DNA of 64,000 nucleotides, taken from NCBI GenBank assembly GCA_965202585.1, contig OZ241832.1, positions 61,380,001 through 61,444,000 of the forward strand, given 5' to 3'. Source of the stretch: Thalia democratica (lineage: Eukaryota). The notes under the pieces are model-generated. The model was given only the letters and a program-made list of their open reading frames with translations, was not told where the DNA came from and searched no databases. Positions 1 to 64,000 of this stretch are shown here, one piece after another. Made by a program: the position numbers and the translations under genes. The first letter of the stretch is position 1. Each line of letters starts with the position of its first letter.

Positions 1-1161
1 TGAAACAGATTTGTTTTAATACAATTTTAAATGTTTGTGATTTTTTATAAAATATTATCAAGAGTTGTTAGTTGTTTAAAGACATATTTTTTAATGCTTT
101 GTCGAGCTTCTTGCTGTAAATAACAAACACTAATTATTGTTTATATTTTGTGTTCGTTGTTTTTCTTTTGTTTATCCGCCTGATTTTGTTATATATATAT
201 ATTTATGTTAATTAATTTTAAGTATTAAGGTAAAGTAACTTCATGAGTAATTAAAGTAAATTTATAGTAAATTTTTATCATAAATTTTTAAAAGTTAAAA
301 AATTGATACAATGCTGTAATATTAGTAATTGTGGTCACGAGAACAAAATAAAATTATTTGCCATTTACCTATTTAAAAAGCACTCCCAAAACCAAAAGCT
401 AAAATGACTAAAACTTGCTTTACAGTATATTGTAAGAAAAATTTTAAATTTATACGTATAAAATGTTCTGTCGTTTCGCGAATCTTAAATTTATTTCTAT
501 TCAACTTATATATTTTTTTACTTGTATTGCTTTGAAAATTTCTACTTTCAACCCCTACCCTGTATCTTTTACCCAAGTGACTCAAACATTCAGTATTTCT
601 TTGGTTTTTTTACCTGCGTCTGTGTTTTTTAAGCCCGAATGACAAATTAACCCAGTGTCATTTTTTGTTAGTATTGTGAAGTAGCTTATACTTCTCATAA
701 CAGGTTCTTATGTAACTTGTGCTCTCCATCTTATCACAAGTGTTTTAGTCTTTGGAAAGTTTTCAGTTGTCCAAGCAAATTTTACTTTAAATTAATTTAA
801 ACAAGAGCGATGTATTGTAAATAATTAGGTATGGCATAAGTTAGTGTTGTTACAGCAAATAAGGCATATAATCAATGTTGGAACATTTGTGCTTCTTTAT
901 ATCAATCAAGTTTTTTGAAAAAATAGTTAATGTTTATTGGTTTGAGGACCTTATAAGTGAGAAATAACTAAAAATATATCATATATATGTTTTATACACA
1001 AAATGTAATATTTTAAGCTGTTATGTATAAAGAACTGTGTTCACTTATTTTAATGGTGTTTTCAACTGGCAGAAAGCTAGTTTTAATAGGAGTAGGAAGC
1101 TTACTTTAATAAATAGACCAATCTGACTTTCCCGAGCCAGATTTAAAAAAAATCGGTTAAT

Positions 1162-1443
1162 TAGGGTGACCACTAAACCTGTAACTTGACAATTTAGGGT
1201 GAAAATCATTGGAGTTTTCACATGTAAAGTGTTTAGTAGTAAAATTTTTTTATATTACAAAAAACATTTCCTATAAATAAAAAGAAAATTATTTAAACTA
1301 CTTTTGAAGTAACTTCACAGTATCTTATCAATGTTGTTTATTTAAGAGTTTATAACTTAAACTTAACTATCAATTGAAAATAGACCTAAAAACATGTATT
1401 TAAAAAAAACCTGGAGTAAACTTATTACCAGTGGCCACCCATA
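1162..1443. mobile_element. Possible degenerate hAT-like MITE
   Basis: TAGGGTGACCAC ... GTGGCCACCCATA imperfect inverted ends. No TSD was seen. Confidence 0.35.
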
Positions 1444-4400
1444 TCAATGTTAAAAGGCATCTATGTTACCTTGATTTGTAAAATTTTAATAGTGATTAAA
1501 ATAATCATTTGTACTCACTACATACAATTTACTAAAAGTTAAACAACAGCAAAGTTTATAAAAATATAGTTATTTTACCTGCAAAAAAAATTAGATAAAA
1601 CGTTTGCTGCTGATCTAAAAAGCGGGAAAAATAATACAAAGATTAGAAGGGCTATTTATTTAAATTTAGCCAAGGTCGGCAGTTCCTAGTAGTGACGTAA
1701 TTGTAGTTTTTATAAAACTATTTCTCTCATTAATCCAATCACACACATAGGCTTACGGAATGATGTTTTACTGAAAAGAAAACAAGTTATGATGTACAAA
1801 AAATGTTGTAATCAACATACTTATGCTTGTACTATATAGTAGTTAACAATATAGTAGTAACAAGTTATAGTTGTATTGCCGTATTGCAACCGCCTTCGAT
1901 ATCATTTTATTTAAATTATATTAATAACAATGATATATTCGATGTCTGGTGAAAATTTATATTAACTTCTTCGTCAAATTAAACGTTTTATACGAGATTT
2001 TTCCTAAAATTCATTAAATATACATGCACCAATTTAACCTTATACAAGCAATAAAAAATCCTAAGTAAATACTGAACATTAAGTAAAGATCCTAAATTTT
2101 TACCACACAAACTTTTTTTTATTGTTTTGAGAAGTATGCTTTACATATTTCGTTGAAAAATAGAATGCAATTAGCCAATCTCTGTTTTAGATTAATATAT
2201 CACAAAGTTATTTTTGCACTTTTGAAAAAAAGCAACTCAAAATAAATTCCATTGTTTGGAAATGATTAAAACTTTAGACTAGATTTAATGCAATGTAAAA
2301 AACTCCCTTTAACTTTTTAGTAGTATAAATTTAACCCAATACTGTAACAACATGATTTTAGTTCAATTATTTAACTTATTCAAGATTGCTGTCTATGTTG
2401 GATTGATCTATGTTTCTTATTTAACGTAAAGCTTTGTTTCAAAACCCCTCTTGAATACTGCATATTGTTGAAGTTCTATCTGACTCAACTGTAAGATACA
2501 TATATCACAGTTAAGTAAAACAGCAACATAGAGTAAAGTTATAGATAAATTTTGCACTGTTAGTACAAATTAAAAGTTATTCACAACAGTCAGCTCAGAT
2601 AATTTGGCTAATTGATTTTTTTCAATCTGCTGTTTTAATGGCTAAAAAACATCTTTCACACAAAATTTCTATTGAAGTACTCTAGTTTGTTTGGATTTGT
2701 GAAAGCCTAGTTATACAATTATAAGTTCTATCATAATGATGTTTATGTAAGTTGAACTTGAAACAATAAGGAGATTAACAGGTAAAAATTTTAGAATATA
2801 GTATATTTTTGATAACTCTACCGACTCATAAAAACATTTTGTACCGATTAAATTGCAATTGAATTAAATAAGCTGTATACAAGTTCTGTTAAAGAAGTGA
2901 AGGATACTGTTTGTCTTTATGAAATTAAAGTTATTCTATGTAAAGTTACCGGCAAAACTAGTTAGATGTTAAATTTTTTGCAAATTTCATATTGTTTAAC
3001 TCGGCCGCCTTGGGATTAATTTGGAAGAAAATTTTTAAAACATTGTAATTTCCTTGTTAAAAAATAAGTATACCGTGACTAACGAGGTAATCGAAATATG
3101 TTAACCAACTTGAAATTTTTTAGTAAACCATGAGTTCAACAGCCTATTAAAGTTATAAAATCTACTCTATCATCATAATGATTACATAAATTTTAATTAT
3201 AGAATTATTTATAGTTTTTTTATGTATGATTGATATTAACAAACTAATATTTTGTATGTATAATAGTATAAAATTTTTTAGGTTCAATTAAATTATTTGT
3301 ATATATTTCGTAAATATCCTGTTCACAAGACTAGCAAACAGAATTAAGTACATTTAAAAAATTTACATCACTCTATAAAGATGTACTAATTATCATATAA
3401 TAGTTTAAATAAATTTACGAAAAGTTGTAAAAACCAGTTAATTTAAGTTAAAACTCCTAACTGCAGTTAGTTTTTTTTAAGATATACTTTATACATTTAG
3501 ATTAATATTGTAACAAAATCAAGCAAAAGCTATCAATGACACAATTGCTATTATTTATTAATGTATTGTTGTCAGTTTTTAACTTGTTTAGGAATAAATC
3601 CAAGTTTAAAGTTAAACACACAAACAGTTACAAACCTTTTTACATAAATTTTTGATGCATACTTAACTAAAATAATTTTTGTACGACTATAAGTTTATGG
3701 TAAATTTAAAAAGCTTCATTTCTATTAAATTAGAATTTTAAAACTGTAAAAATTTACAATAAAAGAAACGTTATGAAACCATACAAAAAGTTATAAAATC
3801 TGAGTTGGAAAATATCTAAAAAAGAAACCAGCAAACACTAGCTTCATTTTTTGTTTTATAAATTTATTCTATTAGTCGTTTTTCTATGTATTTTTCTATG
3901 TAATATTTTCGTATTTTCATGTGAATTGATATTTGCAGGCTCAGATATTTTGTAAAACCTTTATAAAATATTATAATGACTAACCCACTGCTAGTAATAC
4001 TTTTTATAGTAACTAAATTAAAATAGTATAGATTATTTTTTTAACTACTATTTCAGTCCTATAACGTGATTGTCTAATTAAAATTATGTTTTAATACATA
4101 TCTGTTTTATAAATTAAACTGTTCAATGTTTATTAACAGCTTAAAATTTCATTTTAAAACTTTAGCGTCAACATAAAACGTTTAGTTCTTTTTTTAATTA
4201 GCTTTAACATACAAGAAATTTCACGCTGTTTAATATATATAAGTGTTTTTAGAAGTAAAACTAATCGTTTTCATTCTAATTTATGTAACGTTTGAATATA
4301 GTATTGTATTTTAAATGCATGTAAATAAAATTAGAAAACTTTACTAGTATCTTTGTTCACAGTTAATTAGAAAATTTTACTTCTAAGTACTTTATTGACG

Positions 4401-7400
4401 CATTATTTTTTGAAATCAAACACAGTAATTCTTTCACAAGTAAATATTTACTTCTAAACTTAGTATAACGGTTTAATTTTAAAAAATGATTGTTATCAAT
4501 TTTATCATTCTTATTGTAATCATTAAACTTATATTGCTACCTAGTTCAAAAAGTATGCTATTGATTCTTTCTTGTGCAATGGACAGCAGTATATACAACT
4601 AAAGGTTTTTGTGATTCATTTTACTGTACCAATTAGAGTATTATCCTTCACAACAACTTATTTAAACAAAGACCTTGTAATTTAGTTTTAAACTCTTTCT
4701 TTAGTAATGTATCGAAATTAATTTACTAACAACAACATAGCTTCACTTTAATTATTCCTGAAAAATACAAGGAATGTAGAACTGAAGTAGATTAATTACA
4801 TGAGAATTTATTTTTAAATACTGATTTGTTTTCGAAAAACTCGATTTACTTATAATTGTCTTTTAGTGACGTAACAAACAAATTATCACCTTGTTTGTTA
4901 ATATATATATAAATGTAATTTTCACTATCGTTATAAGGTGTTTTAGTAAGTTCCTTTAATGAACTTGCTTGAGCACCAACACTGAAACAATTTTTATATA
5001 GGCAGTACATTCTGTATCATAATTTGCATTATATACTAAACCATTCAATATAGTTAAGTGAACAGTGGTTTTAGTACTGTTGGGTACCTTTCTGTGGGGA
5101 TGATTTCGTGTTGGTGCCTTCGGCACCCACTCCGCCCTAAGTGTTTCAATTTGATTTATATTTTGTTTGTAGGCTAGCGTTTGTGATAGTGTCATTAAAG
5201 TATGCTTTTACTCATCACACTGTTAATGATTTTTTTAGAGTCGATTAAGTTAAGGACAAAAACTTGTTAGGCATGTAAGAAAACGAGTTTTTACACTTAA
5301 CCGTTTTCTTAGACTTGTTGTTCAGATTAGTTCTTCAATTATATATAAATTTTTTCTGTATGCTAACGTTTGTGAGCAACGTTAGAATACAGTAAGCATT
5401 TTTAAGCTTGTATAATATAATTATTAACAATTATTATAAATTTTTGGTAATTCCTACTTGGTTTTAACTTTTTAATTGATTTTTAATTACATTTTGTATA
5501 TTAGATATATCACTTGTTTCTGTCATAGCAAAACATTTTTGTTCACAAGTCATATAGTATCAAATTTAGAAATTAATAAATTATTTTGTATTAAAGTTTT
5601 TTATAACTTAAGTATTTTATAGCTTGTCATAAAATATTAAAACAAAAAAGCTTTTGAGATTTAAAGAAGATTAATTTTCCATCTTTCTTTTTTTATTAAT
5701 ACTTTTATTTGTAAGCACAATAAAATAATAAATGTGATTACTATTTACAAAAAGCGATCAGATAAAGCAACATAGTTAATTGTTTAGCAATTTAAAATGT
5801 GTTATAAATATATTAAACTAAACTATTGAAACTAAAAAATAATAATAAATTAATTAAAATTTTGGTGTTGTTCGTTTTTTAAATATAACTAAGCTAAACT
5901 TATTTACTATTTTCTCGTATGCTAAGTTTTATTTTTAATCACCGTGTCATTAATGGTTTTATTTGAGTTAAGGAAACTAAAGATAAATAAATAACTATAT
6001 AAATATATATATAAAAAGGTTTATTTAAAGATGCAAAACTCAAAGAACTCGAGTTTCGTGATTACTCACTCATCAGCTTCAAAACAAGTTTATGTTATTT
6101 TAGTTTAAGTTATTTTAGTTTAAACGTCTTTTAAGTAGTTTATTGTTTAAAGACATTTTTGAAAACTAACTTCTTCAATAAAAATATTTTAAGTTTAATA
6201 TGAGCACAGTCATATACAATTAGTATGTAGAATCATGATTTTTTTGTTTTTCTATCAAGGTTTGTTTTAAAAATATGTTAGATAATTAAAGTAATTTCCA
6301 CATTATAAACATATAAATGATTATGTTCTACTAAAGCCTAACCCCCTAATTACAATACTAAATTCGTAGAGTCTTACTAATAACAAAATTAATTTAATTA
6401 TTGATAAGAAAATATTTTTTTATTTACTAAAGAAATTTTAAAGTGTTATGCTTATTAATAACTGTTTTAATATTTTTTAAGTTAAAATACACCAAAGCTG
6501 TTAAATTAAAGCAAGCTAGATTTTTATAAGTTGAAAATAAATAAATTTAAGTTTTTAGATATGAATAATCATATATGACTTATAATATAAAAAAGAGTAG
6601 GTAATCTGTAATAAATCAAGCAAAATTTTTCTGACCCATAACGCGCTTTTTAGCTGAAAATAAGTTAATGAATAAGTAAACCTTTTTATAAATAAAGTTT
6701 ACAGACATGCGTTTTTCAAAGATATATAACAGATACGTACCAACTGAAAATTTACTTTACTTTATTAAAAAAAAGTTGGTAAACATGATGTTAAAAGCAA
6801 CACACCTAAAGAAAAGAGCTTTTATTAGATTTTACCTACTATTAGTGATAAACTCGTACCTTACCTCTCTAAATTTATCAAATCGTAAAGGTCATTTAAA
6901 TTTAAGTAATTTATGTTTAAATTAAACTAGTTACCAATTTTATCAAATTTCTCTAGTAAAACAATCTTCATTTATTTTCTATTCAAGGCAAAAACAACTA
7001 ATAAATAATATTAATAAAGCAATCTTGTAAATTAATTTTTTTTTTGCCCGCTAAATGTAAACTACATTTAGCTTCAGAATACCAGCTCTTTAAACATTCA
7101 AAGCTGTTATTTTAAAAGTCCCAACAAACTTGTTAATATCATGATTCAGAGATTATAGTGTCTAAAATTTAGCAAGGTTGCTTATTGCAACTTTTTAGTG
7201 TGAACTTATAAATTGAAGCATCTCACACCATAGCCGTTTGATAACATCAGTTGTAAATTTACCTTAAAGTTAAATCGTAAATAAGCTTCCAGGATTAGTT
7301 GCTTTTAAAACTAGATTTTAAGATACAAAATTATAAAAACCACAAAATTTTATCTAAATAACAAATGCAAAAGTTGAATAGTTTATAAATTATTTACCAC

Positions 7401-9186
7401 TTTAAACATGGTTACTAAAACTTCAAAGTTATCATACCTTGATTTAAGTAGGGCTGGAAATGATTTTAAACCGGAATCAAACTTATCAATAAACGTTCAA
7501 AAATTACTTCTTAATAAACTTTACTTATAAAAATGTTGGGAGCAGTTACTTGAGTAATGCTAATCTATACGTACACATTCTTATTGACCCAAAATTAATT
7601 AGCTAAATGTTTAAACGTATTTAATTTTCAATAAAAATCAAGTCAATACCGCAAATCAGAAATTTAGCACTGTCAAGTCAATATTCACAAAAAAAATTCT
7701 TCATACACAAGACTTTAAAATAAAAAACTTTAAAAAAAGATAATATATTGTAGAAAAGTAAAATGTAAGTGTAAATTAACTTCATGTGTTTATATAGAAT
7801 ATCACTTTATTTATATATTTGCTAACTGTTGTATATTAATTAATATTTAATTTGATTGTACAAACTTGGTGATTTAATTTAAACAAATATCTATGTAATA
7901 CTTTTTTTCTCAAGCTTTAGACGATGTTTAGACTTCAATAAGAAATATTGAAAGTTAATGGTTATTTAACCTAAAATTAAAGTAGAATAACTTAACTATA
8001 AGCTCTTAATATCTATTGATATAAGACAATAAAGAGATTTTTATTATTTTCGTATTTAAAAATATACTTTTTATTATAAGTTTGATTGTTGAAAAACATT
8101 AGAGATCTCTGTTTAGTAAAAGAGAAACAATATTTTTTTTTGTTCATTTATAATTATATATTCTCCTTTGACTACGTATATACCTCTAAATATTTTACCA
8201 CTTAAACTTATAGTACATTGGCTTTCGTAAAAGTAGTAGTATATCATAAAAGAGGAACACATAATACTTTTTATTCTTATTCTAATATTTGTTCTCTTTT
8301 GACAAAGTTGATACCTTCAAGTATTTTTCCACTAACTAAAAACTGTATACTGGTTTTTTATATAAACTAATTATTTCATTTATAATTATCTAAACAAAAC
8401 AACATAACTACAAGAAATTACACTTATTGAGTACTTGACAGTTTACAAATTTTGCTGAAGTAGTATTTTTGAAAAAAAAATGTATTTAGTTCGAAAAACT
8501 AAACTAAATACAACTGTAAATTCAAAATATTTTAAGCAAAAGTGAAATTCAAAGTTTTCAATAAGGGAAAATAGTTTTCCTAAATTAAACAAAAAAAGTT
8601 TTTATTAAAGCTGTTTCAATATTTTGTTAAGAAATTAGTTTTAAAAACAATATTTATTGTTAAGTTTTGTTTTCTTTTGATGAGAATTGTTTTTTTTTTT
8701 TTTTGAAAACTTCAAGACTTTATAATGTATGTTAAACGAATTAGAATCATTTAACTACAAAAAATGATTAAAATTATTTTACTATTTACAAACTTATGTA
8801 AAATATAAGGTTACAAAATTCAAACAAATTAGGAATTTCAAGTATAAACTCAAATAATTTTATGCAGAAAAATTCAAATTTTTTGAAAATAGAAAAAATA
8901 GTTTGCCTAAAGTAATCAGTAAGAAAGTATTTGAAAAAGCATTTAAAAATAAACTATTATTCTTAAGTTGAGAAAACAGCTATTACTAGCTTTAAAATGT
9001 TTTATTTTATAAATTATGCTAACAAAACTTATAGAACTTGCAAAAAATTGTAAATTCAATCTTAACAAAAATAGCATATTATAAGAAAATTTACAAAATC
9101 ACCCCAATAAAAATATATTGTGATCTTCAAATCTCAAGGCAATATATAAACCAAAAAAATTTAAAAACATTTATATACCAGAGAAA

Positions 9187-10445
9187 TCCTAAAGTTATTA
9201 ACAAATATATTTTAATGAGAATGTATGGAGAAATTAATACGCTTTGTTTTATACTTATATTTAAAAAAATTTTTTTAATGTTAAGAACCAAGTTTTAGAA
9301 TTTTTAAGGCGTCTAGAAGTATTATGTTCCACACAAATTAAGAGTTTGCACAAAAAACCTAGCTATAAAAAACATAATGAAATGGCTGAAATAAAACTAT
9401 AAACCTCTAGTTGAACAGCACCAAGTTTCAAGTTAACAGAAAAAACATTTTATGCCACCTAACTAGAATTAAACAAAGTTATTTTTTTAACATTTACCAC
9501 CATGTCCTAAAAAACTAAATGTTATTTTTACCAACAACAGCCAAATTAAATTTTTCAACTAGTTTTAATATTCTGTTCTAAGATCGCCAAGGCAAAAAGT
9601 TGCAAAAGGCTAGAAACTAAATTGATACAATTTATGTTAACCTTAATACAATTGAACTTTATCAACGAAATTTAATCATTTCAACAAAATTCTCCTCCAA
9701 GTAAGCCAAGGAGAAAACCACTGCAACCAAACACAGAATTTGAATTTTTATCAACAAAATTCTCCCAATATATTCTTCATGTCTTCATCCAGACTGTCTT
9801 CACTAGACTGTTTAAATCTTAAAGTTATAAACAAATATATTTAAATGAGAATGTGTGGAGAAATTAATACGCTTTGTTTTATACTAACAAATAAAAAAAA
9901 AACTTTTAAATGTTAAAGGATTAAGTTTTAGAATTTTTAAGGCGTTTAGAAGTAATATGTTCTACACAAATTAAGAGTTTGCACAAAAACCTAGCTATAA
10001 AAAAATATAATAAAATGGCTGGAAAATTATAAACCTCTAGTTGAACAGCACCAAGTTTAAATTTAACAGAAAAAATATTTTATGTCACCTACCTAGAAGT
10101 AAACAAAATTATTTAATAATATTTACCACCATGACCTAAAAAAGCAAATGTAATTTTACCAACATCAGCCAAAATAAAATTCTTAACTAGTTGAAATATT
10201 CTGTTCTAAGATCGCCAAGGCAAAAAGTTGCAAAAGGCTAGAAACTAAATTAAATTAATACAATTGAACTTTAACCTTAATACAATTTTATTTAACTTTA
10301 TCAACGAAATTTAATCGTTTCAACAAAATTCTCCTTTAGATCAGCCAAGGAGAAACACACTGCAACCAAACACAGAATTTTTATTTTTTCAACAAAATTC
10401 TCCCAATATGTTCTTCATATCTTCATCCAGACTGTCTTCACCGCT
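9187..10445. repeat. Approximately 630-bp tandem duplication covering the FCP1 stop codon and 3' UTR
   Basis: 9187-9810 aligns colinearly with 9817-10445. For example, GGAGAAATTAATACGCTTTGTTTTATACT and CTAAGATCGCCAAGGCAAAAAGTTGCAAAAGGCTAGAAACTAAATT each occur twice. Confidence 0.92.
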
Positions 10446-13400
10446 CGATGATGAATCTTGATCAACCGACATGTTCGAACCTGAACTCGAAATTATTTTC
10501 TCATCACCGTAATCCTCCTGTTCCTCCTGATCCGACTCCTCGTTTTCGGGTTGGACACTCCTGATTTCAGGTCGCTTTTTGGGTTTTTTGGGGATTCCAG
10601 GCAAGCTCGACCCGCTCACCAAGCGCCTCTTGTGCTGGCTGCAATTAATTAAAGTTTTTTATTAAATGTTGAGATAGAAAAATTTTTAATTTTATTTCAT
10701 CTGGCTGCAAATTGTTTTTATACGATATAATTTACAATGCTTAACTATGAGATATAAATATAATTACAACAAAACTAACTAAGTTCTTCAATAAGTTATA
10801 TGGTTTGAATTAAAACTTTAAACTGTACTTTGAAACCAATAAGTATATTAAATTTTCTATCAATGTTAATCTAAATACTTATTATCTTTTTTACAATAAA
10901 CAAGCTTTCTAATCCATTTTTTCACTCTCCCTGTATATCAAATTTAAGTTAACAATCAAAAAATGGCCAACCCCGCAATTAAAATGACAAGCAACTAAGT
11001 TTATATGATAAAATGACAATAACCACCTGTCGAAACCAACTTTTTTACGCGCGTCGCTTAAACATTTACAAAACAAGTTTGTTTTTTTAATACTAGAAGC
11101 ACGTCACAAATATCTGCGCAAAACACTCTACAACATTCGCTTTTTAGATAAATTTATCGAGTGTTCACCACGACATAACAATGTAAAAATTGTTCAAATG
11201 TTTTTATTGATATTAGTTCAAAATTCCAGGTTATTCAGTGATTTTTGTTCAAAATTTCAAGTTTTTCAGTTATTTTTGTTCAAAATTCCAGGTTTTCTAG
11301 AGATTTTTATTCAAAATTTCAGGTTTTTTAGTGATTTTTGTCCAAAATTCTAGGTTTTTTAGTGGTTTTGGTTCGAAATTCAGGTTTTTAAATTATTTTT
11401 GTTTAAGTTTTAGAATTATTTTTGTTCAATATTCCAGGTTTTTCAGAGATTTTTGTTCAAAATTCCATGTTTTTTAGTGGTTTTGGTTCAAAAAAATTCA
11501 GGTTTTTAAATTATTTTTGTTCAAAATTCCAGGTTTTTCAGTGGTTTTTATTCAAAATTCCAGGATTTTCATTAATTTTTGTTCAAAATTCCAGGTTTTC
11601 TAGTGATTTTTGTTCAAAATTCCAGGTTTTCTAGAGATTTTTGTTCAAAATTTCAGGTTTTCTAGAGATTTTTATTCAAAATTCCAGGTTTTTGTCAAAA
11701 TTTCTCAAATTCCAGGTTTTTTGGCAAATCTGTTATACAAACCCTGATATTCACGAAAATAACCGACTCTCTTATGAATTTCTCCTTCCCGCCCCAAAAT
11801 ATTTACAAAACAACCGACTCTCTTATGAATTTCTCCTTCCCGCCCCAAAATATTTACAAAACAACCGACTCTCTTATGAATTTCTCCTTCCCGCCCAATA
11901 TGTTTACAAAACAACCAACTCTCTTATGAATTTCTCCTTCCCGCCCCAAATATTCACAAAACAACCAACTCTCTTATGAATTTCTCCTTCCCGCCCCAAA
12001 TATTCACAAAACAACCAACTCTCTTATGAATTTCTCCTTCCCGCCCCAAATATTCACAAAACAACCAACTCTCTTATGAATTTCTCCTTCCCGCCCCAAA
12101 TATTCACAAAACAACCAACTCTCTTATGAATTTCTCCTTCCCGCCCCAAATGTTTACAAAACAACCAACTCTCTTATGAATTTCTCCTTCCCACCCAATA
12201 TGTTTACAAAACAACCAACTCTCTTATGAATTTCTCCTTCCCACCCAATATGTTTACAAAACAACCAACTCTCTTATGAATTTCACCTTCCCACCCAATA
12301 TGTTTACAAAACAACCAACTCTCTTATGAATTTCTCCTTCCCGCCCAAAATATTTACAAAACAACCAACTCTCTTATAAATTTCTCCTTCCCACCCAATA
12401 TGTTTACAAAACAACCAACTCTCTTATGAATTTCACCTTCCCACCCAATATGTTTACAAAACAACCAACTCTCTTATGAATTTCTCCTTCCCACCCAAGA
12501 TGTTTACAAAACAACCGACTCTCTTATGAATTTCTCCTTCCCGCCCCAAATATTTACAAAACAACCAACTCTCTTATAAATTTCTCCTTCCCGCCCCAAA
12601 TATTTACAAAACAACCAACTCTCTTATGAATTTCTCCTTCCCGCCCCAAATATTTACAAAACAACCAACTCTCTTATGAATTTCTCCTTCCCACCCAATA
12701 TGTTTACAAAACAACCAACTCTCTTATGAATTTCACCTTCCCACCCAATATGTTTACAAAACAACCAACTCTCTTATGAATTTCTCCTTCCCGCCCCAAA
12801 TATTTACAAAACAACCAACTCTCTTATGAATTTCTCCTTCCCGCCCAAAATATTTACAAAACAACCAACTCTCTTATGAATTTCTCCTTCCCACCCAATA
12901 TGTTTACAAAACAACCAACTCTCTTATGAATTTCTCCTTCCCGCCCCAAATATTCACAAAACAACCAACTCTCTTATGAATTTCTCCTTCCCACCCAAGA
13001 TGTTTACAAAACAACCGACTCTCTTATGAATTTCTCCTTCCCGCCCCAAATATTTACAAAACAACCAACTCTCTTATAAATTTCTCCTTCCCGCCCCAAA
13101 TATTTACAAAACAACCAACTCTCTTATGAATTTCTCCTTCCCGCCCCAAATATTTACAAAACAACCAACTCTCTTATGAATTTCTCCTTCCCGCCCCAAA
13201 TGTTTACAAAACAACCAACTCTCTTATAAATTTCTCCTTCCCACCCAATATGTTTACAAAACAACCAACTCTCTTATGAATTTCTCCTTCCCACCCAAGA
13301 TGTTTACAAAACAACCGACTCTCTTATGAATTTCTCCTTCCCGCCCCAAATATTTACAAAACAACCAACTCTCTTATAAATTTCTCCTTCCCACCCAATA

Positions 13401-16400
13401 TGTTTACAAAACAACCAACTCTCTTATGAATTTCTCCTTCCCACCCAATATGTTTACAAAACAACCAACTCCCTTATGAATTTCTCCTTCCTGCCCCAAT
13501 ATATTTACAAAACAACCAACTCTCTTATGAATTTCTCCTTCCCGCCCAAAATATTTACAAAACAACCAACTCTCTTATGAATTTCTCCTTCCCGCCCCAT
13601 ATGTTTACAAAACAACCAACTCTCTTATGAATTTCTCCTTCCCGCCCAAAATATTTACAAAACAACCAACTCTCTTATGAATTTCTCCTTCCCGCCCAAA
13701 ATATTTACAAAACAACCAACTCTCTAATGAATTTCTCCTTCCCGCCCAATATGTTTACAAAACAACCAACTCTCTTATGAATTTCTCCTTCCCACCCAAT
13801 ATGTTTACAAAACAACCAACTCTCTAATGAATTTCTCCTTCCCGCCCAGAATGTTGCTCCCGAACTCCTCCCCACTGCTCTCGCTGTCTTCCTCGTACTG
13901 AGCCCTCATCTCCGGCGGCATCGCCAGCATCATCCTCTGCTTCCTCTCCTCCTCCGTTTCCTCCTCGAAATCCTCCCCTTCTTCAGATGAGGAGTTTGAG
14001 GAATCGTCCGAGAGTCCCTGGAGTGAAATTTTTGGTAAAAATATAGTGGATTTGTGTGACTGTGTACTTTTTACTTTATAGATCACAACAAAACTTCTAG
14101 ACTTAATTATGAGAAGAATGATCAATTCAAAATTAATTTTTAATATAACAGCTCAATATAACAATATCAAAAAATATTTTTTTGCTAATAACAAAGATCT
14201 TAACTAAACAACTTTGTCAGAATATGTATTGACAATAATTTATTAGATGTGTTATTAATTTTTTAAAATTCTGACTTCTATTTTTTCAGTATTCTTTTTT
14301 TTACTATATGAAGTGTGTAAATGGTACAATAATACAACGTGTGTAAATTTTAAACAAAGCAAGTACTTTGCGGATCGTTGTTAAAACAAAATAAAATATG
14401 TTGATTTGACAAGCACAAAAAATGTTGATTTTTAATAAAGGCTAGTTTAATGCCTACAGTTTATTAGGTTAGTTTTTTATAGTAAATTTCAATAGCAAAT
14501 TAATACCAGACATTGATGTTGTTTTAATAATAGTTTATTAAAAGTTTACTGACGACGGATTATAAATCTGAAAACGTTTTTAACTTGTGCGATATGCAAA
14601 AAGTTTGTAGATTTTAAAAAACTATCTTTAGAATTTTTCTATCTGTTGATGATGTAGAAAAATCACAAATAAAAAACTGACTGTGTCGTGGACTTATTTA
14701 AGAACTTTAAAATAAATCTTGTCTGTTATTTTAAGACGAATGTTTACCCTGAAAGTAACACAAAAACAAATCAAATAAATTTTAATTTGAATTTAACACA
14801 AGCGATTTTGATAATTGTTAATTTGGTCGTCAATAAATTGCGGTTATTCTTATATAAATTAAAACCAGTAGAAGTTATGTCTACAACCTTTTAAACCAGC
14901 GGTTCTTAACCTCGGTTAAATTTACCCCTGGAGCTAAATTCCCTTGCTTTAAAGAGAATTTTTCTTTATCACAAACTGTGTAACTAAATATGTATACATG
15001 GTATTTTTTATTTAAAATTCAGTATTTAACTGCTTTTTTTTGAAGTTTAATAAACTCTTTATATATTACGATTTTTTTATATTTGATGAGCTTTAAGTTC
15101 CAATGATTCTTTTTTTTTCTCAAAATTATACACTATTTTGTATTTTGAGGGTATATTTAGTCATAACCTTCCAAAAAGGCCAAAAAGGGGTAAACAAGAA
15201 AAAAAGTTTTTAAACTAACATTTACATAACTTGTAATAAAGACAAATTTACCCCCCTAAAACAACAGAATACACCCCCAGGGGTAAATTTACCCTGGGTT
15301 AAGGATCACTGACCTCTAAACAAATGTTGATCTAAGCTGAGATAAGTGATATAAAAGCTATGAAAATAAAAACAATTATTTTTCACTCACTAACACAACA
15401 ATCATCAACAATTTGAGAAAGAATTACTTTTTACCAAACTTACGTCTAAAAAAGAACAAACAAGCTTTTTTTACTCCCAAACATTATTTCTTTAAAATTA
15501 ATCTAAACTTATTTAACAATCTTTTTTGAAACTAACGTCTATTTCCGCCATCATAGCTGCCATACCTTGTTTGTCAGCCAAAAATTTATCCAACATTCTG
15601 CCTTCGTTATCCGACTTTTTCTCTTCTTCTTGCTTCTTCTCTTTCGCTGTAAGTTTATTTTGTTTGTGTGAAAAAAAATCACGGATCACAAAAAATATGA
15701 CCTGTTTTGGAAATTTCTATCCAATTTTTACGCTAAAGAGAAACAGTAACATTACAGCAACACGGTACTGACATTTAAACCCACATTCCTATTTACTAAA
15801 ATTTTAAACATATACAACCTTTGAAAAGATAAATAGAAAACTAACTCAAAAAACCACCCCCTGACCCATTTCACCCAAACGTGTTTCAGAAAGTACTTTT
15901 TATAACTAATTAAAACTTGATAGTTCATTTAAATATAAACAATTAGTATTCTATCTTTAACCAATCAATCAACAAAATCGGCGAAAGTCTGCAGAACAAG
16001 TCCGGACTTTCGTTTGCCGTGAGACAAGCTCAAATTTAACAAAAGGGTTGATCATGCCAATTCGATCATCAGACCACAAGTTTCGGTCTCAGTCTACCGA
16101 AACTTGTGGTCTGATGATCGAATTGGCATGATCAACCCTTTTGTTAAATTTAACCAATCAAATATGAGCAGTACTTATTTGAGCCGGTTTATATTAAAAT
16201 AAACTCATATTACTGTATTTTCACCTTAAATACTTTGTGCAAACAGACCAATATGAACTTAGAAATCATTAAAAATTATTTTATAAATGTTTATTATTCA
16301 ATATTTAAAAATAGCGTCTAATTAAGTTTATAGAATTTTATATATATTAATAAAACCTTTATCATTGTCTGTGGAGTCCTCGTCTTGTGACTTAATTTCT

Positions 16401-19400
16401 TTCGGTTTCAATTTCTTCACCTTAAAATTGTTTTCTGGTTCTTTCTGCCACCTGGTGGTTAAAATTAAAAAATATTTTTCCAAGGTATTTTATGCTGATT
16501 TAAGATTGAAATAACTATTTTAAACTTAAAGAATAAAGATGTGCAAGCTAAATATTTTATTCACAACTGGGTTTCAGTGACAAAAAATTGCGACCTCTTC
16601 AGGTTAAATAAAATACTAAACTGCACATAACAATGCTGCTTATTAAGTTAACACAAATAACTACAAAATTAAAGAATAAAAGCCATCTCTTAAAAGTTGA
16701 TTAATCTCAACTGTAGAGTATTAATTTGGCAGAAAAAAGCAAAATAAGCAAAATCAGCGAGAAAAATAGTTTTTAGCTTGTGTTTTTTTTTAGAAAAAAG
16801 TAAATTGCATTATTTTATGATTAAAAAAATCTAGTTGTGCATACTACAACTTAACTTAAATAAATATTTGAATAAAAATTAGTATTTAAGTAACAATAAA
16901 TCATTTTGTTGACAACTAAACTAGCTTTCCATTTGATTCACAACAAACTTAGGAATAATATTTCATTTAAGAATTAATTAATTGTAGTTAATTTAATAAT
17001 TGATAATACTAACTTAACTAACGTTTCATTCAATTTAGAAATTTTAATAAAATTTAAAACAAAAAATAGCAATAACATTTAACGTTTAATCACATTTTCA
17101 GAGGCATTTCTAATTAACTTTTTTTTCCTAAATTTAATGTGTCAAACATTCAAAAACACAATAAACACATATTAAGTTAGAGGGGTAGGTGTCAAATATG
17201 CGCAAGCAGACAAAATTGCACGAAGATACTTTTGCACAAGGGGACTAAATTGCACAAAGACACTTTTGCACAAGGGAAATTTTTGCACGGGCTAATTATT
17301 TTATTTTTATTTTTTATTAAATAGTTTTTTTTTTTTTTTTTTTTGTTTTACTATCACTGTTACCCCTAATCGTTACCCTTAGTCAGTAACTTTTTTTTTC
17401 AAACAACTTATCTTTTAGTTTTTTTCTGTTTTTTTTTTACTCTTGTGCAAAAAAGACCCTCCGTGCAAAATTGTCTTCGTTTAATTTTGTCCGCAATTTT
17501 GACCCGTTTCCAAGTTAGACAGATTTGGTACTATTTTAATTAATTAAAATAACAAAACCAATGTTTCATTACATTTCTACAGCCAGTTAAAACTAACTCT
17601 TTAATTAATTTTTAACTTAAATATTTTGAATATGAAACAGACATAAACCTGACAAAAAAATTATTTTAATGTTAGTTATTAAACTTAAATTTATAATTAT
17701 CATAGGTAATAATTATTTAAAATATATTAACAACAAACGTTTCATTGCATTTCCACAACCACTTTTCAGTGACAATTTGGATTTTCAACTTTTTGGCGTC
17801 TTTGTGCTTCACAGTGCCTGGATTTGCATTGACACCACAAATTAAATGGGTGGTTTCTTTTGTTACCTGTTTATTAAATTATTATATTAGTTATTATGTT
17901 TTAATATATATTTGCAGATATAATACTGGATTAACATTCACACCTTAAAATTAAACGGGTCGTTTGTTTTGTTACCTGAAAAATAATAAACACTTTATAA
18001 GTTAAATCTATCTTTGATTAAATCTATTTTCATGTTGAATAGTAACAGTAAATGAGTGGTTTTTTCGTTACTTGTGGGATTATTAAACACTTTTTGTAAT
18101 ATTTAAATATACTATTTTTTTGCATATGTTTGTTTATTAACTTTAAGTTTATGTTTAACAGTAAGCAAACGATCACTGTCATGCTTGTTATTAAATTCAA
18201 CTAATTTGGCAATTATATGAGAATAAAACTAGAATATAACAAAGAATTGTCAATATGTATACTAAAATATTGCAATCAAAATGAAACTTAATAAATGTTA
18301 CCACCAACTAAATAAGCAACTAAACGGGATTTAAATATAATAAAAGATTACCAACGAAACAAATTCATATTATAAATTATAAATAAACAAATTTTTTCAT
18401 AAACATTAGCTCCCATTAGTTTAGCAACAACTCAGGTGTTACAAATTTAATAAAATAATTCAATAATACAATTAACTATATTAAATAAATAAACAAATTT
18501 TTTCATGTATATTTGCGCCAGTCAATTAAGCAATTACATTTTATATCAGCTTAACTCAAACCAATTTTCAAATATTTGTCATTTTTAATATTATTATTTT
18601 ACCACAGATTTACAATTTGAAAATCCGCTCTGCGGTGAAACTGAGTAATTGTTTATTCTCAAAAATAATAAATTATTAATTATCAATCTCCTATTAGTGG
18701 ATAGATTACTGTGTCTTATTTATTTGTTCTAAACTCTCTAGTTAAATTACATAACTTGGGTGTAACAATTCAAAAAAAAAAAAACTAATAACAGTATAAC
18801 TATTATAGATAATAAATAAACAAACCTTCTCATGAATATTAGCTACCATGAATTTAGCAATAATATAACTTAGATGTTACGGTTTAAAATATAATAAATT
18901 TTAAATAAAATAATCAAACTAACTTTCTCATGAATACTAGCTCCCATCAACTTAGCAATAGCATGACTTGGATGTTCTCCCTTCGTATTTACATCCCATT
19001 TATTTGGTACAACTCCAGTGAATGCAAGATTGCAATTCTCAAGTGTCTGTAATAATTATTGTTTATAGTATACTAAATTATTAGCAAATAACTTATTTAG
19101 TACAATTCCAGTGAAAGCAAGATTACAATTTTCTAATATCTACAGAATAATAATTGTTCGTTTATCTAGTTTTTTTTTTTTTTTTTGTTATTTTGCATAT
19201 TTGGTAACACAAAAATAATACTTTTGCAAATCTATCAATTCAGTAAAATAATTACTTTTTCATTATTATTATCATTATTATTAGTATGTACTTCGATTTT
19301 GTAGTTATTAAAACTATTCCAGAAAAAGCTACAATGCAATTAGTCATGTCTGAACTTAAAAAATATTAATATTTCACAATTCAATTATAACTAAAAATTG

Positions 19401-22400
19401 GAAAAACAATAATTTTATTTCTGGAAATTCTTTGTTTTACTCTAAAAAATCGATACAGAAGTCGTTATAGTAACTTGTTGTGGAATATATAATTTAAATT
19501 GAATTTATTACTATAGTAGATGAGCCTGTTATTTTATAGAGATAAATAATTTATGACGATACTAATTTAAACTACGTTATATAGTAAATGATATAAAAAA
19601 ATAATTTTAAACAGTTTACTCTATTAATTATACGTTTTTTATTTATAACATACTATTATAGTATATTTCTAAAACTATTTGTGTATCATTAAATTGAAAT
19701 ACTTTGGATATTTGTTATATACAAATGTTTCTTTATTACAACAAAAGTTTTGAAAACTCTATTTTATCATTACATAAACAAAAACTGTGTGACTAAATAT
19801 TTATATAACTATCTCTTCAACAAGAACTAATTTTTAAACTCTTAAACTTAACTTGACTCAATACTAAACAATAATAAACAAAATTAAACTTTTTTTCTGA
19901 GAAAAGGAATTATTTCGGAGACTTGAGGCATGATTTTTTTGTTTTTATTTTTGCATTTCTTGTAAGCCTTGTAATATTCTTCATGGACCTTGTTCAAAAT
20001 TCCACCCAATATGTTGAGGTAGGTGTCGTTGTCAGTTGGAACTGTTTGAAAATAATATTATACATTTAAATTATCTTAAATTCAACCCAATATGTTTAAA
20101 TAGTTGTCGTGAGGTACTGAATAGAAAAAAATTATATATTAATTATTTATTATCCAAAATTCTACCGAATATGTTTAAATAATTGTCATTATCAACTGGA
20201 ACTGTTTGGAAATAAAGATTTTGTTTATTTATATATTCTACAGTAACAGTATTATAATATTTAATAAAACTCTCAAATCGTCCTTAGGTATGTTAACTAT
20301 TTTGCTGAAGAAGAATATGAAAGTACTCCAAACAATATGAGAATAAAATAAGAACTAAGCAGATTTTTTTGAAGTATAGTTGTTTTTATATATAGCATTT
20401 ATATATTTTATTATTTTTCAAAACTAAACCAAACATATTTAGGTTACTGTCGTTGTCAAATTGAACTGATGTGTAACAAAATTATATTTTTTATTTACTC
20501 AATTTTAACATATCTTAAAGTTCGACCCAATGTGTTTAGATATTTTTGTTACCCATTTGTTTAGATATTTTGCAAGTATAGGAGTGAAACATTGTTTTGA
20601 TTGTAATAAACTGTTGAAATAAATATTGGATATAAATCTCCTTAAAGACATTTAAGTCGAGAACTTTAAATTGTTTGATTTAAAACAAGTTACATTATTA
20701 TATTTTTGTTACCATAAAAACACTAATAACATCATTATTATTTATTTTACTTTTAAAAAATAAATTTAGATTGGTCTTTTTGGTACACAAACCATTAGAC
20801 AAATAGTTTTCGTGAACAATCATTCTAATAATTGCTTATCAAAATATTTTTTTTAAGCATATTTGGGCTTTTGTTTCTGTAAATGAAAATAATTTTTCAA
20901 ATAAACTGTGGTGTGTGCATTGCAAATAAAATAATTGTACATGTAGCTACAAAATAACAAAACTAATATTATTTTTCAACTTTTTTAAACCATCAGAAAA
21001 ATCTGACACACTCATAAGGATAACTTTTTGTGATACCTTTAGTTTCTTCTTTTTTATTTTTGCAAGAATCATTTTTCTTTGTTACGTCATCACTTTTATT
21101 ATTTACGTCACTGTTTTTATCCGTGTCTTTTTTGTCTCCATCAACGTTTGTTGTAGAAGTGACTTCGCATTCATCTATATAAATTAAATTGTGCAAAACA
21201 TATAATAATACTGTGCAAAAAAAGTTATAAAATTAAACATAAAGTGTGTGCAAAGTAAAATATATCAACCAGTATTTTCAAATCTGTGCTAGTTAGCATA
21301 ATATTTTTGTTTTTATTTAACTTAAACTTGAAAAAAAAATCAAGTTACAATATAAACATTAGTTTTGAATATTCATTGAACTGTTTTTATCGGAAATACT
21401 ACTTTTCAATAAAATTGCATATGCTTGTCATGCCGTTAAAAAGCGCATGCATTTTAAGTTTATAAAATAAAATGTGTTAGCAGCACGAAACTCTATTTTA
21501 AAATTAAATTAAAAGCCTTTCGTCAGAAGTAAAGCACAGGACTAATGCATCATTTTGACAATTTTAAATATAATTCAGAATTTTAGTAAAATATATTTTA
21601 ATATTCAGTTTAAATAAATCGATATTTTTAAAGAAAATTTATCTGAGTCATGTTTTTACCATAAATAACTCAATGTTTTAAAAAGCCCTACTAATCATTT
21701 TGTTCGTTACATTAATATTATTTGATTAGAGCGTATAATTAAATTAGCTTTTTTTTTTTGATGAAGCTTAATTAAAATAGGCTTGAAAAATTTTATAATA
21801 TAAATTTATAGAGAATAAAAAAATAAACTGGTGAAATAAGAAAAGATTTAGAATGACAAGCATTGTTACAAATGCTTAAAATTGAGTTAACCTACTTACA
21901 CACATTAAAATTAGAGTGAGAATTTTTTTTGTTATATCTTTTCTAGCATATACAAGAGTAAACGAAATACTTAGTAAGAAAATGTAATACTAAAACACTT
22001 AAATTAAAAACTAATGTTTTCTATATTTTAAGTTTTTGTCAAACTAAATCTAAAATCTGCTATCATCCAATATAAATTTTAAGACAGGCTAAAGTTGTAA
22101 ACAAGTATAAAATTGATCAGTCATTAAAAAAAATAAACTAACATGCAGAAAAATCAATTTTTAAATATAGAACAAAACAAGCATAAATTTTTTCATGCTT
22201 GTCCCTTAAAATGTAAAAATTCAATAGTTTTCATTGTATTTTCTATGTAAAATATATGTTGTTAAAAATAAACCATTTTTTGAGAGTTTAGGAGATGTTG
22301 CTTCATCGGTGCTGTCATCTAACTTCCTTTTCTTACCTTTAGTTTCCTAAAATAAATAACATTACATATTTATTTGTTTAAAATAAATATCATTTAAATA

Positions 22401-25400
22401 CAACGTTAGCAACAAAAAAATTTTTATTTATTCAAAAAAAAAAGTTTTTATCATTAAAAGTGACTAATTAAACAACAAGACTATTGGTAGTTCAAATGAT
22501 TAATACTTTTTTTCAAACATTTTATTTGAAGTACAATTAAAATATTTAAACAAAAAAACCAACTACCTTCTGCTTGAGAATTTTATCTGGATCATTTATG
22601 TCTCCGGAACCTACAAAAAATTACTATTTTTCATTAAAATAACTAGTTTAAAATTTGTAGAGAAGTTAATAATTATACTTTTTTTAAGTATGTAAGAAAT
22701 AAAATAAATTCAAAAAAAAGGTAAACTTTATTTTGTAAAGCAGTTCAGAGTTTTAAGAATTTGCCTTTTTTTTTTTGTTTTAAGCATAAATTTATTGAAT
22801 ACAATATAAAATAATTCATATTTAGCCTAATTGAAAATACTCTTCAATAAACTTAAGTACGTTGTTAAATTTAGTTCTTTTGATCAGAAATAAAAACAAA
22901 TTGTATTTATAAATATTTAAAAAACAATTAGAATTACGTTTTCTTCTTTTAATTTTTTTTTCTAACTTTATGAACTAAATGAGAAATTTAATCAAAATTT
23001 TTTTTTTAAGAGCTTGAAATACACATTTCAAAAGAAAAGAGTAGGGAAATAGGAACTTTTAAAAATAGTAATAATCTTTTAAGATTTTTGTTGTTAATTT
23101 TAAATGTCAATTTGAAACTAAATGGAATGTTTTATTTTTTAGTGATAACTTTTGATATTTTTTAAACTCACAAAACTTGGTACTGAAAAAATTGAGTAAC
23201 AAATTAATTAATCAAAAAGCATTAATAAATAACTACTTTTAAAAACTAAAAAATAACAACATAATAGGATAAATATGAAAATTTTTTAACTTTGATGACA
23301 TTATTTTTAAAATAACCAGGGAAATATGAATATTTTTAACTTTCATGGCATTATTTTCCAACTAAACTGGGAAATATGAATACTTTTTAACTCTGATGAC
23401 ATTATTTTTGAACTTAACTGAGAAATGTAAATATTTTAACTTTAAACTATAATATTTTCAAATTAACCAGGAAAATAAAAATATTTTTTAACTTTGATGA
23501 CATTATTAATAAACTAACCAGGGAAATATGAATATTTTTTAACTTTGATGACATTATTTTTGAACTTAACTGGGAAATGTAAACATTTTTACTTTAAATG
23601 ATAATATTTTCAAAATAACCAGGAAAATAAAAATATTTTTAAATTTTAATGACTTTATTTTCAAACTAACCAGGGAAATATGAATACTTTTTAACTTTGA
23701 TGACATTATTTTCGAATCCCTTCCACACGTCATTTCTGTCATCAATCATACAAACCATCGATGTTCCATTGGGAAATATGTGACTGAAAATTAATTCATT
23801 TAAATTTATTTATTATCATACATACCATCGATTTACTATTTGGAAATATGTGACTGAAAAATAATTAATTGATAATAATATTAATATAAATCACAGCATT
23901 GAAGTTCCATTTAGAATTATGTGGTTAAAAAATAATGTATACAAATTAAATTTATTTACTAAAATACTTGCACAACTCATTTATTTTTTAAATGAATCGT
24001 ATTTAATACCTAGTTCATTCTTATGGCTAAAACACATACTTTTTACTATAAATAACATTGGTCAAAAAACTCAAAATATACAAAACTCATATTTTGTTGT
24101 TACTAATCTCTGAAAAAAAACATCATCCATTATTCTTATTTTATATAAGCCAAAACATCAAATTAAATGAATAAATAATGTATAAATTATGTTTACCATA
24201 AGAAATCTTACCGCATATTAGCACTTTTGTGATTTTTATCGAAACACTCGTCTCTTGACAGGATCCGATTTCCGAACAGAGATTTGTCCGGATCGACGAT
24301 CGTTGCTATTTTTTCTGCGTAACTCCTGTAAAAAAATAATTTTTTTTTTTTTTTTTAATTTAGTAAGTTAATAGAAGTTCAAGTAGTCAGCATTTAACTA
24401 ATAATAAAAGTTAAATTTATATTGGTATATAAAAGAAAATACAGTTACACTATCGTTGCTATTTTTTCAGCGTAACTCCTATAATAAATAATTATAATGT
24501 AGAAAGTTCAACTAGTCGGTAATTGAATATTAGTATAACTTCTAGTATTTAGTAATTATAATGTGTTACGTTTATAACTGTTGTTGCTGTTTTATCAGTG
24601 TAACTCCTACAATAATTGATATAAACTCAAGTAGTTGGTATATACAATGCACTTTATTTAGAACAACCGCCGCTATTTCCACTGTGTAAGTTAATATAAA
24701 ATGATTAAAACAAGTATCATGAGATTTTGAAGTAGAAACAGCTTTGCTTATTACCTCGTTATACCGAGTTCGTTAGTCAATAGTTCCTAAAAACTTGATT
24801 TGAATTGAACCAAACTGCTTTTACAAGAGCCAAAGAATTATGCAGTTCTTAACACTTTTTTATATCATCACAATATGTTGTTTTAAATAATTGAGATCAA
24901 ACAAAAAGTCAAACTTGTTATTAAAAGTAACAGCTCATTGTGACAATAGTTTTGTTATCAAATAATTTTTACTAATTTCAAAAACAATGATTTTCATTTC
25001 ACCTGTTACCAAAAGTGACAATCATCAGCTGAAATATTTTGCTTAAAAAACACAAAAAAATCACATTAGAATTAATATTAATTAAATGAATATTTCTAAC
25101 CTGTTGCCAAAAGTGACAATCATCAGCTGAAATATATTGCTCATGTGCGTTAGAAATTCTGCGGTGTTCGGCCTCAATTTAGTGTGCATCATCTGTTTAT
25201 TGGGTGCTCCCGGTAATTTGAATGAATGGATTTCCTATAAAAAATAATTGAAATAAATTATATTTATTATGAGCATAACTTGCTTATTTAGAGCCCCTGG
25301 TAATTTGAATGAGTGTATTTGCTAAAAAGTAGTTTAAAAATTAATCAAAATATTTTTAATTATGTTATTATGTTCATCATCTGCTTATTTGGTGCCCCTG

Positions 25401-28400
25401 GTAATTCGAACGAGTGGATTTCCTATACAAATAATTGAAATTAATTATAATAATTTATATGATTATGTGCATTATTTGTTTATTCGGTGCTCCTGGTAAA
25501 TTGAACGAGTGGATTTCCTTAAAGAATTAAAAATTAATCAAAATATTCTAAATAATATTTATTGTATATATAGTTTGTTTGTAGGGCCCCTGGTAGGAAG
25601 AGTGGATCCCCTTGAAAAAAAGCTCAAATAACATAAATGTTGTGTACAATACCTTATTTTTGTTGGGTCTTGAAGCAAATAACAAAAAAAACTCTTGAAA
25701 CCATTAAAAGGTGACATCGCCACAGAATTAATTTCTTCAATTTATTTAACATGTTTACTAACCGGGCTGGCTTCAGCAATGGCATTATGGATCGGGTCTT
25801 GACTGGTGTGGATGATGGTCTGGTCCAAATCCACCAACAATATCAACTTTTCTTTCGAATGCAGGTAGTTCATCTCATCAGAGTGCATTTTCACTCCTTC
25901 CTGTTGTATTGAAATATATATTAATAAAAAAAAAATTAAATATATATTAAAAAATATAATAACAATAATATGTAAAATATTTTTATCAGTGTATCATAGA
26001 TTAATTTTAATAAACAAATTTGAAACAAACTTGAGCATTAATTTCTACATGAGGGTTGCTGGGATCCATTGAAATGTAACCAGGTCCTTTATGCACTCCC
26101 CTATTGTAAATAAACAAATATAACATAAAAACACCATACTTTACAACATGTATTTCAATACATCTTGTATTTCTTTTAAAAGTTAAATTGTATTTCCTAT
26201 ATAATATTATTAAACAAAATTTCTTTAAATGATATATAACCAGGTCCTCTATGTGTTCCTTTTTTAAAAGTTAAAGAAAATTTAAAATACAAACTGTACA
26301 ATACAGTAATATTATCAACAAAAAAATTATTTATTTAACTAGCACCAAGGAGATTAATAATAGTAATAGTTTTTTGATTGAAGTTATATGAAAACGGTAT
26401 AAATTTATAAATTTTACGAGTACACTACAATTCTTAATGTTTTTGTTTAAAACTAGAAAAAAGTCTAACACAATATTAATACTTTACCTTACTGAAAGAT
26501 AAATTACTTTTGTTTATTCTAAACAAATTTAAATTTAAAGTTGTAACTGTTACAATTTAAACCCAGCTCTTTAAAACTTTGTAGTAAATGAATTTTTATT
26601 TCACCCCACAGTATTTTGGATACTTATATTGAAACTACTTATATGAATTTTAGGAATTGATGGGTATGGTATAAATATTTTATTTCAAAAAATTCTTAAT
26701 AAAACAATGTTCTACTCTGTTTGATTTCTTTAGTTGTAATTAAATTTTTCTTTAAACAGTGTTCTACTTCTGATTTTAAATTCTACTTGCATTAGAAATT
26801 ATCATAACTGAAGATCTGTAGTAGAGTGAAACATTGTTTCACAATGGAATCTCTAAAACAAAACATTTACATCGCCTCTTAAATTTTAAACCTAACTTGA
26901 GAACTCTAATTTGTACAATTAAAGTCAATAGTATACAATAAACTTACTTTCTTAAATTTCTAGTTTAATAAATCACAATTTTAGCATTACTTACTAAATT
27001 ATTTACTAAACTTATAATTCAGATAATGAATTGATTTGTTTACTATTGATGTTTTAATTAATTTTTTTTTATAAGCACTGACGAGCTCTTTGCGCAAAAC
27101 ACTGTTTGCAGAATAAATTTTAGAAAAAATAAATAGTAGGTAGTGTTATAAATTTAAACACTAAGCTTTTTAGATATGCATTTAATAAAACTAATTCACA
27201 TAAACATACAACAAAATACTTACTTTGTTATATCTTCCGCGCAATTACAACACAACCCTTTAAACAAATTGAGATGTTTACATTCTTCAAAATCAAGGAA
27301 CTTTGCACTGAAAATATATTAGTTATTAAAAAAAAATAGTTGTTTACATTTCTCAAAATCAAGGAACTTCGCACTGAAAATATACTAGAATATTTTAAGA
27401 ATATTATAATCATATTTTTCTAATAATATAATTATTAGAATATTTATTCAATATATAAAATATATCACATACACTTAAGATAAAACAAAAGAATCAACAT
27501 GGATTGATAAACTTTTTTTAATGTTTAGTAATGCAACTCAATATATTGACTAAAGCAGATGTTAAGTAATATCTATTAACAGAATCATATTCCTATTATG
27601 AGTTTTAAATGATGTTTTTAATAAAGTAATTACACATTTTATAAATTGCCAGCAAAATCAAGGATCGATAAAAACTCAGGTAATATAATTTCTACCATAC
27701 TTTAAAATGTCTAAAAGCATGTAATTAGACTTTATAACAAAGAACTTACTAGATCAAATAGTTTTTAAAAAAATAAAGAATCTAAGAAATTTAAACAAAA
27801 TATATTTTAATTAAATGTTCCAACTACTCCAAATAAATGAGTAAAGTTTAAATTAAAATAGTGTAAAGTAGTATAAATATGTTTAAAAATTAACTTAAAA
27901 CTTATTAGTAGATTTTAGTTAGCTGCAGATTATATTATAATTATCTATAAAAAGGAACGAACACATAAACTAATTTTATATATGTCAGTTTATAATTCTG
28001 AAAAACCTTAACTAAAAAATATTATTTTTATCATATTTATTTTTCTACTCAAATTAAAGTTTTCAAAGAAAAAAAAATACAGTTTTTTAGAACATAGTTT
28101 TCAAATGCAGGTAAACTTGAAAGTCACCATTTCTTATTAGTTTCCATAAAAACATTTAGATAAAAGTAATAATTGATATTTTGTTATTTTTTTAATTATC
28201 TTCTACTTAAGTACTTATTTCATTTTTGTTTCTATCATTAACTGGTTTTTTTAGATTCTATAAAAGTACACTTGTTGTAATTACAAAACACATAGCCAAT
28301 TTTGGTGGATAGTTGACATAACATTATTATTTTTTTTGTTATTATATTATACATTGACAAAAAAATAATACAATTTCTTTAATAACAATTCTAAACATTT

Positions 28401-28786
28401 GGTTATTAAATTGTTGTTGTTAATAAGTAGTTACCATACTTTGAACAACAGTTCAGGTATGTTTGTTGTGAATGGGATATACTTATTAATAGAATTAAAT
28501 TTCAAAAAAAATAATGCAAATGTCTTTAATAAAAGTAGTACTTCAGAAATAATTGAACTATTCTACACAAAGCAACAAACCCTGGTGTAAGGGCTTGTCC
28601 AGCTTTGAAGAGCAGCTCAGTAATGCATGTGGCAAACGGTGGCTTGGCGGAGTAAATGTGCTCGCTTTTATCAAGAGCATCATTTAGCTTTCTGTACTTG
28701 AAAAACTCCGTCTTCCTGTCTATCTTGTCTCCAACTTTGACCAGCAGCTGGGTTATTCTGACTGGTTCGTTCAAATTTAAGTTCAT
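10389..28786 (-). CDS. CTDP1: RNA polymerase II subunit A C-terminal domain phosphatase (FCP1/CTDP1), 17 coding exons, about 722 aa
   Basis: Exons in transcription order: 28581-28786, 27224-27307, 26031-26100, 25763-25900, 25101-25234, 24212-24325, 23671-23783, 22567-22610, 22274-22346, 21037-21174, 19890-20041, 18924-19046, 17739-17866, 16357-16451, 15537-15646, 13821-14017, 10389-10638. All are GT-AG, phases are consistent and the total is 2169 nt. Hallmark motifs: CKHLNLFKGLCCNCA; KLILLVDLDQTIIHT (DxDxT catalytic motif); HTKLRP..FL; RILSRDEC; MVCMIDDRNDVW; GSGDINDP; DNDTYLNILGGILNKVHEEYY; a BRCT domain (NCNLAFTGVVP...TTHLI...IVTEKWLWKC..TWQK); acidic tail ending DEDMKNILGEFC*. The exact exon 16 donor and exon 17 acceptor are ambiguous by a few nt. 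Confidence 0.96.
11205..11732. repeat. Degenerate array of an approximately 30-bp unit (TTCAAAATTCCAGGTTTTTCAGTGATTTTTG), related to hAT-like MITE subterminal repeats
   Basis: About 17 degenerate units, ending in TTGGCAAATCTG. The same AAATTCCAGGTTTT motifs precede the GTGGCAACCCTG end of the elements finishing at 31915 and 38165. Confidence 0.8.
11745..13852. repeat. 50-bp minisatellite, about 41-42 copies; unit = FCP1 exon 16 3' end plus splice donor
   Basis: The plus-strand unit CCGCCCCAAATATTTACAAAACAACCAACTCTCTTATGAATTTCTCCTTC repeats with period 50 (occasionally 51). The last copy is continuous with the coding exon (NILGGKEKFIR). Confidence 0.97.
14897..15311. mobile_element. hAT-like MITE
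   Basis: Imperfect TIRs CAGCGGTTCTTAACCT ... GGGTTAAGGATCACTG with subterminal TAAATTTACCCC motifs. No clean 8-bp TSD. Confidence 0.6.
15956..16161. mobile_element. Short insertion with a 13-bp target-site duplication containing a perfect 56-bp inverted repeat
   Basis: TTTAACCAATCAA occurs at 15956-15968 and 16149-16161. Arms 16032-16087 and 16096-16151 are exact reverse complements around an 8-nt loop. Confidence 0.75.
17182..17511. mobile_element. MITE with 8-bp TSD and GG termini (Merlin-like)
   Basis: AAGTTAGA flanks both ends (17174-17181 and 17512-17519). The ends are imperfectly inverted, with repeated TTGCAC/GTGCAA subterminal motifs. The superfamily is inferred from the 8-bp TSD and GG termini. 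Confidence 0.7.
20554..20699 (+). mobile_element. 5'-truncated non-LTR retroposon-like insert, copy 1
   Basis: 14-bp TSD ATATTTTTGTTACC (20540-20553 and 20700-20713). The segment 20623-20698 is identical to 36402-36477. Confidence 0.65.
23265..23720. repeat. Degenerate tandem array, period about 51 bp, 8-9 copies; unit = FCP1 exon 7 3' end plus donor
   Basis: Unit AACTAACCAGGGAAATATGAATACTTTTTAACTTTGATGACATTATTTTC. Copies lie at about 23317, 23368, 23419, 23467, 23519, 23571 and 23619, with the real junction at 23671. Confidence 0.9.
25255..25620. repeat. Four degenerate tandem copies of the FCP1 exon 5 acceptor plus 5' end
   Basis: The motif CCCCTGGTAATTTGAACGAGTGGATTTCCT recurs at about 90-100 bp spacing upstream of the real exon start (25234). 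Confidence 0.9.
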
Positions 28787-30158
28787 GGTTTAATCTATTG
28801 CTGAAAATTTGAGTTTTGCAATAAATTGTCTTTGAGTAAAATTATATCAAACACAAAATATAGATAGCTATGATTTGTTTTGCTTTAGATAAGTTAATAT
28901 TAAATTTGGGTAAATTAAGTTTTGTAGTTTAAGTTTTAGCTCTTTTAAGGTTTATTTAGTACAACTAAGTTTCACTGCTTAACTACAGATCATTGGGAGA
29001 AGTAAACTATCAATGATATAAAACACGTTATGCATGGATAGTTTTATAAACTTATAATTAGTAACAATTAATAATTATAAATATTAAGTATTTTTCAGTG
29101 TTAGGATAAAACTCAATTAAACATTTACAACTAAATCAAACTTTTAAAAAAGTTAAAATACAAAAAAAAAAACAATCAAAACACACAATTATAATACAAA
29201 AAAAAGATTTAAAATAAGACAATTTGCAATGAGGGCATAAGGCAGCAAGCTCTTCAAAATTAACTTAAAATGTATCACCTTTATTTTTTTTATCTAGAGA
29301 CCTCAAAATCACAGATTTAAAATAGAGGTTTTTTTAAGTACAATCTTAAACTTAATTTAAAAGACAAAAACATTGTTGTATTTCAAATATTTTATTTATT
29401 AAAAATATCTTCATGTTGAAAGTATGAAATATGAGTAATTCACTTACAATTAAGATTTAAACAGATTACATTAAAAATAAAGGAGAACCTTTAACTTTAG
29501 TAGAAAGGTCTTTTTCCCCTTTCTAATTTGCACATTCCATAACAAATCTATTGAACTCACCTATTTTTCTTTTAAAAATAGAAAATTTTTGAATTTGTTT
29601 AGAAAGTACTTAATATGTAAAATAAAACTCTACAAACAAGATCAACTAGTTAAAACAAGGGGGGCCCTTCTATAGTTATGCAGTTTTATTAGTTTTAAAA
29701 TAAAAATTTTTTGATATGTATAAATATAATGTGTGTATAATTTTGACCTTTATGGCACAGTTGGCATACATATTTCTATATTATTTTAGTTTTAATTTAA
29801 ACATTATTATAGCAAACGACACCAAAGCAAAAAAGTCTTAGATAAACTTTTAGTTTAATTCACATGACCAGTTTTAGGTTTAAAATTTTAGTAAAATGAT
29901 AGTGTTTAACATTAGAAACAATGTATAATTAAAAATAAACACACTAACAAATCTGTTGAAATCTGGTACAATAACTGATTGTTTTGAATTTTCATAAAAC
30001 TAGCTAACTTTTTTTTAAGTAGAATATACAAAAAAAAACATGGTCAGTTAAAATGCAATAAGAAACAATGGTTTAAAATAACACAACTCTTACTTTAATA
30101 AACCAAAACTGTTTTTAGTTAAAAGAACAATATCGTTTTACAAAAAAGATTATTGGTA

Positions 30159-30838
30159 CAATGCTTAAACACTTATCCGGACACGTTGGGCAAGATTTTT
30201 CTGTAAACATGTCCGGATAAGTCTAAAAAATCAATCTTTCATATAATAATATAACTGCCCTAAATTATGCAATGTATAATAAAAGTGTTACTATAAATAC
30301 AAATATATAGTAATTGTGAGTAATGTATAATAAGGTGATAAATAATAAAAATTAAATTTTAAATTAACTAATTCATTTTTTTCAAGTAGAAAAACATCAG
30401 ACTTACTAACCTCTGCAACGATATACATTATTTGAGGGTCAAGCAAGTATAATTAATCATTTGTAATTCCACCTGCCCTAATTATTAATTTTGAAAAAAG
30501 ATTTTTTTAAGAGAAAATATTTAAAAAAAATTAATTGATTAAATAAAAAACTTATACACTTATACTTTACATGCTTACAGATTAATGATAACTAAGCTAG
30601 TTTTGAACAAAGATAGAATGTAATCTTTGGTAGTAATATTATTACATCATAAAAATATAAAAAATTGTAGAAATTAAAAAATCACTTTAAAATTTCTTAC
30701 AGAGTTAGAGCTTAAATATTTATATCTTACATAAATGTTAGAGTTTAACAAAGAATTTTTTGAATATTTTTCTGACTTAAACTGTCCGGATAAGTGAGCG
30801 TCAGGATAAGTGAAGTCCAGATAAGTGAATAAGCACTG
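30159..30838. mobile_element. Tc1/mariner (pogo/Tigger-like) MITE
   Basis: TA flanks at 30157-30158 and 30839-30840. TIRs CAATGCTTAAACACTTATCCGGAC and GTCCAGATAAGTGAATAAGCACTG, with repeated subterminal GGATAAGTG motifs. Confidence 0.75.
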
Positions 30839-31538
30839 TAGTAAAAATTTTAAAAAATTAAGTAAACTAGTTAATAATAATATAGAATACAAAAGTTAAC
30901 TGAAAAATTACAAACAATTTTTATGTATAGCTAAAATATATTTTTACCAAAACTAATTATACAAAGCAATTGTTTGAGTTATTAAAATATGTTATTAAAA
31001 AAAGTATTCAACATCCTATGTAAAACTTTTTTGTTGTAGAGGGAATAGTGAGACTAATGTACCTTTAGCTTAAAAAATTTAAATACCACAGGGTGGCCAC
31101 TGGTTTTTTCTTTTTTTTTAGGTTTATGACTTTATTCCAGATCTTTAAGTACAGGTTTTCTTGTCCCTTTACATTAAAAATTTAGCTCTTGATAAAAAAT
31201 TGATTATTTGTTAATGTAAAATTGTTAAAAACTACTAAAAACAAAATGTTTCATATATTTTAAAAAGCCAGCTTGAGTTAATCAAAAATGTTCAACTGGC
31301 TTGAGTTATTCTGATTAACTTGAAAGTGTGAGAGCTTTTCAATGATAGTGTAAACTTTTTATAAACAAATCTTAACATTGCCTTTAATTAGTATAAAATA
31401 AATAAAAAATTTTTAAAACAAGAAAAATGATCAAAATTAGAAATACCAGATTATTAAAAACTTTTACTTGTTATAGTTTACTTATATATTTATATAACTT
31501 ACTACTCATTAGTTAATATACTACACCATTAGTATATA

Positions 31539-31915
31539 CAAGGATGCCACTTGTTTTACAAATTTTTTTTCAGGTTTTTCAAATTTCTTCCAGGTTTTTA
31601 AAAGTACACATTTTTGGGTCTACTTTTAGATTAAAGTTAAATTTAAAGTAAGAAACTGTGCTAAATAGTATAAAAATATTGAAAAGATACTGTAAAGCTA
31701 CTTAAAATGTGTTTTTTAAGAAAAAAATTTTTGGTAACGACTTAAGATGTTAAAGTTCTTAAAAATTCCAGGTTTCTCCAGGTTTTTTAGTCAAAATTCC
31801 AGGTTTTTCCAGGTTTTTTTCAAAATTTCTTAAATTCCAGGTTTTTCCAGGTGTTTTTTGCCTAAATTGTCAAATTCCAGGTTTTTCCAGAATTCCAAGT
31901 AAAGTGGCAACCCTG
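31539..31915. mobile_element. hAT-like MITE (CAGGG(T/A)TGCCAC-type ends)
   Basis: Ends CAAGGATGCCAC ... GTGGCAACCCTG with AAATTCCAGGTTTTT subterminal repeats. A further left-end-like CAGGGTGGCCAC lies at 31089, and a second truncated copy lies at 37833-38165. Confidence 0.7.
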
Positions 31916-32080
31916 TATATAATACATGTTGGTAACAATAACTGTTATTTTATGATGATAATATACAGTATTGAGATATAATGTACCACTTTTTTTACAA
32001 GATATACAGGTTAATAGCAATACCAACCTAAATTGTTTAGTTTTTAGCTTCAGTAAAAATTTCTAATTAAACCATTTTGA

Positions 32081-33534
32081 GGACATAGGGAGTCAACACT
32101 TTTTTATACAAAAATTAACTTTAGCTTTTATATGAAAGCATTAAGTACAAACTACAGGCCACTTTATATAGAATTTAAAAAGCCATCAACTTATGAGATA
32201 TTTTATTTTTGTAAAAAGTTTCCAATACAAACGTATGGACCACAAAATTTTTGGGGTCAATTTTCTCAGAAATTTTAAAAATCACTAGAAATCTATCTCC
32301 TCCTTTGATTCTTAAGCAATCTTTTTTATATTTTTAGAAAATTTTTCTTTTATCTTAAGAAAAAAATGTTACTTATGAATTTTAATAATTTATAAAAATA
32401 AAATTTTATAACAAAAATTAAAATAAAAAGTCTTTTTTTTTAAGTCTTGAACTTTTTTAAAGCCCAAAGCAAGGTTTTTTTATTCTTTAAAGATTAGACT
32501 GTGAAATTTTGAAGAAAATTGCTTGAAAAATGCAGGAGGAGATAGATTTTAAATTAAATAGTCTTTTTTGCTGTTTTAGTTTTCCCTTTCCATAGGGAAC
32601 CTATTGTAGAGCCCGACTTTGACCTGTCATATTTTAAAAAATAATTTGACTTTTTTTAAAGGTAAAAAGCAACTTGAAGCTTAGAAAAAACTCTATAAAA
32701 TAACATCAACTTGTAAAAAACATGGCTAACCCCCCTATGGCCTTAAATAGCTTATAAAAGGTTTGTTTCTGTTAAGGGATTATTTTTTTGTTATTTATTA
32801 TTAAGAAACTAATTATTCATTGAGGCCATAGGTGGGTAAGCCATGTTTTTTAGAAGTTTTGTAAAGTTTTTACTAAGCTACCTTTTACTGCTCAAAAAAT
32901 TCAAATTAGTTTTTAAGATATAACCGGTCAAAGTGAGCCCCATAACATGTTACCTATGGGAAGGGAAAACTAATACAGCAAAAAATACTATTTTGTTTAA
33001 AATCTATTTCCTCCTACATTTTTCAAGCAATCTTCTTTAAACATTCTTAGTTTAAAGAACATTATTTATCCTTATAGAATAACAAAAAAAAAACTTACTT
33101 TGGAACTTAAAATTTTAAGTAAAAGTTCCTTTTTTTTCAAACAAACACATTTTTTTGTCATTTTTTTTTTCAATTATTAAAAATTATGAGTAAATTAGAA
33201 GTAATATAATGTGAGGAACATTTCCTGAAAATTTAAAGAAGATTGCTTTAAAAATGTAAGAGGAAATAGATTTTAAACAAAATAGTATTTTTTGCTGTAT
33301 TAGTTTTGCTGTATTAGATTTTTAGTTTTTTTTAACTTCCGAGAAAATTGACCACAAAAAAATTGCGGTTCATATGTTTGTATCTATACTTTTTTACAAA
33401 TAATAAAATATCTCAGAAGTTAAATGATGTTTTTAAATTCATTAAAACTGGCTTGTAATTTGTACCAAGCTTTTATATAAATACCTAAGCCATTTTTGGT
33501 AAAAAAAAGTGTTGGACCCCCTCCCCCTATGGCC
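32081..33534. mobile_element. Two inverted copies of an approximately 0.7 kb MITE (32081-32742 and 32824-33534), Kolobok-like
   Basis: Each unit has GG(A/C)CATAGG ... CCTATGGCC termini beside TTAA-like tetramers. The interiors are reverse complements of each other (for example GGTCAATTTTCTC vs GAGAAAATTGACC). The superfamily is inferred from the termini only. Confidence 0.7.
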
Positions 33535-36390
33535 CTAAGTATTTAGCTATTAAGTTCACAAAAACAAATAACAATTAAATTATCATTGTAAAACATAATT
33601 TAAAAACAATTCGAAAACTCAAGATTTTCAAGTATTTTTTTTTAAACTTCTGGATTTTTTCACTACTTGTTTTTGAAACTTTAGGTTTTTAAATGACTTT
33701 TGTTTAAAGTTTTAGGGTTCTTCCAAAATGTAAAAAACTTCTAGATTTTCCACATTTCCATGTTTATTGGCCATTTGGCTATTAGCCATTATTAGTTATG
33801 GATAAATGCTTAAATTACATTGTAGAACATTATTTATTTAAATATCTAACCTACAAAACTTAAATGCTTTACTTACCAACCTTTTAAGTTGTTTTAGAGT
33901 TTGTGAATGATGTTTTTAAACAAAAAACATTATACACTGCTTTATTTATTAATTATAGTGTATATATAACTTTTAGTGTACACAAATATCATAAACCTAG
34001 TTTTTTAAAAACTGAATAATACTGTAAGTATATATGGTCTTATACTACATTACTTTTTGGTTTAAAAAAGATATGTCTTCCACATTATATGTAAGATAAT
34101 ATATAACTATAATTGTGGGAGTAAAATATATAAATATATCTCAGAAACTTAAGGTTTGAAAGTTAAAAATTGACTAGTGACTACACAATTGGATTGTTGA
34201 TGTGTTTTTGTTGCAGTGTCAGAAAATACTTGCTTGGGGATTTGAGCTTCATGATTTTTCCACACTTTGTGGTTTTCAGTGTTGAAAGTTTAACCTTGTG
34301 AGTGTTTGCCAAATGACTTGTCACCAAAGGGATTTTTTTTTTCTCAGATAAATAGATAGTTTTTCACTTTATGTTTTTTGGTTAGTTTAATGTTAATTTT
34401 AAAGGGGCAGTTAGAACTACAATTGCTTGATGTTCAAAAAAAGTTTGTCTTTATAGAAGGTAGAGAAAGTCTGCTATTTTTCTACCATAAAAAAATTGTA
34501 GAACTATTTTACTTTTAAAAAATTCAACTAGTATTTTTGAATATTAAAAGTATTAGTTGGTATTTATTACTTAGTTATAATGCATTGCATTTCAATAAAT
34601 ACAATGTCTAACAAAATTATTAGTTTAGGATAAGAGGTTTGGCTTTACTTATTTTGATTTTTTTTAATCTGTAAAAGCAACTTGTAGCTTGGTTAAAACT
34701 TAATAAAATAAAACTAAATTGTGAAAAAGGTGTTTCATTCCCTATTCCTTTAAAAAATCTTTTTTATCTCCATTACCTTCTGTGCATTGCTTTTAAACCA
34801 ATGCAATAGTCTACCATAAAGCTTGGACAAGCAAAAAAAATAGTGGCACCATAAATTATAGTTTTATTTTCTAATTCAAAAGTGAACAATTTATAAAAAA
34901 AGATATAATTATTACCATTTCATTAAACCCAAAATTTAATAATTGTATCACTTATTTGAAGAAATTAAAATGTGCAAGTGTACTGTATTTATAAATTTAA
35001 AGCTTAATTTTTCTTAGTATTTAAATTTTTGTAATAAATTATTACAATAAACCATTAATGGTTTTCTTGAACAATAAAAGCACTGAAAATATTTGGTCCT
35101 AAGACCTGGTGCATAAACAACCTTTTGGTTATCGAAAACCATTCACATTGAACTCAATGACATCTCAAATAATAAATTTTGATTCAACTATTGAAAGCCT
35201 GTACAACTTTAATTTATTTTAATTAATTGTGTTTAGTATTATTTATTGTATTTAATCCTTAACCATTTTCATTGAAACTTAACTCTTAATACCAGTTTAA
35301 CCATTAGTTGTGAATATTATAAAATAAATCATATATACACCACTCAAATCCCCTAAAAAGACCATTTGGAAAACACCATTAACATGTGCAAAACACAATT
35401 TCCAAAAACCAGAATGTATAGATAGAATTGTTATAGCTGCAGATATAAACTATAATATAACATAAAGAAAATATTTTTAATTAAAATTAATGAATTTTCT
35501 GTTAAACTAATTTAATATATAAATTAAAATATGTATAATATTATTCTAAATTGCGCGCTTACTGATTATTTTAATTAAAAAAGTAGTAAACTGCTTTAAT
35601 ATAAATTACCCTAACATGCATTTTTAAAACTTGCAAGTAGCGGTAAAACCTAGGTGGAAAAATTTAAAAACTAAATGTCTATTTACTTTATCTACAATAA
35701 GAACAAATTTATAAAAAAAATTGAAGTATAAGCGCTAACAAAAAATCCTGAATGCAAACTTTTCTATTTTTTAAAAAAATAAATAAGTTTCTACTACTAA
35801 GCAAAAAGTAAATTATAAACAAAAAATAAGTTTATCTGTAACTTTATACATCTATCTTATTTATACTACAAAAATTATAAAATTCAACGTTTAAGTTTAG
35901 CTTTAAAAATAACATACTAAAACATTATTTGTAAACTCGAAAAGCATATTGTTTCAATATGTTACTAAGAAATAACATTTTTAATTAGTTTGTAGCAAAG
36001 TTAAAAAAATTAGCCAAAGACAAAATACTAATTAGAAGTAATTAGTTGGTGTACTTTAACAATAAAGTATTTTTTTATAAATTATACCAATGTTTTAGAT
36101 AAACTTAAACTAATTAAAGTTTAAAAAAATAATTAAATAAAAGACACGTTTGCACTATTTTAGCGAATTTTACGCTTGCTAATTTTTTAAACAACCATAA
36201 AACTGGCTTTATTCGATTTTTATTAAAAGGCATAGTTGTCAAAAACTAATTTTACTATGCCAATTAAACACTAAAATCTAAAATAAACTTCATTTTGTAT
36301 TAACTTATCATGTCATGCTCAATTAGTTGTGTGGCCTTGTTTTCATTTTAATCTGGTAGTTATAAAGACAAGTGACAATAAATAAAGTAT

Positions 36391-36476
36391 CCAATTCCAA
36401 TATATTGGATATAAATCTCCTTAAAGACATTTAAGTCGAGAACTTTAAATTGTTTGATTTAAAACAAGTTACATTA
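36391..36476 (+). mobile_element. 5'-truncated non-LTR retroposon-like insert, copy 2
   Basis: 12-bp TSD TAAATAAAGTAT (36379-36390 and 36477-36488). It shares 76 identical bp and the same 3' end with the insert at 20554-20699. Confidence 0.65.
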
Positions 36477-37662
36477 TAAATAAAGTATTACTAGAACCTT
36501 CTAAAATTTTAGATATAAATGATAAAGTTTACAGTTTTAGATTACAGTTTTCAAATTTTGTCAGAAGAAAAAAAAATAAAAGCTTTTGTAAATATTTAGG
36601 TACTTATTTTAAACTAACAACAGTATAATTTTAATGGGTACTATTGTGTTCGATTTTAAGCTTAAATGCTTATAACAGATACTGTTAGAGTAAAAATAAT
36701 TATTAATGTAAACTAGGTTTTACCAAAGTGGGCCAAGTGTCCCCCTTGGGGTCATAAGCAGTAAAAGGGGCAAAGAGATGGCATATCCCAATATCAAGAA
36801 CAACTTAAATTATTTTAGCATTTTAATCATTTGAGACTATTTAAATAAAGAAAATGAATAATAGCTGTAGTGGGTGAACTTGTTTTTTTTTTTCATTAGT
36901 AAAAGCAGAAAATCGCTTTACTCTACAAAAGAGAGTAGCTTTTTAATGAGAGTATTATATATATCTTTAATAAAAAACTAAATTTTAACTTAAAAAAAAC
37001 ATTTTAGGGTTTTCTCTAGCAAATCAAGATCAAATTTAGAAACTTACACTAGATATTCTGAAGTTGCTGATGAATAGCTAAAAAAAAGGTCTTATGTGTT
37101 TTTAGTGATAGTTTTGAAACTTACACTAGATATTCTTGAGTTGTTGATAAAAAGCAAAAAATGTTTTAGGTGGTTATAATGGTACAAGGGGGGCATAGCC
37201 TTTTTAATTTCTTTAAAATTGCCATTAGAAAATTTTTTAGGAAACCTTGATGTAAATTAAACTATACTGACTGAATAAGCTAGTTATTTGTCGTAATTAC
37301 AGTTTATTTTGTTTATTATACTTAAGTCTATTAACTATTAGAGAAGCGAACTATTTTATCTGACATACCACGATATGAACATCAGAACAAAAAAAAACTG
37401 TTTTTAAGTTATAACAATATTCTAACACTATTTAGATATTTTATTTATCTAATTTCAAAATTTTGGAGTCAATAAAAGCAATGCAAGTTACTTGAGGTTT
37501 TTATAATGTTTACATTTAACACTGCTTACACTTAATTCCATTTTATAAATTACTAAATTAAATACTTAAAAAATATAAAAAACTATTAATAGCAAAACAA
37601 ACAAGAAATCTAATTCTTATAGTTTTATTCCTATAACAATCAAACAAACAGTTTTCACACAA

Positions 37663-37831
37663 TTAATCATAAAAAACTGTTCTGCAAACGGGACATGTGG
37701 TTTTCTGTTGGCGAACCATCGTTCGATGCAGACCTGACAGAAAGCGTGGCGGCCGTCGCAGTCGAGGCGCGTCATGCTTCTACCGAGTTCAACATTCACC
37801 ATGCATATGACGTCACCATGCATATGACGCA
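37663..37831 (-). pseudogene. Disrupted RING-finger (C3HC4-like) coding fragment
   Basis: Repaired translation: CVICMVNVELGRSMTRLDCDGRHAFCQVCIERWFANRxTTCPVCRTVFYD*. A 17-bp-period tandem duplication (37796-37828) introduces a stop, and one base is missing in an A run before TTCPVCR. It is a GC-rich island whose 5' end abuts a truncated repeat at 37833. Confidence 0.75.
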
Positions 37832-37832
37832 C

Positions 37833-38165
37833 TGGGTCTATTTTTAGTTTAAAGTTAAATTTAAGGTAGAAAACTTTGTTAAATAGTATAAAAAAATTGA
37901 AAAGGTACTCAAAAGCTACTTTAAAAATGTTTTTTAATAAAAAAAAGTTTGATGATGAGAAAATGTTTTTACTTATATAATAAATATTTTATTCAAACCG
38001 AAATTTTACTACTAAACATGTAAAAATTGTTAAAATTCCGGCTTTTTTAGTGATTTTTGTTAAAAATTTTCCAGGTTTTTTCCAAAATTTCCCAATTTCC
38101 ACGTTTTTTCAATTTTTTTGCCTAGAATGTCAAATTCCAGGATTCCAGGTAAAATTGCTACCCTG
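37833..38165. mobile_element. Left-truncated copy of the hAT-like MITE at 31539-31915
   Basis: 37833-37950 aligns with 31615-31735, and the copy ends in ATTGCTACCCTG. Confidence 0.75.
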
Positions 38166-40954
38166 TACAGTAGCATTATATTAGTTTTAGAAACTTTGTA
38201 GAATAAATCAGATGAAATGTTACAAAATTTACAAAACACTATGAACTGTTTGCAAGTATTTTATGATGTGTATTTGCAAAAAAAAATTAATTAAATTTGC
38301 ATTTAAAATTAATAAAACCTTTTTTTGAATAATATTAATTTTAATAAAGAAAATTATATATTACAGTTAAAACTAATATACTAGTAATTTGTTAATCTTT
38401 TACCAAAAAGTTTTTGAAATATAATCAATTAATCTTAAAAGTTGTAAATTGAATCAAAATTTTACTTATTTAAAATTATTAAAAAAAATTTTTTGTATAT
38501 TTTCAGAAAATTACTGTAAAAAATAAACAAGTTATAAACGACTTAAATTTAACACGCAACAAAATAAAACACTTTTAAGCTTCAAAACTTAATATTGCTA
38601 CAAAGTAAATATTCCCAAGTATAAAAAAATTAACTCTTTCAATTGACTGAAAATGTAAGTTTTATTTTAATAAACTCCCCATCTGCCTTAATTTAAATTG
38701 GATTTTTTTATATGAAAACATCAAATTTCTTCAGTTTTTGACTTTTGATAAGTTTTGTAAATAATTTAAACCAATAGAGACTTAAATATCTAATTTCAAC
38801 AGCCAACAATTAAAAAGAGTAGATAAATAATTTCGCTTGTTTTTTGGGTATATTTTTTACATTTATCAATACCAGGTACAGTAAACAATTTTACAACACT
38901 TCAAAGTATTAAAAAAACTTTTAAATAAAATATAAATTTTAAACTATTAGTTAAATAAATATAACTAGTTAAAATACTTTTATTGTTTCTAAGGTTTTAT
39001 GACCGAGCAGATAAAGTGAGATGGCAAGTTAACAGTGAATTATAAAAATCAAAGTTAGAAAAACTAAAAATAAATCAAAAACTGATATAAAAATATCATA
39101 GTAAAACACTTGTGGTAATCTGCTTTGGTTTAACCCAAATTTTAGTTGTTAAACAATAAAATTATAAATAAAAGTTTGCTTGACAAATTTTTGTATTCCA
39201 CAATTAAAACTTAATAGTATACATATTTGTACTAACTATTTCTATTGATGACTTTATGCAAGTTAATAAAATTTTCATATACATCTAAAGCTAAGCTGTG
39301 ACTAATATCAAAAGATCTGATACACTAGGCCGCATCTGTAGTTTGAAGTATTTTCAACTAATTCCCAGAGTAGCAATAGCACATTAAAAAACTTATACTT
39401 TGTTTTTTCACTAATTTGGTTTGATTTTTTCACAGGATAATGTTGTTATACTATTGAAGCACTGAAAAGTAATAAAGTAATAATCTATTAATAAGCTAGA
39501 GTAATTAAAGCAATTTGTTGGGTCGGATTTTAAATTAAAGGTATTTCCCCTAATATTTGCTGAGTCAGCAACTTTTTAAAAATCTTTTTTCAATTACTTT
39601 TATTTATACCCTTAACTTTAACCTACCTTACCCAAACATATTAAAAACTAGTTATAAATAAAACTTTAATAATTTTTTTAAGCTAATTCGCAAATATTGG
39701 GGAAACACCTAGAATTTTAATAAAACTACAATTTGGTTTTACAAAATTTTTTATTTTTTGGTTGCTAAAATTCCAAAAAAAAAAACTTATGACTACTCAA
39801 TAGACGTTTGTTTATTTTTGTTTTCGTTCTTTTTTACTTACAATGCCATGCTTGAGTAAACGTATGGCGATCAGCTTGGAGAAACTTGGCTACAATATTT
39901 TGAGCTCTATAGTTAAAAAATAAAAACTTTGGATCAGGGAACGAACGTCCAAACTTTTTATCAGCTTTTTAAAATATTTGTGTTCAACTTTCATTTTACT
40001 GAAATGAATTTAATAGACTACAGTAAAAAGGTATACCACATTATTAAAGTTAGCTTGCAGTTATACAAGTGTACATATGTTATTATAATTTTACAAAATA
40101 CAGAAAGTACAACAACAATAATTATTATTAAAACTTTTCAGCCACATAATTTTTGAGTTTTTTTTATTAATGTACCCACAGGTGACAATAGACTGCAAAC
40201 CAACACAGACACATCATTTAATAACTAATTTAAAAGTATATTGATCTCTTAAGATAAAATATTATTTGCTACGCGTGTACCGTTTTGCATTTATTTAAGT
40301 TTCGTTTAAAAAAAATAACATCAAGTCAGTAAATGTATAACAACTGTTTTTAAGCAATTTTCTTTACTTAAAAACAAAACTTTGCCAAAATCAAGGTTTA
40401 TTTAATTGTTAGGAGCAAATACTAAACAAAACTTAAACTTAATCGTAATTTTGCATATTTTTTGTTCAAAAGTAATACAAAAATGTTATAAAATTGTTTT
40501 TAATTCTGTGTTTTAAAAAAAACGATAAAAAAAAGTACTCGAAAAGTTCAATTTTGCAATTTTTTAGTTGGTAATCAGTTGTAAAATGAGAATAGAAAAT
40601 TATTTGTTTGCCTCAAATTAAAATTTATGTTTTTTATCATATAAAAAAGCTAACATGGTAATCCACACCACGTTAAAGTTCTAAAATAATAGCTAGTTTT
40701 GTCGTTGGTTTGTCTTTCAAAGCTAGTTTAAAATAATTTTATGAAATTACCTACTTTTATTTCAACAAAAACAGTTTTTTCAACGTGCATTTTTTGTTTT
40801 GAATATAAAAACTTTTATTAAGTAATTAAAATTAAACTTAACAAAACCTTTTACCTTTTTTAAATTTTCTTTAAGAAACAATAAAACCGAAAAATTCAAA
40901 ACATACATTAAAAAATTTTTATGTTGTTTTGATATATAAATCAGTTGATACAAG

Positions 40955-43900
40955 TTAGAAAAGTTTTTTCTCCATAAATAATTCGTCTAGGTCAATATTC
41001 TTTGAAAAAGTTTCGATTTGATCTTTTAGTATTGGGCAAATCTGTTTATAAAAATATGGAAATTGGTAAATAATTTAATTTACTGTATTGAGTTCTATAT
41101 TTTTAAAATGTTTTAGAGTAGTTTTAAAGCAAATTTGAAATCTTGTTAGCATTAGAACTAATGCTTTAAACATTTTAAGAATAAATCAAAATTATTTTAA
41201 AACAAAATTTACACATGATTTTCTTACATAACTATTTTGTAGGTTTACAATTAGTTTACAAAATCAATTTTATAATTTAGTAATCGATTGAAGAAACTTT
41301 TTTAGACTAGTGCTAACAATCACTGTGTACAAGGTGTTTAACAAAAACTACAATTAGCATAGTTTGTTCCTTGCAAATAAATCTATGTCAAAAACTTTAT
41401 GATATGAAAATTCCAACAATGATAAAAAGAAAATAGTCGTATGAAATAAAAAGTTTAAAGTTAAAAAAAAGTTAAAAAGTTATGTTTAATGCATAACAAC
41501 AGAACGATATGAATTTTTAATTTTGCCAAAGACTATAAAATAAATTAAGATCATATGTTTAATCGTACTAACGGCCACAGAAATTTATCATGACAACTAC
41601 TAAAACAAAAAAATTAATAAGTTAATTCTATTTATAAAGTAAGGAAAATAATATGCGTGTAAATCTAATATAAACTAAACTTTCGTAGGCAAGCCAAGTG
41701 ATTTTTAGTAATATTATATATAACTGTATTAAAAAGACTCAAACTTACTTGATCTGAAATGTATTCCGTGATAGTTTCACTGAATATAAACTTTGCAGCA
41801 TCAAACACTAATGCGAGTAATTTTCCAAACCAATCTTTACCGGTCAGTTCAATATCAACTTTTTCTACTGATGCCAGGCACTTTGTTGGTGATATCTGTT
41901 TGTTAATAAAAGTTAAAATTAAGCAGTAACTAATTTTAAATTAGTTGAATTTTCATATACGTTGAGTTTGTAATGTCTGTATTAAATAAAAACAAAAATA
42001 ACCTTCAACTCTGATTTGTCCACAATATCAACTTTTGCTGATTGAGAAATTTTCAGATCTTCCATTCTCATTTTCACACTGAATTCTGCGTCAAACGTCT
42101 TTTTTATGAACCAAAATCTGTTAACTTAGATAATAGTAACTTAGATAAGTAGAATGCATAACTTCAAATAGTTTTATTGTAAAACTTATCTTAAATACAT
42201 TAACTTACGGCAGAAGTTTACAAAACAGAATAAAAAAAATTTTTGTTAGTATTTTTAGGTTTGTTTTGTGGTTTACGAGGTAATTCTATTTAATTTACAT
42301 ATAAGAAAACTTTTAATTGTTTATATCAACAAAACTGACAAAGAGTAATTCTAATTGTTTTGTGTTTTGTTTGTTATTTGCCACCAACTTGTAAGTTCAT
42401 TAAATAAAGAATGAAAGCTTGTATAATAATATTCAGTATCAAATGTACCATATAATTAAAATCTGAAATAGTTTTTATTTTTTGGTATCACATTTACAAA
42501 AAAACAACTATTTTTGTTTGTAAAATGTATTTTCATTGTTCGTTTTTGTATTTAAAAATTTCGATAAAATAAAACTCCTCGCCTAATGCGGTTCAATTTA
42601 AAAACTCTTTAGCTTTGTGGTTAAAAACTGTTATGTGTCTTTGGTAAAACAAGTTCTATGTAGGGGTCTTCAAAAGCGAGTGATATTGGTCTTTGGAATG
42701 TTAGAAAACATTAAGAGCATGAGGCGAAACAGTTTAAGTAGCTAGTAAAGCGGTTATTTTTCAAACACCTGTCAAGTTTGCGATTGTTTAGTTTGGAGAA
42801 CGCTGTTCTAAATAGAGTAAGGTTTAAATTGAGCATTAAATTTGTTTTAAAAACAGTTCTCTCTAAACAGCAAAAAGTTAAATAATAGTTTAAAAGTTTT
42901 CCGAACTATAAAGAAAGCTTAAAAAACAAAGATTGGTTTGTTTAAAAAATATCTTAAAACACTTTAAAACTGTTTTTTGTTTTGAATTTTCTTTGAAAAG
43001 TTTAAAAACTCAACATAAAAAAAACTAAACATTTCAAAAGTTTTCCAAATTTTGAAATCAGCTTACGCACTGAAATCAACACCGTTCATTTTATAAAATA
43101 ACCTAAACATTTTTTAGTAAAATAAATAACATTAAACTAAACAGTTTAAAAGTTTTCCATATTTTGAAACCAGCTTGCGCACTGAAATCAACACCCTTCA
43201 TTTTATAAAATAACCGAAAAATTTTTTAGTAAAATATATAACATCAAACTAAACAATTTAAAAGTTTTCCAAATCTTGAAATCAGCCTGCGCACTGAAAT
43301 CAACACCGTTCATCTCTCCTTCCAAGATCATGTCTTCCGCATCCAAATCACTCATGTCAATCTCACGAGCGCTGAAGTCCAGTATTTTGATGCTGTTGTT
43401 TTTTAAATAAAATTGAAATTTCACAACTATATTTAAAATTAATCAATATTGTCTACTTCAAATTGAAATAATTTGCGGTTTAAAAAGATTTAGAATTTTA
43501 CAAATACATATTAATTTTGTATTATCTTTCAAACTTATCTTGAATTATAGTTTTTTAAATATTTGATTTAACTTATCTGAAACAATGTAACAAAACTAAC
43601 CTACTTAAAGTCAATCAATGTCGTCTTTTTTAGACTAAAAAACTATTACAAGTAAAAAACTTTTTTGTGTTTAATTGTGAACCATCTCAATATTTTGATA
43701 CTGTAATTGGTGTTTACAGCTTTAAATTTAAATTTTTTGCTCGTTGATATTTTGTTACTTATAAGGTAAAACTATTATTTAACAAGTTTTACATTTTTTA
43801 CGTATTGATTTGTTACTTTAATAAATTAAAAAGTAAGAAAAAATAAAACAGTTGCATTATTAGTTGTAGACTTGATCATTATGGTGTTTTTTTAAACAAG

Positions 43901-44294
43901 GAAAACTTGATATAGGCATTAAAGTTAATTTAATCTAATTTTTTCAAGACGAAACTTCAAGTAAAACCTACAATAATTAGGTTAGCAGTGATACATTGTT
44001 AAAGATAATCTAAGTTAAAGAATGAAAACATTTCTAATTTAAGATAAGCTTTAGAGATAAACTTTTTAAGAACAATAGATTCTCGCAGTAATAAATAAAC
44101 AAACAAATTATTATTGATACATATAGTTTTTTACAAATAATTTATTAAAAAATATAGCCTATCATTTTGAACAAATGAACAGCTGTCAAACTGAACATTA
44201 TAAAACAAATCAAACTTAGAAATACGAAAATTATCGCTTTCAATATCTTCGATTTTTAAACTTTTGATTTTTGCAGATAAATCTCCTCCATCAC
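40955..44294 (-). CDS. Single-domain BPI/LBP/CETP-like (TULIP) lipid-binding protein; 5' exon(s) not resolved
   Basis: Exons 44216-44294, 43255-43392, 42003-42117, 41749-41895 and 40955-41041 join in phase. Translation: GDGGDLSAKIKSLKIEDIESDNFRISNIKILDFSAREIDMSDLDAEDMILEGEMNGVDFSAQADFKIWKTFKLFWFIKKTFDAEFSVKMRMEDLKISQSAKVDIVDKSELKISPTKCLASVEKVDIELTGKDWFGKLLALVFDAAKFIFSETITEYISDQICPILKDQIETFSKNIDLDELFMEKKLF*. The pattern (FRISNIKI, cysteine pair TKC ... QIC, W-F-x-x-L-L helix) resembles the BPI N-terminal domain. The family call is recognition by eye, not a database hit. Confidence 0.75.
43020..43254. repeat. Two tandem copies (period about 114 bp) of a BPI-like exon 3' end plus donor
   Basis: AAAAGTTTTCCA...GCGCACTGAAATCAACACCGTTCAT occurs three times, and the third occurrence is the real exon. 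Confidence 0.92.
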
Positions 44295-46719
44295 CTGTTT
44301 GTATGACTTTTATAAAACTTCCAATAAACGAGAAGAAAATTGTGTTACAATATACAATTTAACTAATACAATTTTTTTCAACTGCTCTTTGTAAGAATAA
44401 GCTTCACCAAACAGTACTGTTACTAACTTAAGTTTTAAGATTTGTACAAAATATTTTTTCACTAGAAAATATTATTTATTGACTAGAAATTCACTAAAGT
44501 CTATTAATGCACCTTGACCGCAACAAGTGCTTGCGAACAAAATAAACAAAAATAATAGTTTCATATTGACCAGTTCAGTGTACAACAACTAGATTACTGT
44601 AATGCATTCAGTGAAATTTAACACAAGCTTAACTAGCCTGAAGCAAATTATATGAATGAGATATTATTCGCGGTTAATGTTTAAGATAATTGTGGTTTTT
44701 GCTAGTAAGCGCTTATTGTTAAGTTTAACTAAGCTGTTAATTAAGATTTTCTTTGTAAAAACTACTTTAATTATTTAGATAAAGAGATTTGATAAACAGA
44801 TGTAAACATTAGCTTTTAAACGGTTAAATAAATTTATGATTTAAAGTACTTTTGTAGCTACGATTCTTTGTATAGCTCCAAATAGTTAAAAAAAATGAGT
44901 GGTGTACCGAAACGTTTTTTTGTACTTGAGGTATTTTGACCATCGTCGATTTCTTTATCGTGATTAATAAACCGTATTGATATAAATTAAAAACTCAATA
45001 GAGAATAACTATAAGGTTTATTATTCTTTTAAGTATATCTAACAAGATTATTTGGAAGAGTAAAACTAGTTGCAAAACATAATAAAAGAAATTGAAAATA
45101 TTGACTAATGTAAAACTTATGCAGGAAAGTTTTTATAAGTAAACACAGTACCTAATGTAAGTATTTCTACAATTTAAGTGCGTATGCACTTTATACTTTT
45201 TTATTTATCTTATTTTAATAAGCTTTAGTGAAACAAAATTTATGTTTGTTTCTTTTAAGTAGTAGTTTTGTTTTAGCACTAAAACGTTTAAGTTATTTAT
45301 AAAAAGATTGCTGAATACTATAAATGAGCTAATCTTTATTTCCAGAAAGAATTGTTGACTAATAAGCAATTCTCTGTTTGTACTAATATTGTTACAAACT
45401 AGTTTGGTAAAAAATACTAAAGCTTTTTAATTGTACCACAAAAAATAACAGTCAAGACATAGTTTAATGTTTTTGTTAGATTAAGTGTTATACAAAATAG
45501 TTATACAACGTTAATTCAAATGAGAGACTTTTAAAACTATTTAAAAACACAACCAATTTTTTTTAGTTAGAATTATAAACATAAATAAAAGTATAAAAAA
45601 AAAAAAACTTTACTACATTAATATTGTTTTGTACCAGATTTTTTAAAATTTTGTTTGCTTTTTTTTTTGTTAATAAAATTCTACATAAAATATTTAAAAT
45701 GGTCTAATAAAGTTCATGTTAAAAAATAAGTTTTACAGTTTGTATGAAAAACTTCAAATATAATTGTAACAAAGTTTAAAAGAAGTAAAGAATATCACCA
45801 TAGAGCTTAATTTATAGAAATTGAAATAATAGGTTAGCAGCAAAAATACTTAAAAGTAATTACGTAGAATAAAATAAACAGTAACCAAGCTAATAAATGC
45901 ATAAGAAATACTGTTTTGCGTATAAAAAATGTTAAGACTTAGTAAAACAAGTTATAGCAATAAAATAAACGAAAAGTAAAGTTAAGCTCGAAGTAAACAT
46001 ACTTTCAAAAAGTTTTGATTTAAATTAAAATACAGTAATTTAATAAATTGAAGCTCATAAAAAATTAGCAAACTTGCCTAACGTAGAATTAAACAAAACA
46101 AAAAAAAAGTATAAATAAAGCTCGAGTTGCATGAATATTAATTTAAAAATTAATTTTAGTTCAAGATAGCGGCTTAATATTTAGTTGTAGTAATTTTATT
46201 CTTAAAAGTTTATACTATTTTGAAATAGAATTAGATTTTTTTTTTACTTATTTAATAAAAGCAATAAATATTGAAGAAATAAGTACAGCATTCAAAAATT
46301 AGACAAAAATAATATATAACCACAAATGGTTTGAAGTTCTACATTCAACATAAACAGCTACCTAAAATAAGGAAATATTAAGGTTATTATTTTTTTCATA
46401 CCTTATTAGACTTAAAAAATTATGTTTCAATCACTTAAACAAAGTTTTATTTAACTAGCTTTATGTCGAATCAAAACAATTAGTTTGCTTTTATTTATTT
46501 ATTTATATGTTATAAAAGAGTGTGCTGTATTTTTTGGTGTTGAAAAAAGATATAAAAGCTATTTTATTACAATAACCAAAAATATATTATATGGGATAAA
46601 AGAAAGTTTTAGTTAAAAAACTCAAGTAAAAATTGAAGAAGTTTAATATTTTGCTAGAAGAAAATCTCGCAAAACAGGACCTGCTTCTTAAACATTTAGG
46701 GAATTTCCCAAGTTTGAAA

Positions 46720-49700
46720 TTAGTTGTCATCGAAATCATTCATAAGCTCCATTTTGTCTTTGTTGACGATTTTCGAGTTACAGTTGTTGGTGTTGTTAGT
46801 TAACTCGTAGTTGGTCTGTTATTTTGTTTATTTTTGTAAGATAATCTTTTTTCAATAATTTTATTTTTACCAAAACTTTAGTTGTTGGCGAACATTTTTT
46901 ATGAAACAATTTTTTGTTTTAAAAACTTTGATGAAATAAAACTTGCGGCTAATAGGTAATCAACAAGGTTTTTTTACAAAAGATCTTTAAACGACAAAAT
47001 AAAGTAACTGAAAATAAGTAAAGTTCTATGTTCTTATTACAAAAATGCTTACTATTCTTAATTTTAGTAAACCATAAGATTGTTAAAAATTAGTTAGTAA
47101 AACATACTACACTTTACACAAAAAACTTTGTAAAAACTAATATTAAAAAAAAAAATAATTACTAAACTTGTTCTAACTGTATCAACTGCGTTAGTTTAAC
47201 TCCGATTCTGTTGTCTTGCTTTTTTTTCTGACTAACTAATTGAATTCTACTTATTTTGGCTTTACTTTTTCCTTTCAACTCAACTTTTTTCTTTTGCTAC
47301 ACAATTAAAAACAGTATATTTTTTTATTAAATCGAAGTTAAACTGTTTTTTTTTTAGTTTCATAAACTACTACTATATATAAAATAAGGTTTGAAACTGT
47401 ATTTGATTTTTGAATAGAAACTAAACTAGTTTCTGCTAATTTCTACCTACATAAAAAGCGTTAAAAACTTATGTACTATTGTTTGTTATGTTTTATAAAC
47501 TAATATAAATACTTTTTAAACAACCACTTAAACATTTTAGATAAACTTAGATTAGATTCTAAAAATTTCAAGTTCTTGATTAGAAATATTTCTTTGCTTA
47601 TTTCTTTCGTATTTAAAACTCAAAACTTTATTATAATTTATTTTACATAAATAGTTTCATATAATTTCCATTAAACCTTTTACATGCAAATGGTTTATTC
47701 TATATTATCTTATACAATTTTTTTACAGCGATTTTAACAAATATAATTCAAATAAAACATCAAAAGTGGTAACATAAAATAAAAAATATATTCTAATGTC
47801 TACCGGTTTTAAAATTGAGCCAACATTTCATTATTAATACTTAAACTATAACACTGCTAAACTACTACTAAACAAAAGTTTTTTTCAGGTAAATTACCTT
47901 TTGTTAAAATATCATAAAACTAATTGAAAGATACAAATGAGCTTAAACTAGTCACTGCTTTATTTAGCTTATTATTAATGTTGTATGCGCTATTAACTGA
48001 TACTCAAGAGCTGTTAGAGCTATTATTTAAAACTCATATAAAAAAAAAACGAATAATTTCATTTAAGGGAAATAACCTTTTTGCTGGCTTGCTGCCGCTT
48101 GAGGTCGCACTTCATGCAAACGGTCATAATACTTCCTACTACCAGGGCAACAATCATGAACATGTTTGCAGTGAGTACCGAACTATAGATGAGACTTCCG
48201 ACTATTGACGTGAATGCTATTCCGAATACCTGTTGTTTTGTTATTACTGTTACTACTAATTATTTATAAAATATTTAAATAATTGCTTTATATACTTATA
48301 ATGTAATTCTACATACATGTTGTTACTTTATTTATTATCCCAATTACTCCTAATATCATATTTTAATAACGATTTAGTTTAATTTAAAGTTTATAAGAAC
48401 ATCTGTTGTTGTTAACATTAACTGTTAAAGACATATTTCAACGATGATATCGCTGATTTTGTTATACAAGTTTGATACCAAAAATGAACTATGTATAAGC
48501 TTATACTTTTCAACAACATATTTACCAAAATATTTGATAGTTTTTATTAATGCTTAAAATAAGCTATTTCGTTTTGGTTTGTAACCTATATGTTAAACTG
48601 TCAACAAAACTTTGTTGTCCTTTGCAATAGACTTTTGGAAAAATAAAACTTACATCAGTCTGCACTTAAAAAAGTACCCGTTAGATGTGTAGAAAGTAAT
48701 AAATTTAAGTAAATACTATACTCAGTCGGTAAAGTTTTAGTTATTATTAAAAAGTTAAAAGTATTAACTACCTGAGCGGAAACATTTAGAAGTCCTGACG
48801 ACGTAGCTTCAGATATCGGGTAAGTTATTTCGGCGCCAACTTCGAAACCAATAGGTAAATACCCAGTCATGAAAAACCTGATAGTTTATAACAAGTTAAA
48901 GGTAAGTTGTTTAAATAATGAAAATGTAAAAATGTTAGAAATTAAATAAAAAAATAGTTTATTTATTATAATTTTTTAAATTTTTATAACAAAGTTATAT
49001 TATAGTTGTTTTTTAATACTTAAAGTTTTAGAAATTGATTATTGTAATAAATAAACTTTGGCACTAGTAAACAGTAAATTAAATCAAAAAAAAAAACTTG
49101 AAATACTGAAAAAATTTATACCAAATACCAGTTTTTCAATTAAAAGTTTTAAGTTCCGTTGAATTACAAGCTAACAAAGTTATTTATAAGATTATAAACT
49201 CAAATAATTATTTTACTGTCACCCGAGATATTTGTTTTATTTTAATATTAAGTTTTATCAGTAGTTGTAAATGATTTTAAGCAAGTTAAAATGTTATTTG
49301 TAAAGCTAAAGGTATAACTTAAGTAAAAACAAAATTTACTTTTTTCTTATATAATTCAAAAAAATTAAAAATACATTTTAACTTTTGTATACAAGTTAGC
49401 TTTTTATATCAAAAACTCAATAGTGAAAAAATAAACAAATGATTAATTTATAAGTTTCAATTTAATAGATGCTTTCCTTAATTGAATCAAACATTACTTC
49501 GAGAAAAGTTTTGTTTATATAGATACTTTGAGCACGAGAACAGTTTTAACTATACTTATTTAATCAATCTCATTTGCATATTATATTTTATGCAAATATT
49601 TTAATGCAGTTTAAAAATAGATTAAATGGATATATATGTTTAAACTACATCTATTTACTCCTTTGTTTGGTTTAAAACCAAAGTTAGTTTTCATTAAAAA

Positions 49701-52700
49701 TTATAAAAACACCAAAAGCTTTTCAAAGAAAAAATTAAATCAATAGTTAAAAATATTAATCAACACTCTTGTTTTGACAAGAAAAACGTTATTCATAATA
49801 AATAAGTTGTCGTTGAAACTTTTATTAAAAAGGTATATTACCTTTAAAAAAGTACGTTAGTTCTTAAAAAAAAAAAACTTTAAAGCTCATATTACAAAGT
49901 AAAACTCACTCTGTAAGACAAAATAGGTTAGTTCTTCAAAAACTACTTTATAGCTTATATTACAAAATAAAACTCACTCTAGAAGGCAAAAAAGTTATTA
50001 GTTCTTCAAAAAAAAAAACTCTTGCTATTTAATTTATTTTACATATGTAATAAAACAAACCCAAGAAGTCCGATACTGATGAAGTTAATCCACATCTTAC
50101 CAAGATTTAATGTGGCAGCAAAAACTACGATGAATATCAAAGTTGATACGTATATAACTACAGCAGTTGCTCTGTAAAAAAAAAGAATTATTACTGCGAT
50201 AAATACCAATGTTGATACGTATATAACTACCGCAGTGGCTCTGGAAATAAAAAAAAATATATTCAATTATTGTTACTACGATGAATATCATTGTTGATTA
50301 TATAACTACTGATGTGGCTCAGTAAAAACATATTTAATTAGTATTACAATGAATACCAATTTTGAAACGTATACTACTACTGCGCTTGGTCTGTAGTAAA
50401 AATCGAAACTAGTAATATATGTTTTTTACAATTATAAGTATCAGTGTTGATATATATATTACTACATTGGATGCTCTGTTAAGAAATACAGTAATATTAT
50501 TATAAGTAGCTTAAATTTATATTTAATAAATATTGAAGTTAATATGAATGTTGAGTCTCAAAGTAAGTTAATTCAAATCTCACGAACAATAACTAAATTA
50601 ATGAGACTCGTAAACAGTTTTTTTTTCCTTAAAATTGGTATTCTTAAAAAAAAAGGTTTAATAAGTTTAATCTAACTTTTTAGTGCTATGTTTTACTAAA
50701 TCAACTTTTTTCTATAAAGTAAAACCCAAGTTTTATTTTTAAAGCTGTCCTAACTACAGATTTTTTTGTATCATAACATGTTTTTGTCGCACTAAGCATG
50801 CTGTTGTTATTGTCATCTACTAATTACGTCTATAAATATTGTACAATTAATGTCACTTTCTTACATTAACTAAACTTAATTCAATCGATAGTAAAATTTT
50901 ACGCCAGTTTTCTTACTGAAGCTGTTACAAAATGACTTTTATTAGAAAAAAATCATTTTCTATTCGTTTTAAACAGCTTCCTTTTTTTTTTAAACAAAAA
51001 CAGATCATAAATGTTCCATTAAACAAAGATATTTTTAGAAAAAAACACCACTGAACTCTTTTAAAAACAAGCTTTGCTTTACCTATTTTCAAAAACAATT
51101 AACTTATGTAAAAAATTGTTTTTTTCCGAACTTTTTGAAACAGCCATGATTTTCAGCTACGATTTATTCATTAAATTCTTAACTGTTTGAACCGAGTTGA
51201 ACATGAAGTGAACAAGATATCAGGTTAACCGAGGAACAACTTCTTTATGACGTCATAGCAACAATTCCCTTATGACGTCACAGTAAGCAGATTATGTCTA
51301 TCCACATAAGATCTACCTTTTCGTTTTTGTGACGTAACAAAGATCGATAGAAGGCGATTGATTTCAAAGGGGTCGCCTCAATTATTTATCGAATGAAAAG
51401 TTTGTTCTTTAGATGAAAAAGTTTAACTTTTTGTATAAAGTAGGTTGTCTAAAGTAGGGTAGGTTTTAATTTAAACTTTAAAAATATCAAGTTAAATAAT
51501 CTTAAATTTGATCAATACTTTTCAATTAACCTATACATTTTTAATATCTTGTTATGATCAACTCAAAAACGCTAGTTAAGTGTTAAAATTTTAGTCGGTA
51601 ACTTTTAATGTGATTTTTTGTGTGGTTAGACTTATATTATTTGAAATAATTTTCAAAAACAAATACTTTACAAAATTGATAACTTTGTAATTTTCAACTA
51701 TTTAGCAAAAACTCTTTGTAACTTCGTTTAAAAGCAAATAATAAAGCTTGTGTTTCATTCTTAAGGTGAATTACTTATGTATTGCAAATAAACAGCTTTA
51801 GCCAATATAGTATATAAAAACAGATTTTTTTTGTATCTTTTGCCAGAATAGTTTATGTTATAATACAGTATTTTATAAAAATTTACATAGTTGCTTCAAA
51901 ATCAACCAATGATTAATTAAGTCAAGATTTAGTTATCTAGTAGTTTTGTCTGTTTCACTAAAAGTTAATCAATAACTCTTTTGTGTCAGACTAACTGTGT
52001 GCTTATAAATGACTTTCCATTAAAAGAATAAACCAGCATTTTTTATACGTATAATTAACCTTAGTTAATCTAGAAAATTTAACTTTTCTTTTGTTTTCAA
52101 AATTGTTCAAATCTGCAGGTTAAACACTAAAACTTCGCGGAAAACGTTATACAAGCTTTTGTTTATTATATTATTAAACTTTTTGATAACAACGACACAA
52201 TATATTTGTTATTAACTGAAATCAAAAAGTATATATACAAACAAACATCTATTTTTTTATTCAAATCATAACTGATGTCAACTTTTTTATTTTCTTATAA
52301 TTTTACAAATGTACGTTAATACTAATAACAACAAACTTTAAACTTCAGTTTAGTTACCGCAACACAGACTAATTCATGTATTTAATCTTAGTTATGTATA
52401 AAAACTTTCAATATATTTCTATTTTGCAAACCACTATGTGTTATAACATTTGTTTAGACAAACTTGTAAGCTTTTGTTTTGTCCAGTATCACACCACATA
52501 TAGCTGACCCAAACAGACCAGCGATTACCATGACCAAACCAATAAGTCCGATTGTCGCTTCCACCCCCTGTTGTTACGTAATAATGTTAGAAAATTATAT
52601 GTGACGCAATGATATTAGTATTTTATTACTGTTGTTACGAAATAATGTAATAATAACAACTAGTTTAAAAGTTATGCCCTGATATTTTGTATATTCTAGG

Positions 52701-55700
52701 AATTACAGCAATTGATTATGACTTCATAGTCGTAGCTAAACTTTAGGAATTTAACAAATAAAACTTTAATTTTAGTTTAATCATTTTGAATGCAGACTTT
52801 TTTTTAACTTTTATGTTAACAATTTTTTTGCAAACTTGAATTTTGTTTATACAAAACTTAATGTTCAAAATAATTTAAACTTACATCGACACCTTTAAAG
52901 AACGGCACCATCAATGGATTTAGAAGAGTTCCAATTGCGTAGTATACACCCGTATTAATACCTAAAAAAAATTAATTAAACAATATACACTCGTATTAAT
53001 ACCTAAAGTGAAAAAGTTTCTAACATAAAGCAGTTCTAATAACTGAAATGTAAGCTAAATAAACAGTATACATACACTAGTGTTAATAACTAAAATGAAA
53101 TACATATACAGTATATACACCTGAAATAACGCCTAAAATAAAATTTTGATAAATAATAAACACTCGTATTAATAACTGCAAAAAAAAGTTTAAGTAAGTA
53201 ATAAACACTTGTTTTAATACCTGCAAAAATATAAACATTTCATAACAAAACACTTGTGTCAATTCCGAAAAAAGTAAACCTTTAAGTTAAAAAAATCTGT
53301 ATAAAACTATGTATTAAAAACTAAAAATTATAAGTTATTATTTTTTTTATAATTTCATACTAGGTAACAATATTAAAGAAAAAGCACTGAAGGATTTTTG
53401 ACTTGCCAAATAAATTTAACCTTGTATTCTATTTATAATAAATAGTTTGTCAAGTATTTTACAGTAACATAGTACACTAGTAGTTTATATGGACAAAAGA
53501 AAACAAATTTCTGAGTTAGTTTAGCTTAAAACTGAACTTTTACTTTGCTTTCAAACGTAAAAGCTAAGCTTAAGTAAAAATGTTAAAAATTAAACAGCTC
53601 AAGTTCAAGTTCAGTACAAATTTAGATTAAATGCTGAGGTTTAAAAACGTCAGTACAAGTTTGCTAGAAAAAAAAACTTGTTTGGGTTACGTAAGAGGTT
53701 TTACTTGTAAATTCGATGAGACTAAAAATTTAAAAACAAATTAAACCTTGTACTGAATTTATCCGAAGACTAGTTTAGCCATGCAAAGGCTTTACTTTAA
53801 GCATTTAAAGGTTAAACTAGTACCAAATAAATAAAAGTAGACAATAATGATTAAGCTTTTAAAACAGCTAAATTACATAAAGTATTTCTTTTTTAGTTTT
53901 CAGATTATAATAAGTAACATAAAACAGAAAAAATGAAAATTTGCTAAAGAAATTTGATATAGTATCGAAAATGAGCTTTATCCGAAAAAATCTGTTGGAA
54001 TGAGAACAAAAAATCCGCGAAAAACTAAAAAGCGACAAAGTTGGTCTTTTCGCTTTCTTCCGCGCATTTGTACCAGCGCCAATTTTTCCGCAGGTTGGAA
54101 AAAGACAAATCGTTGTTGGTGGCAAAATGCGCTTTATTACGTCATAAGGGAACGCACATGCTCAATTTCACACACAATTTGTCGCAGTAGAATAAAAGCA
54201 AACAAAGTGTTGTTTTGATGATCAGTAAACAAACTTGTTTTTTTTTAATTTTTTTTTTACATTTGTGTTATCTTGTTGTATGATTAATATGTTTGCTTAA
54301 TTAATTTACTTAACTTGTGTGCATAGTTTTGTTTTTTTGTTTTTTTTAAACCTTTGTGTTATAAGAATTAATCAAATTACTAAATCTATATTGTAACTTT
54401 TATGTAAAATTCACTTAAAATTTTATGTACTTTTTATGTTGTGGAAAAATTTTATATTATGAAGTTCTATTAAAGCAACACGTACATTCAGTAAGTTTTA
54501 TTTCTTTTATAATTTGCAGACTATTTTTCATGATTAATAATTTTTTCCGAAATATTAACATAAAAATTGTAGTTACTGCTGAACACTAGTAGCTTTATGT
54601 GTGCTTTATTAGGTTTTTATTTTAAAATTCGTCAAGTTTATAAGCAAGTTTTTGTAATTTCATATTTCTTCATATTATAACTAATATTTGCTAAAAAATC
54701 TACTTTAAATGTTTGCACAGTTATTAATAAACAAAGTGTTTATCGAAGTTTTCTTTTGTGAAATTTTCAAGGTTGTTTAACTGATATGAACTGAGTTTAG
54801 ATAAGCAACACAAGTACAAAGTTCGAATATACGAAACACTATTTTATTTGTTTGATTGTTATGATTCTAACACAGCTTAACGCAATTGAAAATAAAAATT
54901 TTCTTTAGGCAGAAGATTATTATTAAGTTTTCTAATTTGTTTCAACAACTATGACATACGTTAAAAGTATTAGTAAACATAAAAATTGGTAAACTGAAAG
55001 TCCGTTTAGCTCAACTATTCAACAAATAAGTATATTGTATATAAATATTACTTCATAATACAAACTTGTAAGTGGCGTAGATACACATTCAGTGTTAAAT
55101 TTTGCTAATAAAACAGAATATTTAATTCTACAAAATGAACAACAAATTTAACCTATGAATAATTTTTAAGTTTTAATTACTAAATTGGAATATTATAGCA
55201 TTCAAAGAATGTTCTAGTAGCACTTGAAGAATGTTATGATGCTCACTCTAGGACTTTCAAAAATAGAATTAAAAAAAAACACCTAAACTTGATTAAAAAC
55301 ATTATGCTTTGTATCCTGATATTATTATCTTTGAGTATTTAGGTAAAATGTTTGCGCTTTTTTACGCAGATTTTCATATACATAGTATAATTTAGCTTAC
55401 GTTTACTAGTAAGCAAACTAATAACCAATTTCAAAGTTCCACTTTAAAAAAGATAGTCATATATTAAATCTGAATAAATACTAATCATATTTATATCGAG
55501 TTGTCCGTTAAAAAAAACTTTAATTCTATTAAAATTTTCCTTTAACAAAATACAAAATGAATTAGTATTTATCAAATTTGTGTTCAGAAAACAACGTTAA
55601 TTTAAAAACAAGTTAAAAACCACCCACCATACGACAGGAAGAGAAGCACGAACGGAAAGTCGGTCAGCAGACTTCTTAGTGAGGATAAATAGTCTCCGAA

Positions 55701-58700
55701 AGGGGATTCCCCTCCTTTCTCCTCCTCCAACAACGTCTTGGACCTCGCCCTGGCCTTGGAGGGAGGGTGAGCCGGTTCGTCGGATATAACTTAAAAATAA
55801 AATTGAATTATTTTTTTTTTACCAGAGTATTTAATTTTCAAAACAAAATGGTTATTTGTTATTTTTTACTATTTATTATTAGACCATTATTTTGTCTTGG
55901 AGGGCAAGTGAAGAGGTTCGTCGGATATTTGATAATTTAAAAAAAATCCAAAAAATAAATAAAACATTAAAAGCATATATATTTATATAACACAAGGTTA
56001 AACAAAGTACACAAAAGATTATCTGTCTGTTTCGACTAGTAATTTTCCTTTTTGAAATTAACCCAACATGAATTGCTGAGAAGTTTTTTTTATGTTTGAG
56101 CACCACAGTATCCTGGTTTTGTAATATAAACGCTAATTATACATTAGAATATATAAGTTATACACTAATCAAGTTGGGCAAGTATACGTTTGTAGGAATG
56201 GTAGAGTAAAAATCTTAAGTTCTTAGTTAAGTAAGTTAATATAAATCAAGATAAAATCTTTGTGTTGTAAGCACATTTTAGATTTAGCATTATGAGGTTT
56301 TTTTTGTTTAAACAGTTAAAAGCTAACTAGACCATATTTATTAAAACTGATAATTCTGTTTATTTTTACATTTTAATCCAAGTAATAAGTGAACTATGAT
56401 AATTAAGCTTTGCTATGTATTAGAATAAAAATAATAAAAAAAATGTATATCTTTATAAACTGCTGTTTCGTCAATTATATAAAACTTATTAGCAATATAG
56501 TGATTAAATTGTTCTTTGTTTTGAAAAAAAATGTAAAAGAAAAACATTTTCCAAACTTGCTTATTTAGTTATATTAACGAGTTTTAAATCATTTTTTTTG
56601 ACTCCATTTTAAAAAATATGAGTGGATTCAACTTTGCACACATTTATAAAAATCTGCAAGTTGTTTTAACCTATTGATGTTATTTTGTAAGTCAAAGTTA
56701 GTCTGGATCACATTCAAATTGCCAGACTAAAAATGTCAATAAATGTTTCGTAATTTTTTGTCGAATTAAAATATCGAACAATGAACCAATAAAAAATAAA
56801 ACCAATAATTTTAATGACCTTGAAATCTATAAAGATGAAAGATATACAGGTCAACTTCAAAATATGGATTAGTACAGTTCTAACCTGCTGCTTTTATACA
56901 ATATTTGAAGTCTCTACTTGAGAAAAAAGTTTATGAGCATTAAAGTTTAATAAGTTTAAGTGTTTTTGACATAAAACTTCAGATTGCATCATTTTAACAT
57001 AACGTACTTAGATTTTGAAATATTTTTTAAAAAGCTAAAATTTGTGCTATAATAATCATATCACCAGATAAATAAAATAAACAGAACAAGTACACATAAA
57101 TTTTGTTAACATTTTTTAATTAAGATTTTTAAATATAATTAATAAATGCTGACGTAAAATTATTTCAAAAGTTACGAAAGCAAAGAAGCTACCCTTAGAA
57201 AATTATAAATCATACAATTAAAGAAAAACTAACCAAACACCACCATAATATCATAAAATATACAAACAATTATATCAATTGTAAAACTAATCTAATATAA
57301 TCATGAAAGCCACAAAAACACAAATAATTATTTTTATTCCAAAAATAATCTAAAATGTTCATAATTGAAAATAGCGACATAAAAGGCACGTATACACAAA
57401 TAACTACCTAAAATGATCATAACAGTCACAAAAACACAAGTATTTATTAATATTTTAAAACTAACCTAAAATAATAATCGAATCCACAGATAATTTTCAC
57501 TATGCTAATACTAACTTAGAAAAATCATGAAATCCACAGATAATTTTATTTATATTTTAAATTTAACCTAATATGGTCTCAAAGAAAGTTTTATGGATAG
57601 TAAATTTTTGATTAACAGTCAAAAGCTAACTAAATTTTTCATCACAGCTTTTTCTGACTTGTTTTTTTACTTTTTAGTGTAAGTAATAAGTAAATGTACA
57701 AGTTCAGCTTTGATTTGTATTTTAGTAAATACAACACAATAAAATGTATCTAAGTAAACTGTAGCTTGTTAATTGTTTAAAACTTATTAGTAAGTTAGTG
57801 ATTAAACTGCTTTTTGTTTTAAAAAATGTAAAAGATCTATATTTATAAACTTGCTTGTTAAGTTATACTAATGAGGTCCACCTCAGAAAAGTTTGACAAA
57901 TTTTCAAAAAACTTTAAAAGATATATTTTCTAAGTAGTATTTTACACAATAGAAATGAATTTTACTTCAAAAAAGTGATTAATAAATTACTTTAAATTAA
58001 ACTTTGCACACATTTATAAAAAGCTGCAAGTTGTTTTAACCTATTGATAATTTTTTGTGAGTCAAAGTTAGTCTGGATCACTTTCAAGTTGCCAGACTAA
58101 AAATGTCAATAAAAATTTCGTGAACAGAATTATTTGTCGAATTAAAATATCGAACATTAAAGAGGCAATAAGGAAAACCAATAATTCAATTGACCTTAAA
58201 GTTTGAATCGTTTATTTATACAGGTTAGTTTCGACTTATAGGTTAACATAAATGAAACACTTTTATTCTACAGTTAAATTTCACAAAAAAAAAACTTTTT
58301 AGCCATGCTTTTTTTCATAGAATGATTAACATACGTATTTAAAGCTGTTAGTTTAAAAATTATTTTCAAAGTTATAGATAGTAACTAAAATCAATTTTTT
58401 ACTGACAATTTTAAGTTAGTACCTTTTTTTTACTGGTTTAGTACAGACTTCAAAAGTTAAAATAAGACTTATTAAAAAGTAATTTAAACCAGGCTAACAA
58501 ATATATAAACATTATTGAAAAGACTACACATAAAACATCATTTATGGTAAACATGAAAACTCAATAAGATTCTTAACAAAAAGTGAAACTCCGGTTTCAT
58601 TCAAACTTTTAACTTGTCTGCTTTGGTAAATGTAAACCAGTGCATTAGTAGTAGCGAAGTGAATAAAATCACTGAGTTTTTGATAAGAAAACTTAAGCAA

Positions 58701-61700
58701 ATAGTGATACTTGTATTCCAGTAAAAGATTGAGGCTTAAGCTGACGCGAACAAGCTTTAATATTTAAAGCCTTTTTTATAACACCTTCACTTATTATTTT
58801 TGAACTGTTTTTTTTATATAGGTATTGAAATTGACAACTTTTTTACCAGTTTGAGGTCGTATTCAAACCGAGAGTTAAAAACAAAGCCTAACTCACTTCT
58901 AGACTTATAAAAGGATACAAACTAACAATTCAAAATACATAGGGTATGTAGTTATATGACTTCAACTATTACTATAGAAAGTATAAATAGACCTAAAACG
59001 ATATACAAAATCATAAGGTTAAAAAGAAATTACTTATCACTCTAAACTAAAAAGCATCATATAAGTTACAAATACACACACGCTAACCTAAAACGTAATT
59101 AAAGTTACAAAAAAAACCGAAAAATCTAAAATTTCCAAATTAACAATTAATCATGAAAAACTTAAAAACCACAAATAAATATCAATATTAAAAAAAAAAC
59201 TAAAATGATCATAACAGTCACAAAACACAAACAACAGTTAATATTTTAAAACAAACCTAAGTTGTTCATGAAAGTCACAAATCATAAGTAGTTATTAATT
59301 TTTTGAAACAAACCTAATAACATCATAATAGTCACAAAAACAAAAATAACTTTCAAAATTTTAAAGCCAGCCTAAAATGATCGTGATTTTGAAAAAGCAC
59401 AAATAATTACTAATATTTGAAAACTAACCAAGTATTATCATGATAGTAGCAAAGACAAAAATAACTTTTTAAATTTTATAGCAAACCTGAAATGATCATG
59501 AATGTGAAACAACACAAATAATTACTAATATTTGAAAAACTAACCTAGTATTATCATGATAGTAACAAAGACACAGATTGAGGCCGACATCCAGAACAAG
59601 CTCCTCAGACCAGTTTCAACCAAGACATCTTCTTCCAATTTGGCTGTTTCGTTCAACACCTGTGTGAGTTTTGTAAATTCACATAAATTATGTATATGAA
59701 AGTTCAATGTAAACATTTTTTCTCTAGTTTTGCTGTTTTAATAAACACTAGTTCAATTAAAGCACCGTTCAAGACAAAGAAAAAAAATGCAGGTTTATTG
59801 GTACTGAATGTATATTTTTATCTGTTTTAATTTAGTCGAAGAGTTATAGGTTAAACTAGATCGCTTTGAGCGATAATTTATTTAGTTACCTGTTTTTGTC
59901 TCACACCTGTTTAATTTTATAAATTTATACTAGTTAAAAAGCACATGGTAGTTTTCTGTTAATAAGAACTGTTTGAACTTTAACGCATTTGGAATATCTT
60001 TTAGTATGATTAACATTGCAGTACTTACTGTTTACATCCATTTTGCTAGTTGAATAACATTTTAAAATTTTAGAGAAGATAATTACAAGTATCATCTCAA
60101 GGGGGTTTAATTAAAATCGCCCAAAAGGGACGATGTCGTTTCTTTTCGGTTTATATTAAACTTTTCTTATCATCGGACTAAAAAGTAAAAAATTAATAAT
60201 GAAATAAACCCAAGTAGTTAAGCTAGTTCTTTGGTTGAAAACATGATTGTAAAATTAGCTGAATGAAGACAATATAATGTTTATCACTTTTTAAATACAA
60301 CAACATCTGACCTTAGTTGTTATATTAGCTTTTTGGTTAAATACTTATTCTAGTTGTAAAATAAACTAACTAAAAAAAGTTCGGTAAAAAAAAATCTTTA
60401 ATAAATACTACGACCCATAACAAACCTTGTGTAGTTGTGATAGTTTTTCGTTGAAAACTTGTTTAGTGTTATTGTTGTACCGTAAAAAATATAGTAAAAA
60501 TAATACATACTGATAACCTACAAAATTTCGAACAAATTTATTTTCATTGTTTTACTTCTTACCAGAGTAGTTTCATTAGCTGTCTCGTTAACAACTTGAT
60601 TGTAGATGTTGCTCGAGTAAGAAGGGACCATTAGTGGGGGTATAAGGAATCCGAAAGCGACACCTAGCTGTTAAATTATATTTCATAATAATAGGTTTAT
60701 ACAAGAAAGTTGGGGTAGAGGTTGTGAAATTACTGTTAACGTGTTATAATTTTGAGATTTACTTAAGATGCATTTTCGAGGTTAAATAAATAAAGATTGA
60801 TGAAAAATGAGTTTTTATTTAGCTGTTGTATAAATGAATACTTCATATATCAGAATTATAAATTTAAAAAAGTCAAATTGTAAAACTCTAAAACATATTT
60901 TTTTTAAACTCTAAATTACCCTATACTTAGCCAAACTTAAATTAATAACTTTTATATCGAACTAAATATATTGGTTTCTGAGCTTCAATTTAAATTTTCA
61001 AAAACATCCAGTTTTTGGTTCATATCAAAACATATCTCCTAAACCGTAAACTTTAATGTATTTTTTTTTAACAAACTCACCTGATTACCGAATACGCCGA
61101 TGGAGGTCGCTGTTGAGACTTTGGACGACTCGAACCACAGCGATGCGATTTTGGCGGGAATTTCTAATATGAAGGATTGGGCGCACGCTGCTACAGTCTG
61201 ACCTGGAAGTAATATGTTGTATGTAGTAAAAAAAAAATTTATCAAGACTCGGAATTTCTAATGTGATAGTTGGATGGAAGCCGATATGGTCTGGTCTGAA
61301 GTAAATGCTTTTTTTTGCTTTGTTATGTTACGCATTATTATGCTGATTGTGACTTAAAAATAAAGCTATCTAAACACTAGTTTGTTTTTAAAGGTAAGCG
61401 CTTTATTATCAAAAATAGATATCTTTTTACATAAAAATCATAAGCAAACTTTTTTTTTTCTAAAAACAACTTTACAACACTCCAAATTAAATTTAGCAAA
61501 CTGCTTAATATTAGACTCATTATCAAACAAATAATTACTAACAATCCGCTTAGCAGCAAGGTTTAAGGTAAAAAACACAAACTCACCGATGAAAGAGATA
61601 TAGAAGCTATCTGGATGAACTGAGAACAGCTTTATGACGCTCCCAGCACTGTTAAGCAAGCTCCCTATTATGAGACACTTTCTCAACCCGTACGTATCAA

Positions 61701-62608
61701 GAACCCAGGTCGCCACAAACATCAGGGGTATGTAGGTTGCCATGTACAACATTGAAGTCCACGAAATAGCATTTACTGGAGTTTATTTAACAATATTTAG
61801 AGTTTCTTAAATTTAAAAATATTCAACTACTTAAAAACTAGTATTTACAGAATAATTTAACTGAAGTTTGTATTTTTATATTTAAAAAATATACATATAT
61901 ATATACGTAATACAATAAATAGTCTTATTTATCAGAAAGTTAAACCACCATCTGTGAAGTTCATTTGTTTTAACAGTAAAATAAATTAATATACATATTA
62001 AATAAGTTTTGTTATAAGATTAATTTTAATAAAACCTGTAGTTGACCAGTACATAGTTACTACTGATGTTAGGATGGAGTATTCGATCCACTGAAATGCA
62101 GAAGACATTGAGTATAAGCAGAAGATGCCCAATACGAGCCACCTGGTTGGAAAATATTTTTATTTAGTGTACATACTTTTTAAAATTATCTCAATTTATT
62201 ATGAATTATTGCTTTAGTTTAGAAAGTTTGTTAAGGTAAAATTTAGATTATAACATTTATCGTAAATTTTTTGTAACAGTATTTAAAATAAAGCATCGAA
62301 TCAAAGCTTTTTATCATGTTTTTTTTTTGGTTATACAAAAATTTAAGCTTTTACATTAGAAACAAATAGCAAAACGAAAAAAATAAAACGTAGAACACTT
62401 TGCAGAATTACAACAAATAAAACCTTTTGCCGTAAACTTGTATCGTCTCCCCTTCAGCGTCGTCACTTTTCTCGTTGCCAGGCAACAGCTTGTCGTCATC
62501 GTTCATGCTCTTTTCCTTTGTGACGTCACTGTTTTCTTTGGTGACGTCACTCATCCTCTTGAGCTTGTTCGAACCCTCCTCTATCATCTTTGTTACGTCA
62601 GAATCCAT
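46720..62608 (-). CDS. FLVCR: FLVCR-family (SLC49) major facilitator transporter (heme/choline/ethanolamine transporter family), 13 coding exons, about 543 aa
   Basis: Exons: 62424-62608, 62036-62142, 61587-61775, 61081-61202, 60563-60667, 59545-59659, 55628-55789, 52885-52961, 52464-52567, 50061-50171, 48772-48877, 48077-48229, 46720-46815. All are GT-AG, phases are consistent and the total is 1632 nt. Motifs: [115 protein letters not shown]. The last exon (46720-46815) is less certain, because read-through of exon 12 would stop at 48059 instead. Confidence 0.95.
50175..50485. repeat. Four degenerate copies (period about 70-85 bp) of the FLVCR exon 10 acceptor plus 5' end
   Basis: The motif GTTGATACGTATATAACTAC.GCAGT.GCTCTG recurs with increasing divergence away from the exon. 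Confidence 0.9.
51240..51340. promoter_or_regulatory. Cluster of CRE/ATF-type sites in FLVCR intron 9
   Basis: TGACGTCA at 51248 and 51273 and TGACGTAA at 51330, all within 90 bp. Function is not shown. Confidence 0.3.
52965..53262. repeat. About 5-6 degenerate copies of the FLVCR exon 8 acceptor plus 5' end
   Basis: An ATACACTCGTATTAATACCTAAA-like motif recurs at roughly 45-80 bp spacing upstream of the exon start at 52961. Confidence 0.8.
56570..58230. repeat. Intronic direct duplication (56570-56900 vs 57845-58230, offset about 1.3-1.4 kb)
   Basis: Shared blocks such as GTCAAAGTTAGTCTGGATCAC and GCCAGACTAAAAATGTCAATAAA. Confidence 0.85.
59195..59544. repeat. Degenerate array (period about 57 bp) of the FLVCR exon 6 3' end plus donor; related cluster at 57225-57580
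   Basis: The AACCTA(A/G)..T.ATCATGA....CACAAA motif repeats up to the real junction AACCTAGTATTATCATGATAGTAACAAAGACAC at 59542. Confidence 0.8.
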
Positions 62609-64000
62609 TTTTAATCGGTCTAGTTCTAAGATTTTGAAAAAAAAATTAAAAGAACAAACTTTGTTACAAAACAGTTTATGCAAAAATACTAATTAAAAAG
62701 AATATTTTTGTGAAGTTAAAGTTCATATTTTATCAATTCGTGAAATTAAAAAAATTATTCGACTTTTGAGTTTGATTTTTTTTCTGCATTGTAAAATTGA
62801 GAAAGTTTGCAAGAAAGTAAATTATAAAAAAGTATATAAATATAACAAAGTTTTAACATGAAGTAAAATAAATGTGTTACAGCGTAAATATACAGTTTTA
62901 TTAAATACTACTTGAACAAAAAACAAAACAGTTTACATCAATAGTTAAAACTTTTTTTAAACATTTTTAATATTTGTTTTATTATGATTTATTGACATAA
63001 ACTTTAAAAAAATTTTACTCCAAAAATACTTGACCATCTTATAAAAAAGAGTTAAGTACGTTGCTAAACTTTATACTTTTCTAAACTGATAGTTTTTTAA
63101 TGGTTTTCTGTTTAGAGGTTTTTTACAGTAAGTATAACATATTTCAAACGAAATGACCATAACTTATTTGCTGAAGTCTTTTAAATCTTAATAAATCTAG
63201 AAAGAACTAAATTCAATAAGCTTTAAAACTCAATGGTCTAAAAATTAATCAACTTTGATATATATAAAAAAAACTCAATAATTAATATTACTGCTATAAA
63301 CAACATTTTATGCTTTATTTAATAATAAAAAAGCATCAGTTAAAAAAAACTTAAAAGTTATCCAACACAAAAATAACCCTGTAAGCAAATCTAAAAAAAT
63401 AACTCAAATTCAACTTTTGTAATAGCAAGTAAAGTAGAATCAATATTCTTGATACAATATGAGTCTTATTACTGCAATTTGTCATAAAATGACATAAAAG
63501 GCAGAGTTTTAACAATAGTAATTAATCAGAGACTCTTTAAAAACTACACTTTTTTTCTTGTGATTTGTATAACTAATATATTTTGGACAAATCTCAAATA
63601 AAAACTGACGATAAAGGAAATTCATTCATTATTAAAAACTTTCCAACAGCTAATTCAAACTTTTGTTTTTGAAAGAAGCTTTTCTTATTCTGACTTTAAA
63701 CTGTTTTTCCAACTTATATATAAATTATTTATACCTTTTTGTTTTGCAAAAGATTAAATTTGATTTAATTTCAATCCAAATGTTTATTTCCAACCTTTGT
63801 TTAAGACGTAAGATTAAAATATTTATGTTGGGATGAATTTAATAATAGTTTTTATGATTAGAATTCATTCAATAATCAAAAATTAAAATAATCTAATTGA
63901 AAAAAGACGTCAGTATACTATAGAAAAAAAAACTTGAAAGTAAACAAAAACACATTTACTAAAATATTACTCAATATATTAAATAAATTGAATTTAAGCA

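Follow-up and report, generated by a model that had tools for sequence, protein, structure and literature searches.

In the 64,000-nucleotide stretch of DNA analysed here (the window), exon borders are repeatedly copied into the introns beside them: the edge of an exon, its splice dinucleotide and the flanking intron recur in tandem within the adjoining intron. Such copies, which we call echoes, accompany 19-20 of the 50 exon-intron junctions (~40%) of the genes FCP1 and FLVCR, and 15 of the 28 exons of these genes carry one. We consider it probable (roughly 0.6) that the echoes derive from small local tandem duplications across exon edges, which are tolerated by splicing and strongly biased to those edges. 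These observations bear on two long-standing questions, namely the growth of introns and the ability of the spliceosome to tell the right site from look-alikes. Here, 1 to 41 copies of a real site lie beside that site, at donors and acceptors alike and at all ages.

The window belongs to a very AT-rich animal genome, and its neighbouring genes all lie on the minus strand. FLVCR is identified by a match to human FLVCR1 (7e-12), and FCP1 by its NIF-domain exons and a BRCT exon (Pfam, 3.2e-9). Pfam gave no match in the FCP1 exon that heads the largest array (exon 16 of the first-pass annotation) or in the last FCP1 exon, and a protein-representative search with the exon encoding DLDQT returned only two foreign FCP1 predictions and no native protein. 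Pieces of the middle gene yielded nothing usable against Pfam, PDB or Atlas, and "BPI-like" is used for it as a putative label. The exon models of FCP1 and FLVCR were rebuilt by hand from homology, reading frame and splice consensus, and are partly backed by transcript-like contigs of run X4, which was judged transcript-like on contigs that are exon-only and spliced. All statistics cover these two genes, with 50 junctions and 28 exons; FCP1 exons 14-15 (~17500-16357), whose models are uncertain, were left out. An echo was called where a junction probe reached z>=5 and was matched by none of 300 null segments. The only dispersed repeats seen were a 31-bp satellite and the segment 20450-20850, neither of them exon-derived. 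The features are as follows, with identities in percent and the source in brackets.

9184..10441, minus strand: 630-bp tandem duplication, two copies, 87%, that takes in the end of the FCP1 coding sequence (~50 nt) with its stop codon and 3' flank, the echo being the downstream copy (self-BLAST HSP 9184-9803 vs 9814-10441)
10392..10638, minus strand: last coding exon of FCP1, acceptor TTGCAG|CC at 10638 (frame-compatible splice pairing)
11747..13820, minus strand: 41 echo units of 50 bp, each joining ~30 nt from the end of the exon to a donor, which is GTTGGT or, in five units, GTCGGT, and to ~20 nt of intron, together 60% of that intron
13821..14017, minus strand: acidic exon of FCP1 (exon 16 above), its 3' end being array unit 1 (frame-compatible splice pairing)
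17537..17618, minus strand: exon 13 donor-edge echo, 77%, G+1 lost (junction probe)
17739..17866, minus strand: FCP1 exon 13, second half of the BRCT domain (Pfam BRCT, 3.2e-9)
17927..18127, minus strand: exon 13 acceptor-edge echoes, two, 75-76% (self-BLAST, junction probe)
18357..18862, minus strand: exon 12 donor-edge echoes, three, 77-79%, ~100-bp spacing (self-BLAST, junction probe)
18924..19046, minus strand: FCP1 exon 12 (exon model)
19107..19395, minus strand: exon 12 acceptor-edge echoes, three, 71-82% (self-BLAST, junction probe)
19890..20041, minus strand: FCP1 exon 11 (both edges agree with X4 record 25)
20150..20541, minus strand: exon 11 acceptor-edge echoes, 76-80%, CAG kept in all (TRF, junction probe)
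23091..23662, minus strand: exon 7 donor echo array, 51-bp units (43 nt exon, 8 nt intron), 5-8 copies, 73-91% (DNA contigs, 0 differences; organism B, 1 difference)
23671..23783, minus strand: FCP1 exon 7 (exon model, X4 record 25)
23844..24165, minus strand: exon 7 acceptor-edge echoes, three, 69-81% (junction probe)
24212..24325, minus strand: FCP1 exon 6 (exon model, X4 record 28)
24449..24615, minus strand: exon 6 acceptor-edge echoes, two, 79-91%, TAG|GAGTTA in both (self-BLAST, junction probe)
24973..25040, minus strand: exon 5 donor-edge echo, 89%, GT kept, +5/+6 changed (self-BLAST, junction probe)
25101..25234, minus strand: FCP1 exon 5 (exon model, X4 record 28)
25296..25580, minus strand: exon 5 acceptor-edge echoes, three, 81-87%, AG in all, also in the second haplotype (TRF, junction probe)
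26230..26318, minus strand: acceptor-edge echo of exon 3 (26031-26100), 77% (junction probe)
27368..27440, minus strand: acceptor-edge echo of exon 2 (27224-27307), 66 nt upstream, CAG kept (junction probe)
43022..43313, minus strand: 112-bp x 2.6 array, 91%, in the putative BPI-like gene, repeating ~55 nt of intron together with the tail of a long ORF piece that is GC-richer (43251-43442) (TRF)
50193..50465, minus strand: acceptor-edge echoes of FLVCR exon 10 (50061-50171), two, 80-89%, the nearer in frame, with CAG at 50240
53025..53336, minus strand: acceptor-edge echoes of FLVCR exon 8 (52885-52961), four, 73-81% (self-BLAST, junction probe)
55896..55946, minus strand: weak acceptor-edge echo of FLVCR exon 7 (55628-55789), 83% over 46 nt, AG lost (junction probe)
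57255..57587, minus strand: second block of FLVCR exon 6 donor echoes, ~2 kb into the intron (self-BLAST, junction probe)
59145..59462, minus strand: donor-edge echoes of FLVCR exon 6 (59545-59659), three, 115-bp units, 73-89% (TRF, junction probe)
60208..60357, minus strand: donor-edge echoes of FLVCR exon 5 (60563-60667), two, 66-75% (junction probe)
61251..61307, minus strand: old acceptor-edge echo of FLVCR exon 4 (61081-61202), 77% (junction probe)

Across the echo families the unit measures ~45-150 bp and consists of one splice site with a truncated exon fragment, 20-57 nt of exons that are themselves 70-197 nt long. Acceptor edges bear echoes in 13 of 25 cases against 6 of 25 donor edges (P=0.08). 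Echoes are confined to the adjoining intron, in the same orientation as the live edge and in register with it: none of the 50 junction probes was flagged on the reverse complement and none of 44 in the intron across the exon (Fisher 4e-7), while self-BLAST of the window gave 114 direct and 8 inverted HSPs. Tandem Repeats Finder (TRF) and self-comparison, run within the window, place arrays where the first-pass annotation had reported them, at 11747-13852 (50 bp x 42, 94%), 23271-23716 (51 bp x 8.7), 25238-25545 (95 x 3.2), 19995-20215, 43022-43313 (112 x 2.6), 50124-50260 and 59164-59573. The largest, described there as ~41 copies, was recovered as 42 units of 50 bp, and the 112-bp array reported at an exon of the third gene is real. 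That annotation had counted echoes at 14 or more of 35 exons, and every exon that it named was found again, comprising FCP1 exons 2, 3, 5, 6, 7, 11, 12, 13 and 16 with the stop region, and FLVCR exons 4, 6, 7 (weakly), 8 and 10, to which the FLVCR exon 5 donor echo is now added. Two further candidates were rejected: the apparent echo of FLVCR exon 9 contains intron sequence only (-25..0) and was not counted as junction-spanning, and a 68-71-bp repeat at 49849-50012 lacks the end of exon 10. Recognisable echoes occupy 6021 of 27216 intron nucleotides (22%) and 49-60% of five introns. This upholds the earlier proposal that recurrent duplication inflates introns, but its picture of introns built from echoes is overstated for most of them.

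An arrangement of this kind might in principle be an assembly artefact in which repeats were collapsed or expanded, and the copy number of the 2.1-kb array is that of the assembly. However, the X1/X2 Logan contigs, which are independent of the assembly, reproduce three array regions (19967-20599, 23179-23711 and 24371-25030) with 0 differences, a ~8% divergent haplotype and organism B, at ~96-99% identity, also carry echoes, and the units show individual substitutions and higher-order structure. We regard an artefact as extremely unlikely. Joints between contigs that rest on a short side (21-30 nt) were not counted as evidence of copy-number variation.

The first-pass annotation had itself offered a null model, in which duplication is uniform, junction-spanning events survive and the GC-richer exon parts of copies stay recognisable for longer. 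Against a control of tiled intron-only probes outside echoes, the excess at junctions within this window remains: 17 of 499 such probes were flagged, representing three families, as opposed to 20 of 50 junction probes (Fisher 2e-13), and intron-only tandem families are ~tenfold rarer per probe than junction ones. Intron DNA close to exons (<=250 nt) behaves like the rest, with only 5 of 143 probes flagged (Fisher 1e-9 against 20/50). At the level of families, 20 junction families stand beside 3 intron-only ones where the expected junction share is ~0.12 (P=3e-16). Two observations speak for this null. The exon parts of copies diverge about half as fast as the intron parts, the real exon half being constrained, and 42-nt exon-only probes recover 18 of 19 families as compared with 4 of 19 for 42-nt intron-only probes, so that the oldest families are seen mainly through their exon part. 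Nevertheless, detection power was equal for both classes in a substitution-only simulation, and a second, age-structured simulation, which allowed for indels and AT bias, kept the real exon under constraint and used assumed indel and substitution rates, gave an integrated detection ratio of 0.97; at those rates exon-part visibility leaves the integrated comparison unchanged. Moreover, the youngest families (87-98% identity), in which any intron-only duplication should show fully, include no fewer than 7 that cross a junction and no more than 3 confined to intron, where a junction share of ~0.1 would be expected. Uniform duplication with unequal visibility is accordingly a quite improbable account of the excess. 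Nor does GC-richer DNA appear to duplicate more, as echo-bearing edges are, if anything, less GC-rich (0.39 vs 0.43, P=0.06).

The copies do not disturb splicing at the junctions that could be followed in transcripts. Contigs of run X4 join 25762|25233, 25100|24324 and 21037|20041 exactly, that is, FCP1 exons 4-5-6 and 10-11. Each join passes over the neighbouring echo sites: exon 5 is preceded by three intact echo acceptors and followed by a single echo donor, exon 6 is preceded by two echo acceptors, and exon 11 too has echo acceptors ahead of it. Use of an echo site was seen at none of these junctions in the transcript contigs; assembly drops rare isoforms, however, and minor use of decoy sites may escape it. 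None of the contig pieces listed bridges the exon 7 array. The expectation that the spliceosome takes the first of several donors and the last of several acceptors is thus borne out at these exons. Since the live exon-proximal sites are used in the checked transcripts, the echoes leave with the intron.

Once removed from the message, echoes decay neutrally towards AT. Differences occur at rates of 0.163, 0.129 and 0.291 in the first, second and third codon positions (1:1:2), and G/C is kept at 0.56-0.70 while A/T is kept at 0.79-0.87. Donor G+1 survives in 12 of 19 echoes, like other G, and acceptor G-1 in 21 of 25 (P=0.08 against the G background), such that codon-position and splice-base retention tests give no sign of selection for or against echo splice sites. 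It could be argued that the copies are nonetheless kept by selection, either because they bind U1 or U2AF and so reinforce the real site, because they guard against premature polyadenylation in AT-rich introns, or because they serve as alternative exons. The slightly high retention of acceptor AG, the intact donors of the largest array (41/41) and the nearer FLVCR exon 10 echo, an in-frame alternative acceptor, would all fit such a role. Yet the donor base is lost like any G, sequence of exon origin shifts towards AT, differences are spread over codon positions in just the 1:1:2 ratio of neutral decay, the echo sites go unused in transcript contigs, and the intact sites of the largest array are explained by its youth (94% identity). 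Selection is, on these grounds, an unlikely explanation. We give similarly little credence to gene conversion from the live exon, which would refresh the copies, prolong their visibility and leave mostly silent differences. Tandem copies are natural conversion partners and differences are indeed twice as common at third codon positions, but plain divergence alone predicts the 2:1 ratio, and identity tracks block duplications with no smooth fall with distance from the exon. Conversion could prolong visibility; it cannot make junction-spanning units.

In the 42-unit array the live donor is most likely AGA|GTTGGT at 13821/13820, which is favoured because it fits the reading frame and the local GTNNGT consensus; the donor proposed earlier, GTAAAC, lies 12 nt past GTTGGT and is disfavoured by both. 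Every 50-bp unit contains the two motifs. All 41 echo donors are intact, 36 as AGA|GTTGGT and 5 as GTCGGT. The first donor is probably the one used, because a 50-nt unit would cause a frameshift. The units of this youngest array meet in the 5-nt microhomology AACAT, a boundary of the kind that slippage or microhomology-mediated duplication would produce. They carry unit-specific substitutions within recurring higher-order blocks, which reflect growth by further unequal exchange.

Taken with the preferred reading, these features suggest a pathway in which a 45-150-bp stretch straddling an exon-intron junction would be duplicated in tandem and the resulting array enlarged by further unequal exchange. 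The spliceosome would pass over the extra sites by means of exon definition and a 5'-to-3' choice of sites, by analogy with human F7 (discussed below); in the transcripts that could be checked the echoes are spliced out with the intron, and they then decay neutrally towards AT. Purifying selection would presumably remove out-of-frame duplications that lie entirely within coding sequence; TRF detects 21-nt in-frame duplications within two coding exons. The tens-fold excess at edges over intron interiors would reflect a bias in where duplications originate, at exons or at their borders. It is a tentative proposal that exon borders attract small tandem duplications as genuine mutational hot spots. 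A possible cause would be breaks, R-loop edges or recombination tracts whose ends coincide with the change from conserved, GC-richer exon to diverged intron in a hyper-polymorphic, extremely AT-rich genome. The echoes of the exon 5 donor and the exon 6 acceptor are isolated patches of 33-48 nt between unrelated spacers, and as such fit simple tandem duplication less well.

The closest known parallel is intron 7 of human F7, where the first unit of a 37-bp VNTR spans the exon 7 donor, and where identical tandem pseudo-donors were shown experimentally to be silent, the most upstream site being chosen (Borensztajn et al., 2006; PMC1557585). Similarly, the 50-bp x 42, 51-bp x 8, 115-bp and 112-bp arrays described here begin with a live exon end and donor, their downstream pseudo-donors being near-identical in the 50-bp array and partly decayed in the older ones, and the most-upstream-donor rule is seen at the FCP1 exon 5 donor (25100|24324). 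Unlike F7, a single locus with 5-8 units, the echoes involve ~40% of junctions in two genes, acceptors as well as donors, and up to 42 units.

Other models share elements with the echoes. In the Rogers model (Hellsten et al., 2011; reviewed in PMC3443670), an intron arises when an AGGT segment of an exon is duplicated in tandem. The core of the model, a small duplication of exon sequence with a splice-like site that is harmless since the extra copy is spliced out, is found here too. The echoes might accordingly be read as scars of intron birth. However, that model places a new intron inside an exon, whereas here existing introns lengthen from their edges and arrays build up. It also predicts a copy of the upstream exon end at the 3' end of the intron and of the downstream exon start at its 5' start, while the donor echoes here adjoin their own donor at a long distance from the acceptor, often in multiple copies, and the search on the opposite side was empty (0/44); we find intron birth a very unlikely origin. 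Introners, which are dispersed families of transposon-driven intron gains with transposon ends (PMC9860276), likewise repeat intron DNA and splice sites, but echoes match only their own neighbouring exon edge, with none of 200-300 random window segments scoring as high. Tandem whole-exon duplication, as in clusters of mutually exclusive exons, is not seen among the echoes, no unit of which holds a complete exon with both splice sites. Internal duplications of exon/intron segments within eukaryotic genes are reportedly common and mostly neutral, as Gao and Lynch are said to have found in PNAS in 2009, and to our knowledge no strong exon-border preference or comparable share of intron DNA has been reported for them. 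Our literature searches returned single-locus cases and intron-gain models, and no report of pervasive junction-enriched copying.

The excess at borders points to a position-specific mutation process missing from current models of intron evolution. Were the hot-spot proposal correct, one process would be a major continuing source of intron DNA and silent pseudo-splice sites, with occasional new in-frame exon extensions as well, and introns would be growing in a way yet to be described in an animal. A genome holding natural "F7-like" experiments by the hundred would open both of the questions raised at the outset to direct testing, including whether any given copy is used at all, by what means the real site is protected and at what rate pseudo-sites are lost.

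Events of this type also occur in an unrelated insect. The FCP1 gene of the psyllid Cyamophila willieti (GCA_041222665.1, L001 6879-7625) contains an array of eight 93-bp units (99% identity), each made of the final 87 nt of the homologous DLDQT exon followed by GTAATA, flanked by TAA microhomology; as a single young array it does not imply pervasiveness there. Echoes mislead gene predictors, and the public FCP1 annotation of this psyllid reads through the array to give a protein with eight false peptide repeats.

The window has a GC content of 24%, with GC-richer islands, and every gene in the finding lies on the minus strand. Exon models combine homology with stop-free stretches and splice pairs that keep the reading frame, and comprise the following:

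FCP1 exon 1: 28786-28581, minus strand
FCP1 exon 2: 27307-27224, minus strand, bearing the C.H...C..C motif
FCP1 exons 3-13: 26100 to 17739, minus strand
Two FCP1 exons, uncertain: ~17500-16357, minus strand
FCP1 exon: 15646-15537, minus strand
FCP1 acidic exon: 14017-13821, minus strand
FCP1 last exon: 10638-10392, minus strand
FLVCR, 12 coding exons: exon 1 at 62608-62412, exon 12 at 48229-48062, minus strand

The FCP1 label derives from NIF-domain exons that match FCP1 homologues and from a BRCT exon match (3e-9), and that of FLVCR from a match to human FLVCR1 residues 146-204 (7e-12); the middle gene is putatively 'BPI-like'. Across all modelled FCP1 and FLVCR donors the consensus is GTNNGT, often as GTTAGT or GTTTGT. 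T is common at +3, and the conserved positions are +5 (G) and +6 (T).

Tandem copies of exon edges with their splice dinucleotides and flanking intron (echoes) exist within the adjoining introns, as Tandem Repeats Finder (TRF), self-BLAST and junction probes all agree. TRF lists the tandem arrays at exon edges, and self-BLAST of the window returned 114 direct HSPs vs. 8 inverted, most direct pairs lying <2 kb apart. Junction probes of 70 nt (45 nt exon plus 25 nt intron) were aligned to the adjacent intron and flagged at z>=5 if none of 200-300 random window segments of equal length scored as well; 19-20 of the 50 FCP1 and FLVCR junctions were flagged, representing 15 of 28 exons. Every FCP1 exon to which the first-pass annotation had ascribed echoes (2, 3, 5, 6, 7, 11, 12, 13 and the acidic exon with its large array) was recovered, as were FLVCR exons 4, 6, 7 (weakly), 8 and 10 and, at the FCP1 stop region, a 630-bp duplication that takes in the stop codon. 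Two donors, those of FCP1 exon 13 and FLVCR exon 5, extend that list, and the third gene carries a 112 bp x 2.6 array (91%). Echo units measure ~45-150 bp, of which 20-57 nt is exon, and their identity to the live exon edge ranges from 66% to 98%. Recognisable echoes occupy 6021 of 27216 intron nt (22%), with a share of 49-60% in five FCP1 introns.

None of the 50 junction probes was flagged against the reverse-complemented adjacent intron, and none of 44 against the intron at the exon's opposite end; the echoes are thus strictly local, in direct orientation and polar, the pattern that tandem duplication predicts. Among intron-only 70-nt tiles outside mapped echoes, 17 of 499 probe-direction tests were flagged (5 of 143 for tiles <=250 nt from an exon), vs. 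20 of 50 junction probes (Fisher P=2e-13 and P=1e-9, respectively). The 17 fall into three families: a small repeat that proved to be an exon 2 echo, a 31-bp satellite with other copies elsewhere in the window, and a 68-71-bp repeat at 49849-50012. Counted by family, 20 junction vs. 3 intron-only cases compare with an expected junction share of ~0.12 (P=3e-16).

The first-pass annotation had offered as its null that GC-richer exon parts are simply more visible, creating an apparent excess at junctions. Exon-only probes of 42 nt do recover 18 of 19 real families, vs. 4 of 19 for intron-only probes, so old families are visible chiefly through their exon part, an expected result given that constraint acts on the live exon and drift on the copy alone. 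An age-structured simulation was therefore run in which both copies evolve, with indels, substitutions biased towards AT and constraint on the live exon; it gave an integrated detectability of 0.118 with the junction probe and 0.121 with tiled intron probes (ratio 0.97). Synthetic duplications of equal divergence were likewise detected at the same rate at intronic and junction positions, and the youngest families (87-98% identity) include at least 7 that span junctions and at most 3 that are intron-only. Greater visibility thus fails to account for the junction excess in this window.

Run X4 acts as a transcript assembly, its depth confined to exons and its contigs spliced, and its junctions agree with the modelled exon edges (record 28, 25762/25233-25100/24324; record 25, exon 7 onward, via 21172-21037/20041-19890). 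Its contigs bypass three intact echo acceptors ahead of FCP1 exon 5 and an echo donor 3' of it, two echo acceptors ahead of exon 6, and those ahead of exon 11. The earlier proposal that the real splice site is chosen over surrounding decoys thus holds at FCP1 exons 5, 6 and 11, though assembled contigs lose rare isoforms, such that minor use of echo sites may occur. In DNA, contigs of runs X1/X2 match 19967-20599, 23179-23711 and 24371-25030 with 0 differences, a second, ~8% divergent haplotype has the exon 5 acceptor echoes, and organism B, a second organism compared, has the exon 7 donor array with 1 difference. Divergence from the assembly is 5-7% for the X4 contigs in coding exons (19890-25849) and ~8% for the second haplotype (X1) across 25424-25776; either polymorphism in the species is extreme or the RNA stems from a divergent lineage.

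Base retention (in 46 copies), splice dinucleotides and codon positions gave no sign of selection on the echoes. G/C of the live edge is retained at 0.56-0.70 and A/T at 0.79-0.87, which is decay towards AT. Donor G+1 persists in 12 of 19 echoes, similar to other G, and acceptor G-1 in 21 of 25, marginally above other G (P=0.08). Differences per site at codon positions 1, 2 and 3 are 0.163, 0.129 and 0.291, the 1:1:2 ratio expected if the copy changes everywhere and the live exon at silent sites only; 'synonymous-looking' divergence hence requires neither coding selection nor gene conversion.

The largest array (50-bp x 42, 11747-13852) consists of one real unit and 41 echoes, with variants recurring as higher-order blocks (e.g., units 10-12, 16-18, 26-28). 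The acidic-exon donor that is frame-compatible and fits the local consensus is AGA/GTTGGT at 13821/13820; the site is kept in 41/41 echoes, five of which read GTCGGT. The unit boundary lies within AACAT, common to exon and intron.

These results confirm the first-pass observation and support its interpretation; the echoes are neutral relics of a real, strikingly junction-biased duplication process. They show that echoes arose by local, direct tandem duplication straddling a junction, followed by unequal exchange, are tolerated because splicing removes them with the intron, and decay neutrally. Each unit contains a single splice site and an incomplete stretch of exon, and site choice may operate through exon definition and a 5'-to-3' rule, by analogy with the F7 minisatellite, where that rule has been demonstrated (PMC1557585). 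Births, or survival, of duplications are concentrated at exon borders. In-frame 21-nt x 2 tandem duplications at 21068-21110 (FCP1 exon 10) and 62511-62551 (FLVCR exon 1) show that coding exon interiors also suffer small duplications, which survive if in frame. A duplication hot spot centred on exons, with selection as a filter, would fit these and the stop-codon duplication. Echo-bearing edges, however, are not GC-richer than others (0.39 vs. 0.43), and some echoes form isolated patches of 33-48 nt instead of complete units.

The literature searches turned up no account of junction echoes on a pervasive scale. The F7 intron 7 VNTR has the same architecture at a single locus, and the tandem-duplication model of intron gain has at its core duplicated splice sites that neutralise the duplication (PMC3443670), but neither covers a genome with copies at four in ten junctions. 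The same type of event is seen in FCP1 of the psyllid Cyamophila willieti, where the end of the homologous exon, together with GTAATA, occurs x 8 in tandem (99%). That 93-bp x 8 donor-edge array (GCA_041222665.1, locus L001, 6879-7625) is annotated as protein, with eight peptide repeats (P0001), and a 79-bp x 2 repeat lies at another exon end (4175-4338). A contig of GCA_900617915.1 (L002) encodes twice a DLDQT-type FCP1 exon homologous to the psyllid's (P0002).

Other repeats were also observed. The 31-bp satellite at 11200-11693 in an FCP1 intron (16 copies; further copies at 31756-31890 and 38027-38112) belongs to a dispersed element that does not derive from an exon. All three DNA runs have a word depth at 20450-20850 (FCP1 intron 10) that is ~300x the level in the flanks, indicating a high-copy dispersed repeat; 20623-20698 and 36402-36477 are 100% identical. 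FLVCR intron 6 holds a 1.3-kb segmental duplication (56301-56824 vs. 57605-58200, 73-85% identity) and, at 57255-57587, a second block of echoes of the exon 6 donor. The nearest FLVCR exon 10 echo (50172-50240; 69 nt, 23 codons) is stop-free in frame and keeps its CAG acceptor, a potential alternative acceptor that, judged from sequence, would add 23 hydrophobic residues. Finally, a RING-finger ORF (zf-RING_2, 4.7e-6) at 37620-37832, minus strand, absent from the first-pass finding, may represent a fourth gene, or else a unit that is duplicated or mobile; its adjoining flank at 37833-38167 resembles 31615-31917, 6.2 kb away.

Follow-up and report, generated by a model that had tools for sequence, protein, structure and literature searches.

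A 42-unit minisatellite formed from the 5' splice junction of the last FCP1 intron in Thalia democratica

The last intron of the FCP1 gene of Thalia democratica begins within a tandem array of 42 units, each built from the exon-intron junction itself, and in the assembled RNA splicing takes place at the first of them. The array is most likely a young, lineage-specific and neutral "mirage" minisatellite amplified from the 5' splice junction segment of FCP1, its neutrality being judged from the pattern. The original prediction, made from the same 64,000-nucleotide stretch of DNA (the window), had left open whether this was a neutral young repeat tolerated by splicing or a live array of donor decoys, serving in poison splicing or U1 binding and tunable by copy number. 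The first of these fits the RNA, the variation among units, the relatives and the published precedents (PMC1557585, PMC3087553). The second is without support, as the first donor is used in all RNA contigs (which come from two haplotypes and drop rare forms), the donor columns are not favoured and a relative lacks the array.

The identity of the host gene is supported by four colinear exons matching Pfam NIF (PF03031; profile positions 2-18, 32-63, 64-94 and 108-134), by one exon matching Pfam BRCT (PF00533, 6.8e-10) and by the best solved-structure matches, which are to Fcp1 (3EF0/3EF1/4XPZ, 5e-6). A NIF phosphatase domain followed by BRCT supports assignment as FCP1/CTDP1, the identity that had been proposed. 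The exons next to the array were placed with RNA-derived contigs, termed X5, from one small RNA run of 47 million letters with an exon word depth of about 14-17, the RNA analysis covering exons 15 and 16 of the earlier numbering and the first three units (a slash marks the splice cut):

15537 to 15646, minus strand: exon preceding the penultimate one (earlier exon 15), donor GAC/GTTAGT, from an X5 contig.
13821 to 14017, minus strand: penultimate coding exon (earlier exon 16), 197 nt long and rich in acidic residues and serine, from X5 contigs over 13821-14015.
13815 to 13823, minus strand: used 5' splice site AGA/GTTGGT, cut at 13821/13820, phase 2, from X5 contigs; kept in the relatives L002 and L003.
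10639 to 13820, minus strand: last intron, of type GT..AG and 3182 nt long, with two minisatellites making up 82%.
10389 to 10638, minus strand: last coding exon, with 82 codons that end in ...SLDEDMKNILGEFC and a stop codon, from an X5 loose end at 10609-10637.

Both junctions of the penultimate exon come from the loose ends of X5 contigs at 14017 and 13821. One contig on 15536-15648 has loose ends that correspond to the 3' end of the exon upstream and to the exon start at 14017, and two contigs of 135 nt, from two haplotypes, match as far as 13821 and then continue with window positions 10637-10609. The joint between penultimate and last exon is read off these loose ends and is not a listed joint; it shows that the pre-mRNA splices at the first, authentic donor (13821/13820) to the acceptor at 10639/10638. 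The last exon is conserved in two relatives (81% and 69% identity) and gave no Pfam match and no significant solved-structure match, and a Pfam search of the C-terminal exons returned nothing. Its ...DEDMKNILGEFC appears to resemble the human C-terminus, and the exon is a candidate for carrying the acidic TFIIF (RAP74)-binding helix.

Tandem Repeats Finder describes the array with a period of 50, 42.0 copies, 94% matches, 0% indels and a score of 3504:

11747 to 13852, minus strand: minisatellite with 42 units of 50 bp, taking up 66% of the last FCP1 intron, from Tandem Repeats Finder.

On the minus strand each unit comprises 32 nt from the end of the penultimate exon and 18 nt from the start of the last intron, just as had been claimed, with the exon end at 13821 now given by the RNA contigs. 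Unit 1 (13852-13803) reads ATTCTGGGCGGGAAGGAGAAATTCATTAGAGA followed by GTTGGTTGTTTTGTAAAC, its exonic part being the final 32 nt of the exon in place, and units 2-42 repeat this exon end together with its donor inside the intron. A 36-nt core of the unit finds 41 matches at up to three mismatches, all within the array, with 0 expected by chance. The array of about 41 copies over 2.1 kb that had been predicted is real, with the amendment that it holds 42 units, including the true junction, over 11747-13852.

The recurring blocks of variant units reported earlier are also present, with units 15-18 reading D-K-C-S and units 25-28 reading D-K-C-J. A further amendment is that AGAGA/GTTGGT is kept in only 35 of the 42 units, which share the used donor of unit 1 with identity spanning -5 to +18, while six carry GTCGGT, altered at donor position +3, and one carries AGGGA/GTTGGT. 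Lag analysis of the units gives equal identity at lag 10-11 and at lag 1, identical neighbours run together (BBBB, DD, AA), and the edge units (1, 3 and 40-42) are divergent; the array shows the concerted evolution typical of minisatellites. Across donor columns -3 to +8 there are 8 minor-base counts in 11 columns, compared with 23 in the 35 remaining columns left after exclusion of four hypervariable unit-edge columns. The donor columns vary as much as the others, and in this comparison the copies show no trace of selection. With head-to-tail junction units, the authentic junction as its first unit, minisatellite dynamics and lineage-specificity, the array fits the class of exon-intron-boundary minisatellites.

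The array was rejected as coding sequence, since a period of 50 nt is not divisible by three and few open reading frames of at least 45 amino acids lie inside, and so was use of the units as cassette exons, given that a polypyrimidine tract is absent before every AG (pyrimidine share 0.2-0.4), which leaves the units without a usable acceptor. Folding of the exon end plus five units was unremarkable (z = -0.99), with no particular donors masked or exposed; no canonical G-quadruplexes with loops of up to 7 were found, and an Rfam search of the whole window returned 0 families.

L002 and L003, metagenome contigs from two TARA samples, represent a related species, and the contig L001 a closer relative. 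In L002 and L003 the penultimate exon aligns without gaps to that of the window and the donor, A/GTTGGTT, is identical, and the orthologous intron is 248 nt long with no tandem repeat and no array. The array is lineage-specific, being absent in a relative with the same donor. The contig of L001 ends 187 nt short of the last exon on its upstream side, which leaves the more distant relative as the sole bound on the age of the array. In JGI metagenome contigs, an exact-pattern scan with the unit core gave 0 matches and a protein-guided scan with the exon peptide gave 458 pattern matches, of which 0 were confirmed; word-indexed protein searches with the penultimate-exon peptide and an array-edge open reading frame found no homologue.

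Minisatellites whose first unit lies across an exon-intron boundary are already known, and the FCP1 array is a new large case. In intron 7 of human F7, the first unit of a 37-bp minisatellite crosses the exon 7/IVS7 boundary, and the most upstream donor alone is used even though the identical pseudo-donors are functional, a property established together with the scanning rule by means of 50 constructs (Borensztajn et al. 2006, PMC1557585). The FCP1 array is alike in that the authentic junction is the first unit, identical donors follow downstream, the most upstream one is used and the authentic donor is non-consensus (UGG/gugggu in F7, AGA/GTTGGT here). It differs in having 42 units, each 50 bp long and 32 nt of it exonic, compared with 5-9 units of 37 bp with 4 exonic nt, and in that the silence of its copies is inferred from assembled RNA, whereas F7 had its 50 constructs. 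In amphioxus, exon-intron boundaries of Adh3, globin, troponin C and PGBD5 have been duplicated in tandem, and these mirages leave splicing undisturbed (PMC3087553, PMC3902484). They share with the FCP1 array tandem junction copies in the adjoining intron, apparently undisturbed splicing, concerted evolution and divergent edges, and they differ in length between haplotypes or lineages, as the FCP1 array differs between relatives; unlike the few units of the published mirages (3-6 in globin genes), it has 42 and lies in a very AT-rich genome.

Under the neutral reading, a first duplication would have arisen between two short stretches of similar sequence spaced by 50 nt, one exonic (AACATTCTGGG) and one intronic (AATATCAGGG), and slippage or unequal exchange, moving single units and blocks of about 10, may then have raised the copy number to 42 and the intron from a few hundred bases to 3.2 kb. 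The 41 downstream copies would be silent through the choice by the spliceosome of the first suitable donor after the 3' splice site of the exon, either by 5'-to-3' scanning or by exon definition, as experiments have shown for human F7 intron 7. Use of a later donor would give an exon of 247 to 2250 nt, depending on the unit. Because the first donor is taken and later donors give an ever longer exon, the later copies would stay silent and the array needs no function; it may persist simply because a true junction in first place with its copies inside the intron is a geometry that splicing tolerates.

Other repeats lie nearby in the same intron and gene:

11200 to 11693, minus strand: second minisatellite, 31 bp x 16.2, 79% matches, not exon-derived, from Tandem Repeats Finder.
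10666 to 10725, minus strand: insertion of 60 nt compared with L001, the closer relative, from alignment.

A motif related to the 31-bp minisatellite also forms arrays at 31762-31890, and the genome as a whole is very AT-rich (about 24% G+C), with donors that are mostly GTT. Within the 60-nt insertion the acceptor of the last exon is duplicated at 10701-10713 (aatttgcagccag), and junction-spanning repeats occur at three further junctions of the FCP1 gene (23271-23716, 25238-25545 and 19995-20215), all three older than the 42-unit array. Junction repeats and an acceptor copy in one gene point to a general process rather than a gene-specific device. It is conceivable, although we think it unlikely, that splice junctions here are a preferred substrate for tandem duplication through some junction-linked mutation, with the array as a young, expanding stage and with U1 titration or leakage of stop-carrying isoforms of this essential CTD phosphatase as possible by-products that scale with its length. 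Such a mechanism would fit the sense strand of the array, since this is strongly G-skewed (G 33%, C 4.5%) and R-loop-prone.

We regard as improbable a poison-splicing rheostat, in which transcripts using later donors would meet a stop codon in unit 1 and either undergo NMD or yield FCP1 without its last 82 residues, the copy number setting FCP1 dose. The stop itself is where it had been placed, four codons past the first donor:

13805 to 13807, minus strand: TAA stop in frame within the intron-derived portion of unit 1, reached four codons past the split codon.

Translation of the exon plus units up to any later donor always ends in ...FIRELVVL and the stop of unit 1, which bears out the claim that every distal donor would truncate the protein and lose the last exon. 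The distance from the TAA to the junction is 34 nt for donor 2 and at least 84 nt for donors 3-42. These stops, the used donor kept in 35 units and a comparatively weak authentic donor would all suit such a rheostat. On a matrix derived from the 10 other FCP1-gene donors, the authentic donor scores 5.0 and is the weakest of the 11 read in the gene (5.8-12.2 for the other 10), so that some leakage to later donors is plausible. Among human genes in which a donor is repeated 10-25 times in the following intron (IFI6, also called 6-16; CBS intron 13; LMNB2; PDGF), LMNB2 and PDGF use the authentic donor alone and IFI6 and CBS constitutively use the first two pseudo-sites (PMC1557585). In FCP1, by comparison, a spliced pseudo-donor would shorten the protein, and the X5 contigs show no such splicing. 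No X5 contig lies on units 2-3 or contains 13803-13820 with the stop, and depth on 13700-13802 is absent, in an RNA set of limited sensitivity whose assembled contigs lose rare isoforms, so that later donors may serve a small fraction of transcripts, above all ones degraded by NMD. In F7, moreover, pseudo-sites do not compete with the upstream donor even if their consensus value is raised to 91. Within the array, donor columns are no better conserved than the rest, with seven units changed there, and the relative without the array has an FCP1 gene with the same donor. Poison exons and other NMD-coupled autoregulatory splicing, as in SR protein genes, are deeply conserved and leave products visible in RNA. 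The FCP1 array resembles them in that an alternative splice choice would bring in a premature stop, but it is absent in the relative and no such product was seen in X5 contigs.

Slightly more doubtful is a predicted role in U1 recruitment, by which 41 extra sites, unused in splicing, would raise the local level of U1 snRNP and so aid the weak donor or suppress premature cleavage and polyadenylation in the AT-rich last intron. U1 protects transcripts against premature polyadenylation, and the intron holds 8 AATAAA/ATTAAA hexamers downstream of the array (11676-10663) and 0 inside it, with the donor sequence present 35 times. Against this, most of the hexamers lie in or beside the equally lineage-specific 31-bp array, which makes the problem as young as the cure, the relative copes with a 248-nt intron and one donor, and the donor columns carry no conservation signal.

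Least probable of all is that the repeat is real and its assembled size of 42 units wrong or different between the two haplotypes: minisatellites are difficult to assemble, a draft-genome mis-assembly has been reported for one amphioxus mirage (PMC3087553) and the array was examined through k-mer contigs rather than reads spanning it, but its edges are clean, its internal variant pattern is orderly, and summed word depth in the DNA run X3 (possibly the assembly's own sample) is 1715-2687 over units 1-3 versus 43-47 in single-copy flanks, which, though not a copy number, points to some tens of copies rather than a few.

Taken alone, the array is of little weight, being one large natural case in which an essential gene has 41 pseudo-donors spread across 2.1 kb. 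It adds to the established rule by which identical downstream copies lose to the donor nearest the exon, a rule that in F7 extends to alleles with five to nine repeats and to experiments with five identical sites (PMC1557585). It also illustrates the growth of an intron from a few hundred bases to 3.2 kb through two minisatellites. If splice junctions were indeed a preferred substrate for duplication, the process would lengthen introns genome-wide. The wider value of the array is as one data point on the genome-wide abundance of splice-junction repeats in Thalia democratica.

The array lies in the last intron of FCP1, as the original prediction had it. Upstream on the minus strand, exon-like open stretches match Pfam NIF colinearly (profile positions 2-18, 32-63, 64-94 and 108-134), a later exon matches BRCT (6.8e-10, Pfam), and the top solved-structure matches are Fcp1 (3EF0, 3EF1 and 4XPZ; 5e-6). 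Because NIF together with BRCT is the FCP1/CTDP1 architecture, the gene call holds. The array-bearing exon (13821-14017) is the penultimate coding exon; the last exon (10638-10389) gave no match in the Pfam or solved-structure search but is conserved, with 81% identity in one marine-metagenome protein fragment and 69% in another.

Tandem Repeats Finder places on the minus strand at 11747-13852 an array of period 50 with 42.0 copies, 94% matches and no indels (score 3504), confirming an observation first put at about 41 donor copies. A 36-nt unit core has 41 matches at ≤3 mismatches, every one within the array, with 0 expected by chance. Unit 1 (13852-13803) reads ATTCTGGGCGGGAAGGAGAAATTCATTAGAGA/GTTGGTTGTTTTGTAAAC. 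In the unit table, the donor AGAGA/GTTGGT is kept in 35 of the 42 units, with GTCGGT in six (11, 17, 27, 40, 41 and 42) and AGGGA/GTTGGT in one (unit 8). Some adjacent units are identical (35-38, 14-15 and 33-34), and blocks of variants repeat about 10 units apart (D-K-C-S in units 15-18, D-K-C-J in units 25-28), and mean unit identity is the same at lags 10-11 (0.945, 0.942) as at lag 1 (0.942); divergence is greatest at edge units 1, 3 and 40-42. The 50-bp array occupies 66% of the intron, and an unrelated second array of 31 bp (11200-11693) takes up another 15.5%. In the DNA run X3, possibly the assembly's own sample, units 1-3 have a summed word depth of 1715-2687 versus 43-47 in the single-copy flanks; such depth does not equal copy number, as the tool warns, and none of the k-mer contigs spans the array, but an excess of this size points to tens of copies, not a few.

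Read on its sense strand, the array has a strong G skew (G 33%, C 4.5%), with 84 runs of ≥3 G, which could favor R-loops while it is transcribed. No canonical G-quadruplex with short loops was found in 11747-13852, and folding of the array RNA gave nothing unusual (z = -0.99).

The donor in use is the first one (13821/13820), as shown by sequencing run X5 from the same organism, which behaves as RNA in that its contigs lie on exons only and carry exon-exon joints. Two 135-nt X5 contigs, of which one equals the window and the other is a second haplotype with five differences, cease matching at 13821 and run on as 10637-10609, so that the intron is 13820-10639 (3182 nt, GT..AG, phase 2) and the codon at the exon-exon junction is GA+C/T, Asp. 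At 10638, where the last exon begins, the X5 consensus has T versus C in the window, a synonymous difference (GAC and GAT both encode Asp) that is probably allelic. The assembled contigs give no X5 depth on 13700-13802 (units 2 and 3), and depth in the bin 13771-13841 is the value expected from its 21 exonic nt alone. The X5 contigs also confirm two other donors, GAC/GTTAGT (15537/15536) and AAG/GTTTTA, and contigs of the marine metatranscriptome X1, 90-95% alike, share the exon 15/16 junction.

Judged by sequence, the donor copies are live in form, matching the used donor exactly from -5 to +18. The GTT-type 5' splice-site consensus of FCP1 donors is unusual but consistent: 10 of the 11 readable donors (13815-28581; three RNA-confirmed by contigs, eight read from frame and homology) start with GTT (GTTAGT, GTTTGT, GTTGGT, GTTTTA, GTTTAA and GTTAGA), the sole exception being GTAAGA. 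A weight matrix built from the other ten gives the array donor 5.0, the lowest score of the 11, although the high scores of those ten are in part an effect of having built the matrix from them; among the gene's 1048 GT sites, the array donor stands at the 91st percentile. Use of a later donor would, as had been foreseen, bring an in-frame stop (TAA at 13807-13805, ...FIRELVVL-stop) and cost the last exon, with loss of the last 82 residues; with donor 2 this TAA precedes the junction by 34 nt, and with donors 3-42 by 84-2037 nt. No acceptor was found within the array units. Nor is there a signal of selection on the donor copies, with 8 minor-base counts in the 11 donor columns versus 23 in 35 other columns, four hypervariable unit-edge columns being set aside.

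In metagenome contigs of relatives from two independent TARA Oceans samples (L002 and L003), the orthologous exon aligns gap-free with the same donor, A/GTTGGTT, and the orthologous intron is 248 nt; Tandem Repeats Finder detects no tandem repeat in the L002 intron. By this comparison the array is lineage-specific. A contig of a closer relative, L001, covers only the final 187 nt of the intron and is uninformative on the array. Elsewhere in FCP1 we found the following.

Junction repeats and an insertion in FCP1
23271-23716, donor-side junction repeat: about 8.7 decaying 51-bp copies, 75% matches, exon end (23671) plus CTG/GTTAGT
25238-25545, acceptor-side junction repeat: three 95-bp copies, lying upstream of an exon that starts at 25234
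19995-20215, acceptor-side junction repeat: two 79-bp copies, lying upstream of an exon that starts near 20043
10666-10725, 60-nt insertion relative to L001: contains aatttgcagccag, which copies the acceptor of the last exon (aattgcag/CCAG)

Each copy in the two acceptor-side repeats has the acceptor plus the opening codons of the exon, and the donor-side repeat is older than the FCP1 array. With three more such repeats in the one gene, junction-spanning duplication is a general process.

About eleven minisatellites lie within the 64-kb window. Those at 11200-11693 and 31762-31890 (31-40 bp) have the motif CCTGGAATTT in common, which makes them part of a dispersed family of short tandem arrays, and one of them adjoins the FCP1 donor array. 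Just upstream of the exon's acceptor, 14055-14125 is a very high-copy dispersed element (X3 word depth up to 10775 versus about 45 in the flanks), and it matches RNA contigs from other transcripts as well. An intron holds a near-perfect long palindrome at about 16000-16180, ggttgatcatgccaattcgatcatcagaccacaagtttcggt... plus its reverse complement, suggestive of a miniature inverted-repeat element.

Human F7, IFI6 (6-16), CBS, LMNB2 and PDGF are known to carry minisatellites that begin with a unit spanning an exon-intron boundary (PMC1557585). In F7 intron 7 splicing goes to the most upstream donor alone, although the identical pseudo-donors are functional, and it does so even with downstream ones strengthened to a consensus value of 91; the authors put this down to 5'-to-3' scanning, with exon definition also contributing (PMC1557585). 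In amphioxus such structures, named "mirages," leave splicing undisturbed, differ between haplotypes, and show concerted evolution and divergent edges (PMC3087553, PMC3902484). At FCP1, the first duplication would have taken place between AACATTCTGGG, at the unit start, and AATATCAGGG, which follows the last unit and in the ancestral sequence would come 50 nt later; the variant pattern suggests later growth of the array through slippage and unequal exchange. If FCP1 behaves as F7 does, the copies would be silent for two reasons: splicing would take the first donor that follows the 3' splice site, and any exon defined by a later donor would be 247-2250 nt long.

A neutral young VNTR, which the original prediction held as its fallback, is, with fairly high confidence, the best explanation of the array, which we regard as a by-product because the copies are without a selection signal, the array is lineage-specific and the process is general. 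The decoy or poison-splicing device first proposed, to which the stop beyond the first donor would lend itself, is unsupported, but may act at a low level. The array shows defining features of the F7-type or mirage kind, and differs from published examples in size (42 units), organism and GTT-type donor. It is a known kind of boundary-spanning minisatellite, of which this instance is new.
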